Source: a virus. Taken from it: a stretch of DNA of 64,000 nucleotides. Each line of letters opens with the position of its first letter. Position 1 is the stretch's first letter. The position numbers and the translations under genes are program-made. Of this stretch, positions 1 through 64,000 are shown in pieces. Location: IMG/VR virus record IMGVR_UViG_3300025000_000077, positions 11,261 to 75,260 of that record, one strand, 5' to 3'. The notes under the pieces were generated by a model that ran no database searches, was not told the origin of the DNA, and saw nothing but the letters and a program-made list of their open reading frames with translations.

Positions 1-1039
1 GTACATTATCCGAAACTAATAAATTCGCTGGAAATCTGCCTTCTGGGGATAATTCATACCCGCCTTTGAACGCGGGGGAGTTATCCCCGTAATCATTCTT
101 TGAAGCTCCGAAACCCGTACCAGCTTTAGGAATTGTTTCATCAGATTTATAGGGTATCCTACACTCATCAAGCCACAAACAACCATGCCCGTTATCTAAA
201 ACCTGATCTATATAGGATTTCGTTGATAATGGTTTCATCACACAGATTATAACCTCAACTGCGGGTTTAAGAGAAGCCGTATAAGCTCCTGAGAATTCGC
301 GGGCTTTGTCTGTGGCGGGGGCTGTATAATTAATATCAGTTTTTGAAAAAGTTCCAACCCCTGACAGATATCCGCCTCCATCAGCATAAGCATTTGTTTT
401 ATGTCTGGTGCTTAATATTTCCCGTTCTGCTTCTTCCCTTCTACGAATAGCGCGCTCAATTAATTCTATAAACCTCGGATTATTCAGTTTCAAAACATCT
501 TTTAAAACTACCCACTGCTCCATAGTTGGAATATTAGCACCGTTTTCCCAATTCCAAACACACCCCGTTAAACCACCCGTTTTGCTTGGGAAATACGTTG
601 CTATATCTTTTTGAGAAAGTCCTAATAATTCCCTTGAAGTTTTAAGATATTGACATAATTCTTTTGATAATTCAGAATATTTCGCGTTAGCTGTACCTCT
701 CTTGTCAATCAATTTATCAATAGCGGCAGACTTAGGAAATCCACTAGCAAAACTCCAAAAAATACTAGAAAAATTAACATTAAACCCCGCATCCTCAAGC
801 CGAATAATCATCCTACTAAGAACATCCTGTCTAGGGGCACACATAAAAAACCCAAATGCCCCCGGCTTCAATACCCTGCAACACTCTCTTAATGCCTCTT
901 CTGAGGGTAACGCTTTATCCCAAGAAAGCCCCATGAATGAATAGCCATAAGGAGGGTCCGTTACAATGCAGTCTATTGATTCATCAGGCAACTCTTTCAG
1001 GACGTCGGCGCAGTCGCCTATGATAACTTCGTTTTTCAC
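1..1039 (-). CDS. Amino (N6A/N4C) DNA methyltransferase with internal XRE-type HTH; runs off the left edge; not in the ORF track
   Basis: My translation from GTG at 1039: MKNEVIIGDCADVLKELPDESIDCIVTDPPY...RVLKPGA...GFPKS...LKPAVEVI...GRFPANLLVSD. Open to base 1. Confidence 0.9.
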   Translation of the reverse strand, partial: MKNEVIIGDCADVLKELPDESIDCIVTDPPYGYSFMGLSWDKALPSEEALRECCRVLKPGAFGFFMCAPRQDVLSRMIIRLEDAGFNVNFSSIFWSFASGFPKSAAIDKLIDKRGTANAKYSELSKELCQYLKTSRELLGLSQKDIATYFPSKTGGLTGCVWNWENGANIPTMEQWVVLKDVLKLNNPRFIELIERAIRRREEAEREILSTRHKTNAYADGGGYLSGVGTFSKTDINYTAPATDKAREFSGAYTASLKPAVEVIICVMKPLSTKSYIDQVLDNGHGCLWLDECRIPYKSDETIPKAGTGFGASKNDYGDNSPAFKGGYELSPEGRFPANLLVSDNV

Positions 1040-2451
1040 TGAATCGCCTCAAAGAACTTCTTCCAGTGTCCCTCTAGTTCCCCTCGCAGTTCTTCCTCGA
1101 TTTCTTCTCTTGTTTGGAGCAACTGATTAGATTTGATGTCCTCTTTTATTTCATCCTCTGTTTGAACTTCATCTTTAGGTGCTTCCTCTTCGGCTGGCTC
1201 GTTTTCCTGCTGGATACTTGTCTCAGACCACTCCTGCCCGGCTTTCATCAAAAATTTACTATCCGCATCTTCCAGCCCCCAAAATGTCCGAACCTCATTC
1301 ATACTTCCGACAACCGCGCCCTTCTCGGTATAGGCTTTTAGAATTTCAAGCCCCTTCTGGAAGTCCAATTCTTCATTCTTGAATTCCGGCTCAGGGAGTT
1401 TCAATTCAACGGAAAAACCTGAAAAACCGTTCCATTCTAAAATCCTGGTAAAATAAGGTATCCACGGTTTGAGCATCTGTTTTTGTAGTCCAATGATAGC
1501 ACTCTTGAATAAACTTGTCTCGCCAGCAGTCGACCCACCAATAAGAGTTCCATCCTTCGCGGTGAAGTCTTTTGAGAAAATAATACTCAGGATAAGTTTA
1601 GTGAGTTCGTTTATGGTATCAAGAGCAATCCCGGAAACAGGCCCGTCCAGTTCAATAGGCTCCATATCCGGGCCAATCGTAAAATAAGTATTTCTGTTAT
1701 AATTTTTGAGGATATTATTTGAATAATTCCAGTTCGAGGTTTTCCCATCCGACAGCATCCCGGGCTTATTGATCCTCATGAAAAGCACGTTAGCCCGGAG
1801 ATTCGCCTGCATGAGCCCATCCCAAGCCATGCCCATTTTTGGAATCAGCTTGTACACAGGAGTTAAAATAGGCACACCATCAACATTATAAGAATAGATA
1901 TGCGATTTAAAATGATGACAGGGTTCTATTTCAATCGTTCCGCCCTGCTGATCCTGCCAGTAATGGATAATACCATCGGCTTCACGGACAATCCCTCGTA
2001 GGATTTTTCCATAAACACTATCGGTTCCGTAATTTCCAGCCGTTCCAAAAGTTTCAGGTGGTAAATCTCTGATCTCAGTTACCTGGATTTTTCCATCTAC
2101 TTCTTCGATTGTATCTGAGAATATGAATGCAGGCCAGAATATCCGAGCATTAGCCGATTTATACAGGACGTCCTCGAATTCAATGTCCTGCAACATGATC
2201 CTGAACCACCCGGCTATATCTTCTCTGGAGTTTCCCCTCTGGTCCAGGATATTACAGATGAAAGGACCCTGAAAAATTAAATTTAAGATGTTGTTGGCTA
2301 CCATCACAGCATAAATATCAGATCTGTATTTGTTGATTTTTTCAACGTCGAGTTCTCCCACGTCCCACGGGTTGCCCCCGTCAAAATATGTTAGTATATA
2401 ATCTTGACCTGTGGCTTTAGATAATACAGGTTTAGCTCCGTTCTTAGTCAT
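1036..2451 (-). CDS. Portal protein
   Basis: 471 aa. C-terminal pattern (RILEWNGF...SMNEVRTFWGLE plus acidic tail) is typical of portals. Adjacent to head genes. Confidence 0.75.
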   Translation of the reverse strand: MTKNGAKPVLSKATGQDYILTYFDGGNPWDVGELDVEKINKYRSDIYAVMVANNILNLIFQGPFICNILDQRGNSREDIAGWFRIMLQDIEFEDVLYKSANARIFWPAFIFSDTIEEVDGKIQVTEIRDLPPETFGTAGNYGTDSVYGKILRGIVREADGIIHYWQDQQGGTIEIEPCHHFKSHIYSYNVDGVPILTPVYKLIPKMGMAWDGLMQANLRANVLFMRINKPGMLSDGKTSNWNYSNNILKNYNRNTYFTIGPDMEPIELDGPVSGIALDTINELTKLILSIIFSKDFTAKDGTLIGGSTAGETSLFKSAIIGLQKQMLKPWIPYFTRILEWNGFSGFSVELKLPEPEFKNEELDFQKGLEILKAYTEKGAVVGSMNEVRTFWGLEDADSKFLMKAGQEWSETSIQQENEPAEEEAPKDEVQTEDEIKEDIKSNQLLQTREEIEEELRGELEGHWKKFFEAIQ

Positions 2452-2624
2452 ATGTATAAAATACGGTGAGCTAATATAAAAAAGATTTTAGAAAAGTAAT
2501 CACATAGCGGAGCTTTACATCTCTTTAAAGTAATTCGTATAATCAAATAAATATAATGTTACGAAGTAACACGAATCTAAACACAACAGCCAAAACTTAA
2601 TATATCTGTACGACTTATATTTTA
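2452..2624. promoter_or_regulatory. Divergent promoter region (portal versus head operon)
   Basis: TATA-like TTTTTATATT (minus, ~2473-2482) and TTAATATA (plus, ~2597-2604), each ~25 nt before an ATG, suggesting leaderless transcripts. Imperfect inverted repeat TTCGTA...TACGAA between them. Confidence 0.55.
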
Positions 2625-3686
2625 ATGCGCGAATTTTTTACAGAACGGAGCTACCCTTTGAAAAACGTTCATGAAGCTATCTTGGAACGCCTAGACTGGA
2701 CTCAAAAAAAGGATGGGTTTACACATTACTATCCAGTTTCCGAGTTCCAAAAGGCACTCCCCACTTTTGAAAATATTCCCGTTATTTATGCCGCGCGCCA
2801 TCCTCCTCTTGGAGTCCGAGGAAAGAACCTCGAAGATGTGCTGAGAGAAGTCGACGGCACGCTCGCGGGATACACGGAAAACGTTTTAATTAATTCTGCA
2901 GGCTCTCCGAAGTTAAAAGCTCTGTTACAAATTACTAACGAAGATGTTGAAGCCAGAATCCAGGCTGGAAAAATCTCAATATCTCCCTCTTTTTCTCACA
3001 ATCAAATTTTAAACGGTCCCCTTGAAAACATCACCGGTGACCACGTTTTACTTTATGATAGTGATCTTGGTATCCCTCAGGGAGATGCCACCGCTATCAT
3101 TTGCAATCAAGATTCCACGAATTTCACTCTAAATCATGGAATAGGCTATTTTGAAGGAGTCAATATGACAGGCGAAATAAAAACAATCGACATGGACCTC
3201 TACAACGACCTCCTAAGCCTGAAAAATAATCAGGCGGTCATAGTAGACAATGAAAAAACTATCCTGAAGCTCAATCAGGATCTCGAAAAGAAGGACGATT
3301 CCATCCTGAAACTTAATCAGGATCTCACCGCAGAAAAGGAAACAGTCCTCAAACTGAATCAGGCACTTGAAGAAACCAAAAAGCAGGTTTCCGCGCTTGA
3401 AACTCAGATCAAGGAAGACGCTGAAAAAGTCTTCAAACAGAATCAAGATTCTTTTTGGACTGAATTGCCAGAGGGCATTAAAGATCAGTTCAAAGAAAGG
3501 AAGGAAGAACTGTATTCGGTTACCACTGCCCTGAAACTCAACCAGGATATTAATAAATCTCTCCTGAAAATGGAAAAGCCTGACCTACACAAGGCAACCG
3601 GCGAACAGGCAACCCCCGACATGAAACAGAATCAGGATACCAAAGAAGCTGAAGAAGCGTGGGATGCCACAGAGGAGCGGATCTAA
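2625..3686 (+). CDS. Capsid maturation protease-scaffold fusion (alternative start TTG 2658)
   Basis: N-terminal HPP...SISPSF...DHVLL domain. C-terminal coiled coil with repeated LKLNQ. Lies before the decoration and capsid genes. Confidence 0.7.
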   Translation: MREFFTERSYPLKNVHEAILERLDWTQKKDGFTHYYPVSEFQKALPTFENIPVIYAARHPPLGVRGKNLEDVLREVDGTLAGYTENVLINSAGSPKLKALLQITNEDVEARIQAGKISISPSFSHNQILNGPLENITGDHVLLYDSDLGIPQGDATAIICNQDSTNFTLNHGIGYFEGVNMTGEIKTIDMDLYNDLLSLKNNQAVIVDNEKTILKLNQDLEKKDDSILKLNQDLTAEKETVLKLNQALEETKKQVSALETQIKEDAEKVFKQNQDSFWTELPEGIKDQFKERKEELYSVTTALKLNQDINKSLLKMEKPDLHKATGEQATPDMKQNQDTKEAEEAWDATEERI

Positions 3687-4309
3687 TGACCACTTGTGCA
3701 GCAGCAGACTTCACTAAAGTAGGCGGTGTAACCCGCACTTGCTGGCTAGACGAAGGTGCAATTACTGTAGGCACAGGCTACGGGCTAGGTGGTGGCTCCG
3801 GTCCAGTAAGAACATTCGCGGCTGAAATTACACAGGGGATGGTCGTCGTTGTTTCTGTCGATGTGGCTAACACGTGGGCCAATACCAACGGGAATATCCT
3901 CGTAACAAGAATCGCAAACTCTGATGATCTTGTATGGGGGGTTGTGGTCTCTGAACCATCAGAAGGCGATATGGAAAACAGACCTGCAATATCAGGAGAT
4001 GCTGATACCATCGCTAAGAGACTCGCAGGTAAATTCCTGAGAGCTGCTACAGTTTGGTTCCCGAATGTCACAGCCATGACGAAAGCGACTCTCGTAACCG
4101 CAAACGCCGGAAATGTAACACCCGGAACTCTTGAAATCCTCAAACTCGATGTATCTCAATGTATTGCGGGGGCCGGTATTTTTGTTAACGATCTTGCGAA
4201 CTCTGGCTCAAAAACCATCTGTTCTATGCATTACCAGGCTAAGGCATCCGGGGTAACTGTACCTATCATGCTCGCAATGCTCGGGGGAACCACAGCAGCA
4301 CAGACTTAA
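3686..4309 (+). CDS. Head decoration/cement protein
   Basis: Gly/Ala/Thr-rich beta protein between scaffold and MCP. ATG overlaps the upstream TAA. Confidence 0.55.
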   Translation: MTTCAAADFTKVGGVTRTCWLDEGAITVGTGYGLGGGSGPVRTFAAEITQGMVVVVSVDVANTWANTNGNILVTRIANSDDLVWGVVVSEPSEGDMENRPAISGDADTIAKRLAGKFLRAATVWFPNVTAMTKATLVTANAGNVTPGTLEILKLDVSQCIAGAGIFVNDLANSGSKTICSMHYQAKASGVTVPIMLAMLGGTTAAQT

Positions 4310-4324
4310 CGGAGTTGATAAAAA

Positions 4325-5290
4325 ATGGGTGATCTTGCAGCACATCTTACAGGGCCAAATGCCCAATTTCTAAAGAAACCGTTCTTTGTTCAGAAAATGT
4401 TTGAACAAATGGACCCCTACCTCGCGTTTTCGGGCATGGTTCCGGCGATGGGCATCCAGTCCAGAGCGGTAATCGTAACAAAAGAATCCACAAGCAACGC
4501 CAATGATGCTAAGAAAGTTTGGCCTGCCCGCCTGACTGAATCCTCTGATTGGCCTAATATTTCCATTTCCCCGATGACTCAGGAAGGGGCAATGCTTCAG
4601 AAGTATGGTCTTGAGCTTCGCATTGGAGAAGACCTCCTGAAAATGCCCGAGGGTAAAATTCAGATATCCAGAGCTATACAGAGAACTGCTTTTTGGATGG
4701 CACAGTTCCGCAATGATAAGATAGCCTCTGATATGATAGCCGGTGGCACTGCTCTCGGTGGAGACTGGGCTCCTACTGCGGAATGGTCAGACAAAGACAA
4801 TTACACACCTCTTCAGGACCTCATCACATTCAAGCGATCCATGCGAACTGTAAACAAGCCATTCGCGTGTGATAACATCTATGTCAATTCTGAAAACTAT
4901 GATGAACTGGAACTCTGGCTCATTAATGTCAATGCCGATCTCGCAAAACGCCAGTTGATCGGGCAGACCACTGTAGGCGAAAACTCCGTTTTCATCCCTG
5001 CTCTGAAAGCTACGGTTCACAGAATCGACGAAGGCATCGCAGAAGGCGGGCTTCTCGGTCTTGATAGTATCAATCCGGCTGGTACATATTATTACTTCAA
5101 CGATCCAATGTACGGAACTAAGGAAGTCACCTACAAGACAAGGGACGGAATGAAAACCGTCAAGGGACTCGGTCTTAACGTTCATCAGTACTTTGATGAT
5201 AATAAGATGGAAGTCGTAAACAAACTGTGGTTCGACTTCAAGCTCGCGGTTGAAGATTCGGATGGCGCAATTACTGATACAGGGATTTAA
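4325..5290 (+). CDS. Major capsid protein (HK97 fold)
   Basis: 321 aa; position; HK97-like elements (QKYGLELRI, IYVNSENYDEL, C-terminal GAITDTGI). Confidence 0.8.
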   Translation: MGDLAAHLTGPNAQFLKKPFFVQKMFEQMDPYLAFSGMVPAMGIQSRAVIVTKESTSNANDAKKVWPARLTESSDWPNISISPMTQEGAMLQKYGLELRIGEDLLKMPEGKIQISRAIQRTAFWMAQFRNDKIASDMIAGGTALGGDWAPTAEWSDKDNYTPLQDLITFKRSMRTVNKPFACDNIYVNSENYDELELWLINVNADLAKRQLIGQTTVGENSVFIPALKATVHRIDEGIAEGGLLGLDSINPAGTYYYFNDPMYGTKEVTYKTRDGMKTVKGLGLNVHQYFDDNKMEVVNKLWFDFKLAVEDSDGAITDTGI

Positions 5291-5299
5291 GGAGGCGGC

Positions 5300-5803
5300 A
5301 TGACTTTCACAGCCCCTTCCCCTAATTTTTTGAAAAACGGACTCGGCACAGACTCCTCAGTACTTTCAGGCGAATTTGTCAAAATTGATACCGAACTTGA
5401 TTCGCTGGCAGCAGTGGACGCCGCCGGCCTGAAAATAGCAAAAGGCAACCTCGCCGCAGGAAACGCAGACGCTTACGCTTTCGCGTGGCAGAACCCCGAA
5501 GCCTCGAAAATTTTAGTTACCAGAGTCCTCATTTATTTAACCACCGCAGGAGGCACGGGATCTTCGGTTCTCGATGTAGGTCCAGTAGCCAACGCAACTA
5601 GCACCGCGGATACTCTCATCAATGGCCTAGACCTCAATACAACCGGAATTTTCGACAATATCACAGACAAAGGTACAAATGGGAAATCACGTCAGATCGT
5701 AGACGAAAACGGTGGAGCGAGTGATTATATAACCGGAAAGATTCTAACACAGAACGCAGCTGCTCTCGCCGGGAAATATTATATTTTCTACACGGTGATC
5801 TGA
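5300..5803 (+). CDS. Minor virion structural protein
   Basis: Directly after MCP, GGAGG RBS, beta-rich composition. Confidence 0.5.
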   Translation: MTFTAPSPNFLKNGLGTDSSVLSGEFVKIDTELDSLAAVDAAGLKIAKGNLAAGNADAYAFAWQNPEASKILVTRVLIYLTTAGGTGSSVLDVGPVANATSTADTLINGLDLNTTGIFDNITDKGTNGKSRQIVDENGGASDYITGKILTQNAAALAGKYYIFYTVI

Positions 5804-6150
5804 TGCGGATAATTGTTCCGGGTAATTATTATTCTCTCGATTCAGCACAAAAAAAGATCTGGCTGGATTATTCCTATTACGGATTAACAGTTGAAAACAT
5901 CGAGGTTATCAAAAACCTAACCCGGAACAAAATAATTTACACTAATCAGAGGTCAACTCCTCTAATATCGCTTTCTAACGGATGTATTACATACACATGG
6001 GATGGTTATTCAGAGGACTCTGACAAATTACAGATCGTTCTCAGGACTCATATAGTCTCTCTTGATACTCTTTCTTATTTTCCTCTTTTAGACTCAAACG
6101 GGGCTTATATGCTAGATTCCGAAGGTAAAATATTTGAGGTTCCCGCATGA
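5803..6150 (+). CDS. Virion protein, paralogous to the C-terminal domain of 12975..13625
   Basis: IVPGNYYSLD...LTVENIEVIKNLTRNKIIY matches VIPRGYYALD...LTVEQILRIKDLTTNYIIY. Confidence 0.55.
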   Translation: MRIIVPGNYYSLDSAQKKIWLDYSYYGLTVENIEVIKNLTRNKIIYTNQRSTPLISLSNGCITYTWDGYSEDSDKLQIVLRTHIVSLDTLSYFPLLDSNGAYMLDSEGKIFEVPA

Positions 6151-6473
6151 CACAACCAGTTAGATTATCCCAGCCGGGAGCGGCAATTGATTTACTTCTC
6201 ACAAAATTACATAATTTAGATCCCCTGTTATTTGCAAATACAACAGGTGTCGGAGTAGGCACTGAAACACCGGCAGCAACTGCAATTTTAGAAATACTCT
6301 CAACTACACAGGGTTTTTTGCCTCCACGGATGACAACCACACAGAGATCTGCGATAACATCCCCGGCAACGGGGCTGTTAGTATACAACACGACTACAAA
6401 ATCTTTAGAAATGTACGACGGGACAGCATGGGACTCATATTTGGCTAATGTCGTTGACGGGGGTACACCCTAA
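6147..6473 (+). CDS. Fibre-associated small protein
   Basis: GFLPPRMTTTQR...PATGLLVYNTT...YDGTAW motif, common in fibre-like proteins. Confidence 0.55.
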   Translation: MTQPVRLSQPGAAIDLLLTKLHNLDPLLFANTTGVGVGTETPAATAILEILSTTQGFLPPRMTTTQRSAITSPATGLLVYNTTTKSLEMYDGTAWDSYLANVVDGGTP

Positions 6474-9175
6474 TGCCTGCAAATGTAACAATCAAAACAA
6501 GACGAGGAACTGCCGCCGAATGGGGGGCAACTAATCCCGTTCTGGCTGCGGGGGAATTTGGTTATGAGACCGACACCCATACCCTGAAAATAGGTGATGG
6601 TGTAACAGCTTTCAGATCCCTCCTGTCCCACGTCGCCGAGGTTTCTCCGTGGTGGGATTCTGCACCAATGCCCATTAATAGCGGCGTTATAACACTTTCA
6701 ACAGATGGAAAAGTATTAGTCATGCCTACTGAAAGCGCGGCTGTACTCCCCTCTTATAACGAATACTGCAATACGAGGGCATCCTATTACGAATCTGCAA
6801 ATACAGTAGAAGAAATTGATAACGATACATTCGATTTTTCCGGCAATATCATCAGAACAAGCCCGACTAATATTATGCTAATCTCTCGGCAGGGCACGCA
6901 GGAAACCGGTTCAAAAGGCTTCTTGTTCTCACAAAATTATAATCTCTCAACCGGGGAATGGGGAGCACGTCAGACTGTCTATGATGATCCTGATCATATA
7001 GATGCAAGAAATTCAGTCAGTGGAATTATTGGAGATAATATATATTTATTTTTCTCGCGGAATAAATATTCTCCATCCGTTAGAGCAAGTGGGATTACGG
7101 ATGAATCTGGATATTTCTTAGTTCAAAAATATACATCATTCAGTCTCGTAGGGCAAACAAGCGTAGATCTGCTCGTACGTTCTACAATAGATTGTAATGT
7201 CCATGTTCAACTCAGAAACACAGATACCGAATACATCGGTTGGAGTGGTGTAGCTCATCCAATCATGGGCAGCCTGTATGCTAGGTTATCATTGCCAATC
7301 GCAACCCCAACGAGTGTTTCTGATAATTTTGATCCAGCGACCGTAGTTAGAATCATAGTCGGTGTTGATGGCGCAGCAGCGAGTACAGCTATCCTATTTG
7401 ATTTCGATGAAATCAGGTTGGTAAATGGAACGACAACAACCGTAATTGATGATTGCAGCGCGGTAACTGGCTGGGAAGGGAATCTAGGCTCTGGATATGA
7501 ATTCTCCCTCGTCTCAAACCAATGGATTGATACCGGTTACATAAAATCGACTGATCTCACCGGGGAATCATGGGGAGACTATACACTGTTTCCATCACCC
7601 GGGCTCAATGCATTTTCACAGCATGGGCATCTGGTCCAGATAGATGCTTCAACTTATCTACTTCCGTTTTACGGTTCCTGGCAGGCCCCATTCAAAACAG
7701 GATACTATAAAACAACAGACGGTGGGGACACATGGGCGGTAAGCTGGATCTATTCAGGTGCAACTCAGTACTGTGAATCCTCGATAGAATATCTAGGCAA
7801 TGGCAAACTAATTGTAATTGCCAGGAATGAAACGACTTATAGAATGGGGCAGGCAACCAGTGAGGATTCCGGTGCAACGTGGACAGCAATGGCAGATACC
7901 AACCTGGGAATAGCTACGGGTGTAAAAATACCCCACACCTCTTATGATTCAGAGACAGATTCAATTACCTGCATATATACAGACAGGGGCGATTACGGGC
8001 TTAAGATCTCAACATCCTACGTTGACGATGTCTTTAGCACTCCCACCGGATGGGCTGCAAGTACATTAATTGACGAGGGTGTGATCTATGGTTATGCTTC
8101 ACTTTTAAAAATCTACTCTGATTTATACTTCTATATATATTCTTTTGCTGAGTCCGAAAGCCATCAGTATCTCTTGAGTAGTTTTTATCATGTGCCTGCA
8201 ATAAAACTAACAAAGACATTGCCATACATGGCGAAGCCTTGGTTGGCTCTTTATAACCCCACTGCCTCGATAATTGATTTCTATCTATTTTCCCACCTGC
8301 CCACTGATATCTCATTTACGAGAGACGCAGCAGGGACAGTCACCGAGCTTTCTATTACTCCCGGTCTGGGTGAGGTGCGTCATGGACAGATTACGTATGT
8401 GGGATTGACTACAGATACTAACTCAAACCTGATCCCGGATTGCCTTGAAGCGAATGTCACCGGATCAGTTCCAAAATATTTAGAAAATTATACAATGTCA
8501 GGGGAATATGGTATCCTTTCAGTCTATTCCTCTGAATCGGTTGCAGCTTCCACGACTACAAGCTCTACGTATCAGGATATAAGAGGTTCATCATATGCTA
8601 ATATATATATCCGAAATGCTACCAGCACAAACTTAACCGTTAATGTTTATGGTTCTCCTGATTCAGCAGGCATTTTAAAGGCACTTATTGGTACTACCAC
8701 ACTAAATGCAACCACGTCAACACAGGACGAAATAGAACTTGATAACTGTCCAAATTATCTATTCTTTGATTTGGTAAACAGTGACTCTGTAAACGCTGCC
8801 ACAGTTGATATCTCCATACAGAGATCAGTAACTACTGATGTAGTCGGACCATATGCCGATGTCCTCACAGTCTATTCTTCTGAATCGGTTGCAGCCTCCA
8901 CCACCACAAGTTCCACCGGTCAGGACGTCAGAGGCGCGTCTTTTGTAATTCCGTATGTTAAAAATGCTACAAGTACCGATCTAACAGTAAATATTTATGG
9001 GAGTTATGATTTAGCCGGAACGATAAAATCTCTAGTCCGTTCGTATGCTCTGAATACGACAACAACGCAAGCAGGATCTCCATTGACGAATTGTCCAAAT
9101 TATCTATTCTTTGATTTGGTAAATGGCGATTCTTCAAACGCCGCTACTGTAGATGTTTCAGTTCAGAGGGGTTGA
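6473..9175 (+). CDS. Fibre/spike protein: Mtd_N-like N-terminus, Asp-box (BNR) sialidase-like propeller, duplicated C-terminal domain
   Basis: RRGTAAEWGATNPVLAAGEFGYETDT...KIGDG; Asp boxes TTDGGDTW, SEDSGATW, STDLTGESW. Confidence 0.7.
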   Translation: MPANVTIKTRRGTAAEWGATNPVLAAGEFGYETDTHTLKIGDGVTAFRSLLSHVAEVSPWWDSAPMPINSGVITLSTDGKVLVMPTESAAVLPSYNEYCNTRASYYESANTVEEIDNDTFDFSGNIIRTSPTNIMLISRQGTQETGSKGFLFSQNYNLSTGEWGARQTVYDDPDHIDARNSVSGIIGDNIYLFFSRNKYSPSVRASGITDESGYFLVQKYTSFSLVGQTSVDLLVRSTIDCNVHVQLRNTDTEYIGWSGVAHPIMGSLYARLSLPIATPTSVSDNFDPATVVRIIVGVDGAAASTAILFDFDEIRLVNGTTTTVIDDCSAVTGWEGNLGSGYEFSLVSNQWIDTGYIKSTDLTGESWGDYTLFPSPGLNAFSQHGHLVQIDASTYLLPFYGSWQAPFKTGYYKTTDGGDTWAVSWIYSGATQYCESSIEYLGNGKLIVIARNETTYRMGQATSEDSGATWTAMADTNLGIATGVKIPHTSYDSETDSITCIYTDRGDYGLKISTSYVDDVFSTPTGWAASTLIDEGVIYGYASLLKIYSDLYFYIYSFAESESHQYLLSSFYHVPAIKLTKTLPYMAKPWLALYNPTASIIDFYLFSHLPTDISFTRDAAGTVTELSITPGLGEVRHGQITYVGLTTDTNSNLIPDCLEANVTGSVPKYLENYTMSGEYGILSVYSSESVAASTTTSSTYQDIRGSSYANIYIRNATSTNLTVNVYGSPDSAGILKALIGTTTLNATTSTQDEIELDNCPNYLFFDLVNSDSVNAATVDISIQRSVTTDVVGPYADVLTVYSSESVAASTTTSSTGQDVRGASFVIPYVKNATSTDLTVNIYGSYDLAGTIKSLVRSYALNTTTTQAGSPLTNCPNYLFFDLVNGDSSNAATVDVSVQRG
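8513..9169 (+). repeat. Tandem duplication of a ~100-aa domain within the fibre gene
   Basis: Two copies beginning VYSSESVAASTTTSST and containing NCPNYLFFDLVN, with shared nucleotide blocks. Confidence 0.9.
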
Positions 9176-12100
9176 GCATGAAACGTATGAAACCCTCTTC
9201 ACCGTTTGGAAGGTTGGATTTTCAAGGTGATTCGATCACTCTTGATACAGAAGGGAAAGTCCTTGTCCTGCCTACTGGCGACGTGGATGTACTACCTCTA
9301 TACAATGAATATACTCTCAATCCGAATCGCCTGACCACTGCCGAAAGCCCATTCGGGGGGCTGAAAGGCTCCCAAGCTGCGGATTTTTGTCCGGGCACTA
9401 TATACAGTCACACAACCGGAGTACAAATAACAGACCTGTCAGGCACAAACGGAACGCACACAATGAGCGCAGGGAAACTAAACGAGTTAAGCCTGTTGAC
9501 AGTTGATACTGAAAATCATACAATCACGCAAGAGTTCAACATCACAAATTATAATCAATTCGGCACAATAATTGATGATTGTACCAGTACAACAGACTGG
9601 ACTCCATATTTAAGCACAGGCGATTTTTCTATATCAAACGGATTATTATTTACGGGAACAACGTCACCCGCAGGGCATTCAATTTGTTCAAAAGAAGTTT
9701 CTATTGATCTCTCAAATATCAAATTTTTAACATTTACGATAACGTCCTCAATTGCCGGCAATCTATATGTCAGGCTGATTGATGTAAGCGGCAACTTCGT
9801 CACTTGGATGACAAGTTCGAATTTTTCGATATCAGCTAACACAGAAACACGTTTTACACTTCCAATCAAAGCCATTTCGGGATCAGTTGGTTCATTACCT
9901 ACCGGTAGAACCAGTACTGTGGATTTTTCTCAAATAGTCACAATGCGAATCGGTGTTTCAACTGAGGCAATGTCATCATCTATCACGATACTCCTAAACG
10001 AAATAAAAGGAGCGAATGAGACATCGGCATACATTGAACTCATGGTTCCCGATAACCTCTCTGCAACTTCAGCTAATCTTTTCACTCACGATGGTACACA
10101 GTATAATTTATGTCGCTCAGATTCCCTCGATTCCGCATACTCAAATGTCACTCAAACATCAGCAAACGCAACTCTCGCAGACGGCACGAAATTCGATGAT
10201 GTCTATACAACAGGACTAGGGAGATCCGTTTACCCAAAAGGAGAAGCAGGGGGCACTAAAAACGGGTCGATAGGATCAATAACGTATTCAGATTACGCTG
10301 GCACTCTAAAAAGAATAGGATATAGATTTGATTTACCTCCTTATGATGGAGGCAGAACGCTTTTTGACACCGTGAAATGCACAATTGTAATTAATTATGC
10401 TCCCGATTCAGACGGAATTTACTCAGCATCTTACAATTTCTCATACTCGGAGAACGACTCCTACGGGATTCTAAACATGGCATGTCCTTGGTTAGCTCTA
10501 TACGATTCTGTATCCGATGTGATTGATTTTTATTTGTCAACTTCTAGGTTTGAACACTTAAAATTAAAAAGGGATGAAGCTGGAACAATTCACGATATTA
10601 CATTATACCCTGGAAATGGTCAAATATATCACGGTCAAATTAGATATGCCGATTTGTCTGCTGATTCAGATTCTGATGGAATCCCTAACTGTTTGGATAA
10701 TTTTATAGAAGGAAGTGTATCAAAATTTTTAGCGTGTTATAGCGAGCCAGTACAAACACCATATCCTATATTTGGTTTTTGGAAGTGGAGTGTTTCAACA
10801 GACGATTATCAGCCCACTTGGAACAAACTTGCATATGTATCATGCAATCACTTTGAACCAACATCCACGGGCACATTCACCGACCCAGTTAGTATGGATA
10901 TTTTTATTTCGGTTCGTGATCAAGCACACCTAAACGGGAAAAAGTCAATTCTTGCGGTAGGTTGCGGAGATCAAGATATAATTGATAGCATACTGGAGAA
11001 TTATACTCAAGATTTTGCAACAAATTTATTATCAGTTATTCAAAATAATAATTGTGACGGGGTAACTATAGATTTTGAATATCCACGCGCTACAAATACG
11101 ATTACAGGTACATCAAATACCCCACTATTCCAAAATTTGATGTCTGCTATATATACAACACTCAAAACAAGCAATCCAGATTATTATGTATCTGTGTGTT
11201 CTCCGAATGCCCCGAGTGCTCTATTCCAAAACAGCGAACTTTATCAGTATTTAGATCATGTTTTTATCATGGGATATGACTACCACAATGCAAATGCAAG
11301 CACCGCAGGCCCTTGTGCTCCTTATGATGACTCTATGAGGTATGATATCAATGACGCTATATCAGCCTACTTAAAATGTGCTCCACAAGATAAATTCATT
11401 TTCGGGCTGCCTCTATACGGTTTTGATTATCCAACGGTTTCAGACACACCCGGAGCCGCTACCACAGGAGGAGCAAATTATGTCCCAATTTCAACTGCAT
11501 TCACAAATTCCGAGGGGAAAACTGTGGCATGGGATCAATACTCACACACTCCATATTATATTTATCAGGACGGGGAGCAATGGAGGCAGGTGTGGTATGA
11601 TAATATCGCATCACTCCAATTGAAATATAATTATATAATGTCGCGCGGTCTCTATGGTGTTGGATGGTGGGCACTTGGTTACGAAATCAATAACCCGGAA
11701 ATACTCTCTAGCATATATAATAATTCAAAAAATAAATTAAATATTATAAATGGGATTACATCTGGAAATTATTGCACAGGCGAAACTGTAAGCATAAGGG
11801 CATATCCACCAAGAGGTTATGTATTCGATCACTGGATAGGGGACACAACCCGGATAACTGATCCAACGGTGTACTATACTAATATCCCGTACATGCCTGC
11901 AAATGAGGTTAATTTGGAGTGTATATGCACATCGTTTTCTAGTACATGGTATAATGCATCGTGGGGGCACCGCATTGAAATTGCGACAGACCCGTATTTC
12001 GTAAGTGCAGCACAGACAGGCATTCCGTTTTTCGTTTCTATTCAAAATGATAGTCTCAAAACATCTCCAACTGGTCATGTTGCAAATGCTAACGGATATG

Positions 12101-12843
12101 ATATTATATTTGTTGCAGTTGATGGGACAACTGTACTCGACCATATAATTAAATCATATAATGGTACAACCGGGACAATCGAGGCGTATGTAAATTTACC
12201 TTCGCTTTCCTCAACTAATAACACTGTTTTTTATATGTATTACGGAAACGCGAGTATAACAGAATCTCAAGAGGATGCAGTCAACACGTTTGATTCAGAT
12301 TATCTCTTGAAGTGGTACGCGGAGGCCGTGTTCCCACAAGAAACGACTTATACAGGTGATTTATCAGGTATCCCAGCGGCATTCACGGTATCTGCGAAAA
12401 TAAAACCATCTGGATCTGGCTGGAGATATATATTCACAAACAATGGGGTTGGAAATGACGGATACCGGCTCTGTATAAACGATACTAATTATTTGACGTT
12501 CACTCTCGCAACCGTTTCAGATTATGTATTTTCAGGTATATCACAACTTGAAAACGATTATGAGTACTATATCTCAATCGTTGTTGCTGGTGGCAACGCA
12601 ACCGCTTATGTGACAAGAGAAGGCTGTGAAACTGAAACTCAAATAAAAGGAGCTGGGACTATGGTAGGCACGCCTGCTCATTATACAGTAGGTGAAAATT
12701 ACAATGGTGACGATTTTACAGGAACTATATATGAGGTGGTTGTATCCGACACGGTAAGATCGGCGTCCTGGTTGAGAACTCTCGCAAAAAACAGAGTTAA
12801 TGGGAAATCTTGTATAGCGTATGACGAAGAAACAAACACATGA
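9172..12843 (+). CDS. Multidomain virion protein with GH18 glycoside hydrolase, DUF2341-like and LamG-like domains
   Basis: DGVTIDFEYP, MGYDYH, FGLPLYG, QVWYDN...GVGWWALG (GH18); WYNASWGHRIEI...YMYYGN (DUF2341-like). Confidence 0.8.
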   Translation: MSMKRMKPSSPFGRLDFQGDSITLDTEGKVLVLPTGDVDVLPLYNEYTLNPNRLTTAESPFGGLKGSQAADFCPGTIYSHTTGVQITDLSGTNGTHTMSAGKLNELSLLTVDTENHTITQEFNITNYNQFGTIIDDCTSTTDWTPYLSTGDFSISNGLLFTGTTSPAGHSICSKEVSIDLSNIKFLTFTITSSIAGNLYVRLIDVSGNFVTWMTSSNFSISANTETRFTLPIKAISGSVGSLPTGRTSTVDFSQIVTMRIGVSTEAMSSSITILLNEIKGANETSAYIELMVPDNLSATSANLFTHDGTQYNLCRSDSLDSAYSNVTQTSANATLADGTKFDDVYTTGLGRSVYPKGEAGGTKNGSIGSITYSDYAGTLKRIGYRFDLPPYDGGRTLFDTVKCTIVINYAPDSDGIYSASYNFSYSENDSYGILNMACPWLALYDSVSDVIDFYLSTSRFEHLKLKRDEAGTIHDITLYPGNGQIYHGQIRYADLSADSDSDGIPNCLDNFIEGSVSKFLACYSEPVQTPYPIFGFWKWSVSTDDYQPTWNKLAYVSCNHFEPTSTGTFTDPVSMDIFISVRDQAHLNGKKSILAVGCGDQDIIDSILENYTQDFATNLLSVIQNNNCDGVTIDFEYPRATNTITGTSNTPLFQNLMSAIYTTLKTSNPDYYVSVCSPNAPSALFQNSELYQYLDHVFIMGYDYHNANASTAGPCAPYDDSMRYDINDAISAYLKCAPQDKFIFGLPLYGFDYPTVSDTPGAATTGGANYVPISTAFTNSEGKTVAWDQYSHTPYYIYQDGEQWRQVWYDNIASLQLKYNYIMSRGLYGVGWWALGYEINNPEILSSIYNNSKNKLNIINGITSGNYCTGETVSIRAYPPRGYVFDHWIGDTTRITDPTVYYTNIPYMPANEVNLECICTSFSSTWYNASWGHRIEIATDPYFVSAAQTGIPFFVSIQNDSLKTSPTGHVANANGYDIIFVAVDGTTVLDHIIKSYNGTTGTIEAYVNLPSLSSTNNTVFYMYYGNASITESQEDAVNTFDSDYLLKWYAEAVFPQETTYTGDLSGIPAAFTVSAKIKPSGSGWRYIFTNNGVGNDGYRLCINDTNYLTFTLATVSDYVFSGISQLENDYEYYISIVVAGGNATAYVTREGCETETQIKGAGTMVGTPAHYTVGENYNGDDFTGTIYEVVVSDTVRSASWLRTLAKNRVNGKSCIAYDEETNT

Positions 12844-12974
12844 AATAGGCTGGGCATGACTCAGGTATGTAGCACTTGCCAGCACTTTCAGGAAGATACA
12901 GTCGCTTTTGCAAAAATTGATGATAATACAGGATTACGAGAATACCTGGTTGGCACGATAGAGAGGAGTGAAAA

Positions 12975-13625
12975 ATGAACCAAATTGTAGGAACCTCTAA
13001 AAAACACACATTCAAAGCATATGACACTCTCGGAGCAGAGGTCACGACCCTTACAGATCCAGTGGTAAAATATAGAATAGATGGAGGAGATAAAACAACT
13101 CTCTCCACACCCACAATCTCAGCTTATGATTCTGATATGCGGGATTTTCTAATTACTGTACCGGATACACTGGCGGCAAATCCATATGTTACCATTTCGC
13201 TTTCTATCACTGCGACAGAAGGGGCCGCTGATATCCTAATAGACGTTTTTCCTCTCTTAACACTTGCCGCAATTAATGCAGAGGTAGACACCGCCCTTTC
13301 TGATTTTGATACCGCAACCCCGATAGCAAAAACGTCAGAGCTCTCAGGGTACAATACGGAAAATGTAATCCCTCGCGGTTATTATGCTCTCGATGTTACT
13401 GCAAAAACAATCACGCTTTCGAGTCCTTATAATACTTTAACAGTTGAGCAGATCCTCAGAATAAAAGATCTCACTACTAATTATATAATTTACGACTGCG
13501 AGGATTCAAAATATTCAACCCTCCCGATCTCAATAACATCCGGTGTTCTAACATACACAGCACCAGCAAGGGACGCAGCAGATAACGATGCACTCCAGAT
13601 ATTCTTTAATGCGGAGCTAGCATGA
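12975..13625 (+). CDS. Virion structural protein
   Basis: GGAG RBS. C-terminal domain paralogous to 5803..6150. Confidence 0.5.
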   Translation: MNQIVGTSKKHTFKAYDTLGAEVTTLTDPVVKYRIDGGDKTTLSTPTISAYDSDMRDFLITVPDTLAANPYVTISLSITATEGAADILIDVFPLLTLAAINAEVDTALSDFDTATPIAKTSELSGYNTENVIPRGYYALDVTAKTITLSSPYNTLTVEQILRIKDLTTNYIIYDCEDSKYSTLPISITSGVLTYTAPARDAADNDALQIFFNAELA

Positions 13626-14059
13626 CACTAGCTGATATCATCGAGTTATATTCTCAGTACCGAGTAGGATCAGCAGAAACAGATGATATCACAGATGCCC
13701 AATTATCCACCCTGAAAACAAACGCAGAAGCCCGTCTAGCTAGGATCATAAGCTCCCGTACATTCTCAGCCGGGGAACTTGAAGAACTCACCGCGTTTCT
13801 TGTATGTGATGTTCTTGAAAATAGACATGGGAAAGGGACAATAGTCTCTGAAAGTGTCAAAGATGCTTCATGGAAATCACAAGTTAAAACTTCTTCGTCC
13901 TGGCTGGATAGAGTTTATGCGGTCCTGTCAGAATACGACGCTGAACATGGAGAAATAACAGATATCTCGGCAGCCGCAGACGTGGGAGGAGTTCGGAGAA
14001 CTGATTCTTATGTGCCTGAGCTGATGCAAGGGTATACAGACGAATATGAGGGTGTTTGA
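13622..14059 (+). CDS. Head-tail adaptor
   Basis: Position, size and SESVKDASW motif typical of gp15-like adaptors. Confidence 0.6.
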   Translation: MTLADIIELYSQYRVGSAETDDITDAQLSTLKTNAEARLARIISSRTFSAGELEELTAFLVCDVLENRHGKGTIVSESVKDASWKSQVKTSSSWLDRVYAVLSEYDAEHGEITDISAAADVGGVRRTDSYVPELMQGYTDEYEGV

Positions 14060-14379
14060 TGGACTTTCCTGACACTGTTACAGTTTACCCATTCTCCTCG
14101 AAGAATGCATCACATGAAGTTTCTTACGGGACTTCCAGAACTCAGAAATGTAATTATACAGAACTCGTGGAAGTCTCACAAGAAGGTGACAATACTATAG
14201 TTTCCGCATGGGTTGCGTTTCCTCCCGGAACTTCAATTACACAACAAGATAAAATAGTTTTAGCTGATGGGTCTATTCCTGCGATATCCTCTATTAAGCG
14301 GGTCGATAGACCAACGAGAAAAAAAGAGGAATATGTCAGGGTTGTTCTTGGAAAACCGGAAGCGAGGGCGGACTTATGA
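14059..14379 (+). CDS. Head closure protein
   Basis: Position and beta-rich gp16-like pattern. Confidence 0.55.
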   Translation: MDFPDTVTVYPFSSKNASHEVSYGTSRTQKCNYTELVEVSQEGDNTIVSAWVAFPPGTSITQQDKIVLADGSIPAISSIKRVDRPTRKKEEYVRVVLGKPEARADL

Positions 14380-14714
14380 CGGCTGCAACCTGTATAGCTA
14401 ATCTGGTAATGACTGCGAACAGAATAGACAAGGACGCAAGAGCCGCAGCAAAAGAAACTGCAGACGAAGTAATGTCTGAATCCAAAGAACGATATTGCCC
14501 GGTTGATACAGGTGAACTCAAAGGATCGGGGAAAGTCGAGGTTGTAAAAAACTCCATAATCGAATTCCACGTGAGATTATCATACTCAACCCAGTATGCA
14601 ATATACGTTCACGAAATCCCGTATCATCACAATCACGGATCATGGAAATATCTTTCAATCCCGTTTAATAAGGCCAATTTTATACAGAAAATTGCATCAC
14701 GGGTGAGTCTGTGA
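14376..14714 (+). CDS. HK97 gp10-like neck protein
   Basis: CPVDTGELKGS and YAIYVHE motifs. Confidence 0.8.
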   Translation: MTAATCIANLVMTANRIDKDARAAAKETADEVMSESKERYCPVDTGELKGSGKVEVVKNSIIEFHVRLSYSTQYAIYVHEIPYHHNHGSWKYLSIPFNKANFIQKIASRVSL

Positions 14715-15103
14715 CAATCGAAACTTATCTCACCGATCTTGGCACATATCTCCAAACCGCGGGAATCGGAACTGTAAATACCGACATTCATTTTTTCGGT
14801 CTTGCGTCCAATGCCACCAACGATATTACCCTTTCCCCGTTTCCGGGTGCTGAATACAACAGAATCATATCAGGAGAGATAAACCCTTACTCCCCGGATC
14901 TCAGCATTATAGTAAGAAATACAAGCGGGGCGGCTGCATTGTCAAAAGCAACGTCCATATATAAACTTCTGAGGGATGTTTCCAATAGAACAATAGGTTC
15001 GACTCATTTCCTGGTGATCCAGGCGCAAGCACCCCCGAGTTTCATATCAAAAACTCAAAATTATTTTCTATTTTCAATTAATTTCTCATTGTTGATACAG
15101 TAA
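14711..15103 (+). CDS. Tail terminator-like protein
   Basis: Position before the tail tube; C-terminal FSINF pattern. Confidence 0.6.
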   Translation: MTIETYLTDLGTYLQTAGIGTVNTDIHFFGLASNATNDITLSPFPGAEYNRIISGEINPYSPDLSIIVRNTSGAAALSKATSIYKLLRDVSNRTIGSTHFLVIQAQAPPSFISKTQNYFLFSINFSLLIQ

Positions 15104-15131
15104 AATAAAAAAAAGAACGGAGCTAAAAAAA

Positions 15132-15839
15132 ATGGTATATGTGAACAGCGCGGCAACCGTGGCTAGAGGCGTAATCGTAAAAATAAACGGCGTGGCAATC
15201 GCTGAAATTATTGACGAAGGTATCCCTAAACCACAAACCACTACAGACGACATCGAAGTAACAAATCAGGATTCCGGAGACTGGAAGGAATATAAAGCGG
15301 GTAGGAAGGACGGGGGAGAAACTGAGATTAAGGGTCACGCGGTCCCATCAGACCAGGGACAGACCGATCTAGCGGCAGCAGCAGCAGCCGGGTCCACGTG
15401 CCTTTTTAGAGTGGATTTCCCGTCAGGTTCTTATCTTACTTTCAACGGGACAGTCAAAACGTTCGATACATATGTAGAAGGGCAAATCCTTGTGTTTACC
15501 TCAAAAGTAAAAATATCAGGGGCCCCTTCGTTCTCGTCCACCAAGAGCGCGTTGACTACCCCATACTTCTCGGCTGCATCCTCGACCTCGGTATTCCCGG
15601 CGGCATCTGGTACAGAAGGCACTTATGTAATTAATTTTGCAAACGGTACTGCCAGTACTAAAATTACTCCTACTGCAACAGCCGGCGTAATCCAGGTCAA
15701 TGGTGTAACAGTTGGGACCGGCGCAGAATCTGCCTCTATAGATCTCACAGCCGGGGCAATCGTGGAATGTACGGTAACCATACAGGAAACAACAAAAGCA
15801 GTAAGTGTGTACAAATTGCTTCTCTGCAGAGCTGCGTGA
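15132..15839 (+). CDS. Major tail tube protein with C-terminal Ig/cadherin-like domain
   Basis: DIEVTNQDSGDWKEYKAGRKDGGE...FPSG...FNGTV pattern of siphoviral tube proteins. Confidence 0.8.
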   Translation: MVYVNSAATVARGVIVKINGVAIAEIIDEGIPKPQTTTDDIEVTNQDSGDWKEYKAGRKDGGETEIKGHAVPSDQGQTDLAAAAAAGSTCLFRVDFPSGSYLTFNGTVKTFDTYVEGQILVFTSKVKISGAPSFSSTKSALTTPYFSAASSTSVFPAASGTEGTYVINFANGTASTKITPTATAGVIQVNGVTVGTGAESASIDLTAGAIVECTVTIQETTKAVSVYKLLLCRAA

Positions 15840-15850
15840 GGTGTTGAAAA

Positions 15851-16204
15851 ATGCCTCTAAAATCAATTCCTTTTTTTGGAGAGTATTCTCTTCGGTACGG
15901 ATGGTCAGGAATAGAAGCAATTATGGAAGTGTTAGGAAATCCGACATTCCAAGAATTTGATAAAATAATTGCAAGAATGGAACTAAAAACAGTCCGCCTC
16001 GTCATTTGGGCTGGACTGATTCATGACAAGCCATTCCTGAAAAACGAAGATGTGTACGAGCTCCTTGATGAATATCTCGGTGAGCACAGTTTCAAGGACC
16101 TGGTAGATGTGATGACAAGGGCACTATCCGAAGCCAATATTATCACTCAGAATCTCCGGGAAAGCGCAGGGGAAGAAACCGACCCTTTACCTTTGGAGAA
16201 TTGA
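15851..16204 (+). CDS. Tail assembly chaperone (gpG-like)
   Basis: Between tube and tape measure genes; IWAGLIH motif. Confidence 0.7.
   Translation: MPLKSIPFFGEYSLRYGWSGIEAIMEVLGNPTFQEFDKIIARMELKTVRLVIWAGLIHDKPFLKNEDVYELLDEYLGEHSFKDLVDVMTRALSEANIITQNLRESAGEETDPLPLEN
16183..16189 (+). other. -1 programmed ribosomal frameshift site C CCT TTA
   Basis: XXXYYYZ heptamer in the correct phase; the -1 frame is open into 16201..16527. Confidence 0.75.
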
Positions 16205-16527
16205 TCACAAACACTCAAAAGACACTATACAAGCTATGTGGGGTTACACCCATTGAATTCTGGACATACACCCCCGCGGAAACTAACATCATGATAGAAG
16301 CGGCAGTCGAAAACCGAACCGAAGAGTCAGATTTTAATCTTGCTCTAAACGCCAGGCTCTGCGCTGTAATCCTGAACGCAAACGGTGTCCAAAAAAAGAA
16401 TAAGAAACCTTTCGAGATGAAAGACTTTCTCCCGGAAGAAAACAGCAAGCGCGCGCCCCATTCAGTTGAAGATATCGAATTGATGATCAGGAACGCAACT
16501 ATTGCAGCAGGAGGAAATGTATCATGA
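16201..16527 (+). CDS. Tail assembly chaperone extension (gpT-like, made as a G-T fusion)
   Basis: GVTPIEFWTYTPAE motif; reachable by the -1 frameshift. Confidence 0.7.
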   Translation: MITNTQKTLYKLCGVTPIEFWTYTPAETNIMIEAAVENRTEESDFNLALNARLCAVILNANGVQKKNKKPFEMKDFLPEENSKRAPHSVEDIELMIRNATIAAGGNVS

Positions 16528-16592
16528 TATACGTTTCTACCTGTTTTTTGCACTGAGGGGATAGCCTCAAAGAGTTAAAAACGGTGATCTAA

Positions 16593-19004
16593 ATGGCAAA
16601 TGGGTTTCTAGGCAATATTTCAGCGGATCTAATTTTAAATAACAAAATGGGCTCGGCTATAGCCTCTGCGTCTGCCTCTATGAAGGGCATGGAAACCCAG
16701 ATGAAAAACATAGGGACTTCTCTCGCGGCTTCTCTCGATGGACCAATGGCGAAACTGAAAGCAATGCCGGCAGAAACTAAGTATCTTGGTGCGGCTCTTG
16801 CGCTTGGTGTTACTGCTCCCCTCCTTGCCTTCGGTTCTGCTGCAACAAAAACGTTTTCTTCTTTTGATGATTCAATGAGGCAGGTCCAGGCGGTTACAGG
16901 AGCCACTGGTCCTCAATTCCAGGCACTTACAAATTTAGCCCGTGAGATGGGCGAAACCACCTCCTTTAAGGCATCGGAAGCAGCCGAAGCAATGACATAT
17001 TTGGGAATGGCGGGATTCAAAACAGATGATATAATCAGTGCTCTCCCTGCTACACTTGCTTTAGCTCGCGCCGGTGTTCTTGATCTCGGATCAGCCGCAG
17101 ATATAATGTCCAATGTGATGACCATCTTCGGGATGAGCGCAGACGAAGCAGGACACGCGGCTGACGTGCTCGCGAAAGTTGCCCACAGCACAAATACAAA
17201 TGTTCAGCAGTTAGGCGAAGCCATGACCTATGCGGGTCCTGTCGCTCATACGTTTGGTTTGTCGATGGAAATGACTGCCGCTGCAATGGGACTTCTCGGT
17301 AATGCGGGTATCCAGGCGAGTATGGCGGGTACAACCCTTAGAGGTATTCTTCAGGAACTGGTTGCACCAACAAAGGCCTCAATGGATGTATTTACAAAGT
17401 ACGGTTTAACTCTCGAAGATCTCAACCCGAAAGTACACAGCTTAGATGTAATTTTCAAAACGCTCAAAGAATCCGGGATGTCGGACGCGGAAATGTTCAC
17501 CGTATTCGGACAAAGGGCGGGTCCGGGGTTGCAGGCACTCTTATCTCAGGGAATTGACACACTTGGAAATTATTCAGTCGAACTTCAAAACGTCGATGGA
17601 TACGCAGAGCAGGCCGCTAAAACAATGGACGAGGGATTCGGCGGGGCTCTCCGGATGATGAATTCCGCTTTAGAATCATTTTCGATATCAATCGGTAGCA
17701 GGCTCGCTGTTATGATGGGGCCGCTGGTTGCATGGGTTACTAAAGCGGCTCAAGTATTTGCAGACCTCAACCCACGTAACAAGGATGCTATAATAGTAAT
17801 CGGTCTTCTTCTTGCGGCTCTAGGCCCTGTTATACTGGCTCTTGCTGCACTTCCTACCATTGTCGCAGGGGTCACAGGCGGATTAGCTCTACTAAGTGGA
17901 GCATGGGCAGTAATCGTTTCTGTATTGTCCGGCGGCATCGTCCCTGCCATAGCTCTGGTAGTCGCTGCTCTCTACATCCTGGAAGAGAAAACCGGACTCA
18001 TAAGCGGAGCCTGGCAGTTTGCCAAAGATGCATTTGTTATATTCGCGGATGTAATTTCTCAGGCAATCGTGCAATTAAAACAAATTGTAGTTGAAAATAC
18101 AGAATGGATCAGAGAAGCGGTCTCAAATCTTATCCCTACTGAAGCAATTGAGACAGTTACTGAGTGGTATGATACAATAAAATCAGCATTCGGTGACGCT
18201 GCAACAACAGTAAACGACAGGGCAAATGTAATCAGAGAAGAAAACAAAAAAACCGCTGAGTCATTCGACCAAAATGGGGTCGCTGCCACTGAGTCCGGGA
18301 AAGTCGTCGAAGCTGCAGCCGGGACAGCAGGAAATGCTGTGACGAATTACGCTAATCTCGCGGTAGAGGGATATGGAAACGCAGATGCAGCAGCCGGGAC
18401 AGCCGGGGATGCTGTGACTGATTACGCGAATCTCGCGGTTGCTGGATATGGAAACGCGGGTGATGCTGCTAGTCAAATGGGCGCAGATACAGACACAGCT
18501 ACCGGCCAGATGTCTCAGGGATTAATACTGGTAACCAATTCAGCTAGACCTATGGTTTTAGCTATCCAGAGCGGGGTCGATCCTGTCACCGATCTGAAAG
18601 CCACAATAGCAGGAGCAACGACTACAAACCACGCTTACGCGGCTTCCTTCGTTGACGTCTCGAATATGGCAAATGCGGCAGCTTCTGCGGCAATTTCTGC
18701 AAGTTCCAGGATAGGGTCAGCGATAAAAACTTCAATTGGTCAGGTAGGAGAGCTCGAATCCCTTGCCGGCAAATGGAATACTACAGCGAAACTTGGAACA
18801 ACGTCAAGCGGTGGAAAAGGAACAGGCGAGGGTAATGTCAAAGTTGTCGATAAAACTGGACGATATACCACACCTGTTACGAAATCCGGCAGTAGTGGAA
18901 CCGGGGAATCCGGCGTTAAAGTGATCTCGACCACAAATAAAAACACAGTCAACAACAACGGCGATAAACTGAGCGCGTCAAAAGCAAAAGCCGCAGGGGT
19001 CTAA
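16593..19004 (+). CDS. Tail tape measure protein (TP901 family)
   Basis: FDDSMRQVQAVTGAT...AAEAMTYLGMAG...GIQASMAGTTLR core; Ala-rich. Confidence 0.92.
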   Translation: MANGFLGNISADLILNNKMGSAIASASASMKGMETQMKNIGTSLAASLDGPMAKLKAMPAETKYLGAALALGVTAPLLAFGSAATKTFSSFDDSMRQVQAVTGATGPQFQALTNLAREMGETTSFKASEAAEAMTYLGMAGFKTDDIISALPATLALARAGVLDLGSAADIMSNVMTIFGMSADEAGHAADVLAKVAHSTNTNVQQLGEAMTYAGPVAHTFGLSMEMTAAAMGLLGNAGIQASMAGTTLRGILQELVAPTKASMDVFTKYGLTLEDLNPKVHSLDVIFKTLKESGMSDAEMFTVFGQRAGPGLQALLSQGIDTLGNYSVELQNVDGYAEQAAKTMDEGFGGALRMMNSALESFSISIGSRLAVMMGPLVAWVTKAAQVFADLNPRNKDAIIVIGLLLAALGPVILALAALPTIVAGVTGGLALLSGAWAVIVSVLSGGIVPAIALVVAALYILEEKTGLISGAWQFAKDAFVIFADVISQAIVQLKQIVVENTEWIREAVSNLIPTEAIETVTEWYDTIKSAFGDAATTVNDRANVIREENKKTAESFDQNGVAATESGKVVEAAAGTAGNAVTNYANLAVEGYGNADAAAGTAGDAVTDYANLAVAGYGNAGDAASQMGADTDTATGQMSQGLILVTNSARPMVLAIQSGVDPVTDLKATIAGATTTNHAYAASFVDVSNMANAAASAAISASSRIGSAIKTSIGQVGELESLAGKWNTTAKLGTTSSGGKGTGEGNVKVVDKTGRYTTPVTKSGSSGTGESGVKVISTTNKNTVNNNGDKLSASKAKAAGV
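18312..18461 (+). repeat. 75-bp tandem repeat (2 copies) in the tape measure gene
   Basis: AAAGTAGNAVTNYANLAVEGYGNAD / AAAGTAGDAVTDYANLAVAGYGNAG. Confidence 0.85.
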
Positions 19005-19006
19005 AA

Positions 19007-22000
19007 ATGATTATTATCTATGTTTCAAGTACCGAACTGGATGCAAATTACAAAGTAGATGGATCAGCGGATCAAGTACAGATCAATAACGCGCTCACGT
19101 ATGCACATACCAACGGGACCTTCGTCTCTCCAATAACCGTGTACCTCCGCGGACCGTACATATACGATCTAACAGACAGCCTCTTAGTCGGCTCTAATAC
19201 GATTTTAACCGGAGATGCAACCGCTATTGTCAGATTACATAATTCTGCATCGTGGGGAGCATGGAAGCCGCTAATCAACCAAATTTCAGGCGTGATCCCT
19301 CAAAATTTCACACTTTCGAATATCACCCTTGATGGAAATTACGCAAATCAGCCTGAATACTCTGCCGGGAATTGGGGCAAAGGGTACTATCCTGGACTCT
19401 ATTTGCAGGGCACGCTCTCAAACCCCGTTCGAAATGTTATAATTCACAATACAATTATAAAAAACATGCTCACCGATGGGGCAAGAATATCCTACGGAAA
19501 CGGCTTCGAATTTTATAATAACAAAACTATAGAATGTATGCACGAGGGCGTTTTTGTCCTGCGTTCGTTAAATTGCAACATTTATAATAATGATTTTACC
19601 ATCAGGACAAATAGCGGACCCCGTTGTTATAACTCTCAGAATGTCAATATCTACGGCAATACGATGCGCCCTTATGCGCTTAATTCTGTAGCTGGGAATT
19701 TTGGAATCCAGATAGAAGACAATTCAGCACAGGGCGACATCATAACAAATAATATCAATTGTTATAATAACACGATAACCGATTGCTGGGGTGGCGGGAT
19801 CTGGTGTATAGATCTCAGAGGAACGGCGACAAACAAAAATATAAAAATCCACGATAATACGATAACCGGCTGTGGGAGGATCACCACTACCTCGTACAAT
19901 GCAGGTATTTGTATTCAGGGATTTAATGACATTGAAGTATATAATAATATTATAAAAAACAATTATAACGCAGGAATATTGATCCCGTCGGCCCCGTCTG
20001 GTGGATCGGGATATATCTATTATTATGATGATAATGTAGTTTCTGGCACACTTGACACGCTAAACCCTTCAAAAAGTGCCGGGCACGGCTTCGGAATTGT
20101 AAACAGGTATCCTTCAGTTGTAACAGTTGCAGGGCACGGGAATATTGTCACAGGAAACGTAAATGGTGATTATTATCAAGTGTCGAATATAAATGACGTT
20201 TCGACAACTGCACCAATAAAACCAATTCCATCCATTCGCATAAATGAAACTGATGAAATTGTAGACTATTATGTGGATAATTATTCTGCATATGTTAACG
20301 GATATCCTATCAAAATTTTAGGATACGACGCGGACACCGATCAGAGTATTTCAACAGATAAACCGCCGGGGTTCGACGGTTGGGTATTGGGCGATTTCGG
20401 CTCAGATGGTTGCTCTATAAACGTTAGGTGCTTTGGATTCGGAAAACATGACGTCAGACGCGCTGTAGCTGCATGGAAAAAACAGGGCAGGACATTTGTA
20501 GAGCTCGGTGGAGATTCTGCAGGCTGGCAGGTCTCAGGAGTCACACGCGCACACGCATCAAGAAAAGATCTCGACGCTGGAGATATAGTCTCAGATGACG
20601 GGCCTAACAATTATAATATTGTTTTTTATTGTGACACACCCTTTGAAGAGTCTGTTAACAAGCACGTCAGAGCGCGAAAACTTACTTATTCTGGTGAACG
20701 GTGGAGTTCGGATAATACCTATGCTGGGAACATTGTAAAAAATGCCTCTTTTGAGGAATGGACTAGAGATACTACACAGTCGTGGAATTTAAAAACACCG
20801 GCCGCATCTGTTAATTTTACATGTGTTGAATTTTCACCAGATCTTGAACAGTATTGTGCGGTTGCTGATTCTGGCACAGGAAACAGGATTCAGATTTCTT
20901 CCTTTGGCAACGCATGGGCAATCCCTGCAACGAATCCAGCCAATGTAAATATAAATTGGAAAGGGGCAGCATGGGGAGATACAGTAGGGATAGAATCAAC
21001 CGGGGACCCTGCTCCCTTTGTTATGGTTTCCTCTGATAATTATATTTTAGTATCCTCTGATGATTATATTCTCGTGTCAGGGGATATGAGCACCGCCACT
21101 GCTTTACAAAACGGTAGATGGGTTATCGTGGGGTATTCCGCTGCGACAAATGGGGCAGCATATTCAGAAGACGGGGAATCCTGGACAGCAGGAGTGACAC
21201 CAAACATAAATCTTGAAGACGTTTGCTATGTTAAGGACATCGACTCGGGCATTTACCGCTATATCGCGGTTGCCTCTTCCGGTGCTGATAGAGTAATCTA
21301 TACAGATGACGGGGGGGAAACATGGACAGCGGTTTCATCCGCAGATGACGCGGAAACATGGGTTTCAGTTGACTATGCCACTGACATCAAAACGATAGTT
21401 GCGGTTGCTTCCTCGGGAAAAATAATGCACTCCGTTGATTACGGGATCTCATGGACGCTTGCTACCGCTCCCTCCCAGATCTGGAACGAAGTAAAAAGGG
21501 CTGTCTATCTTGGGTTATTTGTAGCCACTTCAACGAATGGGACTCAGCAGATAGCGACGTCTACGACAGGGGAAAGTTGGACTTTGCAAGATGTGCCATA
21601 CGGAGGCACTTCCATAGTGCCCGGCGGTGGTGACCTCGAAACTATCACGTATTCTACAGATATAGCGTTGCCAGGCATAGTTTATACGTCGGCTGCAACT
21701 GAATACACATCCAAAGATACAAGCCTGGAACTCACAACGGCTCTCCCTGCTCTCACCGGTGGAAATATTTACAGGATTGACCAGATATCTTGCAAGTTGA
21801 GGACTTTGCTTGCCGGGAAAGTCGCATACCTGAAAGTTACTATTCAGGCAGCGTCTCTGTATTCCGGTGTCGAAACTCAGATAGTAGAATGGACAAATAA
21901 CACTAGCACATATATCACGAAATCATTGGATCTGGCTCTCGAATCAGAAACCGACGAGGCTGTGATATTCAGATATTACATGAAAACATCTGATTCTAAT

Positions 22001-23863
22001 TATCGGGCAGCAGCAACGGCATTAGGATACAAGGCAACTATACAAAGCACTACCGGAGGCACTGTCGGGTACAATTACAATGAATGGACGGGGCTGGCAA
22101 TCGCTGACGATCTAAAATATATTGTAGCAGTCGCACAGACGGGAACCGGAAACCGCCTGATGAATTCTACAAATGCAGGTATATGGAATCTCGCAGCGTT
22201 TGCATCAGATAGAGCCTGGAAATCCGGCTGTTTCTCACCATCTCAGATGAAATTCGTGATGGTTGGAAGCTCAGGCGCGATAATGACTTCCGAGGATTAC
22301 GGCACGTACCGGGCAGACGGTTGGACATACGGGGAAACTTCTAAGCCATCCAGATCTGAATACTCAAACGATGGATACCTATCATTATGTATAACAGGCG
22401 ACGGTATAACAGAAGAACCCGGCATGATAACCCAGCCTGCTCAGTTTGCAGCAGGCACAACATATTCACTGACTGGATATTGTGAGAAAGTTGGGTCTTC
22501 TGGGTCTGCTGTAATTGATATAGCTGCAAACGGGCAGGTACTCGCCTCAATTGAATGGATAGACGACGACGTATTTTCGATGAAGCAAAGTTTTATTAAA
22601 TTCGATGTGATCCCCCCAGATGCCATGATTAGAATACATGGGGCAGGGACCCCGGACAATTCAACGAGCATGTATTTTGATACCGTTTGCGTACAAAAAC
22701 TGACAGATTATGAGGTATTCGAAAACGGTGTTGACATCCTGACCACCGGGACGGTAGAAACAATCCCGGACATTTCAATCCAGGCACTTGGGTCACTCTC
22801 CGGATCAGTCGAAGGAAGGGAAACGGCGGGAGAAAGTAAAACACACACTGATGCAACAAATGTGGGGGGTACGGTATATACTACATATCAGTTGCAGGAT
22901 TTTTTCAATTATACAATCACCGGAGTAGTTGGAAAAAAATACAGAATCGATAAAGTTGGAATCAAGGGGTGTACTGCGTCATCAGGGGGAAGGTGTGATT
23001 CAAAAATCGAAGTCTACTTCGGGTCCACTCTCAGGGGAACCTACACTTTCTCGTCGTCTACTGTGCTATATTCCTATACAACTCATTCAGCGGCTCCATC
23101 TATTACAGCCGCAGATGGTCAATCGGTGACATTCAAGTACTACCTCAAAACGTCAGATGCAGCCAAACGCGCTTATATCCGGGATGCTACATCCACGATT
23201 ACAGAAGTTCTGGAAACCCCAACGGTGACAATAGATGCGGGTATTTCAATCTACAATGTAGCCGACCCCCTGACAGTATTACGGTTATGTAATAAAATCT
23301 ATCCCGGAATTACATTGACGATAGGAGCAGACGGAACGGGAAATATCAAATATTCCGAGAATTTCTCGGATTCAACGTATCAAACTACTGTGCTATCAAG
23401 ATCGGGAGATTCGTACTCGGAATCATTAAAAAGGGTGACGCTTACAGGTTCTCTTGTGTGGGAATTTGATACACTTTATCCGATCACCGGGATTCCATAT
23501 GTGATACTGTATATCGTTTCGGGTATCCCGAAACTGGAAATATCGACGGATAACATGACCTGGACGGCGTGTGATTCGAATAGCACTGTAGGAGTTACCG
23601 ATTCTACAGTATCAAGAGAACTGGATAATGCATCGGCTCCACTCAGGCTATACGGCAAAACTAAATTTTATATGAGGTTATCACCGGCAAGCGGCACTCT
23701 TATAATCAAATCGGTCTATATGTTTTCATACCTGATCACGATAGACGCTGAACATCCCGTTATTGCTCCGACGGGTGTGGCGGAAACTTTCGCCGTAACA
23801 ATGTCTAATAATGTGCCATGTATAATAACTATGAAATATTCGAACAAACATTGGGTGGTCTGA
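19007..23863 (+). CDS. Distal tail protein with N-terminal disaggregatase-like beta-helix, Asp-box propeller and CBM-like domains
   Basis: YVS...DGSADQVQINNAL...VYLRGPYIY...LLVGSNTILTGD...W..WKPLI resembles Methanosarcina disaggregatase-associated domains. Asp boxes SEDGESW, TDDGGETW, SVDYGISW. Confidence 0.7.
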   Translation: MIIIYVSSTELDANYKVDGSADQVQINNALTYAHTNGTFVSPITVYLRGPYIYDLTDSLLVGSNTILTGDATAIVRLHNSASWGAWKPLINQISGVIPQNFTLSNITLDGNYANQPEYSAGNWGKGYYPGLYLQGTLSNPVRNVIIHNTIIKNMLTDGARISYGNGFEFYNNKTIECMHEGVFVLRSLNCNIYNNDFTIRTNSGPRCYNSQNVNIYGNTMRPYALNSVAGNFGIQIEDNSAQGDIITNNINCYNNTITDCWGGGIWCIDLRGTATNKNIKIHDNTITGCGRITTTSYNAGICIQGFNDIEVYNNIIKNNYNAGILIPSAPSGGSGYIYYYDDNVVSGTLDTLNPSKSAGHGFGIVNRYPSVVTVAGHGNIVTGNVNGDYYQVSNINDVSTTAPIKPIPSIRINETDEIVDYYVDNYSAYVNGYPIKILGYDADTDQSISTDKPPGFDGWVLGDFGSDGCSINVRCFGFGKHDVRRAVAAWKKQGRTFVELGGDSAGWQVSGVTRAHASRKDLDAGDIVSDDGPNNYNIVFYCDTPFEESVNKHVRARKLTYSGERWSSDNTYAGNIVKNASFEEWTRDTTQSWNLKTPAASVNFTCVEFSPDLEQYCAVADSGTGNRIQISSFGNAWAIPATNPANVNINWKGAAWGDTVGIESTGDPAPFVMVSSDNYILVSSDDYILVSGDMSTATALQNGRWVIVGYSAATNGAAYSEDGESWTAGVTPNINLEDVCYVKDIDSGIYRYIAVASSGADRVIYTDDGGETWTAVSSADDAETWVSVDYATDIKTIVAVASSGKIMHSVDYGISWTLATAPSQIWNEVKRAVYLGLFVATSTNGTQQIATSTTGESWTLQDVPYGGTSIVPGGGDLETITYSTDIALPGIVYTSAATEYTSKDTSLELTTALPALTGGNIYRIDQISCKLRTLLAGKVAYLKVTIQAASLYSGVETQIVEWTNNTSTYITKSLDLALESETDEAVIFRYYMKTSDSNYRAAATALGYKATIQSTTGGTVGYNYNEWTGLAIADDLKYIVAVAQTGTGNRLMNSTNAGIWNLAAFASDRAWKSGCFSPSQMKFVMVGSSGAIMTSEDYGTYRADGWTYGETSKPSRSEYSNDGYLSLCITGDGITEEPGMITQPAQFAAGTTYSLTGYCEKVGSSGSAVIDIAANGQVLASIEWIDDDVFSMKQSFIKFDVIPPDAMIRIHGAGTPDNSTSMYFDTVCVQKLTDYEVFENGVDILTTGTVETIPDISIQALGSLSGSVEGRETAGESKTHTDATNVGGTVYTTYQLQDFFNYTITGVVGKKYRIDKVGIKGCTASSGGRCDSKIEVYFGSTLRGTYTFSSSTVLYSYTTHSAAPSITAADGQSVTFKYYLKTSDAAKRAYIRDATSTITEVLETPTVTIDAGISIYNVADPLTVLRLCNKIYPGITLTIGADGTGNIKYSENFSDSTYQTTVLSRSGDSYSESLKRVTLTGSLVWEFDTLYPITGIPYVILYIVSGIPKLEISTDNMTWTACDSNSTVGVTDSTVSRELDNASAPLRLYGKTKFYMRLSPASGTLIIKSVYMFSYLITIDAEHPVIAPTGVAETFAVTMSNNVPCIITMKYSNKHWVV

Positions 23864-25050
23864 TGCTCTGGTTTTTCCGCCCCCGGATCAGTATTCAAAA
23901 ACCTAATGGGCAGAAATACTACCCAAAACAAGTTACTGCATCAGTGACCGATGCTTATCCTTATTCAGATGCCCCCTATGCCCAAATAGAACTCGCTACG
24001 AATAGAAGTCCAGAAACTGCCGAGTACATCAATCCAGTCGAGGAGGATGATATCGTCAGGGTCCAGGTATCCTGTCGAATGTCGGAAAAGGAAAAATGTG
24101 TATTTGTGGATCTTTTTGAGGGTCGAGTCCGGTCCATAGATGGGGAGTACAACACAAAAAACAATACTACCGTCTCATGCAGAGGGCACATAGATGAGGC
24201 AGCAAAACTTCTTATCGATGAGTCTAAAACGTGGACCGGGACTATAGAGGCGAGAACCATTTTAGGCGACCTGGTTACTCCTGCCCGCCATGTTTCCCGA
24301 CTTACGTGGCTGAATCAGGCTCCTCATGTTGATCAAAGTGGGGTAGTTAGTTTTACTGATCCCGAATCCGCATATGCAACAAAAGCAGATCAAACTTATT
24401 TATCAAGTGTATTCAAGGATCTTGAAAAAGAGTCGGGGAGCACTTGGAAAATAGGTACTAAGAGCACTTATACGGTGGGAGGCTCACTCGACAAAACGTA
24501 TCTGACGTGGAAAAAACTTGATACCACACCCACAAATAAATACAAAGCGATCCAGGGAACTGCCCGTTATCTAGGTAGCAATTTTGAAATTTCCATTGAA
24601 GACCAGGCGACCCAGGTTAAAATAAAAGGGGACACTCCCACCAGTGGAACTCAGTACACTGGAACAGCTACGGATGCAACCGCAGTTGCTAGATATGGAT
24701 ACAAAACAGATGTAGACATCTACTCTCAATTACAGAGCAATGCGACATGTGCGAGTATTGCTGCAGGTATCCTCCCGTCTAAAGTTTCAGCCAGTATTTC
24801 AGGTACTATAAAATTAGTTGGCACACCTGAAGCTCATCCGGGAGACATGGTTTATGTGAGATCGAGGAGCACGGAATTGAACGGAGCAATTGTCGCAGGG
24901 AATTTTAACGTTTATCGCGTCAGACATAATATCACATCGTCTTCCTATACTACAGAAATACAAGTCGGTGGAATAATAACCGATGCATACGATCTGATAA
25001 AAAACATAAAAACAATAGCAGTAACTACAAAATGTAATCAGGTAAAATAA
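23863..25050 (+). CDS. Baseplate hub / tail tip protein
   Basis: LFEGRVRSI and PGDMVYV...VYRVRHNI patterns; position after the distal tail gene. Confidence 0.65.
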   Translation: MLWFFRPRISIQKPNGQKYYPKQVTASVTDAYPYSDAPYAQIELATNRSPETAEYINPVEEDDIVRVQVSCRMSEKEKCVFVDLFEGRVRSIDGEYNTKNNTTVSCRGHIDEAAKLLIDESKTWTGTIEARTILGDLVTPARHVSRLTWLNQAPHVDQSGVVSFTDPESAYATKADQTYLSSVFKDLEKESGSTWKIGTKSTYTVGGSLDKTYLTWKKLDTTPTNKYKAIQGTARYLGSNFEISIEDQATQVKIKGDTPTSGTQYTGTATDATAVARYGYKTDVDIYSQLQSNATCASIAAGILPSKVSASISGTIKLVGTPEAHPGDMVYVRSRSTELNGAIVAGNFNVYRVRHNITSSSYTTEIQVGGIITDAYDLIKNIKTIAVTTKCNQVK

Positions 25051-25067
25051 AACGGAGCTAAAAAAAC

Positions 25068-27065
25068 ATGGCAACTGAATACCCTGTAACTATTGATATA
25101 GCCGCTATCGTGGACTCTCTAACTAATTCAAGGGACCCAAACACACACGCTGCAACCCACAAAACAGGAGGAACGGATGCAGTAAAAATAACGGAACTCG
25201 CGGTAGCAGATAATGTAACCACAATGAACTCGACGACTACAAGGCCGGGACTGCTACCCAGATTATCCAATGTAGCAACTGAATACATGGACGGGACAGG
25301 CAATTGGTCTGCACCTGCGGGAGGCGGTGGTAGTGTGACTTACCCCGGAGTGGCATCTGTATTCCTGAACGGGACAGGAGGATTTTCTGTCCCTGCTGCG
25401 TCAGGCTCTGTTTTTCGTCCATTTCTCTCAATTGGAAAAACCAATTCAGGCGCAGATTACATATGTGACGGGGTGGATGACCATGTCCAATTTCAGGCGT
25501 GTTTTAACGCTGCTCCCTCCGGTTCTGTGATTTTAATACTTCCTGGTACATACACTTTTGGAGCAGGGGTAACAGTATATCAAAATTATAAAGATCTTAC
25601 AATAATCGGTCTTTCAGCGCCGGAAGATGTCGTCATAAATGTGGCCACGTACAACCCTGCAATATATTTTAACGGTCAGCTTGTCTCAAATCAAAATTTG
25701 ACTGCTAACGCGGCTAAAGACGCATGGGCGGTCACTGTTTCAAGCACGTCAGGTATCGCAGCCGGGGATATAATTGTAATTAATAATAATGTCAAGTGGT
25801 GTCCGGATTATTACGCCGACCAGACAGCCGGGGAAGCGTATCTAGTAAAAAGCGTATCTGGCGGCACAATAAACTTGAATGAACCTCTGTTGAGGGCATA
25901 TAATACGTCTGAGGCATCAGAAATTAAAGTGTACCGGCCTATCCGGATGCATATTGAAAATATTACATTGTCAAATGCATCAGGGACCGGCGAATATGCA
26001 GGGCTGAGATTATCTTTTGCAAAAGACAGCATAATTAAAAACTGCCATTTTTATAATAACGGTCTTGCGAGTGTCCGGGTACAGGGCTGCTATAACTGCT
26101 TCGTAGAACAAAACAAAATAATGGACAGTATCCATGCTGGCAACGGTTACGGGATTTCAGTTTATGACGCAGCTGCATATATCACACTGCGAGACAACAG
26201 GGTAGAAAATTGCAGACACTGCATAATGTCAGGAACTTCAAGCTTCGAAGCACTTAATAGAGACATTGTGATCGAAAATAATACGTTGATAGGCGGGGAT
26301 GTGACCGGATCAGATGTATTAGACTGCCATCCGAGTACGATAAACCAATTTGTAAGGTGCAACAAAATATATCCAAAATCGACACATAACGCAATCTGGG
26401 ACGGGAGCAAATACTCTATCATAGAGTCAAACGAAATCCATAGCGGGTATGCTGCAATATGCAGGAGAGGGACCGTAACCGGTGGGTATCACATAATAAG
26501 GGATAATTATATGGACGGCAGCGCGATAATGTACACAGCTGTTGATACATCCATAGGTGATACTCTTATCATTGAAGGTAATCAATTCATAGGTCCGAGT
26601 TCATACGGCATCAATCTCGATGCTGAGACATATGACCACATTATAATAAAAGACAATATCATCAAAGATTGCACAAGTCATGGGATAATCATCATTGGTA
26701 GACACGCGGGTACATGTATATCAATCGAAGACAATGAAATACGTTCTTTGGTCGGCAATGCCATCAAGATAGACCATTCTTCATATACAAATGGAAAAGT
26801 CCGGATACACGGAAATAGGATCTCAGAGGCAAATCGGAATAACACAACATGGTCGTCAGTATATCTGAAAAACATAACGAATGCCTCAATTACCGGGAAC
26901 AGGATAACAGATGCGGACATGAATCAAAAATATTGTATTCAAGAAGATACCGGGTGCGACTATAACAGAATCGCTTTCAATGATTTTTCAAGGTTCGCAA
27001 CGGCAGCTCTTATGACTGTTGGCGCAAACGACACGATATCATATAATTTAGGTATCGACATATAA
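25068..27065 (+). CDS. Tail fibre/spike with right-handed beta-helix (receptor-binding or depolymerase)
   Basis: HAATHKTGGTD fibre motif, CDGVDDHVQ, Asn-ladder repeats. Paralogous to 27082..29166. Confidence 0.75.
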   Translation: MATEYPVTIDIAAIVDSLTNSRDPNTHAATHKTGGTDAVKITELAVADNVTTMNSTTTRPGLLPRLSNVATEYMDGTGNWSAPAGGGGSVTYPGVASVFLNGTGGFSVPAASGSVFRPFLSIGKTNSGADYICDGVDDHVQFQACFNAAPSGSVILILPGTYTFGAGVTVYQNYKDLTIIGLSAPEDVVINVATYNPAIYFNGQLVSNQNLTANAAKDAWAVTVSSTSGIAAGDIIVINNNVKWCPDYYADQTAGEAYLVKSVSGGTINLNEPLLRAYNTSEASEIKVYRPIRMHIENITLSNASGTGEYAGLRLSFAKDSIIKNCHFYNNGLASVRVQGCYNCFVEQNKIMDSIHAGNGYGISVYDAAAYITLRDNRVENCRHCIMSGTSSFEALNRDIVIENNTLIGGDVTGSDVLDCHPSTINQFVRCNKIYPKSTHNAIWDGSKYSIIESNEIHSGYAAICRRGTVTGGYHIIRDNYMDGSAIMYTAVDTSIGDTLIIEGNQFIGPSSYGINLDAETYDHIIIKDNIIKDCTSHGIIIIGRHAGTCISIEDNEIRSLVGNAIKIDHSSYTNGKVRIHGNRISEANRNNTTWSSVYLKNITNASITGNRITDADMNQKYCIQEDTGCDYNRIAFNDFSRFATAALMTVGANDTISYNLGIDI

Positions 27066-27081
27066 AAACAGGAGGTATAAA

Positions 27082-29166
27082 ATGATAAATATTCAATCCG
27101 CGCTGAATGCTGCTAAATCAGGAGGCACAGTCATAATTCCAGAGGGGGTGTATTCAGTTACATCCCCCCTTATCCAGACATCTAAAAACCTGACAATCAG
27201 GGGAGAAGGGGCGGTAACCTTAAACCTTGATGTTGGAAGTGCTCAAGGTATGCAGTTAGGTGGCACTCTTGTTACTTCTCAGGCTCTTTCGAGCAATGTT
27301 CTGAAAGGTTCATCTCAGGTGGTTTTAAGAGATGCTTCCTCCGTCCGCCAGGGTGATCTAATCCGAATTTGGAAAAATGTAAAATGGTGTCCACTGGATT
27401 ACCCGGACCAGACCACAGGAGAACTGTACAAGGTCAAAAGCGTAAGCGGTAATGTCATAGCACTGAATGAGCCTCTTTTGAGAGATTACAGCCTCTCTGA
27501 TACCGTAAAAACCGAAGTATTCAGGCCCATTGAAGTACACATAGAAAATATCAGATTCCAGAATAAAGATTCAAAAGGAGTTCGGGAAGGACTTGCCCTA
27601 AGATACTGTAAGGATTCTTCAGTTTCAAATTGTTGGTTTAAAGATAATGGTCAGGCATCCCTTAGACTTTTCACCTGTTTCAATGTAAATGTAAAAAATA
27701 ACGAGATGTATAATTCCGTTCATGAAGGTAATGGTTACGGGGTCTCTGTTGCTGATACTTGTGCCTTTGTCACAATTGAAGATAATCATATAGAGAACTG
27801 CAGACATACTATAATGAGCGGGACAGGGGATTTCAAAGCTCTTAATCGTGGTGTCGTGATCAATCGCAATACTCTGATAGGGGGAGCTCTTACGGGTGCT
27901 CAGGTGGTCGATGCTCATCCTATGACAATTGATTACCTGGTCACTAATAACAAAATTTACCCAAAGCCTGCTTATATTGCCTTTCTCGATGGTGCATATC
28001 GGTCTGAATTTTCAGGAAATGAGGTTTATGGAGGATACGGGACCGTCGCCAGAAGAGGAAGCGTTAACGGTGGGGTCCACGTCATAAAAAACAACTTCAT
28101 AAAAAGCGGGTATATTTATGGAGGCATCGGGACCGGGACGAGTGAAGCCCTTGTCATAAAAGATAATCATCAAGAGGCATGTACCTATCATTATCTTTTC
28201 AATTTGAATACCGAGAGTTTCAAGAATATCGTTGTGAGTGGAAACACTTTTAAGAATGTAGATGCCGCCGGAATTGCACTCACTTATCTGATAAACGGCG
28301 TGAATTTGGAAATCTCGAATAACACTTTTGAAAATGTGAAATCTACCGCGATCTCTGTTAATGGAAACTCTCACACAAATGGGAAAACCATTATAAGGGA
28401 CAACAAATTTACAAATGTCGGCGGGAAAATATCACTAACTGGAATTACAGCAAGTGAAACCGGCTCAATTGATATCCCAGGTGAAGAGGATTATCAAGGT
28501 TCATTGGCCGACAAATACGCTAACAGACTCAGAGAAGCAGCTCCGGAAACAGTATATAAGGATCCCGAATACATCGACGTTGGTGGCACAGATGGACCTC
28601 GGTGGAGGGATGTTATCTATTTTGATCTGAGCGAGTATGCAGGTATGGAGGACCTGACCGGGACATTATCCCTGAATTGGTATTACCCAGAGGGAAAAAC
28701 GAGAACTCAGGATACAGTAATCGAAATATACCGGCCTGCTTATGCTTGGCATCCCGACCACACAAGCTGGATCAACAGGGTACATGATAAAGCATGGAAT
28801 AATCCCGGCGGTGACTGGTATGATAAAAACGGTGTATCTCAGGGGAGCACTCCCTATGCAAGCATCACAATAAAGGGGAGTTCTCTGCCAGACAACAAAT
28901 ATTATGATCTGGATGTGTCCGGGCTCGTAGGAGAATATCTAAGCGGAAAATATGAGAATACGGGATTCTTGATTAAAGCGCGGTCAGAGGGGAGTAATTA
29001 TATTGCATTCCGGGGGATGGTTGCTGAGAGTAAGCCGCTTTTGACTGTTCGTGGGGCTGTGAACGAAACGGTTATGTGTGGGGGATGTGGTAATGGAACT
29101 TGGGTTATTAAAAAAGAGGAGGGAGTAATAAAGATTCTATGTGAAAAGTGTCTGGAGGAATATTGA
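27082..29166 (+). CDS. Beta-helix plus disaggregatase-repeat (DNRLRE-type) protein with C-terminal Zn ribbon
   Basis: ANRLREAAP...YIDVGG...RDVIYFDLSEY...LSLNWYYP...GGDWYDKNGVSQGSTPYAS...GFLIKAR; CGGC...CEKC. Confidence 0.85.
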   Translation: MINIQSALNAAKSGGTVIIPEGVYSVTSPLIQTSKNLTIRGEGAVTLNLDVGSAQGMQLGGTLVTSQALSSNVLKGSSQVVLRDASSVRQGDLIRIWKNVKWCPLDYPDQTTGELYKVKSVSGNVIALNEPLLRDYSLSDTVKTEVFRPIEVHIENIRFQNKDSKGVREGLALRYCKDSSVSNCWFKDNGQASLRLFTCFNVNVKNNEMYNSVHEGNGYGVSVADTCAFVTIEDNHIENCRHTIMSGTGDFKALNRGVVINRNTLIGGALTGAQVVDAHPMTIDYLVTNNKIYPKPAYIAFLDGAYRSEFSGNEVYGGYGTVARRGSVNGGVHVIKNNFIKSGYIYGGIGTGTSEALVIKDNHQEACTYHYLFNLNTESFKNIVVSGNTFKNVDAAGIALTYLINGVNLEISNNTFENVKSTAISVNGNSHTNGKTIIRDNKFTNVGGKISLTGITASETGSIDIPGEEDYQGSLADKYANRLREAAPETVYKDPEYIDVGGTDGPRWRDVIYFDLSEYAGMEDLTGTLSLNWYYPEGKTRTQDTVIEIYRPAYAWHPDHTSWINRVHDKAWNNPGGDWYDKNGVSQGSTPYASITIKGSSLPDNKYYDLDVSGLVGEYLSGKYENTGFLIKARSEGSNYIAFRGMVAESKPLLTVRGAVNETVMCGGCGNGTWVIKKEEGVIKILCEKCLEEY

Positions 29167-29581
29167 ATTGAAATTTAGAGGGGGAGTTTTACACTCTCCT
29201 TTCTCCCACCCATTAAACCCCATGACATACCCAGCGTCTTGAACTGCTCTTGCAAATTTTCCATATTCATGATGACACTGTAAACATTTTCTACGATATA
29301 CCCAATATTCATCCTCAAGTGCTCTTTCGGTTCGCTTGAATTAATCTTCTTTTTCATTTATTTCGGATAGTTCCATGTTATTTATACTCCTTCTGTTCAT
29401 ATTTTTTTATGAAATAATCACCCACGGCACATCGAACACGGATTTCATATTCCATTCTGAGCTTGCTTTCCTCAATTATTTCATGTAATTCTTGACGAGT
29501 AACAACATCTGCCATGCAAACAATTGGCTGGGGATCTTTTATAATTGGATTCAAACTAAAAAAGAAAGGTAACATTTATTC

Positions 29582-29980
29582 TCAGTCCCCATCAGTCCCA
29601 CAAAACTTTGAAAACTCTGCTCCTTTCAAGATGCAGAATTCTTTTCCGATTACGTCATTAACTTTCATGTATCCGTCATAACTAGACAGGCAATACCATT
29701 TATCATACATTGAAATATGTTTACACTTTATTGCTACTAATGCCTCTTTTTTATAACGCAGTTCTGGAAATACCATCAATCCTACATTTTCACCATCGTT
29801 ATTTATAAATGATATATCTGCTCCGTATGGATCTAATTTAATGTTTGAAAATCCTGCTTCGGTAAGTTGTTCAATTATAGTTTTCATTGATTTCAATCTC
29901 CATTCTTTTGTTCCTTCTTTCCCGCCCTTTGTCCATTGCCATTCTACGGTATCAGGCATGGATAGGAGAGGCTTATTCAC
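29582..29980 (-). CDS. Hypothetical protein
   Basis: Plausible ORF in a run of small minus-strand genes. Confidence 0.4.
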   Translation of the reverse strand: MNKPLLSMPDTVEWQWTKGGKEGTKEWRLKSMKTIIEQLTEAGFSNIKLDPYGADISFINNDGENVGLMVFPELRYKKEALVAIKCKHISMYDKWYCLSSYDGYMKVNDVIGKEFCILKGAEFSKFCGTDGD

Positions 29981-30308
29981 TAAACTTATTCACTTCATTC
30001 AACACAAGCTCAGAAACAGATTTTACCATCTTATATTTTCTCATTAAGTGGTAATCCCAACCTTCCCCAAACTCACATTCACAGACATCAAAATCAGGAT
30101 CTACTCCATACGGCTGTTCGTCCCAATCGAAATCTGGATCAGTCATTTTTTACACACACCACGCATCCACTTAATACCGGAATATCTATTTTAACTTCCA
30201 AATCTTCACAAAAACCATTTTTCAGACTTTCGCATGAGATACAATTTTTCGATTGTAATATATTGAAACTTTGGGGGTCATCCATTTATGCTCTCCTTTT
30301 TTATCCAC

Positions 30309-30497
30309 CTATTTAAGTTTCTTAATAGCTTTTTCTAGGTCTGTTATATGGGATTCCCACCGCATAAGATCCTCCTCATCGTCTGTTTTGTAGTACCGAA
30401 CTGAAGCTGGGTCTTTAACCCATTTAACATTTGATTTAAGCAGATCTAGTTCATTTTGAAGAATTTCTATGGCATATGACATTTTATTCACTCTCAT
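30309..30497 (-). CDS. Small coiled-coil hypothetical protein
   Basis: Amphipathic helices. Confidence 0.4.
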   Translation of the reverse strand: MRVNKMSYAIEILQNELDLLKSNVKWVKDPASVRYYKTDDEEDLMRWESHITDLEKAIKKLK

Positions 30498-30627
30498 TTA
30501 ACTTTAAATTAAAATCTCCCACAGTCCCAATCGGTACAGGGAGCACATTTATTATATTCTCCGATGATTTGTTGTCTTCATCTTTGAGTAATATTCGTGT
30601 TGGTCTCATTTTTATTATTTTAGACAT

Positions 30628-30858
30628 TTATTCCAACTCCTTACCTGTCCACTGATAATATTCAGGATCGTCAGAAGGTGCGTTTTCGACCTTCTCGATA
30701 ATTCCTTTGTCAATCAATGCTCTTAAGGTGTTTCCTGTGAAACCTGGGACGGATTTCAATTCAACTGAAGTAAACTTTCTTCCATTCTCCCAAGCATTCA
30801 ACTGTTTAATTTTGTCTAATGTAGATTCTTGTATTCCTGTCCGTGTCATAGTTACCAC
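30628..30858 (-). CDS. Winged-helix DNA-binding protein
   Basis: FTSVEL...TLRALIDKGIIEKV...YYQW pattern. Confidence 0.55.
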   Translation of the reverse strand: MVTMTRTGIQESTLDKIKQLNAWENGRKFTSVELKSVPGFTGNTLRALIDKGIIEKVENAPSDDPEYYQWTGKELE

Positions 30859-31059
30859 ATTGTAGCTTAGTTGCTATGTTACTATACAACTTATAGGTAT
30901 AAGTACTTAACTGAAAATAATAACATGTGAATAAAAGTAACAATTCAAAATGAAACTCAAAAATAGTTTTATTACCGAGAGTAATACAAAAAAACAGGTT
31001 GGTATGTAATTATAATACAAAACGTATTACTCGGATGTGGTTTTATAAAAAGTGAAAAA

Positions 31060-31761
31060 TCAAGAAGAACATTCTTCGGATTTCAGATTATTATATTCTT
31101 CTTTTGTATAATAACATTTATAATCATATTTCTCTTTTAAAATTGTCTTGAAATAATCTTCCCATCTATCTCTATCAAAGTTTGTTTTCCCATGACATTC
31201 TTCACAAAGTGGAACCATCATCACTTTAGAACTGTCACAACATGCATTTTTATTATAGTCTACGTGATGAACATATAACATCTTACGATTGTCTTCTTGT
31301 GGTTTCCCACATAGAAAACATTTATTCCCAAAAAACGATCTCACCCTTCTTTTTAAATCAGCATTGAATTTACTGCAGTATATTCCATAATTAACTCCAC
31401 CACGCCAGTTTTTAGAAAGCCACCCTGTATTTAACAACCCATTCTTCTCCCGTATGGGTTTCATAGCAATGCGAACACATTTATCACTACAATATTTCCG
31501 ATTTCCTTCGAAACTATAATTTATGTAAAATATTGTGTTGCATACAGGACACTCAACTGCATTGCATTTATACACCGTTTTGTGTTTTCCATTTTCGCGG
31601 TCTCTAACATCTTTTGGTAAATCTAAAAATGATATTTCCCCTGCTTTACATTTTTTTAACAGGTATCTATCCATGCAGTTTTCAGAACAAAAATGAAGTT
31701 CTTTATATATATGATCACACATATTGATTACAGGTTCTCCACAGCACAAACAATAAATCAT
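31060..31761 (-). CDS. Zn-finger HNH endonuclease
   Basis: FCSENC and YCSDKC Zn knuckles, NWRGG, CFLCG...VHHVDYN...LCEECH. Confidence 0.85.
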   Translation of the reverse strand: MIYCLCCGEPVINMCDHIYKELHFCSENCMDRYLLKKCKAGEISFLDLPKDVRDRENGKHKTVYKCNAVECPVCNTIFYINYSFEGNRKYCSDKCVRIAMKPIREKNGLLNTGWLSKNWRGGVNYGIYCSKFNADLKRRVRSFFGNKCFLCGKPQEDNRKMLYVHHVDYNKNACCDSSKVMMVPLCEECHGKTNFDRDRWEDYFKTILKEKYDYKCYYTKEEYNNLKSEECSS

Positions 31762-31763
31762 AT

Positions 31764-32423
31764 TTAAGCCTCTCTGTTTTTCTTTACCCTCTCTTCATCA
31801 TCCCATCTTTCAACCCACCGATAAAGCGTAGATGCCGGGATCTGCATCACTCTAGCAATCTGAGCAGTTTTTAACCCCTGTGTTTTCCACTTAAGATATT
31901 CTTTCTTGTCCGGCTGTCTCTCCGGTCTACCTATTACTTTTCCTTCCTCTCTTGCCCTCTCGATGCCTAACTTTGTTCTTTCAACTAGAGAGTTCCTTTC
32001 AAGTTCCGCAAACCAACTAAATAAAGCAGAAAATATATTTCGTATTCCAGGGATGTCTGTAATCTTAGTCCATGTTTCATTATTTGATAGTGAAATTATT
32101 ACAGTGCCGTATGATTCGATCTCTATGAACAGTTGTAAAGATTCGATAGATGTTCTTCCAAGTCTCGATATCTCAAAAATATATAACTTATCAACTTCTC
32201 CATTTTGCACACGTTCAAATATATGTTTAAATCCATTCCTTTTCTTTGCAGGCGTTAAACTGGAAACACCTTCGTCACCGTAAATGTTTGAAGGTTCTAA
32301 CCCAAGCTCACGCAGTTTACGCAATTGATTTGAAATGTTCTGTTCATCTCTTGATGTTCTGGCATAACCCAAAGACACTTTGTTTTTTTCTTCGATTACC
32401 ATAACTATATTTATGGTTACCAT
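31764..32423 (-). CDS. Small serine recombinase (resolvase/invertase family)
   Basis: GYARTS catalytic Ser, ISRLGR, AELERNSLVERTKLG...GRP, C-terminal HTH. Confidence 0.93.
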   Translation of the reverse strand: MVTINIVMVIEEKNKVSLGYARTSRDEQNISNQLRKLRELGLEPSNIYGDEGVSSLTPAKKRNGFKHIFERVQNGEVDKLYIFEISRLGRTSIESLQLFIEIESYGTVIISLSNNETWTKITDIPGIRNIFSALFSWFAELERNSLVERTKLGIERAREEGKVIGRPERQPDKKEYLKWKTQGLKTAQIARVMQIPASTLYRWVERWDDEERVKKNREA

Positions 32424-32868
32424 ACTATTTAAACATTGCTCAATCGTTTAAAGTAATATAAAACGGTCGTTTATGGTAATATATGACGGCTTGTATAATT
32501 GAAATATGATATAAAAAAGATATAAATCCATTCTAAACATCGGCGGTTTTATATAATATTACAATAAATCAAATACATTAATTATAATCCAAATTATTAA
32601 TCTCCCCAAATACCCAACCCACACCACGTCCCACACAAAAACTCTACCCTAAACAAACAAAAAACCATACAAAACGCATAGCAAAAAATAACCGATGCCG
32701 TTTTAATGTTCAAGGAGTATAAAACAGTATAAGAAACTTAACACCCAAAATAAAATAAAAACCTTAAAATACTATGAAGAAATATTAAATGTGCCTCAGT
32801 GTACTACCCCACATTGAGACTCAAATCCTCTGAAAAACAGACCTCTTCTTCCTTAGAAAAACGAGCTG

Positions 32869-32947
32869 AAAAACCGCCAGGAGTTGAACGGAGCTAACGT
32901 TAAGAAACCTGGCGGTATCTCATGCAGTGTGCAAAACACTCTGCAAC
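32869..32947 (-). ncRNA. Putative ~80-nt small RNA with two hairpins; loop carries UUAGCUCCGUUC
   Basis: Hairpin 1 at 32923-32945. Perfect 9-bp stem at 32873-32881/32908-32916 followed by U5. TATA-like box ~26 nt upstream. Intergenic. Confidence 0.6.
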
Positions 32948-32964
32948 TACTATTTTATGTTCTA

Positions 32965-32986
32965 CCCCTATATATTATTTTGGTAT
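32965..32986 (-). promoter_or_regulatory. BRE/TATA-like promoter for the putative sRNA
   Basis: Minus strand reads CCAAAATAATATATAGGGG, centred ~26 nt from 32947. Confidence 0.5.
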
Positions 32987-33276
32987 TATTTTATTATATC
33001 CTCGGATATCCATTTCTGAAGTTATAATAATATATAATTATACCGCAGCCGTTTTTAAAAAAAAGAAAGTTGAATTAATTTTTATAAGTCGGGCTGATTC
33101 CAATAATCAGGCTCTTTATCGGGAGTCTGTGGGATGAATTCAACATTATACAGACATGTCCTGCCGTCTGGTGTATCCTCCGAGGTGGTGGGATATATCT
33201 TTTGCATCGCCCTGAAACTGGTAAAAGGGATTTGAGAGCAGTGCTTATGCCAATAGAGAGGGATATCAAGGGGCAT

Positions 33277-33735
33277 TTAATTTGTCCTCCCGGAGAGTGT
33301 CGTATCCTCCCTGGATACTGCGAGCAGTTTGTCAATTTTTGAAATAATTCCGTCGATGTTATACGGGCGGACAAACGTTGTGTTTTCATTCAGGGGGTCT
33401 GAGTCAATTTCAAACCCCTCCTCTATGACATTATCCGGGGCTGTGTCAGTCACGCGCCCGGTGAGTTGATCCCACTCCGTAATAAACGATCTTGCCAGGT
33501 CGTGCTCACTGCCTGTTATTGTGTCGAGTGAGACGAAACCACCGGTTACGGCATCATAGATGGACCATTTGTCTGACGGTTTTGAGCTGTCGACTTGCAG
33601 TCCGAGTCTGGCGTTAAGTTGATAATTTCCGGTTACTCGGCTGGGGTTGATTTTAAAATCTCTATGCTTCTCTGCCATTTCGATAAGATGATTTTCTAAC
33701 ATTAGTTCCATGATGTGTGCCCCCGTTATACCCAT
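33277..33735 (-). CDS. Hypothetical protein
   Basis: 152-aa ORF coupled to the upstream gene. Confidence 0.55.
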   Translation of the reverse strand: MGITGAHIMELMLENHLIEMAEKHRDFKINPSRVTGNYQLNARLGLQVDSSKPSDKWSIYDAVTGGFVSLDTITGSEHDLARSFITEWDQLTGRVTDTAPDNVIEEGFEIDSDPLNENTTFVRPYNIDGIISKIDKLLAVSREDTTLSGRTN

Positions 33736-34118
33736 TTTAAAGCGGCAGTTGGTTTGACATCAGTGGTCTTCCTGAACTCCAGAACTTCAGGATGAGTCTC
33801 AGCGTAGGTATCAATGGCCTTGGTATCATATGATGTCCTCACAGCTCCTTTTCTGTATTTGAGCTCTACAAAATCACATTCAAAGTTTGACTGAGATTCA
33901 ATTATGTAGTCCTTTGCTTTTTGGATCAAGTTCTCTGCGTATTCCTGCTGCGGTTTGATATTATCCAGTGTGTGATACGCAACTTTAAGAGTGTTTTTTA
34001 AAAGATCGTCGGTTGCGTCCTCTTGTGTTTTCCCAAAGCCCGCCGGACTAACTCCGATATTAATAAAATCTTCAAATGTTGCACACCAATCTGAACCATC
34101 TAAAAATATTTTTATCAT
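33726..34118 (-). CDS. Hypothetical protein
   Basis: 130 aa, preceded by GAACGGAGCTA. Confidence 0.65.
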   Translation of the reverse strand: MIKIFLDGSDWCATFEDFINIGVSPAGFGKTQEDATDDLLKNTLKVAYHTLDNIKPQQEYAENLIQKAKDYIIESQSNFECDFVELKYRKGAVRTSYDTKAIDTYAETHPEVLEFRKTTDVKPTAALKWV

Positions 34119-34119
34119 G

Positions 34120-34275
34120 TTAATTAGCTCCGTTCTGGATCTGATCTAATAATTCCTCATTCTCTGTTTTCAGTCTCTCTAATTCTATTTTGAGCTGTTC
34201 AATTTCCTCGTCTTTTTCATCCAGTTCGCTCTCAAGATCACTGAGCATGTCTATTATTTTAGATATTTGCACCAT
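34120..34275 (-). CDS. 51-aa coiled-coil protein (not in ORF track)
   Basis: MVQISKIIDMLSDLESELDEKDEEIEQLKIELERLK..., preceded by GAACGGAGCTA. Confidence 0.65.
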   Translation of the reverse strand: MVQISKIIDMLSDLESELDEKDEEIEQLKIELERLKTENEELLDQIQNGAN

Positions 34276-34291
34276 TGTTATAGCTCCGTTC

Positions 34292-35068
34292 TTATTTTCT
34301 CCTTATCCCTAATGTTCGCTCATAATCCTCAAATCTCGACTTTATGATTTCTTTTCGGTCATCTGATCGGATTACTACACCCTCGGCTAACCCACTGTGA
34401 CCATTTATGCCCGCATGTGTTGTCCTGTACGACTGTAAAAAATCATATGTTTCTTCGATGCCTGTCGGGATATCGCGCCCGTATAGGTTCCCGCAAAAGG
34501 GTACTTGTTCGAGATTGAAACGTATACAAAACTCAGACCGGCCTTCTGTGTTAAAAAACGACTGCCCGCCATTGTCTCTCCAATTTGCGATTTGTTCACG
34601 AGGCATTTTAAGAAGTGATATATATTCAATTGGGTTTATATACATCACATCAAAAACTCTAACATCGTAGGTTTTCGAGTCAGTGTACTGTTTTGTAGCC
34701 TGGAGTTTACCGCCGTACAACTCCGAAAATATTGTATAAATGCCTTTTGGGATATTGTTCTGTATATCAATAGATATTTTTTTGCAGTCGGTTAGAGAAT
34801 TGTCCACGATGTCAAGGGATGGATTTATTATCCTGTCTCCTTCAGCGTGGAGCAATTCTTCCCGTGATCCGATCACGTAATCGCAATAAGATGAATTTAT
34901 AAAAATCTTTCTCGTGTTTGTCCCATCTATTTTTTCAGATACGTGATATATCCTATCTGGATCGAGTGTGACTGATAATTCTGGCTGTAACCTGCCCCGG
35001 TTGCCCATTTTGTGATATGTTTTTATTTCCGGGTATTTAGTCATCGAATTTAGTTTGTTAAAATCCAT
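34292..35068 (-). CDS. ATP-dependent RNA ligase (Rnl2-like)
   Basis: Nucleotidyltransferase motifs EKIDGTN, ELYG, FDV, EGVV, K.R. Start set by the motif at 35074-35084. Confidence 0.85.
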   Translation of the reverse strand: MDFNKLNSMTKYPEIKTYHKMGNRGRLQPELSVTLDPDRIYHVSEKIDGTNTRKIFINSSYCDYVIGSREELLHAEGDRIINPSLDIVDNSLTDCKKISIDIQNNIPKGIYTIFSELYGGKLQATKQYTDSKTYDVRVFDVMYINPIEYISLLKMPREQIANWRDNGGQSFFNTEGRSEFCIRFNLEQVPFCGNLYGRDIPTGIEETYDFLQSYRTTHAGINGHSGLAEGVVIRSDDRKEIIKSRFEDYERTLGIRRK

Positions 35069-35243
35069 TGTTATAGCTCCGTCCATATACTCTAATTTTA
35101 AAATTGACAACTGTTAAACGATCATTTAAATGATCAATTTTCCTTGAGTCCCTTTCACTCTGCAAACTTTTGAGAATCGCTGCCTTCTCGTCGATTAGAT
35201 ATTGTTTCCTAAGTGGGATCTCAACGCATTGCAATTTATTCAC
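35058..35243 (-). CDS. Hypothetical protein
   Basis: Coupled to neighbours. Confidence 0.45.
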   Translation of the reverse strand: MNKLQCVEIPLRKQYLIDEKAAILKSLQSERDSRKIDHLNDRLTVVNFKIRVYGRSYNNGF

Positions 35244-35804
35244 TCCCTACAAAGTAGGCCCGCCCGCTTTCAAGCATCTCAAACCATGCCCTTGAATCTA
35301 CAAAATACTTCATATCCCCGGATGTAGCCGGACGATATTTACCGGTTGAGTTTTCGAGGTCTTCTGCGAGGAGGGGACGTTTTGAGAACTCCTCTATGTA
35401 TAGGTTTCCTGATTTGATCAGTGCCCACATTACCCGGATACAGTGGCTCAGAATACCACCATCCCGAGATAAGCTTCTGATTTTGAATACCGCAGGCACA
35501 GAGGCAATTCCTGCCCGAATAACGTGTCATACATGATTGAGCAATGATCACAGGATAATTCGTTGCATGAGACTGTAGGGAGTATCAGAGAGGCTATTAC
35601 CGGGAGTTCCATCAAGCTCTCACCTTCGTTTTACATCTTCCCTTCTTGGACGATGTGAATATTACCCATATTGAATTGAAATACATCATTGTTTTTTGTT
35701 TTCGGGCAGCCATCTTCAAAACACCCTTACCCTAAGTTTCTTTTTGATACCACATGCCCGGTATCTTCTCTCTGCAAGTCGGCGGCCAATGAGGTTTGTA
35801 GGGA

Positions 35805-35957
35805 TCATGCGCTGATCCCTCTTAGGTATATAGTATCTACAGCGCATTTGTCGCCGTCATCAAATTTAACAAGGGTTTCGTCTTCGTTTCCCTGTAGAAC
35901 AGTACCGCATGTTTTCATCTTTCTGAATTGTACTCTGGTTCCAATTTTGAAACTCAT
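35805..35957 (-). CDS. Small SH3/Tudor-like protein
   Basis: MSFKIGTRVQF...GTV...LVKFDDG; preceded by GAACGGAGCTA. Confidence 0.55.
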   Translation of the reverse strand: MSFKIGTRVQFRKMKTCGTVLQGNEDETLVKFDDGDKCAVDTIYLRGISA

Positions 35958-36119
35958 TTTCATAGCTCCGTTCTTTTTGTGAGGATCACGTTTTTCTATA
36001 CTAATACTACACACTTATGACATATAAACTTTACTATTAATCGATTATTAATGGGTTGTTGGAAGATTTACAGTTGATTATCAATAGATTTATATGTGAT
36101 AAAAGCATATAGGATACAT

Positions 36120-36293
36120 ATGGCAGCGATGGATAAACAGATAGTTGTCAGTGATTTTGTTGACGAGTATCTAAAAAACATGAAGGACGACGAAAGTCAT
36201 TCGAACATTGATTCAGTAATAAGAACACTGATTCATGAAAGTGAAGCGTATAGAATGATGAAACCGAAGAGAAAAGCGAGGAAACAAGAATGA
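36120..36293 (+). CDS. Ribbon-helix-helix-like DNA-binding protein
   Basis: KQIVVSDFVDEYLKNMK...SNIDSVIRTLI; TATA box ~25 nt upstream. Confidence 0.55.
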   Translation: MAAMDKQIVVSDFVDEYLKNMKDDESHSNIDSVIRTLIHESEAYRMMKPKRKARKQE

Positions 36294-36586
36294 AAAATGA
36301 AAACAACACACTTACTGCTTGCAAGCCAGATGATCAAACTGAATACATAAACAAAATAATAGGGAACTTTGAATATATTAAAAAAGATATTAACAAAGTA
36401 CAGAAATTGTTGGGTGATTCTCCACAGAATAAATTAAGAAGCTTTGAAAATATCTCGAAATCCAGATTATATGCTAAAGAGATAAGGGAATGTGCAGATT
36501 GGATTATTAAGCAGACTGTACAGCTTGAAGAAGATATAATTATATGGGGAGATTCGAGGAATGAGAATCTCACGGACTCAACCTAA
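36290..36586 (+). CDS. Hypothetical helical protein
   Basis: ATGA overlap with the upstream gene. Confidence 0.45.
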   Translation: MKNENNTLTACKPDDQTEYINKIIGNFEYIKKDINKVQKLLGDSPQNKLRSFENISKSRLYAKEIRECADWIIKQTVQLEEDIIIWGDSRNENLTDST

Positions 36587-36629
36587 AACATATGTGGTAT
36601 AAATTAAAAGTTGAACGGAGCAAACAATT

Positions 36630-36785
36630 ATGAAAGTCGCATATCTCAGAAAAGCAAACCCAGACGCCGTAAAAAGAATAACATCCTATCCGATCCAAAA
36701 GCACGGCAATCTATTTTTCGAGGGATTATTTATCTCCGCGCTGATTGCCGACCCACTCAGAATGAATCTAATAGAGGCGGTTTGA
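36630..36785 (+). CDS. 51-aa hypothetical protein (not in ORF track)
   Basis: MKVAYLRKANPDAVKRITSYPIQK..., preceded by GAACGGAGCAA. Confidence 0.55.
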   Translation: MKVAYLRKANPDAVKRITSYPIQKHGNLFFEGLFISALIADPLRMNLIEAV

Positions 36786-36921
36786 ATGCCCGCTGAGGAT
36801 TCTGATTTCTGGAATAATCCTGAATACTGTTTTTTCAGACCCGTTGGGTTATGTGAACATCCAGAAACAAGGGCGATGGAGAGTGTAATAAGAGAAATTG
36901 TCCATTTGAGGATGGGATATA

Positions 36922-37347
36922 ATGACTGAAATTAGAGTTTTAGCAGTCAGGCAACCCTGGGCAAGTCTCATTGTAGAGGGTTTAAAAACAATTGAAGTGA
37001 GAAGCAAACCTACGAATATTCGTGAGAGGGTGGCGATTTATGCGAGCCGTAACTACAACAGAGAAGATTTCCTAAAGTTGCGGGAAAATCCAAATTATAT
37101 TATGAGATCATGGGATTTTGGAAAGATTTTAGGAACTGTTGAAATTGTTGCTTCGTCTGGTTGCAACGATGAAGTTGAATACGCACTGAATAAAAGAGAA
37201 CATTCAGCACCAGATGAGTATTTCAATGAAGGAAAAACCTATTTTTGGCATTTAAGAAGACCTGTTAAATTCGAAACACCGATTCCCTACAAACCACCAA
37301 AGGGCGCGGTTGTGTGGTCAAAAACAGAACTACCGGAGGGATATTAA
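36922..37347 (+). CDS. ASCH domain protein
   Basis: VRQPWASLIVEGLKTIEVRS signature. Confidence 0.9.
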   Translation: MTEIRVLAVRQPWASLIVEGLKTIEVRSKPTNIRERVAIYASRNYNREDFLKLRENPNYIMRSWDFGKILGTVEIVASSGCNDEVEYALNKREHSAPDEYFNEGKTYFWHLRRPVKFETPIPYKPPKGAVVWSKTELPEGY

Positions 37348-37589
37348 TGCCAGCATTTGAATTAGAAACTGAACTTTTTGATTATTATAGAAAACATGCC
37401 GGGAAACTAGGATGTAAACAGTGCTTTGACGAAAAGAAGGACGAGATTAGGGCAATGAACCGAGAGGGGGCGGACGGGGGCCCTAACTGTCTATGTAAGG
37501 TCGATACCCCCTGCCCATGTGATGACGTTGAAATAGATCTCCTCGTAGATGGGATATGTTATTGTGAGATTTTCGTGTTGGATTGCTAA
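37347..37589 (+). CDS. Ferredoxin:thioredoxin reductase catalytic-subunit-like Fe-S protein
   Basis: CLC-x5-CPC-x12-CYC.IF, like the CPC/CPC/CHC triad. Confidence 0.6.
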   Translation: MPAFELETELFDYYRKHAGKLGCKQCFDEKKDEIRAMNREGADGGPNCLCKVDTPCPCDDVEIDLLVDGICYCEIFVLDC

Positions 37590-37641
37590 GAATTTTGAAA
37601 TTACCGAATGATTTTTTTGAAAACTGAACGGAGCTATTGAT

Positions 37642-38166
37642 ATGATAATTGCATTCGAAGGCGCGGACAAATTAGGAAAAACAACTCAGGCTAAATTATT
37701 GGCCGAGAAATTGAACTGTAAATATATTAAATTCCCGAATGAAGAATTATACAGTGGGAAAATAATAAGACAGATTATTAATAAAGAACTTCCATTCGAG
37801 CCGGTTTCGTTTCAAGCGTTGCAGACTATGAACCGGTTAGAAACCTTTGAAAATATCGATTTCGAACAGTTGTATATATTCGACAGATACAAACTATCCG
37901 GGGTTGTTTACGGGCTGGCTGACGGCCTCCCGGAAGAATGGATCAGAGAAGTTTGTGATTTGTTGCCGGACCCTGATTACACGATCGTTTTTACCGGCGA
38001 ATCGTATGGAAAGGACTCGGATATCTACGGTGAAAAACAGTATAAGATCAGACAGTTGTATCATAATGAAATTGTTGTATATAGATATCCGTGGATTGAT
38101 GTGAGTGGCCGAACCATTGAAGAGGTACATGGTGAAATTTTAAAGATGGTGGAGGGGGTATTATGA
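37642..38166 (+). CDS. tmk: Thymidylate kinase
   Basis: IAFEGADKLGKTTQ P-loop, KFP, FDRY, PDPD. Confidence 0.92.
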   Translation: MIIAFEGADKLGKTTQAKLLAEKLNCKYIKFPNEELYSGKIIRQIINKELPFEPVSFQALQTMNRLETFENIDFEQLYIFDRYKLSGVVYGLADGLPEEWIREVCDLLPDPDYTIVFTGESYGKDSDIYGEKQYKIRQLYHNEIVVYRYPWIDVSGRTIEEVHGEILKMVEGVL

Positions 38167-38894
38167 CCCTCACGATAATCAAAACTTTTAGTTCAGATGA
38201 TATTGATCAACTTAACGAAGAATTGTGGAGAACGATATATCAAAAGGGGAATCCTCTCGTATTCGGGAAGCAGGACGAAACTAAAGCCGCTAGAGAAGTT
38301 TTTGCAATAATTCAGTTGTATGGGAAGGCTCTTGAGAAATTATACAATGGTGAGCTTCCTAAAGGGTGGATGTTTGGGAAAGAAGCCAATAAGATTTATA
38401 TTGAGATGCTGGAAGATCCTGATAGAGGAGAACAGCCTTATACTTACGGTGAACGGCTTCATGGATACACTACTTGGAGTGAAACATCTGAATATGTTTC
38501 TTACGTGGATCAGATGGATGAATGCAAGATAGAGCTTGAAGAAACTATTAAATCAGGGATTCAAAATAATAGAATTTGTGGAGTTATTTGGAATCCGCTT
38601 GATATCTTTCTGAAAAATCCGCCTTGTTTTAATTGGTTCCAGCTCCGCACATCAGAAACTAATAAAGTATCTCTCCGTGTTCTATTTAGATCACACGACT
38701 ACGGAAACGCTAATTTTGCGAATTTTGGAGCCATTATAAGAGCATTCCAGGATGAAGTAATCAGGCCAGCCGGGGGAATCCTCGAAGAGTTGATTTGTGT
38801 TTCAACGTCTGCCCATTTGTATAATAATGATTTAGATATGGTTGAAAATCTCATTGGGAAAGTTCCTGAGCATATCAGGAGGCTCTTAAAATGA
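38163..38894 (+). CDS. thyA: Archaeal-type thymidylate synthase
   Basis: YTYGERL, PPCF catalytic Cys, FRSHD...N, SAHLY. Confidence 0.88.
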   Translation: MTLTIIKTFSSDDIDQLNEELWRTIYQKGNPLVFGKQDETKAAREVFAIIQLYGKALEKLYNGELPKGWMFGKEANKIYIEMLEDPDRGEQPYTYGERLHGYTTWSETSEYVSYVDQMDECKIELEETIKSGIQNNRICGVIWNPLDIFLKNPPCFNWFQLRTSETNKVSLRVLFRSHDYGNANFANFGAIIRAFQDEVIRPAGGILEELICVSTSAHLYNNDLDMVENLIGKVPEHIRRLLK

Positions 38895-39076
38895 TCCCAC
38901 ATCTCGAAACTCAGATACTCCACTACAAAGGGCTACGGGAAACCGGAACACAAAAACAATGCAAATGTGAGAGGTGCGGGACGTGGGGGCAGTGGCGGGG
39001 ATACAGAGAGGAATTTTTAGAAGGGCGGCAGGGCCATGTTAGATGGGTATGTGCGGATTGCTTGGAGGTTGAGTGA
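38891..39076 (+). CDS. Small Zn-finger protein
   Basis: CERC...CADC. Confidence 0.5.
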   Translation: MIPHLETQILHYKGLRETGTQKQCKCERCGTWGQWRGYREEFLEGRQGHVRWVCADCLEVE

Positions 39077-39951
39077 TGCCGACTGAAATTCCCACATTCG
39101 AGGACATTGTAATAAAACATCGTTTGATCCAATTTTCGAACGGAGATAAAGAAGAACTTGAAGAACTCTTAAGCATTTATTACGATGAGAAATGCACTAT
39201 CAAAGTGGAAATCCCCGGCAATGAAAACAGGAAAGCTTATTCCGAGGACGAAATAGGTTTTAAACCCGTACCGATGCCGAAAAAGTCCACAAAAAAAGGA
39301 AAAGAGGAAGAATCACAGACAGGTGACTATTCATTCCAATTTTCAAATGAGACAGGCATTGAAAAACGTTTGAAAATCCGGTTTGAGAGGAAGAGCGTAG
39401 AGGATTTTTGCGGGACTGTAATAAATAATTGGGGTCGGTTTTTGGCGGAATTGGAAAGAGCCAGATTCAATCCTGAAATTGAAGATTTTAGAATAGTGGT
39501 GGAGGGCGATAGGCTTCAGGCCCTTACGTTTTTTTTCCCATATCCTAAAATATGCAAATATTGTGAGAGTATCGGGTACAGGATGGAAAATAAAAAAAGG
39601 AAGTATTATTGTCGGATAACCGGAAAGGATGTAAATTACAATTCGAATTGTAGGCAGTTGAGAGTCAAGAAGCGGAGTCCAAAACAGATCGCTCAACTGA
39701 TATCATTCAAAAGAAAGAAAATCGGGCTGATCGAGGCGATGGGCTTTCCTATTGAATGGTGTGGGAGCCGGGGGGAGGCAGCGACCCACATAAATGTGGC
39801 GGTGAAACAGTATTTTATAGTTCATTATGAGGAGATTTTAGGTTTGAATGCGGGTTTTAAGTTGGTTGGGGAGGATAAGGACACTTTGACTTTTAAGGCG
39901 GATGGGACTATATTTCGGGTGTTGAAAACAGCAGTGGACGTCCTAGCATGA
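39073..39951 (+). CDS. ERCC4/XPF-family nuclease with Cys4 insertion
   Basis: TGDY...FERKSVEDF...ELER...IVVEG. Confidence 0.8.
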   Translation: MMPTEIPTFEDIVIKHRLIQFSNGDKEELEELLSIYYDEKCTIKVEIPGNENRKAYSEDEIGFKPVPMPKKSTKKGKEEESQTGDYSFQFSNETGIEKRLKIRFERKSVEDFCGTVINNWGRFLAELERARFNPEIEDFRIVVEGDRLQALTFFFPYPKICKYCESIGYRMENKKRKYYCRITGKDVNYNSNCRQLRVKKRSPKQIAQLISFKRKKIGLIEAMGFPIEWCGSRGEAATHINVAVKQYFIVHYEEILGLNAGFKLVGEDKDTLTFKADGTIFRVLKTAVDVLA

Positions 39952-40295
39952 AAGGCAAAAACCACGAAAGAGCCGGCCTCATTTTTCTCTTTTTTTCTTC
40001 TATTTTTTTGGCTGCACAGCATTCTATTCGAGTAGTGCTCATATGGGCTGTGTTTGTTTATATTTTTACAAAGTATATAACCCCGGATCTCGACACGAAT
40101 TCAAGATCACGAAAACGACTCGGCGCGCTTGGGTGGGTAATAGACAGGTGCTTTGGACATCGGGGCTGGCTGCATAGATACTGGTTATGGCCTTTATTGT
40201 TCATTCCTTTGTATTTGGCGTTCGGGTGGGTATCCCTTGGCGGGCTGTCTGCTGTTTATTTGCATCTGATTTGTGATGGGTTGAGTCCGTTTTAA
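39948..40295 (+). CDS. Membrane metal-binding hydrolase (DUF2227/YdjM-like)
   Basis: GKNH, PDLD, HRGWLH, HLICD plus TM helices. Confidence 0.75.
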   Translation: MKGKNHERAGLIFLFFSSIFLAAQHSIRVVLIWAVFVYIFTKYITPDLDTNSRSRKRLGALGWVIDRCFGHRGWLHRYWLWPLLFIPLYLAFGWVSLGGLSAVYLHLICDGLSPF

Positions 40296-40307
40296 TTTTT
40301 TTGTTTG

Positions 40308-40350
40308 TTTATTTGCGTTAAGTATATATAGTATCGATGTGTAGTTAGTA
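40308..40350 (+). promoter_or_regulatory. Duplicated promoter, copy 1
   Basis: TTTATTTGCGTTAAGTATATATAGTATCGATGTGTAGTTAGTA, nearly identical to 41022-41064. Confidence 0.7.
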
Positions 40351-40395
40351 ACTAGAAGCACATTACAAGGACTGACACATAAGAGGGTTTGAAAC

Positions 40396-40623
40396 ATGCA
40401 GAAAATTGAAAGAGATACAATTCACAGAATCGCCGATGAACTCACTATAAGAAAATACGATTCCGCAGTCGAGCTTTCAAAGAGTTACTATTTTAGCAAG
40501 TGGGCTTCTGAATTCTCCCAGGGAGACGAAGATATAGAACAGAGGCTCTTTGATGAGAATGATGAAATTACTAAATTTGTGTACAAATTGGCAAAAAAAT
40601 ACGGGATTGAAATAGAAGAATGA
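40396..40623 (+). CDS. Hypothetical protein
   Basis: RBS and promoter upstream. Confidence 0.5.
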   Translation: MQKIERDTIHRIADELTIRKYDSAVELSKSYYFSKWASEFSQGDEDIEQRLFDENDEITKFVYKLAKKYGIEIEE

Positions 40624-40638
40624 GGAGTTGAAAAGAAA

Positions 40639-40836
40639 ATGAACCACAGGGAACTGCATAAAAAAGTCAGAGCCATGAAAAACACTAAACTTGTCGAAAG
40701 AAACGAAGAACTGTATGGATTAATCATAAAACTTGTAGTTGATGTAGTCGAAGAAAAGGACGATGCCGGTAGGAAAGAACATTTAGAAAAAGACCTTGAA
40801 GAATATAGGACATGTGAAAATGCGAGGGGGAATTGA
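40639..40836 (+). CDS. Hypothetical protein
   Basis: GAGGAG RBS. Confidence 0.45.
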   Translation: MNHRELHKKVRAMKNTKLVERNEELYGLIIKLVVDVVEEKDDAGRKEHLEKDLEEYRTCENARGN

Positions 40837-40840
40837 ATAA

Positions 40841-41008
40841 ATGAAACCTAGAGAATATCCACTTCATAAAACGAAACCTAGAAACATTACTATAAAAAAT
40901 GTAATTGCTGAAACGGCTGGGAAAATAACTGAGAGAGGTTTTGTTTATGTAACAACTGATCCCGATTTGATCGGAAAGAAGGTTACTATCCTAATTGAAG
41001 AGTTTTAA
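40841..41008 (+). CDS. AbrB/DUF2080-like small DNA-binding protein (not in ORF track)
   Basis: ...GKITERGFVYVTTDPDLIGKKVTILIEEF. Confidence 0.55.
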   Translation: MKPREYPLHKTKPRNITIKNVIAETAGKITERGFVYVTTDPDLIGKKVTILIEEF

Positions 41009-41021
41009 TTTTTTTCTTCTT

Positions 41022-41064
41022 TTTATTTGCGTTAAGTATTTATAGTTTCGATGTATATTTAGTA
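41022..41064 (+). promoter_or_regulatory. Duplicated promoter, copy 2
   Basis: TTTATTTGCGTTAAGTATTTATAGTTTCGATGTATATTTAGTA. Confidence 0.7.
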
Positions 41065-41081
41065 TATAGAGGTACGATAAA

Positions 41082-41282
41082 ATGGCAACAAAAGACAAAA
41101 AAATCCAAGCTGCAATAAAAAGCGCAAAAAGCAAAAATGAAGTTTACCAAATCCTGGAACATTTCAGACTCCCCGCCAGTGAAGAACGGAAAATAGTAAA
41201 TGCCTGGCAGAATGTGCAAGAAATGCTTATAAGACATGAACAGGGGGCTTATTATACCCCCTCAACCCAGGCGGTGGCCTGA
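41082..41282 (+). CDS. Hypothetical protein
   Basis: GAGGT RBS after promoter copy 2. Confidence 0.5.
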   Translation: MATKDKKIQAAIKSAKSKNEVYQILEHFRLPASEERKIVNAWQNVQEMLIRHEQGAYYTPSTQAVA

Positions 41283-41870
41283 ATGGTGACTCGAAAGGAG
41301 GCTAGAATGTGGGGGTGTTTGAACTGCACGAAGGATGTTTTTGTGGCAGTGGAGATATGTCAGGCTTTCGGGCTTGGGAAGGAAGAAGAGGAGAGAGCTC
41401 TGAGCTTGTGGGATAGTAAGAGGAGAATTGTGAGGAATTCAAGGAGGGCTGTAGTTTGAAATCGTGTGGTGGTTGCCTTCATTGGGTCCGGGTTGATGTC
41501 CCTGAGCAAATAATGGGGTACTGTCCGAAGCAGGGAAAGAGACGGCATCGGGATGGGGATTGTGATAAGTACGAGGTGCGTTTAGAATGACTGAATGCGA
41601 AGGTGACTGTGAAAACTGCCCTTATGGGCTTCAAAGCCAGATGGAATGTCAGGATTTATATGAGGAATGGTTAGCGGAACGAAGGAAACTATAAACGAAT
41701 ATGAATAACTGTCCTTTTTGTGATGATTCCTGGTTTTTTCATTCGGGGGAGGTATGTGTTTTCATTTATACATTTTTATTTTATTTTTTCGATGGTTAGG
41801 AAGTTTTATATACACGGTGGTACATAGTAAGTACTGTAATGGTACAGTGTACCGGTGGAAAGGTGAAAGA

Positions 41871-42029
41871 ATGTCGAGATCTGAAAAGAAAACAATAACC
41901 GTAGATAAAGAAGACCACGAAAAAATAAGATCCATTGCTCTCAGAAATGGAATGGATATCAAGGATATGGTAATCTTCACATTTAAAAAAACGTTTCCTG
42001 GTGATTTTCCCGAAAAGGTTATTGCATAA
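41871..42029 (+). CDS. Ribbon-helix-helix regulator
   Basis: KKTITVDKEDHEKIRSIALRNGMDIKDMV; AGGTGA RBS. Confidence 0.65.
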   Translation: MSRSEKKTITVDKEDHEKIRSIALRNGMDIKDMVIFTFKKTFPGDFPEKVIA

Positions 42030-42074
42030 ATTATAGTATATACTATAATAATTAATTATAGTAAGTACTATAAA
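42030..42074. repeat. Two tandem 20-bp palindromes ATTATAGTA-NN-TACTATAAW
   Basis: At 42030-42049 and 42055-42074. Confidence 0.8.
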
Positions 42075-42113
42075 AAATAAATATTCAAATAACGTTGGAA
42101 CGGAGCTAATAAA

Positions 42114-42623
42114 ATGGGAATAGACGAAGTTAACAGCACCCGTGGAAGAAAGAAAAAGAACACCGGGCGCGAAACACAACATGCGATATATATTGATCCG
42201 GATGTATGGGAAGCGGCTGGCCATCTGCCGGAATCCAGACCCGATATCATCAGGCAAGCTTTTCTTGATAAAATTTCTTATTACCAGAGTGACCTCCCTA
42301 AATTAAAGTGGCAATTGGAGGACGTTCGGAAACAGATTCAATCGTTTTTAGCTACAGAGGCAGTTATAGTTTCTCGGATTGAACAACTCGAATCGAAAGC
42401 CATTTTTGATGTAAGTGAACGAGAGAAAGACGCCGAGTTGAAGGAAACTGCGATAAAGGAAACCCTAACGATGTGCAGGGCGTTCAAAAAGAGCATGGGT
42501 TATCATCATTATTCGAAACTATCCGAGTTGTCAGGGTTTGAGGCCGCCAGGATAGAGGTTTTTTTGAAGGATTCGAAGTTCAGGCCATCCGAAGAGGCAG
42601 TGCGTGTTTTTTATACGGGGTGA
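42114..42623 (+). CDS. Replication-operon protein (RHH-like N-terminus plus coiled coil)
   Basis: Directly upstream of MCM; preceded by GAACGGAGCTA. Confidence 0.6.
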   Translation: MGIDEVNSTRGRKKKNTGRETQHAIYIDPDVWEAAGHLPESRPDIIRQAFLDKISYYQSDLPKLKWQLEDVRKQIQSFLATEAVIVSRIEQLESKAIFDVSEREKDAELKETAIKETLTMCRAFKKSMGYHHYSKLSELSGFEAARIEVFLKDSKFRPSEEAVRVFYTG

Positions 42624-42627
42624 GCTG

Positions 42628-44706
42628 ATGGACAACTACCACGACACAAAAGAAAAACTCAAAACTTTTTTTAGTCCTGGTGCATATGTTAACACGGGCA
42701 AAAACTGTAAAGATTTGAAAGCGAAGCAGTATTGGGACGACCTGCTGGCTTTAAGTTCGAAATACCCATATGAAAAAAGTTTATATGTTGAATACAGGCA
42801 CATTGAATATTTTAATAGAGAAATAGCTGACCGTTTGATATCAGCCCCGGATGAGTGGTTCGTGGCTGCAACTGATGCTATAGCTGAGATGTCTTTTCCT
42901 ACGGTGGATATGCCTAATATAAATGTCCGTGTTATTGGGTTGCCTCTTGATTTCGAAGTCGGGATATCAAAACTGAGGGGGGGACATTTGGATCGTTTCT
43001 TGGCTATCCGGTGTGTAATTTCAAAGGCTTCTGAAGTGCGCCCTGGTTATGAAGTGGCTGCTTACCAGTGCATGAGGTGCGGGCATGTTACAAAAGTTGA
43101 ACAGTTGAAATACACTGACATGCGGCAAGAGCCGTATTCAGGCTGTGAAAATGACACATGCGGGAAGAAGGGCCCTTATAAAATATCAGAAGAAGAGTCT
43201 GTAAAATTTGATCACCAGTATTTGAAAATCCAGGAACCAATCGAAAACCTCCGAGGTAAACAACCTGAATTTCTTAATGTATCATGCGCCGATGAAATAG
43301 CTGGAAGGTCGAACCCGGGTGATAAAGTAATCATAACTGGAATTTTAAAGGGGAAGCCAAAGACTGTAAAAGAGGGGGTAACTAAATATCTGGATTTCGT
43401 TTTTGTTGCCAATTCCATTGAAAAATCTGATACTGATTATGAAAATCTTGAGATCCTGCCTGAAGAGGAAGCGCAGTTCAGACAGTGGGCAAGTGAGGGA
43501 GTATTAAAAGAAAAAATATTGAGGTCCATAGCTCCTACGATATTTGGTCTGGAAGAAGTCAAATTGGGTTTGGCCCTGCAGATGGTCGGTGGTGTGCCAA
43601 TTGATTTCGAAGACGGGACACGGAAAAGAGGAGATATCCATATAATGTTAGTCGGTGATCCCGGCGTAGCAAAAAGTCAGTTATTAGAGTTCATTGCTAA
43701 GTATTCCCCGCGCGCCGTTAGTTTTTCAGGAAAATCAACCAGTGAGGCGGGCCTAACAGGTGGGGCCGTGAAAGATGAATTAGATGGTAAATGGTGGATT
43801 CAGCCGGGAGCCCTAACGCTTGCAGACGGTGGTGTATGTTGCGCTGACGAACTTGATAAGATGAAGACGGGGCAATTAGGATCAATCCACGAAGCACTTG
43901 AGCAACAGATGGTCCATATTAATAAAGTTGTTAAGGCTGACCTGTGGACCCGGACTGCTTTCTTAGGAGCTGCAAATCCCAAATACGGGCGTTATGATAA
44001 ATATACTCCAATAGCGGAACAGATCACACACGGAGATGCATTTATTTCGAGGATGGACTTGCTTTTTGTCCTGCTTGATACTCCGAATGAAGCGACGGAT
44101 AGGAGGCTCGCAAAGCATATTTTAGGGACTCTACGCGGGAAGGCAGACATATCAGAGCCGGGGATGAATCTTGAGCTTCTTAGGAAGTGTGTGGCTTATA
44201 TTAAAACTCATGTGTTCCCGGTACTTACGGACGAATCCGAGGAAATGATAATTAACTTCTTTGTAGGGACCCGGGTTGCAGCTAATGGACGGACTGACAC
44301 TGTTCCAATTACCGCGAGAACACTTGAAGCAGCTTTCCGGCTTGCGACTGCAAACGCCAGGATGAGACTATCAGATACTATAACTGAAGAAGACGCCGAA
44401 GCTGCTGTGAAATTATTATACTCTAATTTAAGGAGTGTGGGAATTGACCCGGAAACGGGGGAACTGGACGCAAACGTTATCGCGTGCGGGACTTCCATGA
44501 GTCAAGCGAAAAAACTCAGGAAATTATGTACTATAATTAAATCACTTTCCGAGAGAGACACGGCGAAATATCAGGCTGCTCGAAAAGAGGAAATTATAGA
44601 TAAGTGCATTGGAGAAGGGATTAAAGAACCTGAGAATTTGCTCAAAAAACTGAAGCAGCAGGGAGACATCTTCAGCCCGGAAGAAGGATATTATAAAGTC
44701 ATGTAA
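42628..44706 (+). CDS. mcm: MCM replicative helicase
   Basis: Zn finger CMRC...C..C, GDPGVAKS, CADELDKM, GAANPKYGRY, SRMD, ITARTLE. Confidence 0.97.
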   Translation: MDNYHDTKEKLKTFFSPGAYVNTGKNCKDLKAKQYWDDLLALSSKYPYEKSLYVEYRHIEYFNREIADRLISAPDEWFVAATDAIAEMSFPTVDMPNINVRVIGLPLDFEVGISKLRGGHLDRFLAIRCVISKASEVRPGYEVAAYQCMRCGHVTKVEQLKYTDMRQEPYSGCENDTCGKKGPYKISEEESVKFDHQYLKIQEPIENLRGKQPEFLNVSCADEIAGRSNPGDKVIITGILKGKPKTVKEGVTKYLDFVFVANSIEKSDTDYENLEILPEEEAQFRQWASEGVLKEKILRSIAPTIFGLEEVKLGLALQMVGGVPIDFEDGTRKRGDIHIMLVGDPGVAKSQLLEFIAKYSPRAVSFSGKSTSEAGLTGGAVKDELDGKWWIQPGALTLADGGVCCADELDKMKTGQLGSIHEALEQQMVHINKVVKADLWTRTAFLGAANPKYGRYDKYTPIAEQITHGDAFISRMDLLFVLLDTPNEATDRRLAKHILGTLRGKADISEPGMNLELLRKCVAYIKTHVFPVLTDESEEMIINFFVGTRVAANGRTDTVPITARTLEAAFRLATANARMRLSDTITEEDAEAAVKLLYSNLRSVGIDPETGELDANVIACGTSMSQAKKLRKLCTIIKSLSERDTAKYQAARKEEIIDKCIGEGIKEPENLLKKLKQQGDIFSPEEGYYKVM

Positions 44707-44752
44707 GGTACATTTCCAGTGGAGTTATATTATATTATATTACATTGCTTTC

Positions 44753-44873
44753 TAATTAATTATAGTTATAGGTATTACTATAATTAATTAATATACATCC
44801 TATAGATAGTGTTTTTTCACTTAATTTTTTTCTTTAGTAAGTTGAGTACATTAATTATAGTATGTACTATAAT
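44753..44873. repeat. AT-rich palindromes downstream of mcm (candidate origin/operator)
   Basis: 13-bp inverted repeat at 44753-44765/44778-44790, and ATTATAGTA-TG-TACTATAAT at 44854-44873. Confidence 0.7.
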
Positions 44874-44903
44874 CAATTAAAAACCGATGAACGGAGCTAC
44901 AAT

Positions 44904-45047
44904 ATGTATAGAAATCATGGAAAACACAATCCTGAAAAATACTATAATAAATGTGAGTTTACCGAATCTTTTACGAAAATCCCGGCTTTTGTCATAGTCT
45001 GCAATGCTGACGGTCCAATCAAGGAGGACGAACATGCAACTCTCTGA
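44904..45047 (+). CDS. Small hypothetical protein
   Basis: Preceded by GAACGGAGCTA. Confidence 0.5.
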   Translation: MYRNHGKHNPEKYYNKCEFTESFTKIPAFVIVCNADGPIKEDEHATL

Positions 45048-45399
45048 TTCTGTATCCCTCCTCCTGCCTGTCCCTTCCCGCGATCCAGTCACATTCACGG
45101 AACCCCCACAAGATCCTGAATTCTTCCTGGATCTAAAAAAACACTTAAACAAACAACCGGACGCAATCAAAGAACGAATCGAATTTCATAAGAAATATCC
45201 ATTCTGGTCCATATATCGAGTGCGGGATGAATTCGCTAAATCCTACTCGGAAACATATCTCAACGATGTGATGCATTTTGCTCGCTCAAATCCTCATATG
45301 AACGCAGTAGAAGCGGCTCAGGCGTTTTGTTCGAAGTACAGGGGGTATCTTATTGTTTATGGCGTTGAACTCACAGAAAGAGCGTTCACGAGGTTGTAA
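45034..45399 (+). CDS. Hypothetical protein
   Basis: AGGAGG RBS before MQLSDS. Confidence 0.55.
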   Translation: MQLSDSVSLLLPVPSRDPVTFTEPPQDPEFFLDLKKHLNKQPDAIKERIEFHKKYPFWSIYRVRDEFAKSYSETYLNDVMHFARSNPHMNAVEAAQAFCSKYRGYLIVYGVELTERAFTRL

Positions 45400-45725
45400 T
45401 AATGATTCTTAAAGCCCTTCTAAAACTCCTTAAAATAATAATCCTCCATCCAAGACGCTGTGAAAACTGCCAATATTGGAGATCACCGAAGTGTTCACAG
45501 CCGTTATACTATAACGTGGTCCCCCTCTCAAAGTGCGGCAAGTGGGCACGGAGAAGCCGCTGAGTTAATTTTTACTTGAAAATGGTATGAATGTATTCGG
45601 GGTTATTTGATACGGTTAAAACAGCTTAGAATCAATATTACTTTTATTTGAGTTCATTACGTAATTGTATTTATATGATTACAGTAAGTTATTTATAGTA
45701 TTACGTAGTAGTATTAGTATAGAGG

Positions 45726-46055
45726 TTGAAACAGATGGACTACAACGCAACAATGGAAAATGAGATTGTATTGAATGAAGAACTTAGAAATTATGCTTGC
45801 ACTGCTCAACAGAAACACATGACGATTGATATAAAAATAAACGGGCGGTGGAATATGGGGCACGCCTGTATAACTGATAAACTAATACAGTTTAATTATT
45901 CAGCAGGGGGCAAGCATCATTTCTTTACCCCTGAAGGATTCGAGCAGTTTCTTATCAAAATCCCCTCACCTGAATCAATAGAAAGGACGAACTTTAATAT
46001 TTTTCACAGCAGTAAGAAGACAACGGGGCAGCTTCTAAGATGCTCTTCTTATTAA
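45726..46055 (+). CDS. Hypothetical protein
   Basis: TATA box and GAGGT RBS upstream. Confidence 0.45.
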   Translation: MKQMDYNATMENEIVLNEELRNYACTAQQKHMTIDIKINGRWNMGHACITDKLIQFNYSAGGKHHFFTPEGFEQFLIKIPSPESIERTNFNIFHSSKKTTGQLLRCSSY

Positions 46056-46283
46056 TTCTTTTTTTGTCTTAGAGGAACTTGATAAACTATTAAAACATGA
46101 GGTTAATAATGAATAATATTTGGAGAATACTGAGTGCAACTGGCACGGGTATAAGTTTTCAACCAAAAAATTTGATGGAATGTGGATCAATTAGATGCAT
46201 TGACTGCATATATTTTGATATGTGGAGCGAAGAACTACACAAATGCACTTCATATCTTAAGTTTCTAAACGAGGTTAAATAAA

Positions 46284-46469
46284 ATGGTTCCACCGCTAAC
46301 CGAAAAACACACCCTCAAAAAAGGCTATCTCTCGTTCCATGCAACAAAACAAGAACCTCTTATCTACTTCACCGCAAAAGCAGGAAGTAGAGGTAACATT
46401 GGTATGGGTTCATTGAACGAGGGAGAAGAATTTATTATAATTCCGGTGAAATATTTAGGTACAGAATAA
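46284..46469 (+). CDS. AbrB-like small protein
   Basis: KAGSRGNIGMG...EEFIIIPV. Confidence 0.4.
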   Translation: MVPPLTEKHTLKKGYLSFHATKQEPLIYFTAKAGSRGNIGMGSLNEGEEFIIIPVKYLGTE

Positions 46470-46497
46470 TCCTCGTAAAAAGAACGGAGCTAAAACA

Positions 46498-46695
46498 ATG
46501 TCCATAGAATCAATAACCAAATTTAGAAACTTACTCCAAGACGGCATCGACTTTAGAGAGAAAATACTCTTTCCAAAAAACCCAATAATGGAAATCTCAC
46601 AGAGTATCAACGACCAGGAAGTTACGCGAAGAGAACAGGCCCTCCTAAAGTGTATCCTCGCGCAGTTTGATAAAACATTCACGGTGGAAGAATGA
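46498..46695 (+). CDS. Hypothetical protein
   Basis: Preceded by GAACGGAGCTA. Confidence 0.55.
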   Translation: MSIESITKFRNLLQDGIDFREKILFPKNPIMEISQSINDQEVTRREQALLKCILAQFDKTFTVEE

Positions 46696-47303
46696 CATCT
46701 AAATTCTGCCCATGCTGCAAGAAAACACTCGATCTCAATCTCTTCGGGGTCCGCAACGAAAAGCCCTCACCCTATTGTCTATCATGCACCCGGATAAAAA
46801 CAAAAGCCAGATACCACCGAGACTTCAAAAAAATAGCAGCCCGGAAACATGCTAAATACGTCCTTAATCACCCCATAAAAAAAACACACGTGTATATACC
46901 TCTCAAAATGCATCCACCACTCGGCACAGTCCTTAAGAGATGCGAAAAATGCCATACCACATTGTATGTATGTCCAGAATCTAAAAATGAAACCTGCGGG
47001 AAATGCGGGGCATCCTATGATGTCAAAAAAACATTAAGCGATACTAGGAGAACGAGGGGCGGGTTTAAATTGGTTCCATCTGAGCCCGTGAGAGCTCTTT
47101 ATATTCCCGAGGTCTTGACTTACATCCAGGCGAAGGGAGAAACCTACATTACTCAGATATCGAACCATTTCGGACGGCCACGGTCCACGGTGAGAAATTA
47201 TATTCGAGTGATGGAAACAGAAGGGTTAGTATCCATCGAAATGAACGGAGGGTATGCTAATATTCGGTTGACCAGTAGGGGGGTTTCCGAGTTATCGGCT
47301 TGA
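46692..47303 (+). CDS. Zn-finger plus winged-HTH transcription regulator
   Basis: Several CxxC pairs; C-terminal YITQISNHFGRPRSTVRNYIRVMETEGLV. Confidence 0.7.
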   Translation: MTSKFCPCCKKTLDLNLFGVRNEKPSPYCLSCTRIKTKARYHRDFKKIAARKHAKYVLNHPIKKTHVYIPLKMHPPLGTVLKRCEKCHTTLYVCPESKNETCGKCGASYDVKKTLSDTRRTRGGFKLVPSEPVRALYIPEVLTYIQAKGETYITQISNHFGRPRSTVRNYIRVMETEGLVSIEMNGGYANIRLTSRGVSELSA

Positions 47304-47378
47304 TTTTTTTAGCAAAAAAATAAATACAGTTAACGCGTTTTATATATTAATTACTTTTTTTTTAAAACAGGTAATCAT

Positions 47379-47807
47379 ATGGCATACCAGAAAAAACCCC
47401 GGAAGATCCCTTCGAATTCTGTTAATTCCGGTATTTTCAAATGGACCCCAAAACGTAAAAAAGCCGCAAAACTGTTATCAGACGGCACTAAAAATTATAC
47501 AGAAGTTTGTGAAGAAGTCGGAATTAACGCCGATACTCTTTTAGAATGGCGTAAACATCGTGAATTTTGGCAAGAAGTAGATAAATGCACTTTTGAAAAT
47601 GAACAGGTGACAACTGCCTCCATTATCAGAGTAGTTTTAAAATCACTTCGAATAAAAGAATGTTATGTTTCTGATGACCGCAGTACTCATTTAGACTATC
47701 TTAAGTTTCTCAAAGATATTTTACCAGAGGACACTAAAGAAGACGACGATAAATTAAAAGAACTCGCAGATGCTATCATGAACAGCGCAAAGATGATAGG
47801 TAAGTAA
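47379..47807 (+). CDS. terS: Terminase small subunit
   Basis: N-terminal HTH; directly upstream of terL. Confidence 0.75.
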   Translation: MAYQKKPRKIPSNSVNSGIFKWTPKRKKAAKLLSDGTKNYTEVCEEVGINADTLLEWRKHREFWQEVDKCTFENEQVTTASIIRVVLKSLRIKECYVSDDRSTHLDYLKFLKDILPEDTKEDDDKLKELADAIMNSAKMIGK

Positions 47808-47808
47808 C

Positions 47809-49083
47809 ATGGCATTCAAACCTGGAATCTTTTCTGAAAAACAGATTGATGTGATGGCAAACTGTGACATGGGTATAAATTCTTTAGTAGGGTCCGTCAG
47901 ATCTGGTAAAACAATCGCATCGCTCCTTGCGTTTTTAATTCGCATAATGGAATACCCCGAATGTAACATAATGCTGATAGGGAAATCAGATAAAACGTTA
48001 TATAGGAACGTCCTGATGCCCCTAAAGGACATCGTAAGACCATCTAATTTTAAGTACAATCGAATGACAGGTGAAGGCGTCCTCTATAAAAAATACAATT
48101 TTTACACGGCTGGGGCATATGATGAAAAATCCCTTGAAAAAATCCAGGGTATTACACTCGCGCTGGCATACGGTGATGAAGTCACCACATGGCCGGAATC
48201 GTTCTTCCAGATGTTGTTATCTCGGTTGTCAGAGAATAACGCGAAGTTCATTGGAACCATGAATCCAGGGGGGCCCTACCACTGGTATAAAGTAAATTTC
48301 CTCGATAGACAGGATAGAATATCCTTACGAAATTGGAATTTTTTAATAGAAGAAAATAAGAACCTGTCTCCGGAATATGTTACAAAGTTGAAACAATATT
48401 ATACAGGCGTTTTTTATAAAAGATACATATTGGGCATGTGGGTCCTCGCGGAAGGCGCAATTTATGACATGTTCTCGGAAGAAAAACACGTTGAAACAGT
48501 CAGGCAGGACGTTTGGGCCTCGTGTCTCTCCAAATATGTTTCAATAGACTACGGCACTAGCAACCCCTGTGTTTTTCAATTATGGGGCCACAACAACAAT
48601 AAACGATACCTAAAAAAGGAATATTACTACGACTCAAAAGAACACGGCAGGCAGAAAACAGACGCAGAATACGCCTCCGATCTTGTTAATTTCATCGGAA
48701 ATGAAATGATCCAAAGCGTGATAGTGGACCCGTCGGCAGCTTCCTTCAAGGTGGAACTCAATAATAGGGGACTATGTGTCGAAGATGCCGACAACGACGT
48801 CCTTGACGGAATTAGAGAAGTATCTACTGAGCTATCCCAGGATAAAATACAGATTGATCCATCCTGCGTGAACACCATAAAAGAATTCTCCGGGTATGTT
48901 TGGGATACAAAAGCAGGGGAACGGGGAGAAGACAAACCGTTAAAACAGTCCGACCACGGGATGGATAGCTTGAGATATTATATAAAGTCGGTTAAAATGT
49001 ATAACTTCGGTATGGATTCTCGACAAGAGGAAGTAGGTTATGGTTATTCCGAGTACACAGATGAAATCTATAACAACTATTGA
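47809..49083 (+). CDS. terL: Terminase large subunit (PBSX family)
   Basis: GSVRSGKT, YGDEV, TMNP, IDYGTSNP, VDPSAASF, DHGMDSLRY. Confidence 0.96.
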   Translation: MAFKPGIFSEKQIDVMANCDMGINSLVGSVRSGKTIASLLAFLIRIMEYPECNIMLIGKSDKTLYRNVLMPLKDIVRPSNFKYNRMTGEGVLYKKYNFYTAGAYDEKSLEKIQGITLALAYGDEVTTWPESFFQMLLSRLSENNAKFIGTMNPGGPYHWYKVNFLDRQDRISLRNWNFLIEENKNLSPEYVTKLKQYYTGVFYKRYILGMWVLAEGAIYDMFSEEKHVETVRQDVWASCLSKYVSIDYGTSNPCVFQLWGHNNNKRYLKKEYYYDSKEHGRQKTDAEYASDLVNFIGNEMIQSVIVDPSAASFKVELNNRGLCVEDADNDVLDGIREVSTELSQDKIQIDPSCVNTIKEFSGYVWDTKAGERGEDKPLKQSDHGMDSLRYYIKSVKMYNFGMDSRQEEVGYGYSEYTDEIYNNY

Positions 49084-49160
49084 AAACGTTTTTATCCGAT
49101 GACATCAATATAATTCTAGAGTAGTCTCCCACATTTCTTAAAAAAACGAATATCCCCCCG

Positions 49161-49197
49161 GGGCAGTTTTTCAAGGACTGCCCTTCTTTTCTCTTTT
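49161..49197 (+). terminator. Hairpin plus pyrimidine tract after terL
   Basis: GGGCAGT-N9-ACTGCCC followed by TTCTTTTCTCTTTT. Confidence 0.55.
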
Positions 49198-49514
49198 ATA
49201 TTCTGATATCCATCAACTGTTTTATATTACTTAGTACCGGATATTTCCACCCATACCCCATAATTTCAATATCCACGAGTTCATCGAACAGGTCACGGGA
49301 CTGTTCAGGGGTGAGAGTTAATTTGTGGGAGGTCGAAAGGACGAGTTTCATTGTTTATTCACCGCCGTTCAAATATTCAGCAATCGTTTTAATGGTCTTA
49401 GCCTGCACGTCCTGGGCTCGCGCGTAGTCCACAAATAATCCAGATAATTCTTTCATTTGTCCTTCGATGCCATTCAGTTCACGTTCTAATGTTTCAACTC
49501 TTTTGAGCAGCTCT

Positions 49515-49745
49515 CTATCGTTTCCGAACATTTTTTAATTCCCCCGATGCATTCTTTTTAACCTTTTCCACGATCAGCCCAGCCGGAACAGTATAAACAA
49601 TTGTCCCATTTGAATTATCAATGAGTGCATATCCTGTCTTCGTTTCTTTGATATAATCGGCTTTTATTTCATCTATAAAAATTTTGGACCCAATGTTTAT
49701 AATGTCAGTGTGTGTTGCAACAAGGGATACTTTGAATATTGACAT
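49515..49745 (-). CDS. Hypothetical protein
   Basis: Member of a run of coupled small minus-strand genes. Confidence 0.4.
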   Translation of the reverse strand: MSIFKVSLVATHTDIINIGSKIFIDEIKADYIKETKTGYALIDNSNGTIVYTVPAGLIVEKVKKNASGELKNVRKR

Positions 49746-49750
49746 TTTTT

Positions 49751-49972
49751 TTATTCCCCCTTCTTCCCAAGTTCTCTTAATACATCCCGCATAATCCCAT
49801 TCATAACCTCTTTAGCCTCCTCGGAAACGTCAGGAACATAAAACGCAAATGCTACAGGGTGATCGTGAATATTTGATTTATCACCTATTTTTATAAGTTC
49901 TCCACCATGTTCTTTTACAATTTTACTGTCGTTGGTTACTTTTATAATATCCATGTTTTTATTCCTCCTCAT
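49751..49972 (-). CDS. Hypothetical protein
   Basis: Member of a run of coupled small minus-strand genes. Confidence 0.4.
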   Translation of the reverse strand: MRRNKNMDIIKVTNDSKIVKEHGGELIKIGDKSNIHDHPVAFAFYVPDVSEEAKEVMNGIMRDVLRELGKKGE

Positions 49973-50285
49973 CTTCCTTATTCAACTGCTTCGATATTCA
50001 TCACTACGCACATATACTGAAATGGGTTATCGTACCTGCAAGCCATTAATACTTCTTCTTCTTTCGGAACTTTCCCATTGACGCACTTATCAATTGCTTC
50101 GCAGATGTTACATGAACACATTGTTTAAGCCCTCATAATAGCCGACGAAACCGAATCAAGCTCAACTCTCTTCCCACATGACGGGCATTCTCGCGCCCAG
50201 GTGTCGGCAGTTACTTTTGTGTTTCCTTCTACTGTTATTATTTGTCGTGTCCCGCATTTGCATGGGTAGTACATGTTGTATAGGC

Positions 50286-50528
50286 TCATTTTGATCCCTT
50301 CTTTCTTTTACATTCCGCAAGTTCCTTTTTTAATAACATATTCTCTTTTTCAAGATCAGCGTTCCTCTTTTTTAAACATTCATTCTCTGACTTCTCGCTT
50401 TTTAATAAATCGTTTTCTGCTACAATGATCCGAATCATCCCGTCGTCTGTTGGATTTCCATATTCTTCCCCCCGTTTACGGAGGTCATTAACTGTATATT
50501 CATTTACTCTAATCTGTTTTAATGACAT
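50286..50528 (-). CDS. RHH-like DNA-binding protein with coiled coil
   Basis: KQIRVNEYTVNDLRKRG...TDDGMIRII; TATA box ~25 nt upstream. Confidence 0.55.
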   Translation of the reverse strand: MSLKQIRVNEYTVNDLRKRGEEYGNPTDDGMIRIIVAENDLLKSEKSENECLKKRNADLEKENMLLKKELAECKRKKGSK

Positions 50529-50559
50529 AGCTACCTATACACATTCATTACATATAAAT

Positions 50560-50596
50560 GTTACTATCTGTAACTAACGGCGTTACTGTTGGTAAC
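50560..50596. promoter_or_regulatory. Tandem operators GTTAC-N5-GTAAC between divergent promoters
   Basis: GTTACTATCTGTAAC (50560-50574) and GTTACTGTTGGTAAC (50582-50596). Confidence 0.6.
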
Positions 50597-51322
50597 AAAC
50601 TATAAATATAACTTATGCGTATATAGGAGTAGGTTAGGGGCGTAATGCCCTGCTACAGTAAGAAAGGAGTATTGAAAATGTGCAATCATGTTTTAGGTTT
50701 CGGAAATCCAGTTCAATTAGCCTGTAAACTATGCGGAGAATTGGCTACAAAAAATTACAATTCTGGATTATACAGATGTCTAAATAAAGACTGTTCTAAT
50801 TATAAATTTAGTGACGGGACGCGAATTAAAAACCAGTTGAATAATTTTGAATGGAGAGATTATAAAGAAACCGAGGGTGTGGAATAAAATGATCCAAGAA
50901 ACACAAGAATTCAGCATCAAACTTGAACAGTTAAGCAGACTTGCAAATAAAATAATCTACAACGAAACAACACCTGAAAACCTGAGAGAATTGGCGAAGC
51001 AGGCGGTTGTTATGGCGGAAATGTTGGAAATGGAGTGATTTAAAAATGACCTCACGAACAAAACAAGTAACATTCACACTAACCGAGAGACAAACTGAAT
51101 TAGTATATATAGCACTACACAATGAAATTTGTGAATACCAAGACAACCCGGACAAGGCATGGCAGAATAAAAGCAAAGATCAAGATGATAGGAGAGCGGC
51201 ATTAAAAATACTACATGAGGTATTGCCGAGAGGGTACCATAAGACGGAGGATTAAAAGTGACTGAAATATACAGAAGAACTCGCAGATACAAATCAAGAA
51301 GCCTGTTCAGGATGTGGAACGC

Positions 51323-52596
51323 ATGAGTCATTATGGAAACGATGCCATCTATCTGCTACTGTTTGCAATATTATTGCAGCTTCGTGGGATATTAGATAAT
51401 ACTGGATTCATGGGATTCTTAGTGTTTTCAGTATTTGCAATAATACTATCTTTTTGGGAGAAATAAAAATGAATCCAATACGAAAACTAAAACAACTAAT
51501 CGGCTCAACTTTTGGCTCATTATGGGTATGTATGATAGTTATTGCGGGAGTTGTGTTTTTGATAGTTAAGCGGATGATGAGAAAATGATGTTTGAGTTAC
51601 CTGAAATATACGGGCAGATGTGTGTTATTGCGTCCTTGTTATGGTTTGTCGGGTTTATAATTACACTTTATTCATTTTATTGGATACGGAAAAATGAAAA
51701 GAATGGGGTGAGTAGAGGAAAATGACTGAAGAACAAATGACATATAAAAACATCGATGGGAATATATTAAAATTTATATATTACATAATACTGCCTCCTG
51801 CTCTTGTATGTGCTTTGATCGTGATGAACAAAATATTAACGTGGTTGTGTTTCTTGGTTATTGAGAGGATCTGATGAGAAAATGATAAGAATATGTCTAC
51901 TCCTCATGATGATATTAGTTTCAATTATGATGCTTATGTCATTAATCGCGGGCAATGGATACATGTTAGTTTCATTGGTTTTTGCAGGGTTTGTTTGTTT
52001 ACTTTTTATGTTTTCAGGGAGAAGATAACAGGAGTTAAAATCATGTTTAAATTTCAAAAGAGGGAATATTTGTATATCTCAATAGGCATCATTGCATCTA
52101 TTATGGCTCTTATCCTAAGAAGTGCATACACACTTGATCCTCAGGACACTGGATTTGTAGCTTTTGTAATTACACTTGTTTCTTATAATTTGTTGGTTGG
52201 GAAGTTGGTTAGAAAATGACTGCTCATATAAACTTCAAAGAGAGACTAAGAAAACATGCTGAGTTTATATACTTCACTTATGTTTCATTCCTACTGATCT
52301 TGCTATTTCTCGTTATTCAGGGGTGCTTTTTAGGCATGGGTGACATCGTGGGATATATTGGGGTCGTGGGGTCTTTGGTTGTGGAGTATTATATATTAAG
52401 ATATTTAATAAAAAATAGGAAACATGGAGGGTTGTAAATGACTGAATTAGCATTTGAAAGTACGAACCTTATTGATTTTACCAATGTGTCTACAACTGCC
52501 CGTGTTTTGGGTAGTATGCCATTGACAACGATGGTGATCATTTCTTTATGTATAGGAATAATATTAGGATGTGTAGTTTTCAAATTAATGAGATGA
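51323..52596 (+). other. Array of eight small membrane-protein genes (39-73 aa)
   Basis: 51323-51466, 51469-51588, 51585-51725, 51722-51874, 51882-52028, 52043-52219, 52216-52437, 52438-52596. Each has 1-2 hydrophobic helices; tightly coupled. Confidence 0.7.
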
Positions 52597-52782
52597 GATT
52601 TAAAAGAAAAAAGAAGTGGAAAAACGGTTTAACTTAATTCCGCTTTTCGTTATATTAATATTTTTATAAAAATCAAAACGGTATTTTAAAAACGCATTTC
52701 CTTAAACTAAAAAGAAAGTTGAAATCATCTGATTTTTAAAAGAAAAAAGAAAGTCAATTTTCTAAAAGAAAAAAGAAAAAGA

Positions 52783-53217
52783 TTAAATCAAATTCTTCTT
52801 TTCTTCCATTATTCCAATCATTTCCTGAAATTCCTGTGAATCTTTTCCATGATTAGAATAAGCGTTTGTAACGTCTATAGCAGCGTTAAGATAAGCAATA
52901 TAGGCAACGTTAACCTCCGCTTCCACTGCATTACCATCTTTGTATTGTTTTGCGTAGAATCTTTCATCCAGGATATATTCTCTAGCGTCAAATGCAGAAA
53001 TATACCCAGCTTGCATATTATTAATAACATTTAATACGTTTGTTGCATCGTCCTGCCGAAAGTTAAGTTTTTCTTCGTGCGTTTCTCCGGATAAGCTCTG
53101 GTCTACATCGTTGTTCAAAATATAAGGTGCAGATATAGCACCCGTGCTTATCACTCCAAGCACAGCCAATACAGTATAAATTAATTTTGGGTCTAGCCCT
53201 GTAATCATTTCGCTCAA
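52783..53217 (-). CDS. Single-TM exported protein at the end of the T4SS-like operon
   Basis: N-terminal hydrophobic helix, helical ectodomain. Confidence 0.6.
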   Translation of the reverse strand: MSEMITGLDPKLIYTVLAVLGVISTGAISAPYILNNDVDQSLSGETHEEKLNFRQDDATNVLNVINNMQAGYISAFDAREYILDERFYAKQYKDGNAVEAEVNVAYIAYLNAAIDVTNAYSNHGKDSQEFQEMIGIMEEKKNLI

Positions 53218-53699
53218 TTTTTCACCACCGGGATAAATACTCTAAAACCGTAAACGTCTTTTGTATCTCCGATCCATATTACACCATTTTCTGAGATCTT
53301 AGGTCTCTTGTGTTTGTTTTCCCCTCTTTCTTTCCTATATTCAATCCAATCCATTTTATGAAACATTTTATAATTATTACATTCATCTGTTCGCCCGTTG
53401 TCTATTACCTGAAGAAATACGATTGCATCCTTATTACCCTGACTTCTACCGACTCCTATTCTTTTCTCATCTATTATATGGCACTCTATTTCCTCCCAGT
53501 TGTCAGTATCAATTGTATGATACTCACCAACTGCATTAGAGTCATTATACTTAGAAGTTTTATTCTTCATTAGATCACTTGAAACATTATTCTGTTGTGT
53601 TCGGTTATAAGCGTTTGCAACATCCCCACAGTCCACGGGCACACTCACCAATCCGTCAATACTCACAGCGGAAGAGGAAAAAGAAAAAAGAAAACTCAC
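53214..53699 (-). CDS. Hypothetical protein (start uncertain)
   Basis: Coupled within the operon. Confidence 0.45.
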   Translation of the reverse strand: MSFLFSFSSSAVSIDGLVSVPVDCGDVANAYNRTQQNNVSSDLMKNKTSKYNDSNAVGEYHTIDTDNWEEIECHIIDEKRIGVGRSQGNKDAIVFLQVIDNGRTDECNNYKMFHKMDWIEYRKERGENKHKRPKISENGVIWIGDTKDVYGFRVFIPVVKN

Positions 53700-56533
53700 T
53701 CACACACCCCCTCAGTAAGAGTACCATTTGCAGCGGCGACTTCTCCGGGCTTTAAATTTGTTCTAGTCGGGTTAATAGTCCCGTCCTGAGCAAAACAGGA
53801 CTCCTCCTGCTCAGAATCGTCTTCGGTTTGTGCCTCGATTTCATCCTCTTTTTGCAATCTTTCCAGTTCTTTTTTAACATCAAATTCTGGAATTTCTATC
53901 TTAAATGATTGAATAAATTCTCCAAGTTTTGCGCCGCGTGTAACGCAGAAATCCTCCCCGATTGCGCTTTTAACTTTTGTTTCGTTTACTGCTGCCCGGA
54001 CATCGGATTCGTTTTTCTGTTGACAGACGCATCTCCAGATATCACAGTGTTTGAGATGGTTGTTTTTCTGTGTCCTTAACCTTCCTATACTCCTACTTCC
54101 TGGGTGAGCATATTCTAAGCCTAGTCGTTTACCGGTAGGGGTAATGCAAGTAACATCCGGGTCCTCTTCGCCTCCCTGGTCGCCCCATGTATTGATTACT
54201 ACATCCCTGCATCCAACAATAATACATTCTCCACCCATCAGACATTTTGTAACCCAATGGTCTTTACTTTCCCCGTTAATCAGATCGAGATTTGCAATAT
54301 CATTTGATAGATAATTAACTTTTGAAAGGTAATCTGTGGCAGGGCTGATCTTAGGGTTTATTGTAAATCCTTTGAGTTCAATGTTTTTCTGTTTCTTAAT
54401 CCAGTTTTTATTTAGCACTCCAAATGTATCTACAATATACTTTAAACCGGGGTGAATTAGCTCATACTCTGGATCAAAATAGTCCTTCCTTGATACTGGT
54501 ATTTCGTTTTCTTCGTCGTCTTCTGAAACCTCTGGGGCATCCTCTCCAAAGAATACTTTTCTTTCGGTGGCAAGTGGAATAACTCTTCCTGGTACTCTCT
54601 TCTGACCGTAGAAATAGAACCTGCCTTTTCCAGATCTGGATAGATATTTCCTATCTTCATCATCAATTGGGAACTCTCCTGCAAGCTCGTCTATGTCTGC
54701 GGGCTTCATCCCACACATGAAGATAATTGACGCACAATTGCTTTTTACTACTGGCAAGATGGGTTTCATACCTTTCATGTCCTGACCAATTAGCAGAAGA
54801 CTATTTCCAGAGGACATGAATTCTCTGTTAAGTGATGGCAAATATTCCTGCATACCTGGGTTTTTGAGAATTTTTGGAGCTTCGTCGAATGCTATAATGT
54901 ACCTGCCTTTCTTGACTAAAGCCTCTTTTGAGCCTACTTTGATCTTAGAATTGATGTAACTTACTAAGAGAACAGTTATGGCATCCTGATATTTTTCTGG
55001 AATGTCTGAAAGATCGACTACCGTATATTTATTCGAGACATCGAATTCTTCTTCATTTTCCTCAAGCTCTTCATCCATCCAATGTAGGGACTCACCCTTT
55101 TCAAAATCTACAAGATAACCGAGTAATGCTTTAAGAGAAGACCTCATCTGCTTATGTTCAGGATCTTCATCGGTAGACCATTCTTTAATCAATTGTGCAT
55201 AATCCTGTATACGGGGAACTGATGTTTGATCTTTCCATTTTTCTGGGTTTGTAGGGTTTTTATCTTCGTCAAGATATCCTTCTCTGATGTAAAACCCGGT
55301 CAATGATTTCTTACAAGCTTTTTGCATAGGAGAACTAAACGCGGACCCGATCAGCATATAGAAGAAATATAGTGCCGTTTCTTTTGCTTTTATGTATGCT
55401 GAATACATGGCATCTGTATTATCCCCATGTAAAATAGGGTCCCATGTGATTTTAAGCGGTCTTAGCCCCCTTCCTTTAGGACCCACATTTATTAAATTCC
55501 CTTCAAGTGCTTTAATAAAGTTTACTGCATCCGTCCCGAAATCCTGTTTAGGTGAGATATACCAAAATCCAATATTAAGAGCAACAGCGTTTTTTAACAA
55601 ATTTAAGACAAGTGTGGTTTTTCCCTGCCCCGAACTTCCCAAACATGCAAGGTTTGCGTTCTCGGCAAGTGGGCTTTCAGGGTCCCAAAACAAAGGAATT
55701 CCAGCGTCTTTACCTTCATCAAGATAACCGAGGTGTATTCCCTTTTCATCTATCGTTTTTATAGGGGTTCTTCCAGGCCAAAAAGCAGCAGCAGTATTAG
55801 AAAGAACTGTAATCATGTGTTCTCTCATGATTTCATTTGATGGGATTAGGGCTTTTAAAGCCCTGACTTGCCCACCAAAACATGAATCAGTATTAATTCC
55901 TGAGCTTTTGAATTCGGTCTGAGTTTCCGCGATGGTGTAAGCAGTATCATCTTCTGTAGGAGTGCTAATACCTGCAACAACCAACTGTTTTAATATAGAA
56001 TGTTCTCCCTTATAGGACTGAGCAAAGAATGATCTCAGGTCGTCTTCCTGCCAGTCGTAGACATCCGATGAGTTCCCGCTCTGGTTTAATTCTACTTTCC
56101 TGGCAGTTTGTATTTTCTTCTTTTCGTTTTTGTTCTCTCGATTTATTTCTTCATTGCTAGGTTTATATATGATCTGAGTTACTGTGAAATCGACGTGCTT
56201 CTCTTTTGCAATTTCATACATTTTATCAATTGCTTGGAGATCAGCACTGTATTTTATTGCTGTCTGGGTGGGATCTACCTCGTCGGATACTGCTATCGTG
56301 AATAAATCCATGTCCTGAAATTCATTTATTTTTACTCCTAGCCCGTCAGGAGTAGCCTGGATCTTCCCAGGACAACACTGTAACGCGGACATTGACAGCA
56401 TTATTCTCTCAGCTTCCCCTTTATTGAATCTCTCCCACTCATCAAGGACGTTTTCGTATAACTCAAGGAAGGAGCCTTTACAGGCTTCAAAAAGGTATTT
56501 TTTCAATCTCTTAGATAATATCTTCATCTTCAA
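53696..56533 (-). CDS. virB4: VirB4-like conjugation/T4SS ATPase with C-terminal PD-(D/E)xK-like extension
   Basis: LFWDP...NLACLGSSGQGKT (Walker A), ISPKQD, IAFDEA (Walker B), REFMSSG...IGQ, GKGRFY. Confidence 0.8.
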   Translation of the reverse strand: MKMKILSKRLKKYLFEACKGSFLELYENVLDEWERFNKGEAERIMLSMSALQCCPGKIQATPDGLGVKINEFQDMDLFTIAVSDEVDPTQTAIKYSADLQAIDKMYEIAKEKHVDFTVTQIIYKPSNEEINRENKNEKKKIQTARKVELNQSGNSSDVYDWQEDDLRSFFAQSYKGEHSILKQLVVAGISTPTEDDTAYTIAETQTEFKSSGINTDSCFGGQVRALKALIPSNEIMREHMITVLSNTAAAFWPGRTPIKTIDEKGIHLGYLDEGKDAGIPLFWDPESPLAENANLACLGSSGQGKTTLVLNLLKNAVALNIGFWYISPKQDFGTDAVNFIKALEGNLINVGPKGRGLRPLKITWDPILHGDNTDAMYSAYIKAKETALYFFYMLIGSAFSSPMQKACKKSLTGFYIREGYLDEDKNPTNPEKWKDQTSVPRIQDYAQLIKEWSTDEDPEHKQMRSSLKALLGYLVDFEKGESLHWMDEELEENEEEFDVSNKYTVVDLSDIPEKYQDAITVLLVSYINSKIKVGSKEALVKKGRYIIAFDEAPKILKNPGMQEYLPSLNREFMSSGNSLLLIGQDMKGMKPILPVVKSNCASIIFMCGMKPADIDELAGEFPIDDEDRKYLSRSGKGRFYFYGQKRVPGRVIPLATERKVFFGEDAPEVSEDDEENEIPVSRKDYFDPEYELIHPGLKYIVDTFGVLNKNWIKKQKNIELKGFTINPKISPATDYLSKVNYLSNDIANLDLINGESKDHWVTKCLMGGECIIVGCRDVVINTWGDQGGEEDPDVTCITPTGKRLGLEYAHPGSRSIGRLRTQKNNHLKHCDIWRCVCQQKNESDVRAAVNETKVKSAIGEDFCVTRGAKLGEFIQSFKIEIPEFDVKKELERLQKEDEIEAQTEDDSEQEESCFAQDGTINPTRTNLKPGEVAAANGTLTEGVCE

Positions 56534-57392
56534 ATCTCCCGTCTCTTGAATCGTGATAGTTGTAAGTTATGACACTATGGAATACTTTGTGAATCTGCCA
56601 TGCCCATTTAAGCCGCTTGTGTTTTATTTTGTTATCCTTCAAAGCTCTTGAGATGTTCTTTGAAGCTATTTTCAGGTTCTGGATAGCTACTTTTTTTGAA
56701 GCTGTGTATGGTAGGTAATACACTAGATAATTTCCATAAGTTTTTATGTTGGCAGTCTCGATGAATTTCTGATGTTCATATAATGACTGCCTGACGATGG
56801 ATGGCATCCCTTCTTTATTCAGTTCGATTTTTATAGGCTCTGCATAGTCTTTAAGGTCATTTCTTATTGTCAATGTTGATTTCAATACAGACTGATCCAT
56901 CAATCCGGTGAACATCTTTTCCACGGATTGCAGGAAAGGAACGATTTTGTCAGGTTTGAACGCCTGCAATTCATAGAATATAGCCCAATTGTTAGGTCTT
57001 TTTTTGCTGTGGAAATACTCTACGAATCCAAGAAAGTGTATCTTTTTTATATTGCTAACATCTCTTACTTTTTTAAGTCCTTTCTCAGAAAACTTCTCTA
57101 TTGTGTCTTCCCCGGATTGCATCAACATCAGGAATCTTATGTATCTCTCGAATTTGTATAACCTCGCTGAACTTCTGCCGATGTAGAGGAAGACTAAAGC
57201 TTCTATAATGGTCTGAGCTAAAACAATTTTATTTGTAAGGTGATAACCTACCGTCCGGCTGCCCACAAGCAGAGTAATACTTAACAGGAAAAGAAGAAAC
57301 AGCAATAAGTATTGCTGATTTTTCCTCATACTGTAAAAAGTGACATCGATTTTTCGCGTCACTGTCAATGGAGTTGAATCTTGAGTCACCAT
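56511..57392 (-). CDS. Two-TM protein, VirB3/PrgI-like position
   Basis: Two N-terminal TM helices plus soluble domain; overlaps the virB4 start. Confidence 0.5.
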   Translation of the reverse strand: MVTQDSTPLTVTRKIDVTFYSMRKNQQYLLLFLLFLLSITLLVGSRTVGYHLTNKIVLAQTIIEALVFLYIGRSSARLYKFERYIRFLMLMQSGEDTIEKFSEKGLKKVRDVSNIKKIHFLGFVEYFHSKKRPNNWAIFYELQAFKPDKIVPFLQSVEKMFTGLMDQSVLKSTLTIRNDLKDYAEPIKIELNKEGMPSIVRQSLYEHQKFIETANIKTYGNYLVYYLPYTASKKVAIQNLKIASKNISRALKDNKIKHKRLKWAWQIHKVFHSVITYNYHDSRDGRFEDEDII

Positions 57393-58471
57393 AACCCCTT
57401 CGTGTATTTTATAATTCTAGCTGCTCTGAGTATTACCCCAAGCAAAAACCCGCATAGGATCTCAATTATAGCCATAACAATTGGCCACAGTAATGCAACT
57501 GCAACAGTAATCACACTTGCATAAAGTACCATTCTCATATTTGATTCTGCAATTCCCGTTAAATCGAATGTGGCTATTACCTTACCCATCATTGTATCTG
57601 TTTGAGGGTAAGTTTCTGCAATGTTTTTGATTGCTATATTCGAGTACCACAAAACCAGTGGGCGCATAAAAACCGCAGACAGAAACCATGCAGCTAATAT
57701 TTTCGCTATATACTCGGAATAAAACATTGCTAAACAAAACATTAGTATAATTCTGAATGCGTAAGCCGCGAAGAAGTTAATATATTCAATTCTTAGCAGG
57801 AAGAAGCTCGAACATGCACTATATGCCCACGACTCCCAATAATAAACACTGGGTGCGGCGGGAGTAACATTTAAAAACTCAAATGCGTCAAGCGTCAACC
57901 CTGCGCTTAATATATGTTCTAAATCTAAGACGGCTGCAATTATCGGTAATGATAATATTGCGAGTCCGATTAGTTTTAACAAAGTTCCAAGCCATACAGT
58001 ATAATCATGAATCTCATTGTGTCCTGTGAATTTTTTATTTATTTTTTCCACCGTTTCCGGCATGTATTTTTGTAGCATCGACAGCCCGAATGTAAGCCCG
58101 GATATGAAAACGGTAGCCACTGAGAACCAGACTAGATCGGATGCTAATTTATCCCGCACCCATTTTACTTCATAAGGGTTCTGATTGGCTAACGCGATCA
58201 TATACACGACTTTCTGAGCAGGTGTTAGGTTTTCGGAATCAGTTGCATTTCCAAATGTTACACCAAAATTGTCCCTGAGATTTTTTTCAGCTCTGTAAAC
58301 AAAAAACTGTTCTATCCCTCTGGATACTACTTCTATGCTAGTGTCGAGAGGGGCAGCACTAGCAGGAGCCGCTAAAGATGTGAAAAAAAGAAGAAGTACA
58401 AAAAAAGATAAAACAGAAGAACTTTTCATATCAACCTCTCCCCTCAAAAATTGAGTTATCAATAATCCCAT
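57386..58471 (-). CDS. Polytopic membrane protein, VirB6/TrbL-like (probable start 58429)
   Basis: Signal peptide plus about six hydrophobic segments; lies between the pilin-like gene and virB4. Confidence 0.6.
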   Translation of the reverse strand: MGLLITQFLRGEVDMKSSSVLSFFVLLLFFTSLAAPASAAPLDTSIEVVSRGIEQFFVYRAEKNLRDNFGVTFGNATDSENLTPAQKVVYMIALANQNPYEVKWVRDKLASDLVWFSVATVFISGLTFGLSMLQKYMPETVEKINKKFTGHNEIHDYTVWLGTLLKLIGLAILSLPIIAAVLDLEHILSAGLTLDAFEFLNVTPAAPSVYYWESWAYSACSSFFLLRIEYINFFAAYAFRIILMFCLAMFYSEYIAKILAAWFLSAVFMRPLVLWYSNIAIKNIAETYPQTDTMMGKVIATFDLTGIAESNMRMVLYASVITVAVALLWPIVMAIIEILCGFLLGVILRAARIIKYTKGLW

Positions 58472-58830
58472 GTGAGAGAATCAAGTGCTGTCGAGGTACA
58501 CGCCATAAACAGAACTACCATGATCACTCCCACAAACATTCCTTTAAACGCTGATGATCTTTCTTCGTCGTCACCTGTGTAATATTTATAAAGACATCCT
58601 GCGAAATAAAGGAAAATTGTAGCCACTAAAGCTAAAGTTCCCCAATTGCTCCCCTTGTCTACTGGATTTTTAAATGCAGATTTCTCTAATTCCTCTTTAG
58701 CACCTTCCGGTTTAATGAAATCGTTTATTTTAAATGAATTGTCTCCATCGGCTGCTGCTCCCACCATCGGAGCAAACATCATCAATAGGCTCATAACTGA
58801 AAATACAATTTTTAGAGTTTTTGCGTTCAT
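58459..58830 (-). CDS. VirB2/TrbC-like pilin
   Basis: Signal peptide, then TM-GDDEERSSAFK-TM hairpin topology; 123 aa. Confidence 0.6.
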   Translation of the reverse strand: MNAKTLKIVFSVMSLLMMFAPMVGAAADGDNSFKINDFIKPEGAKEELEKSAFKNPVDKGSNWGTLALVATIFLYFAGCLYKYYTGDDEERSSAFKGMFVGVIMVVLFMACTSTALDSLTWDY

Positions 58831-58929
58831 GTTTCCATACCTGTTGCGTAAAATGCCTTTTTACTTAACAACACATTCAAACTATTTATAATTTATGTAG
58901 CAGATGATAAAAAAAGAAATGGGAGTAGT

Positions 58930-61900
58930 TTAATAGAATCCAAACATGTTTTTAAGTCGTCTCCATAAACTCCCAATTGTCAAGAGTAAAGCACCCCAAA
59001 ATACAAGATATGGATAAAACCACCATTTAATAGTGTCGACTGGTAGTTCTTTCTCCACTATTTTAAACTCTATATCCTCATACTCCCTATACGGACTCGA
59101 TGCCGTGACCTTAATATTTTCCTTAGAATATCTCCCCGATAGAGTGATCCAATCTCCTGTATGAATACTCGTCCCTTCGTCAGTCCAGTATTCGAGCCTT
59201 TCGTATTCAGTAAACTTCACTCCTGCCTCTGTAGTATTCCGAGTGCCAACCATGAAGATATGTTTTGAAGTGCCGTTCTTTGTCGTGTAAGTTATATCTT
59301 TCAGCCCGATTTTAGAGACCTTCATTTCGAAATGAGCAGGATATTGATAGACAATGCCTTCCACTTTATCAGGTTGCTCTAGGATCTTAGGAACAGGCTT
59401 GTAAGAGTTCTTGAATACATACGTTGATGTCCTTAGTTTTCCCTTTTCCCTCTTCCCGGTTACATGGTTAGTTTTCATATTATACCATGTAGTATTAACT
59501 ACCATTTTGATGTACGCAGTATCGTTTTTGAAGGTAATATTATAACTTTTATCTATCCTTTTAATTCCACCTGACCACATGTCAAGAGAGGGATTTCTGA
59601 TAACCCTAGAATAAACAATTGCATCATCCGGGCCTGTGACATAATATTCATCGTCTATTTTCGTAAGGTTATTCCAGCCGATAATTGCAACTGCTCCGGC
59701 TACTTTTCCGTTTTCTGTGAGATCATCGCGCTTGATAGTATATTTTAGGTCTGCTGCTGTCTGATGAGTGATTGCAGTTTCAGGATATTCAAGATTGAGA
59801 AGATACTGGATATCATAGATTATATCGAATATCTCCTTTGACTGCTCAACCGTTGGCTGTTTCCCTTCCTCGACTTCCTTTATCTCATCCAGAATCTCAA
59901 CCGGAATCCCTGACGTCTCAAACTCTTCATCTCCAATTATTTCATTATCGTGAACATAGACATTATCACCAAGTCCTAACCCTGCTGCATCCAGGAGAAT
60001 AGCTTCAAGCCCACAGTTTATAATTTTGTTATATGCTATTTCAATATTATTGGTATGGATAATTTCAGTCTTATTAGATCCACCACCCTTACTAAATCCC
60101 TGATCTCCTGCCTGTACTCCGTTTTCTCCGTGGAGATAAGCCCCGTTAGCGTTTGATCCTGAGTATGAGAAAAGAGTATTATAGACGGCTTTTGAATACT
60201 CACAATTATCAAACCTAAGACAGTCGGCGGTAATACCAGCAGCCTCATTGTTTTTCATTAGTCCGTATCGCACACAGACAAAATATATACTGTCATGCTG
60301 GCAATTGCTAATGAAATTATCAGAACACTGAACATATTCAGCGAATCTAACATGTATCCCGTCACTGAAACAGTTTATTATTGTAGTGTCATGAATAATA
60401 ATATTTGAAACGAAATTCTGAGAACTTCCCTGTATTACTATAGCCCTTTCACAATCATGAGAAGTCTTTGAACTTGAATCAGCTAAATCATTATCAAGTT
60501 CTCCACAATTCCCGTCTACAGTTGCTCCTTCAATTGTGATGTCATCATAACCTATTGAATTGATGATGCCTGTAAGCCCCTTAAACCACTGCTTATCTGT
60601 TTTCGAGACTCTTATTATTGCATCAGATTCAAATTTTAGAGTAACTCCTGAGCTTTTGAAATAGATAGGGCCATCAACCCAATACACGCCGGAAGGAAGA
60701 TATACGGTATCCCCACTCTTAGCACGTTTCATAGCCTCGTTTATCTGGACCTGATCAGAGTTACCATCACACCCTGTCACCGTTATGACAGTACCGTCTT
60801 CGTCAACGTCTTTTGCAGGGATAATATCAAGCGGGTGAATGTCATTATCTGGACCTTCATATTCTTCTTCCTCTTCGTCGGTAGGCTCAACCGGCTCATA
60901 ATTAATTATATTAACGTCAGGCTGAACCACTGACCCGCTTTCACTAGCCGTCAATCCAGTTAACGAAATCTTCCCGCCAACATTCGTAAAAGTATTGCCC
61001 TTTATAATAGTATCCCCGCTTGAATGCGAGTTACTATTAACCGCTATTGCTGTTGATTTTACATTCTCAAAAATGTTATTCGATATTTCAAGATTAACCC
61101 CATTAATCAAATAATCAAGAGCAATCCCCTTTGCATTAACATTTTTAAAAGTATTCCCACTAACAATAATATTCTTAAAACTCTCTGTATTCAAATCGAA
61201 TAAATACTGATAAGTGCAGGACTCTTGATAATTATCCTTGATAATCAGAGTGTCACTCGTTCCTGATCCAATCCCTCCATAGATATATCCACTCTCGATA
61301 TGATTATTTTTAATTACATGAACTCCACCGTTTACACTGCCTCGGCGTGCAACTGCTCCGTATCCTCCATATACTTCATTATCTGAGAATTCAGATTGGT
61401 AAGTACCATCAAGAAAAGCGATATAAGCAGGCTTCGGATAGATTTTATTTTTAGTCACAAGATAATCAATTGTCATAGGATGAGCATCAACCACTTGCGC
61501 GCCTGTGAGAGCACCACCGATGAGAGTATTTCCTGTGATTACAACGCCCCTGTTAAGAGCTTTAAAATCCCCCGTCCCGCTCATTATAGTATGTCTGCAA
61601 TTCTCGATGTGATTATTTTCAATGTTAACAAAGGCGGCAGTATCGGCAACCGAGACACCGTAACCGTTTCCCTCATGAACTGAATTATATATTTCATTGT
61701 TTTTGACATCCACGTTAAAACTTGTTATGATTCTAAGGGATGCTTGACCATTATCTTTAAACCAACAGTCGGTAACAGAAGAATCTATACAGTATCTAAG
61801 AGCTAATCCTTCACGGACTCCTGCTGCATCTTTATTTTGGAATCTAATGTTTTCTACATGGATTTCCACGGGTCTAAATACTTCGGTTTTTACGGTTTCA

Positions 61901-62394
61901 GACAGGCTGTAGTCTCTCAGGAGAGGTTCATTCAGAGTTACTGTGTTGTCTTTTACTCCTGTGACTAGATACAGTTCTCCTGTTGTCTGATCCGGGTACT
62001 CTATTGGACACCATTTTACATTTTTCCAGATCCTGACGAGATCGCCTTTTTTGACTGCGGAGGCATCACTAAGGATAACAGTGGAAGAACCTTTCTGAGC
62101 ATTGCTAGAGAGGGACTGAGATGTAATTAGCGTGCCTTCAAGTTGCATCCCGCGTGAGCTTCCGACATCCAGATTAAGAGTTACTTCGCCTTCTCCTTTT
62201 AGGGTTAGGCTCTTTCCTGCTTGGTGAAGCGGTGATGTAATAAAATAAGTCCCGGCAGGGATTGTTATTGTATCTCCTGAGTGTGCGCTGTCGAGAGCTG
62301 CTTGAATGTTTCCGTTGGATACTGTGACATCGGCTGCTGAGGCTATACACGGCAATAAAAGAATGAGAATGAAAGCAATTGAAACGGTTTTCAT
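58930..62394 (-). CDS. Cell-surface adhesin/depolymerase with two beta-helix domains
   Basis: Signal peptide ending ASA; beta-helix 1 nearly identical to 27082..28467; acidic linker; second disaggregatase-like beta-helix; C-terminal TM plus basic tail. Confidence 0.85.
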   Translation of the reverse strand: MKTVSIAFILILLLPCIASAADVTVSNGNIQAALDSAHSGDTITIPAGTYFITSPLHQAGKSLTLKGEGEVTLNLDVGSSRGMQLEGTLITSQSLSSNAQKGSSTVILSDASAVKKGDLVRIWKNVKWCPIEYPDQTTGELYLVTGVKDNTVTLNEPLLRDYSLSETVKTEVFRPVEIHVENIRFQNKDAAGVREGLALRYCIDSSVTDCWFKDNGQASLRIITSFNVDVKNNEIYNSVHEGNGYGVSVADTAAFVNIENNHIENCRHTIMSGTGDFKALNRGVVITGNTLIGGALTGAQVVDAHPMTIDYLVTKNKIYPKPAYIAFLDGTYQSEFSDNEVYGGYGAVARRGSVNGGVHVIKNNHIESGYIYGGIGSGTSDTLIIKDNYQESCTYQYLFDLNTESFKNIIVSGNTFKNVNAKGIALDYLINGVNLEISNNIFENVKSTAIAVNSNSHSSGDTIIKGNTFTNVGGKISLTGLTASESGSVVQPDVNIINYEPVEPTDEEEEEYEGPDNDIHPLDIIPAKDVDEDGTVITVTGCDGNSDQVQINEAMKRAKSGDTVYLPSGVYWVDGPIYFKSSGVTLKFESDAIIRVSKTDKQWFKGLTGIINSIGYDDITIEGATVDGNCGELDNDLADSSSKTSHDCERAIVIQGSSQNFVSNIIIHDTTIINCFSDGIHVRFAEYVQCSDNFISNCQHDSIYFVCVRYGLMKNNEAAGITADCLRFDNCEYSKAVYNTLFSYSGSNANGAYLHGENGVQAGDQGFSKGGGSNKTEIIHTNNIEIAYNKIINCGLEAILLDAAGLGLGDNVYVHDNEIIGDEEFETSGIPVEILDEIKEVEEGKQPTVEQSKEIFDIIYDIQYLLNLEYPETAITHQTAADLKYTIKRDDLTENGKVAGAVAIIGWNNLTKIDDEYYVTGPDDAIVYSRVIRNPSLDMWSGGIKRIDKSYNITFKNDTAYIKMVVNTTWYNMKTNHVTGKREKGKLRTSTYVFKNSYKPVPKILEQPDKVEGIVYQYPAHFEMKVSKIGLKDITYTTKNGTSKHIFMVGTRNTTEAGVKFTEYERLEYWTDEGTSIHTGDWITLSGRYSKENIKVTASSPYREYEDIEFKIVEKELPVDTIKWWFYPYLVFWGALLLTIGSLWRRLKNMFGFY

Positions 62395-62514
62395 TTGTTA
62401 AATTACTCCCCTTGTATATGAGTAGTCTGTATATTAGTACATACGTAATCTATTTATACCTACCTACTCATATACTATACAGTTAAATACGGACACGCGG
62501 GATATTACAACATC

Positions 62515-62658
62515 ATGGCAAAAATAAAAATCACAATGGATGGGTACAAATGCGACAGATGCGGGCATGAATGGGTAAAACGTGGAGAAGAAGAACCCAC
62601 GGTTTGTCCTAAATGCAAAACACCGTATTATAACAGACCAAAGAAACAAAAGGAGTAA
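62515..62658 (+). CDS. 47-aa Zn-ribbon protein (not in ORF track)
   Basis: GYKCDRCGHEW...PTVCPKCKTPYYN. Confidence 0.7.
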   Translation: MAKIKITMDGYKCDRCGHEWVKRGEEEPTVCPKCKTPYYNRPKKQKE

Positions 62659-63330
62659 TTAAAACAAGGTGGAAAGTATGCGATCAGGAGGGATATTTAA
62701 ACTGAATGAATCAAAAATGTCCTATGCAAAGCGCGCAGAGAAGCGATTAAATGAGAGAGTAAAAGAGATTGAAGATTATCATAAGAAGTCGGTGGCAATG
62801 GCTCTTAATTGAGGGTGTGGGGCAATGACAAGAAAATACAGGAAACACTATAATATAATCTCAAAAATAAAGTATATACTGATAGGTGCTGGGCTTACTT
62901 TATTCTCGTGTTATATGTGGCCGGAGAAAGTTATCTTTTGGGGGTGAATTTGAAATGCCTTGTTTTGCAGATCTTGAAATAAAATACAAGGAAGAACAGT
63001 CTGGATTAAGAAATGTAGTAAAGAACGTGAACAAAACGCCCAAAACACACCGGGTTAAATGCACAGGCAAATTCATTCAGAGGAACGCATGATCTTGAAA
63101 AAACTAAAAAAGAACATGATACACGCTGTAACAATTCTGGATAAAAGTAAGGTATATTACCCGTATGAAACCCCCAGGACGTTTGCTGTCTGTTTCGGTG
63201 ATTTTGATTGGAGTACCAGTTCAGATTCGCAATTTGAAAAAATAAAGATACGGGGAATCAAAACACCATTCTGTTGGAAACGGAAAGTAAAGGTTTTAAA
63301 AATGGTTTGTATGTATGACGCGGGAGAACT

Positions 63331-63606
63331 ATGATACACAAAATAAGAACTCACATAAAACAAAATCCCCTTAAATATAAAATTGCCTACATAATAACAA
63401 TGGCAGCAGCAGGACTAACAATCTCAGCCCGTTTAATGGGTGAAGGAATTAGATTAATTGAGGAGAGTGGAGTACCTGAAGAAACTATAAAAGCCATTTT
63501 TGGAGTGGTTTTTAGTGTTATTGGATTGTATCTATTTCTTTATTTCATGGTGAACCCGATGACTAAATTATTCAGAGTATTTAATAAGGAGAATCCTGGA
63601 CGTTGA
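63331..63606 (+). CDS. Two-TM membrane protein
   Basis: Two hydrophobic helices; ATGA overlap with the upstream ORF. Confidence 0.55.
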   Translation: MIHKIRTHIKQNPLKYKIAYIITMAAAGLTISARLMGEGIRLIEESGVPEETIKAIFGVVFSVIGLYLFLYFMVNPMTKLFRVFNKENPGR

Positions 63607-63730
63607 GAGGTAAATATGATTAAAGCATGTCTTAAATGTTTACTTTTCCCAATATGTGACCCCCCGAATAAGGGATATGTAGAAAGCGTGTTGATGTATT
63701 GGGCTGGATGTGTTCCGGAGAGGGGATAAC

Positions 63731-63941
63731 CATGCCTGAATATAATAAAGAACCCCCATCTGTTTATATAGATGGTGTAAAGGTTGGAACAGTGGCGAGC
63801 ATTTCTATTGATGGAAATCCTATAGAAAAACAAATGAAAGAAAGGGGAGAACTCGGAAAAACTCAGCTTGATAAAGTTTATAATATCCATAAGGGGAAGG
63901 AAGGGAAGTTACCAAAGAAATTTAGAAAAGGATGGTCTTAA
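63731..63941 (+). CDS. Hypothetical protein
   Basis: GAGGGG RBS before MPEYNK. Confidence 0.4.
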
Positions 63942-64000
63942 CAATGGCAATGATCACAGACAAAGGAATCGAAGAATTAAATAAACTATCAGAAGAAGAT

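Follow-up and report, generated by a model that had tools for sequence, protein, structure and literature searches.

In the genome of what is probably a tailed virus of Methanosarcina, the inferred host, we identified an 11-mer, GAACGGAGCTA, that on balance appears to be a private tag, organized around a minimal ribosome-binding core (GGAG), for about 17 translation start regions. A further exact copy lies in the loop of a strong hairpin, antisense to the neighboring genes, and we consider it somewhat more probable than improbable that the other strand of this hairpin belongs to a candidate antisense sRNA of ~80 nt that masks the tagged start regions.

In the window (the whole 64,000-nt stretch of DNA analyzed here), GAACGGAGCTA occurs in 11 exact copies against 0.05 expected, and is ~240-fold above chance; it is the top repeated word of the genome, and no shuffled sequence contained 11 copies. 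When up to one mismatch is allowed, the count rises to 16 sites, with 0.62 expected. An earlier note on this DNA had reported the 11 copies, all of which we recovered at the same coordinates and on the same strands, along with five variants (4308, 13611, 25051, 35074 on the minus strand, and 36613) that are also real, and had rightly put the expectation for such a word far below one per 64 kb. Its caution that more copies may exist was justified as well. Two one-mismatch copies were added in the window, namely 24879..24889 (+), which is intragenic with no start codon after it, and 39138..39148 (+), which lies within the ERCC4-domain gene, forms only 8 bp with the hairpin loop and is probably due to chance; to the left of the window, the full 75,260-bp virus record contains a 12th exact copy, at a distance of 1,305 nt, and a start-associated variant at -1989.

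Exact and variant tags together mark 17 start regions on both strands, in gaps of 1-50 nt, often 1-30 nt. At 15 of these sites, the motif has the sense of the gene and is separated from an ATG or TTG by a 4-7 nt spacer, in line with the spacing given in the earlier note; one variant ends 2 nt before the start codon. The tag is asymmetric, with A-rich surroundings of the GGAG core, and apart from the hairpin copy (32886), the exact copies, 11 in all, are located in nearly unstructured contexts.

The leftmost tag in the window (2433..2443, minus strand) is an exact copy that covers codons 3-6 (K-N-G-A) of the portal gene, +9 to +19 from its ATG at 2451. On the plus strand, the rightward head operon opens with a 342-aa gene, and 4 nt separate its start codon, TTG 2658, from another exact copy (2643..2653); this copy is followed by the variant TAACGGAGTTGAT (4307..4319, AACGGAG intact), in which the 11-mer ends 7 nt before the ATG of the major head protein at 4325, and by a variant with CGGAGCTA intact (13610..13620) that overlaps the end of the upstream gene just before ATG 13622. 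The exact copy at 15115..15125 (+) precedes by 6 nt the ATG (15132) of the tail tube protein (PF16461; PHROG major tail protein), and the variant AAACGGAGCTA (25050..25060, +) is separated by 7 nt from ATG 25068 of the beta-helix tailspike gene. High expression is needed from several of the tagged genes, for instance those for the tail tube and head proteins.

Four minus-strand tags follow: exact copies 6 nt before ATG 34118 (34125..34135; 130 aa, overlapping the last codons of the upstream gene), 5 nt before ATG 34275 (34281..34291; 51-aa coiled-coil protein) and 5 nt before ATG 35957 (35963..35973; 50 aa, first gene of a leftward operon), and the variant GGACGGAGCTA (35074..35084), with a 5-nt spacer to ATG 35068 of the RNA ligase gene. 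The remaining tags are all on the plus strand. The variant GAACGGAGCAA (36613..36623) is 6 nt before ATG 36630 (51 aa), and exact copies are found 5 nt before ATG 37642 of the thymidylate kinase gene (37626..37636), which heads a run of overlapping genes including those for thymidylate synthase and an ERCC4 nuclease; 5 nt before ATG 42114 (42098..42108; 169 aa), the start of the gene that immediately precedes the one for the MCM helicase; 4 nt before ATG 44904 (44889..44899; 47 aa), the first gene past a spacer rich in inverted repeats; and 5 nt before ATG 46498 (46482..46492), where a 65-aa gene heads a run encoding a winged-helix protein, the small terminase and the large terminase. The tag helps to assign start codons, such as TTG 2658 and the ATGs at 35068, 35957 and 44904, and delimits a set of putatively co-regulated genes in this virus, which is otherwise unannotated.

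The 3' end of the Methanosarcina 16S rRNA, ...GGAUCACCUCCU, pairs with only the 4 nt GGAG of the tag, as the earlier note had anticipated, and the tag is thus far from fully complementary to it. The untagged genes of the same virus use ordinary sites (AGGAGG, GGTGAT or GAGGT) of 5-7 nt, in line with the note's remark that other genes have ordinary sites, so the flanks of the tag need another reader. The tag is not a host feature: the exact 11-mer is represented by just 2 copies in six Methanosarcina genomes (21.7 Mb), and in 284 Methanosarcinales genomes, its counts match those of a reversed-pattern control, with none above 8.

Conservation of the tag is apparent in metagenomic relatives, the portal proteins of which are 72-82% identical. 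At 3-4 orthologous sites, the 9-nt core GAACGGAGC does not vary despite ~25% divergence, whereas position 10 is A in the relatives and T here, switched at all orthologous sites; the TTG start at 2658 is kept together with the motif core in the relatives L136-L138. No comparable tag was found in C111, a related element from a Methanosarcina MAG. In the portal gene, the invariance of the core extends to its three synonymous positions, and a TATA-like TTTTTTATAT(T/A)A is found exactly 20 nt before the ATG in 10 of 10 related sequences. The portal mRNA is therefore probably leaderless, and the copy placed after the ATG of an mRNA with a conserved TATA box at -30 to -21 is not a Shine-Dalgarno site, although it still falls inside the ribosome footprint. 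The earlier picture of tags placed upstream of starts needs correction for this copy.

The claim of strict sense orientation is not quite right either, as there is a single exception, which is the most informative copy. The copy at 32886 on the plus strand is antisense to both flanking genes, which are encoded on the minus strand; it is the only exact copy without a link to a start and the only strongly structured one. It is located in the strongest of the 3 strong hairpins in 75 kb, and the chance of a tag copy landing in one of the three loops is ~0.005. The antisense copy in the hairpin loop therefore points to an RNA partner. The candidate sRNA (~80 nt, minus strand, 32869..32948), with the promoter and the RNA ends predicted from sequence, would consist of hairpin 1 (32950-32924), hairpin 2 (32916-32873), with a 9-bp G+C-rich stem and a 26-nt loop, and a trailing U5 run (32873-32869); the predicted fold has an energy of -35.5 kcal/mol and a z score of -4.75. 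The loop of hairpin 2 contains the anti-motif UAGCUCCGUUC (32896-32886), the exact complement of the tag, part of which is sequestered by a weak inner 4-bp helix (AACG/CGUU). A terminator-like site is present at this locus on the minus strand only, and a TATA-like AATAATATATA (32979-32969) is located about 26 nt upstream of the candidate sRNA. TATA-like boxes are common in very A+T-rich DNA such as that found in this upstream region. The sequence of the locus was found in no RNA run.

At 16 of the 17 start sites, an uninterrupted helix of 11-13 pairs with the loop is possible, compared to 3 of 117 other start regions with at least 11 pairs; the start-associated variant at -1989 yields just 9 bp. 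Either G·U pairs or additional matches in the flanks bring the variants to at least 11 pairs: a 12-bp helix including 3 G·U pairs at 4307..4319, an 11-bp helix including 2 G·U pairs at 13610..13620, an 11-bp helix running through the next A at 25050..25060, an A-to-G change that retains a G·U pair at 35074..35084, and an upstream AGTT that lengthens the pairing to 13 bp at 36613..36623. The GCAA variant has 4 added flanking pairs, and the strongest predicted duplex, at -24.8 kcal/mol, is formed by the exact tag at 42098..42108. The three substitutions inside helices (A2>G, A3>G and C9>U) are all wobble-compatible. These three changes, all transitions, make up the strand-dependent part of the pairing evidence; the flank extensions also fit an extended binding site for a protein, with one copy on the plus strand, because complementarity to the minus strand is identity with the plus strand.

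From these features, we infer minus-strand transcription, the RNA ends, the pairing, and repression rather than stabilization. Under the proposed mechanism, a viral RNA of about 80 nt, read from approximately 32948 to 32869, would expose UAGCUCCGUUC in the open 26-nt loop of its second hairpin, and 11-13 bp of loop-mRNA pairing would cover the Shine-Dalgarno region or, in the leaderless portal mRNA, the first codons, blocking ribosome binding. A single RNA could then lower the expression of head, tail, nucleotide-metabolism and replication-operon genes together, and as many tagged genes stand first in a series of overlapping genes, repression might spread to downstream genes by translational coupling.

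The alternative that fares best, although we deem it rather unlikely, is that a protein of viral or host origin recognizes the tag on the mRNA and acts as a translational repressor, an enhancer or a site-specific RNase, with the 32886 hairpin being a plus-strand decoy, an autoregulatory site or unrelated. Such a protein would account for strand-specific placement tied to start codons and for flanks conserved beyond rRNA pairing; the portal copy past the ATG also suits a binder that occludes the start region, and protein recognition is just as consistent with tag flanks that are identical to the plus-strand loop copy. The virus encodes an ASCH-domain protein, with a predicted RNA-binding fold, and many small proteins without an assigned function near the densest tag cluster, which would be candidate readers. 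Against this alternative, the plus strand at 32886 has no conspicuous features of a promoter or terminator, the U-run trails the hairpin on the minus strand only, both neighboring genes are on that strand, and all substitutions within the motif are wobble-compatible.

A DNA operator of the stoperator type, at which a viral repressor bound to an asymmetric site blocks transcription through many short intergenic gaps while GGAG is present only because the site shares the gap with the ribosome-binding site, seems improbable to us. Many asymmetric copies oriented with transcription in the short gaps of both arms, an HTH-domain recombinase and a winged-helix protein all agree with this possibility, and operators may sit in a coding start, as in the portal gene, or away from starts, as at 32886. 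However, the 4-7 nt spacing at 15 sites is tighter than an operator requires, the 32886 copy faces against local transcription and so breaks the orientation rule obeyed by all other copies, and the hairpin around it is left unexplained; Pope et al. (PMC3203893) similarly contrast SAS with stoperators. Equally doubtful is a favored ribosome-binding cassette without any trans partner, homogenized by recombination or gene conversion, with a coincidental hairpin copy: the GGAG core at an ideal distance, the A-rich unstructured surroundings and the demand for high expression of the tail tube and head proteins are as expected, but the 4 bp with 16S rRNA are weaker than at the untagged sites of the same genome, the 9-nt core is invariant in diverged relatives, synonymous positions included, the portal copy is downstream of its own ATG, and the hairpin coincidence has the ~0.005 probability given above.

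The antisense sRNA thus remains our preferred reading. To our knowledge, no virus of a methanogen has previously been proposed to encode a trans-acting regulatory RNA. A broader proposal, in which our confidence falls a little short of even, is that a single 80-nt RNA acts as a genome-wide translational switch of an archaeal virus, leaderless mRNA included, and that the same logic arose independently in the Cluster K mycobacteriophages, explaining their SAS. If true, the reading of private ribosome-site tags by a single small RNA would be a general viral strategy across domains. The availability of genetic tools and of known anti-RBS sRNAs in Methanosarcina makes reporter tests feasible.

Among known phage-encoded small RNAs, the c4 antisense RNA (phages P1, P7; immI) and the CI RNA of phage P4 pair in trans, through exposed loops, with short target boxes that include the ribosome-binding site; between related phages, a small number of specificity nucleotides vary in concert with the targets. 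The 32886 hairpin likewise has an exposed loop that is complementary to start regions of targets. However, the targets of c4 are two boxes within one bacterial operon, compared to about 17 dispersed genes here, and there is no sequence or structure match between c4 and the hairpin: Rfam, including C4 (RF01695), gave no match at the gathering threshold in the window, nor one with E<=1 on 32700-33100. From the same likely host genus, sRNA154 and sRNA41 of Methanosarcina mazei use complementary loop sequences to mask the ribosome-binding sites of several mRNAs, internal sites of polycistronic messages among them (PMC5867862), which is the mode of action proposed here; unlike the candidate viral RNA, they are chromosomal and stress-regulated, and pair imperfectly with targets that lack a uniform private tag. 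The stoperators of Cluster A mycobacteriophages (e.g. L5), 13-bp asymmetric repressor sites (PMC3203893), resemble the tag in their many asymmetric copies, genome-wide and oriented with transcription, but are DNA sites for a repressor protein, without fixed start-codon spacing or a mirrored hairpin copy.

The closest parallel, already suggested in the earlier note and upheld here, is the SAS of Cluster K mycobacteriophages, a 13-nt asymmetric motif upstream of starts (Pope et al. 2011, PMC3203893), the function of which is still called unknown (PMC11373665, PMC12699233) after 15 years in which SAS have been catalogued in hundreds of mycobacteriophages without a mechanism. The differences are substantial: the hosts are mycobacteria rather than archaea; GAACGGAGCTA does not match the SAS consensus GGGATAGGAGCCC within 2 mismatches, with only GGAGC in common; SAS are confined to the non-structural arm, in gaps over 50 bp, whereas here the portal, head, tail tube and tailspike genes are also tagged; and an ESAS is found upstream of about half of the SAS copies, whereas neither an ESAS-like inverted repeat nor another conserved upstream element was found near the tags. 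Nevertheless, both motifs are asymmetric, share a GGAG core, precede starts in one orientation (3-8 nt before mostly ATG starts), occur in many copies (11-19 per genome) and are rare or near-absent in host genomes, with conserved flanks that are unable to pair with the 16S rRNA of the host, the inferred one in the present case. Moreover, both include a single opposite-orientation copy away from any start. In mycobacteriophage Anaya, the transcribed strand has a hairpin whose apical loop contains the reverse SAS copy (record positions 59870-59882), the same layout as that of the 32886 copy, and such a mirrored hairpin copy offers a concrete, falsifiable partner for SAS-type tags.

The tag, the 11-mer GAACGGAGCTA, is present in 11 exact copies in the window, all of them at the places reported in an earlier note, compared to 0.05 copies in shuffled sequences, which bears out the expectation voiced there that such a word would occur by chance far less than once in 64 kb. 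Allowing up to one mismatch yields 16 sites in the window vs 0.62 expected. The window spans bases 11261-75260 of a 75,260-bp IMG/VR virus record, and two further sites, a 12th exact copy (-1305(-)) and a variant (-1989(-)), are located in the part of the record preceding it (negative coordinates are positions to the left of the window start). No other words are repeated in the genome nearly as often as the tag and its sub-words. The proposed placement of the tag, in strict sense orientation and 4-7 nt before a start codon, holds for 15 sites (before ATG, or TTG at 2658) but not for two others: the portal copy is located after the ATG, and the copy at 32886(+) is located in a non-coding stretch where both neighboring genes are on the minus strand. 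No conserved element was detected at a fixed distance upstream of the tag, the flanks being merely A-rich, and a search for a fixed-distance promoter or an element similar to ESAS, the repeat located upstream of about half of the start-associated sequences (SAS) of Cluster K mycobacteriophages, yielded none. A general arrangement in which leaderless mRNAs would start downstream of the tag, with the TATA box on its other side, was rejected: the distance between the A-rich tracts and the tag is too short and too variable. Only for the portal gene, which has a TATA box upstream of the ATG, was this possibility retained.

The 3' end of the Methanosarcina 16S rRNA is ...GGAUCACCUCCU, and GGAG is, as suggested previously, the sole part of the tag that can pair with it; beyond this 3' tail, no complementarity between the tag and the 16S rRNA was found at up to two mismatches. 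The untagged genes of the virus indeed carry ordinary sites, with 5-7-nt matches (for example, AGGAGG, GGTGAT, GAGGT). Six Methanosarcina genomes (21.7 Mb) contain two exact copies of the tag, and in 284 Methanosarcinales genomes, GAACGGAGCWA is not more common than the reversed control, with a maximum of 8 copies per genome. Given these background counts and the pairing limited to GGAG, the tag is neither common at host gene starts nor fully complementary to the 16S rRNA, either of which the earlier note considered to speak against its proposal.

The 32886(+) copy belongs to a 650-bp non-coding stretch flanked on both sides by minus-strand genes. The minus strand of this locus encompasses, in order, a TATA-like AATAATATATA, about 22 nt, hairpin 1, hairpin 2 and UUUUU, where hairpin 2 has a G+C-rich stem, perfectly paired over 9 bp, and a loop of 26 nt containing UAGCUCCGUUC, outlining a candidate antisense sRNA of about 80 nt (approximately 32948-32869). 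The predicted fold of a 96-nt stretch at this locus has an energy of -35.5 kcal/mol (z-score of -4.75), and a terminator-like structure is called on the minus strand only; the RNA at the other 11 exact copies is nearly unstructured (-4.5 to -15.5 kcal/mol, z about 0). Because there are only three hairpins this strong in the genome, the probability that a copy of the tag landed in one by chance is about 0.005. The candidate sRNA has no match in Rfam, and a genome-wide search for another antisense partner, with G·U pairs allowed, detected none outside the coding regions. Another strong hairpin, with a perfect 8-bp stem and a 25-nt loop, is located at 35807-35847, at the 3' end of a tagged 50-aa gene; CCCUCU in its loop, read on the plus strand, resembles an anti-Shine-Dalgarno sequence.

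For 16 of the 17 tagged start sites, contiguous pairing with the loop of hairpin 2 can extend over 11-13 bp, and just 3 of 117 other start regions reach at least 11; the duplexes are predicted at -20 to -25 kcal/mol, compared to a median of -13. The GGACGG variant retains pairing with the loop through a G·U pair, and so do, via G·U pairs, the head-protein and 13610 variants; the AAACGG variant gains the next A as a pair, and pairing of the GCAA variant extends upstream by four bases (AGUU). The substitutions within the helices, three in all, are wobble-compatible, and the disruptive ones are at the helix ends. Thus, in the predicted duplexes, the variation of the tag is of the kind that an RNA helix permits, with helix length preserved, although only the wobble argument is strand-dependent, as any sequence complementary to the minus strand is identical to the plus-strand copy. 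Recognition of the tag by a protein is a possible but clearly weaker explanation, and a stoperator-like DNA operator is improbable. A favored ribosome-binding cassette without any partner is equally doubtful.

The best-supported reading, which we favor by a narrow balance of probability, is that an antisense sRNA masks the start regions of the tagged regulon. The candidate sRNA would pair with the ribosome-binding core or, in the portal mRNA, with codons 3-6, and because the duplex would cover these regions, the effect is most likely to be repression. In several cases, a tagged gene is the first in a run of overlapping genes (37642 to 40295, 42114 to the MCM gene, and 46498 to the terminase genes), so control may spread to the downstream genes by translational coupling.

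In the portal gene, the order ATG-N5-tag is observed in ten of ten sequences, and the tag encodes K-N-G-A, with no change at its three synonymous positions. An TTTTTTATAT(T/A)A box is conserved exactly 20 nt before the ATG in these ten related sequences (window 2452-2500 and loci L134-L142), and the intervening 20 nt come in three unrelated versions. This spacing corresponds to the archaeal TATA geometry of a transcript with its 5' end at the ATG, suggesting that the portal mRNA is probably leaderless, unlike the other genes of the virus, which mostly use Shine-Dalgarno sites. Being located after the ATG of a probably leaderless mRNA, the portal tag cannot be its Shine-Dalgarno site. Pairing in cis of the portal tag with a near-complement upstream of it was rejected, as the resulting hairpin is weak (z about -1) and has an arm that is not conserved in the relatives.

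Nine metagenomic contigs encode portals that are 72-83% identical to that of this virus, at a DNA identity of about 75%. They share three orthologous tagged sites, those of the portal, a divergent 342-aa gene and a DUF1699 gene; at these sites, and at an additional gene, GAACGGAGC is an invariant core between diverged flanks. The tags of the relatives read GAACGGAGCA(A/C), with A at position 10 (GCAA or GCAC) at every site and T at the same sites of this virus, and such a parallel shift at several sites suggests that the tags evolved in concert with a partner or were subject to gene conversion. Under the sRNA model, the hairpin loop of the relatives would read UUGCUCCGUUC (or GUGCUCCGUUC), matching their tags; scans for such a hairpin, by stem and loop or by loop alone, gave only chance matches in unrelated, mostly high-GC contigs. 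An IMG/VR scan for the exact tag plus ATG likewise produced single chance matches only, and protein searches of IMG/VR with the portal, the VirB4/HerA-like protein and MCM found no close relatives. Among GenBank phages, there was no match to the virus at the DNA level and one distant match to the portal protein (26.5% identity), in a Caudoviricetes record with Methanomicrobiales as the stated host; a portal profile search of GTDB genomes detected no provirus. The sequencing runs listed as containing the virus itself are four groundwater DNA metagenomes from one study, with no RNA run among them. The same groundwater samples (runs X1 and X3, window 30000-48000) contain diverged relatives, in pieces 80-90% identical and often at deeper coverage than this virus, with a module replacement between 44831 and 46477, the right-hand breakpoint of which is 5 nt before a tag.

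The virus encodes a Mu-type portal (PF06074 is carried by its relatives), a lambda-like tail tube, a beta-helix tailspike, a tape-measure protein, and small and large terminases, along with a complete archaeal MCM helicase, an ERCC4 nuclease, thymidylate kinase and synthase, an RNA ligase, an ASCH protein and a small serine recombinase; a tRNA scan found no tRNA. The MCM is 66% identical to the one encoded on C111, a 60-kb contig of a Methanosarcina MAG, which has at least 12 genes in common with the virus, and 47% identical to a second, presumably cellular, MCM of the same MAG. Based on the MCM match and this gene sharing, Methanosarcina is the most likely host; no equivalent tag was found on C111. 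Disaggregatase-related domains (PF08480, PF06848) were identified in three virus proteins, and one protein belongs to DUF1699. There are three beta-helix proteins (window 27082-29166, locus L144 8057-9265(-), and window 58930-62394), and two of these contain disaggregatase-related domains (PF06848, PF08480), in keeping with a methanochondroitin-coated host such as Methanosarcina. The gene block at 52783-62394, which encodes a HerA/VirB4-like ATPase of 945 aa, proteins of 293, 361 and 123 aa, and a beta-helix protein of 1154 aa, is common to the virus and C111 (L125-L127) at 44-79% identity and seems to move between elements as a module. The ASCH-domain protein (36922-37347), with a predicted RNA-binding fold, is encoded amid the densest cluster of tagged genes. 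Located in A+T-rich spacers, clusters of short TATAGTA/TACTATA inverted repeats at 42030-42075 and 44776-44870 flank the operon of a 169-aa gene and MCM, one on each side, and are candidate replication-origin or regulator-binding boxes. The recombinase (resolvase domain plus HTH; 31764-32423(-)) adjoins the 650-bp A+T-rich stretch (32424-33080); an attachment site or host-derived sequence was rejected for this stretch, with only weak A+T-rich matches and no attachment-site match in 151 genomes of the family of the Methanosarcina MAG.

As the earlier note suggested, the tag behaves like the Cluster K SAS, the function of which is still described as unknown (PMC11373665, PMC12699233). Its sequence, however, places it outside that family; it also marks virion genes and comes without ESAS. 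A single reverse-oriented SAS copy has been noted in K1 phages by Pope et al. (PMC3203893); in Anaya, we found that this copy (L176 34871-34883, record 59870-59882), between gp96 and gp97, lies within a long hairpin of the transcribed strand, in its 10-nt apical loop; the z-score of this fold is only -1.4 in G+C-rich sequence. In Methanosarcina, masking of ribosome-binding sites by loop sequences has already been shown for sRNA154 and sRNA41 (PMC5867862).

What the first reader, a model, noticed from the sequence alone, without database searches (positions are those of the whole stretch)
32869..32986. Predicted viral small RNA whose loop is the exact antisense of a motif at the start of many lytic genes: a candidate translational master switch
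Seen: on the minus strand a BRE/TATA-like box (~32969-32984) is followed ~26 nt later by GUUGCAGAGUGUUUUGCACACUGCA (hairpin 1). Next comes ACCGCCAGG-UUUCUUAACGUUAGCUCCGUUCAACU-CCUGGCGGU and a U run: a perfect 9-bp GC-rich stem, 26-nt loop and oligo-U end. The loop contains UAGCUCCGUUC, the reverse complement of GAACGGAGCUA found at gene starts across the window. This is the only copy I found that is not at a credible start codon. Several variant targets differ only by G:U-compatible changes: MCP AACGGAGUUG, RNA ligase GGACGGAGCUA, head-tail adaptor GCGGAGCUAG. The site at 36609 extends the match to AGUUGAACGGAGC. This pattern fits RNA:RNA pairing better than protein binding. Inference: one trans-acting sRNA masks the initiation regions of portal, protease, capsid, tail, nucleotide-metabolism and replication genes. 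I saw no copy upstream of the resolvase or conjugation-like genes, which would suit silencing of the lytic programme in a carrier state. An activating or guide role is also possible. I know of no described system like this in archaeal viruses.
Basis: partly seen in the sequence, partly recalled or inferred. Interest (0 to 1): 0.93.

Follow-up and report, generated by a model that had tools for sequence, protein, structure and literature searches.

The report
Archaeal virus RNA hairpin mirroring start tag
An uncultured archaeal tailed virus puts the same private ribosome-binding tag in front of about 16 genes and keeps one mirror-image copy in the open loop of a conserved, probably separately transcribed RNA hairpin, so one small RNA could control translation of the whole set, though no transcript has been seen.

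Summary
GAACGGAGCTA (up to 1 mismatch) occurs 16 times in the window against 0.62 expected, and at least 13 copies lie 4-7 nt before an ATG on the gene's own strand. The copy at 32886-32896(+) is the only one facing the other way. It sits in the 26-nt loop of a perfect 9-bp stem.

New here: three related metagenome contigs (about 72% identical) keep this ~255-bp island between unrelated flanks. Each hairpin shows one compensatory swap. The loop core GCUCCGUUC is invariant. A TATA-like box lies 22-23 nt before the first hairpin on the minus strand, and T5 runs follow the second. The plus-strand ORFs are not conserved.

This fits a minus-strand small RNA of about 80-115 nt with an anti-RBS loop. 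Pairing with the tagged mRNAs and repression are inferred; no RNA data exist. Covariation could not be tested, because the relatives use the same tag core. The "lytic master switch / carrier state" reading and the Methanosarcina host are unsupported.

The closest analogue is the start-associated sequences (SAS) of Cluster K mycobacteriophages. I found their single reverse copy also lies in the loop of a covarying hairpin. This scan has noted the same layout before on other DNA, including other archaeal elements.

The parts
33049..33056 (-). T8 run ending the upstream minus-strand operon (after gene 33082-33276)
   Evidence: Sequence. A T6-T8 run is kept at the same place in L021 and L014. Its role as a terminator is inferred.
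32969..32980 (-). TATA-like box AAATAATATATA with an A-rich BRE-like stretch just upstream; predicted promoter of the small RNA
   Evidence: Invariant in all four sequences, while the 22-23 nt spacer down to hairpin 1 is not conserved. Promoter function is inferred.
32923..32946 (-). Hairpin 1 (UUGCAGAGUG...CACACUGCA); the predicted 5' end of the RNA lies at about 32946
   Evidence: Fold. Relatives have UUGCUGAU...AUCAGCA, with one A-U to U-A swap and one mismatch repaired.
32867..32922 (-). Hairpin 2: lower stem (with G.U on this strand), a 9-bp GC-rich stem (32916-32908 with 32881-32873) and a 26-nt loop (32907-32882)
   Evidence: Folds. A C-G to G-C compensatory swap occurs in the relatives, and 12 of 12 pairs are kept.
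32886..32896 (+). The one tag copy that faces against the local genes; on the minus-strand RNA it reads UAGCUCCGUUC in the loop
   Evidence: The 9-nt core and the adjoining AACGUU are invariant in the relatives, while the loop flanks vary.
32833..32873 (-). Three T5 runs (32873-32869, 32861-32857, 32837-32833); predicted termination zone giving an RNA of about 78, 90 or 114 nt
   Evidence: repeats D6, D10. In the relatives a T3 then two T5 runs are conserved.
15115..15125 (+). Tag before the 235-aa gene at 15132 (tail region); candidate target
25050..25060 (+). Tag (1 mismatch) before the 665-aa gene at 25068; candidate target
34125..34135 (-). Tag before the 130-aa gene (ATG 34118), overlapping the end of the preceding gene; candidate target
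34281..34291 (-). Tag before the 51-aa gene (ATG 34275); candidate target
35074..35084 (-). Tag (GGACGGAGCTA) before the RNA ligase gene (PF09414); candidate target
35963..35973 (-). Tag before a 50-aa gene; candidate target
36609..36623 (+). Tag with the longest match to the loop (13 contiguous nt) before a 51-aa gene; candidate target
   Evidence: It has the best cofold gain, -13.4 kcal/mol.
37626..37636 (+). Tag before the thymidylate kinase gene (PF02223); candidate target
42098..42108 (+). Tag before the 169-aa gene just upstream of the MCM helicase gene; candidate target
44889..44899 (+). Tag before a 47-aa gene; candidate target
46482..46492 (+). Tag before a 65-aa gene; candidate target
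2643..2653 (+). Tag 4 nt before a TTG start of the 342-aa gene; candidate target
2433..2443 (-). Tag inside codons 3-6 of the portal-like ORF (ATG 2451); the homologues keep the residues KNGA

Best explanation
The 32833-32980 stretch is the gene for a small non-coding RNA of an uncultured archaeal tailed virus.

Proposed anatomy, all predicted from sequence:
- Transcription runs on the minus strand from a TATA/BRE-type promoter at about 32969-32985.
- It starts near 32946.
- It ends in a zone of three T5 runs between 32873 and 32833.
- The RNA folds into two hairpins. The second holds a 26-nt loop containing GCUCCGUUC (UAGCUCCGUUC in this virus).

That loop sequence is the exact complement of a private, extended Shine-Dalgarno tag (GAACGGAGCUA). 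The virus places this tag 4-7 nt before the AUG of about 16 genes in its structural, replication and nucleotide-metabolism modules.

Proposed mechanism (inferred): the loop base-pairs with the tag on these mRNAs and covers the GGAG ribosome-binding core. One RNA would then lower translation initiation of the whole tagged set together. The timing is unknown; it could act as a temporal shut-off, as dosage damping, or as immunity against related incoming viruses.

What is shown:
- the enrichment and placement of the tag
- the hairpin and the complementarity of its loop
- conservation of the element, with compensatory stem changes
- absence of a conserved ORF

What is inferred:
- that the element is transcribed, and its strand and ends
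- that pairing occurs in vivo
- that the effect is repression
For: 1. Tag. There are 16 copies against 0.62 expected. At least 13 lie 4-7 nt before an ATG and are always sense to the gene, including positions inside operons. Other genes use ordinary GGAGG/GGTGAT sites. The tag is therefore an RNA-level start signal whose flanks go beyond pairing with 16S rRNA.

2. Hairpin. It has a perfect 9-bp stem and a 26-nt loop, with z = -4.4.

3. Conservation. L011, L014 and L021 match the window over about 255 bp only (window 32831-33087, 70-72% identity). There is no nucleotide similarity in the flanks and the neighbouring genes differ.

4. Structure is kept. There is a C-G to G-C swap in the main stem and an A-U to U-A swap plus a repaired mismatch in hairpin 1. 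In all, 12 of 12 pairs (hairpin 2) and 17 of 18 cells (hairpin 1) stay paired.

5. Loop. The 9-nt anti-tag core and the adjoining AACGUU are invariant, while 6 of the other 11 loop positions differ.

6. Strand.
- The 12-nt TATA-like box is invariant, lies 22-23 nt before the first conserved transcribed base, and the spacer between is unconserved.
- T5 runs are conserved downstream.
- The flanking genes are on the minus strand in both the window and L021.
- The lower stem has G.U on the minus strand where the plus strand would have A.C.

7. No coding. The 47-aa plus-strand ORF loses its TTG and meets a TGA in L021. The ATG at 32922 is lost in L011. The minus-strand mini-ORF is not kept either.

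8. Energetics. The net cofold gain averages -7.9 kcal/mol for 16 tagged starts against -2.6 for 109 other starts.

9. Precedent. M. mazei sRNA154 and sRNA41 mask ribosome-binding sites (PMC5867862). The same layout occurs in Cluster K phages.
Against: - No RNA data exist. Every public holder of this DNA is a DNA run.
- There are only two lineages: the window, and three near-identical contigs from one metagenome. The covariation counts do not exceed shuffles (157/500 and 153/500).
- The relatives use the same tag core, so tag and loop are seen to be conserved together, not to change together.
- Folding energies are about equal on both strands.
- The 34-nt insertion in L011 folds better on the plus strand, with three G.U pairs.
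- Part of the anti-tag (CGUU) is predicted to pair inside the loop with AACG. This lowers accessibility and could by itself explain why those bases are invariant.
- Several tag variants would mismatch the loop.
- Hairpin plus T-run is also what a plain terminator looks like.
Confidence: 0.5

Rival explanations
1. Plain transcription stop or insulator between two minus-strand gene blocks. The hairpins and T-runs only end or punctuate transcription. The tag copy in the loop is a leftover of an old plus-strand gene start and pairs with nothing.
For: A stem followed by T-runs has the form of a terminator. The element lies between co-directional genes. The stems could be conserved for termination or RNA stability alone.
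Against: - Archaeal termination needs only oligo-T, and a T8 run already ends the upstream operon 70 nt before the TATA box.
- A relic would not keep 15 loop bases invariant while the loop flanks and the promoter spacer drift.
- The exact 11-mer is expected about 0.04 times by chance in 150 kb (my estimate from 4^11).
- No plus-strand ORF is conserved.
Confidence: 0.15
2. Plus-strand decoy. The element is transcribed on the plus strand, so the RNA shows the tag itself (GAACGGAGCUA) in a hairpin loop. It soaks up whatever reads the tag, such as a viral translational regulator protein or the 30S subunit, in the manner of Csr/Rsm sponge RNAs.
For: - The hairpin folds equally well on the plus strand.
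- The L011 insertion hairpin is better on the plus strand.
- Every other tag copy acts in the sense orientation.
- The flanks of the tag beyond GGAG suggest a dedicated reader.
Against: - No conserved TATA-like box sits at promoter distance on the plus strand, and only T3-T4 runs follow in the window.
- Both neighbouring genes run the other way.
- The lower stem has A.C mismatches on the plus strand.
- There is a single tag copy, whereas sponge RNAs carry many.
Confidence: 0.12
3. DNA-level site. The palindromes bind a protein on double-stranded DNA, as a replication origin, a recombination site or an operator. The tag would then be a DNA motif for the same protein at gene starts.
For: The gap is AT-rich with GC-rich inverted repeats. 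A serine recombinase gene lies 450 bp away in the window. Compensatory changes also preserve DNA palindromes.
Against: - The tag is asymmetric, always sense to its gene, fixed 4-7 nt from the ATG, and present inside operons. This is the behaviour of an RNA signal.
- In L021 the recombinase is 3.3 kb away.
- The recombinase gene has its own repeats next to it at 32395-32489.
- A 26-nt gap between 9-bp arms is unlike the resolvase or invertase sites I know of (my knowledge).
Confidence: 0.08
4. A real plus-strand small gene: the tag at 32886 drives a 47-aa hydrophobic peptide (TTG 32884-33027) or the 71-aa ORF from ATG 32922.
For: The 47-codon frame is open in an AT-rich gap and has a hydrophobic C-terminal half.
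Against: - No ATG, GTG or TTG lies 4-7 nt after the tag.
- In the relatives TTG becomes TCG and the frame stops after 15 codons.
- Indels are not multiples of three.
- The 47-aa ORF in L021 lies elsewhere and in another frame.
- The ATG at 32922 is lost in L011.
Confidence: 0.03

Closest known systems
Start-associated sequences (SAS) of Cluster K mycobacteriophages (Pope et al. 2011, PMC3203893; role still called unknown in PMC11373665 and PMC12699233)
   Same: - A private asymmetric 11-13-nt box built around a GGAG core.
- 11-19 copies, 3-7 nt before mostly ATG starts, always sense to the gene.
- Conserved flanks that cannot pair with 16S rRNA.
[quoted passage not shown]

I found that this reverse copy in Anaya lies in the apical loop of a hairpin. 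The hairpin is conserved with 15 compensatory pairs across nine Cluster K phages.
   Different: - The sequence is different (GGGATAGGAGCCC) and so is the host domain, so this is an analogue and not a homologue.
- SAS are confined to the non-structural arm, whereas here structural genes are tagged too.
- No ESAS-like upstream inverted repeats were seen here.
- In Cluster K the loop's match to the SAS falls to about 9-10 of 13 outside subcluster K1, while the SAS stays the same.
- No RNA partner has been proposed in the SAS papers I read.
Methanosarcina mazei sRNA154 and sRNA41 (archaeal intergenic sRNAs; review PMC5867862)
   Same: These are archaeal trans-acting small RNAs whose loop carries an anti-RBS sequence. 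They mask ribosome-binding sites, several of them within polycistronic mRNAs in the case of sRNA41, and repress translation initiation.
   Different: They are cellular, regulated by nitrogen, with a few metabolic targets that use the ordinary SD. Here the RNA is virus-encoded and matches a private tag shared by about 16 viral genes. No sequence relation is known, and Rfam gave nothing.
Antisense immunity RNAs of phages P1/P7 (c4) and P4 (CI RNA)
   Same: Each is a small phage-encoded hairpin RNA whose loop sequences pair with short repeated target sequences on the phage's own transcripts, at or near an RBS, to block expression (from my own knowledge; c4 is mentioned in PMC8198154).
   Different: They have two or so targets in one operon, are made by processing of a longer transcript, and are bacterial. 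No match to any Rfam family, c4 included, was found at E up to 10.
Staphylococcus RNAIII / RsaE-type C-rich loop sRNAs
   Same: Hairpin loops complementary to the SD region of many mRNAs, giving regulon-wide translational repression (my own knowledge).
   Different: Those are cellular and target the generic SD through short UCCC motifs. Here an 11-nt loop matches a virus-specific tag exactly.

Membership tests
SAS-type start tags (Cluster K mycobacteriophages) | Short asymmetric motif, more than 10 copies, far above chance | tested here: met
   16 copies against 0.62 expected. For comparison, Anaya has 17 against 0.84.
SAS-type start tags (Cluster K mycobacteriophages) | Copies lie a few nt before start codons (mostly ATG), sense to the gene, contain the SD core, and have conserved flanks beyond rRNA pairing | tested here: met
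   At least 13 copies lie 4-7 nt before an ATG. Other genes use GGAGG/GGTGAT. The GAAC and CTA flanks are conserved.
SAS-type start tags (Cluster K mycobacteriophages) | A single reverse-oriented copy that is not at a gene start | tested here: met
   32886-32896(+) is the only copy antisense to the local genes. The same holds in L011, L014 and L021.
SAS-type start tags (Cluster K mycobacteriophages) | Sequence GGGATAGGAGCCC and restriction to the non-structural arm | tested here: not met
   The motif is different, and the tags also precede tail, portal and capsid-region genes. This is an analogue, not a member.
Trans-acting anti-RBS small RNA (sRNA154/sRNA41 type) | Discrete transcript with its own promoter and terminator | tested here: inconclusive
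   A conserved TATA-like box at -23 and conserved T5 runs are present, but there are no RNA data.
Trans-acting anti-RBS small RNA (sRNA154/sRNA41 type) | Unpaired loop complementary to the RBS of its targets | tested here: met
   An 11-nt exact complement lies in a 26-nt loop. A predicted 4-bp inner helix covers part of it.
Trans-acting anti-RBS small RNA (sRNA154/sRNA41 type) | Pairing lowers translation of the targets | not testable with these tools
   Only cofold energies are available: -7.9 against -2.6 kcal/mol.
Phage c4 / other curated RNA families (Rfam 15) | Match to the family covariance model | tested here: not met
   No relevant hit at E up to 10 over 32300-33300.
Csr/Rsm-type decoy RNA | Several hairpin loops each showing the bound motif | tested here: not met
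   There is one tag copy only in the element.
Conserved structured RNA (general) | Base pairs kept through compensatory changes in relatives | tested here: inconclusive
   Two double changes and no broken stem pair, but only two lineages. The shuffle controls are not exceeded.

The most novel reading that the evidence does not exclude
Private start tags plus one antisense hairpin RNA may be a general viral circuit found in both prokaryotic domains. A virus marks a gene set with its own extended ribosome-binding tag and encodes a single small RNA whose loop pairs with all of them. That RNA could time or silence their translation, or exclude related incoming viruses. If so, it would explain the unexplained SAS of Cluster K mycobacteriophages, whose reverse SAS copy I find in a covarying hairpin loop. 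It would also show that the same solution arose in an archaeal tailed virus.
Probability: 0.35. Interest if true: 0.85.

Novelty: new variant of a known kind. Interest (0 to 1): 0.7.

Why it matters
I know of no described virus-encoded trans-acting regulatory RNA in archaeal viruses. The purpose of phage start-associated sequences has been open since 2011. Here a conserved RNA element offers a concrete partner for such a tag: one RNA against about 16 ribosome-binding sites.

The parallel in Cluster K mycobacteriophages makes the idea testable at once. Those phages are cultured, can be engineered, and already have RNA-seq data.

If the idea is right, it adds a regulon-scale, RNA-only layer of translational control to virus biology in both prokaryotic domains. 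It would also give a compact orthogonal tag/anti-tag pair for engineering. If it is wrong, the element is still a conserved non-coding module of unknown role in a poorly sampled archaeal virus group.

Tried and rejected
- **RNA evidence:** no RNA holder is listed for this DNA. The contigs laid from X1 and X3 are identical over the element. X5 (wastewater, probably DNA) holds only short fragments nearby.
- **Searches for relatives that found nothing:**
  - phages blastn
  - IMG/VR by neighbour proteins and by the portal
  - IMG/VR by loop patterns
  - GTDB genomes
- **Chance hits:** L002, L003-L038 (except L011, L014 and L021), L039-L069 and L080-L101. They have high GC or are coding, and have no blast similarity.
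- **Orphan neighbour:** the 152-aa neighbouring protein has no homologues.
- **Host:** the protein atlas search with MCM did not resolve a lineage.
- **Rfam:** nothing.
- **Readings considered and rejected:**
  - Plus-strand 47-aa or 71-aa ORFs, because they are not conserved.
  - The tag as a promoter element, because there is no fixed TATA spacing and it occurs inside operons.
  - The hairpin as the recombinase site, because it is 3.3 kb away in L021.
  - Extended pairing of the tag with the 16S 3' end, because other genes show a canonical SD and so only GGAG would pair.
  - A box C/D guide, because I saw no C or D boxes by eye.

Full report
**What the window is.** The window is bases 11261-75260 of a 75,260-bp IMG/VR viral contig. 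CheckV estimates it as 72% complete. It comes from a groundwater metagenome.

It encodes these recognisable proteins:
- an HK97-type capsid protein
- a Mu-type portal
- a large terminase
- long tail proteins
- an MCM helicase
- thymidylate kinase and thymidylate synthase
- an RNA ligase
- a small serine recombinase with an HNH nuclease next to it

MCM, AT-rich TATA-like boxes and oligo-T runs point to an archaeal host. The lineage was not resolved, so "Methanosarcina" is a guess.

**The tag.** GAACGGAGCTA with up to one mismatch occurs 16 times in the window against 0.62 expected, and none of 100 shuffles reached 16. Over the whole contig at least 13 copies sit 4-7 nt before an ATG. One sits 4 nt before a TTG. 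All are sense to the gene, and some lie inside operons or overlap the end of the preceding gene.

Most other genes have ordinary GGAGG or GGTGAT sites. The host ribosome therefore has a canonical anti-SD, which would pair with only the GGAG of the tag. The conserved GAAC and CTA flanks need another reader.

Tagged genes are spread over the structural, replication and nucleotide-metabolism modules. None lie in the left 8 kb of the contig or in window 47.3-64 kb. This is the pattern that Pope et al. (PMC3203893) named start-associated sequences (SAS) in Cluster K mycobacteriophages.

**The element.** The copy at 32886-32896(+) is the only one that faces against its neighbours. All flanking genes are on the minus strand. 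It lies in the 26-nt loop of a perfect 9-bp stem, and a second hairpin stands beside it. Both strands fold far better than shuffles.

No start codon follows the tag at the usual spacing. Rfam has no match.

**Relatives.** Protein-based and exact-pattern searches of IMG/VR, the phage records and GTDB genomes found nothing. One degenerate pattern scan of JGI metagenome contigs gave 36 hits. Of these, 33 are high-GC chance matches. Three are true relatives from one metagenome: L011, L014 and L021.

They share 70-74% nucleotide identity with the window in patches. Around the element the similarity is an island of about 255 bp (window 32831-33087). The sequence on either side is unrelated or replaced. 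In L021 the recombinase is 3.3 kb away instead of 0.45 kb, and the gene sets on both sides differ.

**What is conserved** (alignments):
- The main stem is kept through a C-G to G-C double change. All 12 tested pairs are intact.
- Hairpin 1 keeps its outer three pairs. It has an A-U to U-A double change and a repaired mismatch, and its inner part is replaced.
- In the loop, the 9-nt anti-tag core and the adjoining AACGUU are invariant. Six of the remaining 11 positions differ.
- On the minus strand a 12-nt TATA-like box is invariant. It lies 22-23 nt before the first conserved base of hairpin 1, and the spacer between them is not conserved. This is the signature of a promoter.
- T5 runs downstream on the minus strand are kept, as is a T6-T8 run that ends the upstream operon.
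- The plus-strand ORFs are not kept. TTG becomes TCG, a TGA follows after 15 codons in L021, indels are not in threes, and the ATG at 32922 is lost in L011.

With only two lineages, the covariation counts do not beat the shuffle controls. The support is qualitative.

**Which strand.** Folding energies do not decide this.

For the minus strand:
- the conserved TATA-like box at promoter distance
- the conserved T-runs downstream
- the orientation of both neighbouring genes
- G.U pairs in the lower stem that would be A.C on the plus strand

For the plus strand:
- a 34-nt insertion in L011 forms a hairpin with three G.U pairs only on that strand

I put about 0.75-0.8 on the minus strand. On that strand the RNA carries the anti-tag.

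**Mechanism.** The relatives use the same tag core, GAACGGAGC, with a variable 3' end, again 5-8 nt before an ATG. Again their only reverse copy is the loop.

Cofolding the 78-nt RNA with start regions gives a mean net gain of -7.9 kcal/mol for 16 tagged starts. For 109 other starts the mean is -2.6. The tagged leaders are flanked by A-rich, unstructured sequence. That fits occlusion of an open site better than activation by unfolding.

By analogy with M. mazei sRNA154 and sRNA41 (PMC5867862), the likeliest action is masking of the ribosome-binding site. Timing and purpose are unknown. The "lytic silencing in a carrier state" idea has no support, because the tag marks many kinds of genes and the recombinase linkage is not conserved.

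**Parallel in Cluster K mycobacteriophages.** Pope et al. remarked that K1 phages have one reverse SAS copy that is not at a gene start. In Anaya I find 16 sense copies and one reverse copy.

The reverse copy lies in the unannotated gp96/gp97 gap. On the gene strand it reads GCGCGG-CCUCCUAUCC-CCGCGC, so the anti-SAS is in a hairpin loop. The region is conserved in 182 Cluster K records.

In nine phages RNAalifold predicts 48 pairs, 15 of them with compensatory double changes. The inner stem varies only from G-C to G.U, which fits an RNA on the gene strand. Rfam has no family for it.

One caveat applies. In Ekdilam the SAS is unchanged (14 exact copies), yet the loop matches it at only about 9 of 13 positions. 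The Syra333/Bryler loops also match the K1 SAS consensus only in part (about 8 of the first 10 positions; their own SAS was not read). Recent papers still call the SAS role unknown (PMC11373665, PMC12699233).

**Earlier notes of this scan.** After I had reached this reading, a look-up showed that the scan has noted the same layout in many phage genomes. It also noted two other archaeal elements, one with the related box TCGGAGCTAA. These are unchecked AI notes and not independent evidence. I could not fetch that related virus.

**Verdict.**
- A conserved non-coding element that displays the anti-tag is well supported.
- Its transcription, its pairing with the tags and its repressive effect are inferred.
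- The mechanism is a new variant of a known kind, the anti-RBS small RNA. It is attached here to an SAS-like private tag and seen in an archaeal virus.

Noticed in passing
L070 47861-47890 (Mycobacterium phage Anaya JF704106, record about 59860-59889); alignment A6: The single reverse SAS copy of Cluster K phages sits in the apical loop of a two-tier hairpin in an unannotated gap. The region is conserved in 182 records. RNAalifold gives 15 compensatory pairs in nine phages. Outside subcluster K1 the loop's match to the SAS drops to about 9-10 of 13.
   Followed up: partly
window 32395-32489: Just upstream of the serine recombinase start there are two tandem 23-nt repeats (32444-32466 and 32467-32489) and a 10-nt perfect inverted pair, ATTACCATAA / TTATGGTAAT. 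These are likely the recombinase's or a regulator's own binding sites, separate from the hairpin.
   Followed up: no
window 32560-32780: An odd C/A-rich tract on the plus strand (GC skew down to -0.6, AT skew up to +0.44) lies between the recombinase promoter region and the RNA element. It is absent from the relatives.
   Followed up: no
window 2433-2443(-), 24879-24889(+), 34125-34135(-), 39138-39148(+): Whenever the tag lies inside an ORF it is read in the frame AAC-GGA-GCx (Asn-Gly-Ala/Asp). The portal homologues P0002 and P0003 keep 'KNGA' at residues 3-6 while the residues around them vary. Either the portal's true start or a target site within its first five codons may be conserved.
   Followed up: partly
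L011 2353-2386 (minus-strand order, between hairpin 1 and the linker): A 34-nt insertion found only in L011 forms a 13-bp hairpin with three G.U pairs on the plus strand only. It may be a small inserted palindrome, and it is the one hint against the minus-strand reading.
   Followed up: partly
window 32800-32810 and 32958-32968: GGGGTAG(A/T)ACA (minus strand) occurs twice: right after the TATA-like box and again after the T-run zone. The downstream copy (GGGGTAGA..CTGAG) is kept in the relatives. It may mark a second start site for the downstream genes.
   Followed up: no
window 30000-38000, run X5: A wastewater run (labelled RNA-Seq, probably DNA) holds short contigs 93-100% identical to parts of 32173-33464. 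Close relatives therefore also occur outside groundwater. No contig over the hairpin was among the pieces listed.
   Followed up: partly
window 1036-2451(-) and 47809-49083(+): The portal-like gene (its homologues carry PF06074) and the large terminase gene lie 45 kb apart on this linear contig. This suggests the contig is a circular permutation, or that the packaging module is unusually arranged.
   Followed up: no

Follow-up and report, generated by a model that had tools for sequence, protein, structure and literature searches.

Positions 52783-62394 of the window (the whole 64,000-nucleotide stretch analysed here) hold, on the minus strand, a cassette of seven genes. We read it as a native, selectively maintained part of a head-tail virus lineage, with a core derived from a type IV secretion (T4SS) or conjugation machine and a role in contact-dependent DNA movement between cells. 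Taken whole, this is the best explanation of the data, and we hold it at about even confidence. The likeliest function of the cassette is DNA transfer on cell contact, and the virus may pass DNA between touching cells as well. No published description of this cassette was found.

Layout and membrane proteins

The virus is probably a head-tail virus of Methanosarcina, with head-tail virus genes on a genome of some 75 kb (record length 75,260 bp). The last 126 nt of the record are identical to nt 5-130, and therefore the genome is closed or terminally redundant. A preliminary description of the window had seen in it MCM, a resolvase and TerL, all of which are present, and had proposed a conjugation-like operon of VirB2-like pilin, VirB6-like, VirB4-like and single-TM genes; HMM matches, ESM Atlas neighbours, hydropathy and Foldseek bear out a T4SS-derived cassette. 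As Table 1 shows, its open reading frames all have one orientation. Overlap, also claimed earlier, holds for the six downstream genes (by 4-23 nt), the first gene being set apart by a 99-nt gap with a TATA-like box between the beta-helix and pilin-like genes. The 9-mer TATAAATAG has just two copies in the window, one a putative promoter before the beta-helix gene and the other a separate putative promoter for the pilin-to-ATPase unit. The genes listed earlier were all recovered; the small soluble protein, like the C-terminal domain of the ATPase, was absent from that account.

Table 1. Features of the cassette and of its upstream region
Feature	Position	Strand	Basis
Membrane-anchored beta-helix exoprotein, 1154 aa	58930..62394	-	Pfam, PHROG, hydropathy
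VirB2-type pilin-like protein, 123 aa	58459..58830	-	Weak HMM matches, architecture
TrbL/VirB6-like polytopic membrane protein, 361 aa	57386..58471	-	Topology, ESM Atlas neighbours
Membrane protein with N-terminal TM hairpin and cytoplasmic domain, 293 aa	56511..57392	-	Hydropathy, Atlas, predicted complex
VirB4-like ATPase, 945 aa	53696..56533	-	NCBIfam, Pfam, Foldseek
ATPase C-terminal restriction-endonuclease-like (PD-(D/E)xK-type) domain, residues ~680-905	53819..54496	-	Model fold, conservation
Small conserved soluble protein, 161 aa as listed	53214..53699	-	Orthologues
Single-TM protein, 144 aa, last cassette gene	52783..53217	-	Hydropathy, orthologues
TATA-box-like TATAAATAG	62450..62458	-	~55 nt upstream of beta-helix gene start
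Second TATAAATAG	58882..58890	-	~50 nt upstream of pilin gene start

The first gene, earlier called that of a membrane-anchored adhesin lying upstream, encodes a beta-helix protein that, by hydropathy, has a signal peptide and is anchored by a TM segment at its C terminus. A right-handed beta-helix (residues 29-495) is followed by a further beta-helix-like region, and the protein matches Pfam Beta_helix (4.2e-18) and NosD (6.6e-8) as well as PHROG tail-spike families (down to 4.4e-25). Over residues 29-495 it shares 74% identity with the N-terminal part of the 27082-29166 product and 40% with the 25068-27065 product, the domain being common to the cassette protein and the virus's own tail-fibre/disaggregatase gene run. 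Orthologues head the cassette in loci L002, L004, L005, L007 and L009, all of them with signal peptide and C-terminal anchor intact.

The 123-aa protein has, by hydropathy, a signal peptide that is predicted to be cleavable and two hydrophobic helices with a short charged loop between them. It weakly matches NF045849 (Mbov_0395 pilin-like conjugal transfer protein; E 0.006) and PF18895 (T4SS_pilin; E 0.048), has no sequence match in the PDB, and its L001 orthologue (16% identity) also matches PF18895 weakly (E 0.2). The architecture recurs at the equivalent position in five other loci, six in all, in ORFs of 113-127 aa. The 361-aa protein, which probably starts at residue 15, has a signal peptide and five to six TM segments by hydropathy and no sequence match in Pfam, NCBIfam or the PDB. 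Its ten best named neighbours in the ESM Atlas all belong to TrbL/VirB6 families (PF04610, PF19597, PF19590, PF19478), with scores of 0.84-0.89 and 166-189 shared features, rated as a lead only; the best structural match is to a TrbL_3-bearing cluster (TM 0.53). It is kept in six loci at 25-75% identity.

The 293-aa protein, kept in seven loci at 30-77% identity, has a TM segment (residues 27-45) and a second hydrophobic stretch by hydropathy, and its Atlas leads are a PF26593 TraC-like cluster (0.89) and a TraC-like/PrgI cluster (0.85). Its predicted complex with residues 1-660 of the VirB4-like ATPase scored 0.71, the best of three controls reaching 0.00. Among solved complexes 58 of 80 attain that mark, and among mismatched pairs 2 of 110, counts that apply only approximately here since our own alignments were used. 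At least 82% of contacts are reproduced between runs, and partner pLDDT is at least 70. The protein is thus predicted to dock on the N-terminal domain of VirB4, in a VirB3/PrgI-like role. The pilin, VirB6-like and VirB3-like identities are suggested by weak HMM matches, language-model neighbours and architecture, with no significant alignments.

Both small proteins at the end of the cassette have orthologues in six of six other loci. Those of the soluble protein (36-53% identity) are as short as 124-126 aa, without a TM segment, and the core spans about 120 aa; translation probably begins downstream of the listed GTG. Profile searches gave no family match for it, and a homologue also follows a distant VirB4 in L027 (E 3.6e-7). 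In the 144-aa protein hydropathy shows a single TM segment, at the N-terminal end, and its orthologues (23-46% identity) conserve the C-terminal end ...EKKNLI or ...EKRDKI.

The VirB4-like motor and its C-terminal domain

The 945-aa ATPase consists of an N-terminal domain, a P-loop motor (residues ~290-650) and an additional C-terminal domain. By its motifs it is an FtsK-HerA-type P-loop motor with intact Walker A (around G299-T307) and Walker B (D550-E551): the close family does not vary at G299, S301, G302, G304, K305, T307, D550 or E551, and 56-70 distant relatives do not vary at G304, K305, D550 or E551. The best NCBIfam match is to NF045975 VirB4_plasma (2.9e-22); DUF87 (5.7e-7) and TIGR00929 (7e-4) are also matched. 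Scores fall below the curated cut-offs, at 78.2 against 590 bits for NF045975 and 17.9 against 643 for TIGR00929, so that this is a distant VirB4-like protein and not a member of the curated equivalogs. Foldseek, with a model of pLDDT 53 but a better motor core, places the VirB4 of T. pseudethanolicus first (4ag6; E 2.5e-14, TMt 0.70), then TrwK/VirB4 (2.9e-11), with the best HerA (4d2i) at 3.8e-8 and TrwB at 3e-7. Among 56 full-length relatives, NF045971 (conju_CD1110 VirB4) is matched by 53, VirB4_CagE by 52 and CedB by 43; HerA_antiphage is matched by 18, as against 53 for a VirB4 model. HerA, FtsK, VirD4 and packaging ATPases are all more distant from this protein than VirB4 is; a grouping with HerA or packaging ATPases was the outcome that the preliminary description had named as contrary to its proposal.

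The C-terminal domain has no Pfam match, and the classical bacterial VirB4 proteins aligned with the ATPase lack it. Its model has an alpha-beta-beta-beta-alpha-beta core (pLDDT 70-80 in the core, 52 overall); overall confidence is low for this model and for that of the ATPase (pLDDT 52-54). Foldseek matches are weak (E 0.02-1), and almost all are to Mus81, XPF, Hef, NucS, VRR_NUC or restriction enzymes. VIA-align gave VC1899, Can2, AF1548, VRR_NUC, Bax1, Hjc, HindIII and NgoMIV at Z 7.1-5.0, within the common range of the tool, and almost every top match has this core fold. In the 45 relatives that have the domain, H759, D793, E807 and G867 are invariant, a Lys occurs at 822/823 in 41 and R866 in 40. 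The acidic pair D793 (start of strand 2) and E807 (strand 3) with the Lys makes up a PD-(D/E)xK-type residue set, the Lys being displaced into the following helix and not in the (D/E)xK triplet. Model fold and conservation together point to a restriction-endonuclease-like domain that may have nuclease activity. The middling fold matches (Z at most 7.1), the displaced Lys and the low model confidence count against the reading of a DNA-moving cassette, as do the weak matches behind the pilin, VirB6-like and VirB3-like identities.

Synteny, selection and origin

The gene order of the cassette recurs in six other contigs at 25-80% identity, which answers the earlier call to look for co-occurrence in related viruses. 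All six carry homologous tailed-virus structural or replication genes (portal, MuF, MCP, tail, tape measure, MCM, lysis and TerL, varying by contig), and the tailed archaeal virus context claimed earlier is thereby upheld. They include G002, a 31-kb contig with the cassette and a TerL 63% identical, and G004, a 73.5-kb record with the cassette that is rated complete. Identities of 25-40% with a kept gene order indicate long co-descent of cassette and virus. Compared with L002, the core genes have pN of 0.12-0.20 and pS of 0.64-0.77 (0.20 and 0.69 for the pilin-like gene); synonymous sites are saturated and non-synonymous change is low. By these codon comparisons the cassette is under purifying selection.

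It is highly improbable that the cassette is an artefact or passenger, either an assembly chimera or a bounded ICE or plasmid fragment recently inserted. No single Logan contig joins TerL and VirB4, so the linkage on one molecule that had been sought was not obtained, and assembly graph nodes lie at ~50.5 and ~53.7 kb. The record is classed in IMG/VR as linear, with a completeness of 72%, and the start-associated motif GAACGGAGC is missing from 47.3-64 kb. Against this, homologous virus genes adjoin the cassette in independent assemblies, G002 and G004 among them, and the divergence with kept order speaks likewise; the cassette borders carry no integrase or transposase, and GC (0.36-0.40) is like that of adjoining viral regions. 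Contigs also tile the stretch in two samples, runs that are possibly the source of this DNA and not independent of it. Synteny effectively rules out a chimera or a recent insertion, the outcome earlier named as contrary to a virus-borne operon.

Related cassettes also lie among cellular genes in Methanosarcinaceae contigs. Over the 9-20 kb examined these have no homologues of the structural genes of the virus save beta-helix proteins, and the cassette unit can accordingly exist without a virion.

Missing conjugation genes and proposed function

Relaxase profiles (PF03432, PF01076, PF02486) and those of the VirD4/TraG coupling ATPase (PF02534, PF12696) had no match in the 75-kb record, where no unexplained ORF of at least 400 aa is left and the only large P-loop ATPases are the VirB4-like protein, MCM, TerL and Orc1/Cdc6. 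The earlier result for the window, no relaxase, VirD4 or integrase, thus extends to the rest of the record for these profiles and for tyrosine integrases. With no VirD4 and no relaxase found, this is not a conjugative system by the CONJscan definition, and the cassette resembles the minimal Ced/Ted set more than a complete conjugation system. Of the virus-plasmid hybrid proposed earlier, what stands is a T4SS-derived cassette in a virus; spread by cell contact or plasmid maintenance does not follow, with coupling protein and relaxase missing and a composition that fits Ced/Ted import equally well.

Ced (Sulfolobales, Aeropyrum) and Ted (Thermoproteales) are DNA-transfer systems, and Ced imports DNA (PMC9905601). 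Like them, the cassette is a minimal T4SS derivative from archaea, in which a putative VirB2-like pilin and a putative VirB6-like channel accompany a VirB4-like ATPase, without relaxase or VirD4 (PMC9905601); the signal peptide of its pilin appears cleavable, as in TedC. It differs in being carried by a head-tail virus, probably of a mesophilic methanogen, whereas Ced and Ted are chromosomal, in having no BLAST-level similarity to either, in the nuclease-like domain on its ATPase, and in adding the beta-helix protein, the 293-aa protein with its predicted VirB4 docking and two small conserved proteins.

This composition is the first argument for a Ced/Ted-like import system, in which an infected or lysogenic cell would take up the DNA of its neighbours with no export by the virus, gaining repair or recombination for the carrier cell, or nucleotides and recombination partners for the virus. 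The CedB model is matched by most ATPase relatives and weakly by the ATPase itself (E 0.022), the distant cassettes have cellular genes around them, like Ced and Ted in their hosts, and a nuclease on a cytoplasmic motor could process incoming DNA. We nevertheless regard import, in all its variants, as distinctly unlikely: the families matched best are those of monoderm conjugative VirB4 (NF045975, NF045971) and not CedB, purifying selection for import in at least seven virus genomes is hard to explain, and a surface protein that has its beta-helix domain in common with the virus's own proteins suggests that the cells targeted are those the virus infects.

The monoderm MPF_FATA/FA-type T4SSs of Bacillota ICEs and plasmids and of mycoplasma ICEs provide the best-scoring families for the ATPase and pilin-like protein (NF045975 Mbov_0397, NF045849 Mbov_0395, NF045971 CD1110) and share the gene order of small pilin-like, TrbL/VirB6-like, VirB3/PrgI-like and VirB4 genes, with no outer-membrane parts. 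In contrast to these, the cassette is archaeal and viral, has the extra nuclease-like domain on its motor, lacks a VirD4-type coupling protein, relaxase and peptidoglycan hydrolase, and scores far under the curated cut-offs (78 against 590 bits).

In the DNA-transfer mechanism that we favour, the VirB6-like protein would form a membrane channel in the infected or carrier cell and the pilin-like protein would build a VirB2-type pilus or stalk. The 293-aa protein would tether the VirB4-like motor, presumed hexameric, to the channel, and the nuclease-like domain on the motor would cut or nick DNA in place of the missing relaxase, the DNA being threaded through. The membrane-anchored beta-helix protein would make contact by binding or digesting the envelope of the neighbouring cell. 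In sum, DNA, most plausibly the viral genome itself, would move between neighbouring cells of a Methanosarcina aggregate where they touch.

No DNA would move if a T4SS-derived pilus or secretion apparatus and a surface beta-helix enzyme served instead to remodel the methanochondroitin/S-layer envelope, whether for virion release, receptor destruction and superinfection exclusion, cell adhesion or protein export. Protein-secreting T4SSs exist, and the first gene encodes a membrane-anchored copy of the beta-helix domain of the virus's tail-fibre/disaggregatase genes. In L004 and L005 a disaggregatase-like lysis cassette immediately precedes the cassette on the same strand, an arrangement that would also fit an envelope or egress role and counts against DNA transfer. 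We consider these uses, taken together, unlikely, since a nuclease-like domain fused to the ATPase, with acidic and basic residues invariant in 45 relatives, argues for a nucleic-acid substrate. The coupling protein, which protein-secreting T4SSs also use, is missing, and related cassettes occur without lysis or virion genes nearby.

Two further kinds of element invite comparison with a virus carrying a DNA-transfer cassette. Archaeal conjugative plasmids and ICEs (Sulfolobales pNOB8-type; Nitrososphaeria ICEs) have VirB4-type ATPases and no recognisable relaxase (PMC9905601). In both respects they resemble this archaeal mobile element. They also carry a TraG/VirD4-like ATPase and are not known to encode a capsid, a terminase or tail proteins. 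Phage-plasmids (P1, N15 and SSU5 groups) are virus genomes with plasmid-type functions, defined by plasmid replication and partition (PMC7969092) and not by a mating-pore module, and ParA/ParB were not found in this 75-kb genome. What the virus shares with them, besides having no tyrosine integrase in its 75,260-bp record, is the presence of Orc1/Cdc6, MCM and a small serine recombinase.

The cassette and its recurrence in related viruses

Seven ORFs on the minus strand at 52783-62394 (see table) make up the cassette, the final six overlapping by 4–23 nt. The preliminary description, which presented them as a T4SS-like operon in a tailed archaeal virus, holds for the ORFs themselves and for their membrane features, which are borne out by hydropathy. 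Its gene list was right, but it omitted the soluble protein that follows the ATPase and overlooked an extra C-terminal domain in the ATPase itself. Taken together, the results give good support to the view, which we consider very likely correct, that the cassette is a machine of T4SS origin and a native part of this lineage of viruses.

Features of the virus genome, its cassette and the distant cassettes
Feature	Position	Strand	Remarks
Mu F-like protein, another disaggregatase-like gene, Orc1/Cdc6	upstream of the window		
Tape measure	16593-19004		
Run of beta-helix and disaggregatase-domain proteins	19007-29166		
Small serine recombinase	31764-32423	minus	resolvase + HTH, 219 aa
MCM	42604-44706		
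TerL	47809-49083		Pfam Terminase_6N; ~42% identity to phage terminases
Single-TM protein	52783-53217	minus	cassette
Soluble protein	53214-53699	minus	cassette
VirB4-like ATPase	53696-56533	minus	cassette; 945 aa
293-aa membrane protein	56511-57392	minus	cassette
TrbL/VirB6-like protein	57386-58471	minus	cassette; 361 aa
Pilin-like protein	58459-58830	minus	cassette; 123 aa
Beta-helix protein	58930-62394	minus	cassette; 1154 aa
Distant cassettes L027 (G140:C49), L028 (G127:C6), L029 (G159:C19), L030 (G155:C14)			Methanosarcinaceae contigs

The entire cassette, with its gene order kept, is found in five IMG/VR contigs (L001 and L004-L007) at 25-40% identity and, at 44-79% identity, in a 60-kb contig of a Methanosarcina MAG that also carries MCM, tape-measure and fibre genes. 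In L001, L004 and L005 it is flanked by homologues of the structural and lysis genes of this virus: portal, Mu F, protease/scaffold, MCP and lysis genes in L004, and head-tail, tail-tube and tape-measure genes in both L001 and L005, with lysis genes too in the latter. The L004 contig also bears a TerL that is 63% identical. A related 73.5-kb record rated complete, G004, has MCM (74%), the recombinase (87%), MCP and tail genes in common with this virus, and its cassette spans the contig ends. The 17.6-kb contig L007 shows, in the stretch examined, the cassette and beta-helix homologues only. Co-occurrence in related viruses, put forward in the preliminary description as a check, is thus borne out, and the synteny seen in other assemblies effectively rules out the explanation that the operon arrived here through a chimeric assembly or as a separately bounded insertion. 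When core genes were compared with the related locus L002, pN was 0.12-0.20 and pS 0.64-0.77; saturation of synonymous sites meant that for most genes pN and pS had to replace dN/dS.

The stretch 44-64 kb is tiled by Logan contigs from two samples of a single study, none of which bridges TerL to VirB4. Among the sequencing runs listed as carrying this DNA, none is of RNA. Since the four DNA runs concerned, all from one groundwater study, are possibly the source of this record, it is synteny that provides the independent evidence. At 46853-47315, Logan contigs at depths of 87 and 38 (neighbours 12-16 and 4-7) skip 461 nt and a 1-nt deletion variant occurs at 47346; this repeated or variant element overlaps an HTH gene (46692-47303).

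Pfam, NCBIfam and PHROGs offered no credible family for the VirB6-like, 293-aa, soluble 161-aa and single-TM 144-aa proteins or for their divergent orthologues. Nothing meaningful came from PDB searches in which the pilin-like, VirB6-like and 293-aa proteins were used as profiles. The pilin-like protein combines a signal peptide with a pair of hydrophobic helices linked by a short charged loop, and gives weak matches to two T4SS pilin models, one in Pfam and one in NCBIfam; an orthologue at 16% identity matches the same Pfam model, and an ORF of the same architecture occupies the equivalent position in five other loci. For the 361-aa polytopic protein, which has no HMM match, all ten of the best named language-model neighbours belong to TrbL/VirB6 families and the top structural row bears TrbL_3, so that a TrbL/VirB6-like assignment is offered as a lead only.

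Leads to TraC-like and PrgI clusters were obtained for the 293-aa membrane protein. It is predicted to dock on the N-terminal domain of VirB4, through strand pairing of its residues 168-176 with VirB4 116-124, with a score of 0.71 against 0.00 for the best of three controls; contact agreement between runs was at least 82% and partner pLDDT at least 70. Among solved complexes 58 of 80 attained that mark, as did 2 of 110 mismatched pairs; these counts are only rough because our own alignments were used. VirB3-VirB4 complexes have already been solved, so the docking result may partly reflect resemblance to them.

Like all its orthologues, the beta-helix protein carries both a signal peptide and a membrane anchor at its C-terminus. 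Over residues 29-495 it shares 74% identity with the N-terminal part of the disaggregatase-repeat protein encoded at 27082-29166, and 40% with the 665-aa protein next to that one.

The VirB4-like ATPase and its C-terminal domain

The best NCBIfam match of the ATPase is the VirB4 model from mycoplasma ICEs (NF045975) at E = 2.9e-22, far under the curated cut-off, followed by weak matches to TIGR00929, TraC and CedB; Pfam offers DUF87 alone. A profile search of 1.84 billion representatives retrieved 461 relatives, and of 56 full-length ones 53 match the CD1110-type VirB4 model, 52 VirB4_CagE and 43 CedB, but only 18 a HerA model. The AlphaFold model has a low overall pLDDT (53), with a better motor core, and its top Foldseek hits are a Thermoanaerobacter VirB4 (E = 2.5e-14, TMt 0.70) and TrwK, HerA being six orders of magnitude weaker. 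With NCBIfam, the models matched by relatives and Foldseek all favouring VirB4, the VirB4-like identity first proposed from the sequence stands. The competing assignment to HerA or the packaging ATPases is rejected on the family matches of the relatives together with the Foldseek ranking.

A tblastn search with the ATPase against 50,697 GenBank phage records gave no match, and PDB searches by single sequence and by profile gave only a weak match to the P-loop of IcmO/DotL. Within the gene the record departs from the public contigs at a cluster of four bases: at 54816, 54817, 54818 and 54820 the window has A, T, G and A, and the contigs from both runs have C, G, T and T.

Every close relative retains the overlooked C-terminal domain (approximately residues 690-900), as do 45 of the 56 full-length relatives. 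In the 11 relatives that do not have it (~820-920 aa), the C-terminal parts match the query as in the classical VirB4 layout. Modelled on the basis of seven orthologues, the domain shows a core of alpha-beta-beta-beta-alpha-beta topology. Foldseek rows for it are individually weak and nearly all are nucleases of the Mus81/XPF/Hef/NucS/VRR_NUC type or restriction enzymes, while a structure search independent of Foldseek gave Z scores of 7.1-5.0, a range rated middling, to VC1899, Can2, AF1548, VRR_NUC, Bax1, Hjc, HindIII and NgoMIV. H759, D793, E807 and G867 are invariant across the 45 relatives, nearly all of which also have a lysine at 822/823. Judged by fold class and residue pattern, this is a probable nuclease or nickase domain of PD-(D/E)xK type.

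Genome, host and distant relatives

The gene content is that of a head-tail virus. The window corresponds to bases 11261-75260 of one virus record of 75,260 bp, whose final 126 nt are identical to its nt 5-130, giving a unit of ~75.13 kb; the genome is therefore closed or terminally redundant. IMG/VR enters the same record as linear with 72% completeness; the terminal repeat probably escaped the end-repeat check because of the 4-nt offset. The structural region at 6473-12843 includes a 900-aa protein with an Mtd_N (major tropism determinant) N-terminus and BNR repeats, and a 1223-aa protein with a GH18 chitinase-like domain, DUF2341 and a laminin-G domain. The small serine recombinase could be an invertase or a multimer resolvase, and is not of the usual integrase kind; together with the adjacent 233-aa gene (the two lie within 31060-32423, minus strand) it is among the best-conserved genes with respect to G004 (87% and 66%).

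Four observations point towards a host in Methanosarcina or its family: the disaggregatase domains that the virus encodes, a homologue named from Methanosarcina sp., the 79%-identical copy in the Methanosarcina MAG and relatives in 12 of 177 genomes of the family of that MAG. The source appears to be groundwater metagenomes.

More distant cassettes, with ATPases at 23-29% identity, occur in Methanosarcinaceae, and at least three have the C-terminal domain. Where flanks were examined the layout is similar: a 7-TM protein is encoded first, then one of ~288 aa, the ATPase and a small TM protein, and three of the four have a beta-helix gene upstream. Their neighbours are cellular genes, among them those for alkaline phosphatase, PspA, a phosphate-binding protein and a Y-family polymerase fragment. 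Beta-helix proteins aside, the 9-20 kb surveyed around them contain no homologue of the structural genes of this virus. L027, an 8.9-kb contig, has its cassette beside Orc1/Cdc6; a terminal overlap, as expected of a small circular element, was looked for at its ends and none was found. Since such cassettes are without viral structural genes nearby, the unit can exist without a virion, and these copies may be domesticated or part of capsid-less elements.

Possible function and control

The preliminary report of no relaxase or VirD4 in the window holds across the whole 75-kb record for the families searched, with no match to three relaxase or two VirD4/TraG families. Nor was a tyrosine integrase found in the record, where a ParA/CbiA model touched only the P-loop of the VirB4-like gene, revealing no ParA; all ORFs of at least 400 aa are accounted for.

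Of three readings of what the cassette does, we place first contact-dependent DNA transfer, with the viral genome as the likely cargo; DNA is favoured because of the motor-nuclease fusion and the origin of the family. Second comes a role in the envelope or in egress that does not involve DNA, with which the position of the cassette after the lysis genes in L004 and L005 would agree. DNA import of the Ced type is ranked third. The composition of the cassette fits the DNA-importing Ced/Ted set as well as it does a stripped-down exporter (PMC9905601), so transfer could run in either direction.

Contact-dependent transfer of the viral genome could amount to a second, virion-independent mode of transmission, a scheme that we offer tentatively and regard as possible but rather unlikely in full. 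A virus-encoded mating pore would pass the viral genome directly into adjoining cells of a Methanosarcina aggregate, the nuclease domain fused to VirB4 would carry out the DNA processing that relaxases perform in bacteria, and the beta-helix enzyme, of tail-fibre type and displayed on the donor surface, would open the matrix of the recipient. Genetic tools exist for Methanosarcina, so the idea is directly testable.

Viruses and conjugative elements are regarded as two separate modes of self-driven DNA movement between cells. If a complete tailed virus has a conserved mating-pore cassette, that division becomes less sharp in archaea, and the cassette would offer a means of viral spread within matrix-embedded aggregates that virions penetrate poorly. 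A literature search, with subscription journals outside its coverage, found no paper on a T4SS-like module in archaeal tailed viruses. The VirB4-nuclease-like fusion also gives a concrete candidate, open to test, for the missing step in which DNA is processed when archaea transfer it without a relaxase; for Ced, Ted and archaeal conjugative plasmids that step is still to be explained (PMC9905601).

Two short motifs bear on control of the cassette. The start-associated motif GAACGGAGC, with one mismatch allowed, has 20 matches (7.4 expected by chance), all within 2435-47251 and none in 47252-64000, the part from TerL to the cassette; its regulon appears not to include the cassette or the small-ORF region. 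The 9-mer TATAAATAG has only two copies in the window, both on the minus strand and ~50-55 nt upstream of the beta-helix and pilin start codons. The distribution of the two weakly suggests that the cassette and the remaining viral operons are under separate control. A 61-aa ORF with a zinc-ribbon-like CxxC...CxxC pattern, possibly a small regulator of the cassette, sits immediately upstream of the beta-helix gene and on the same strand (62464-62649, minus).
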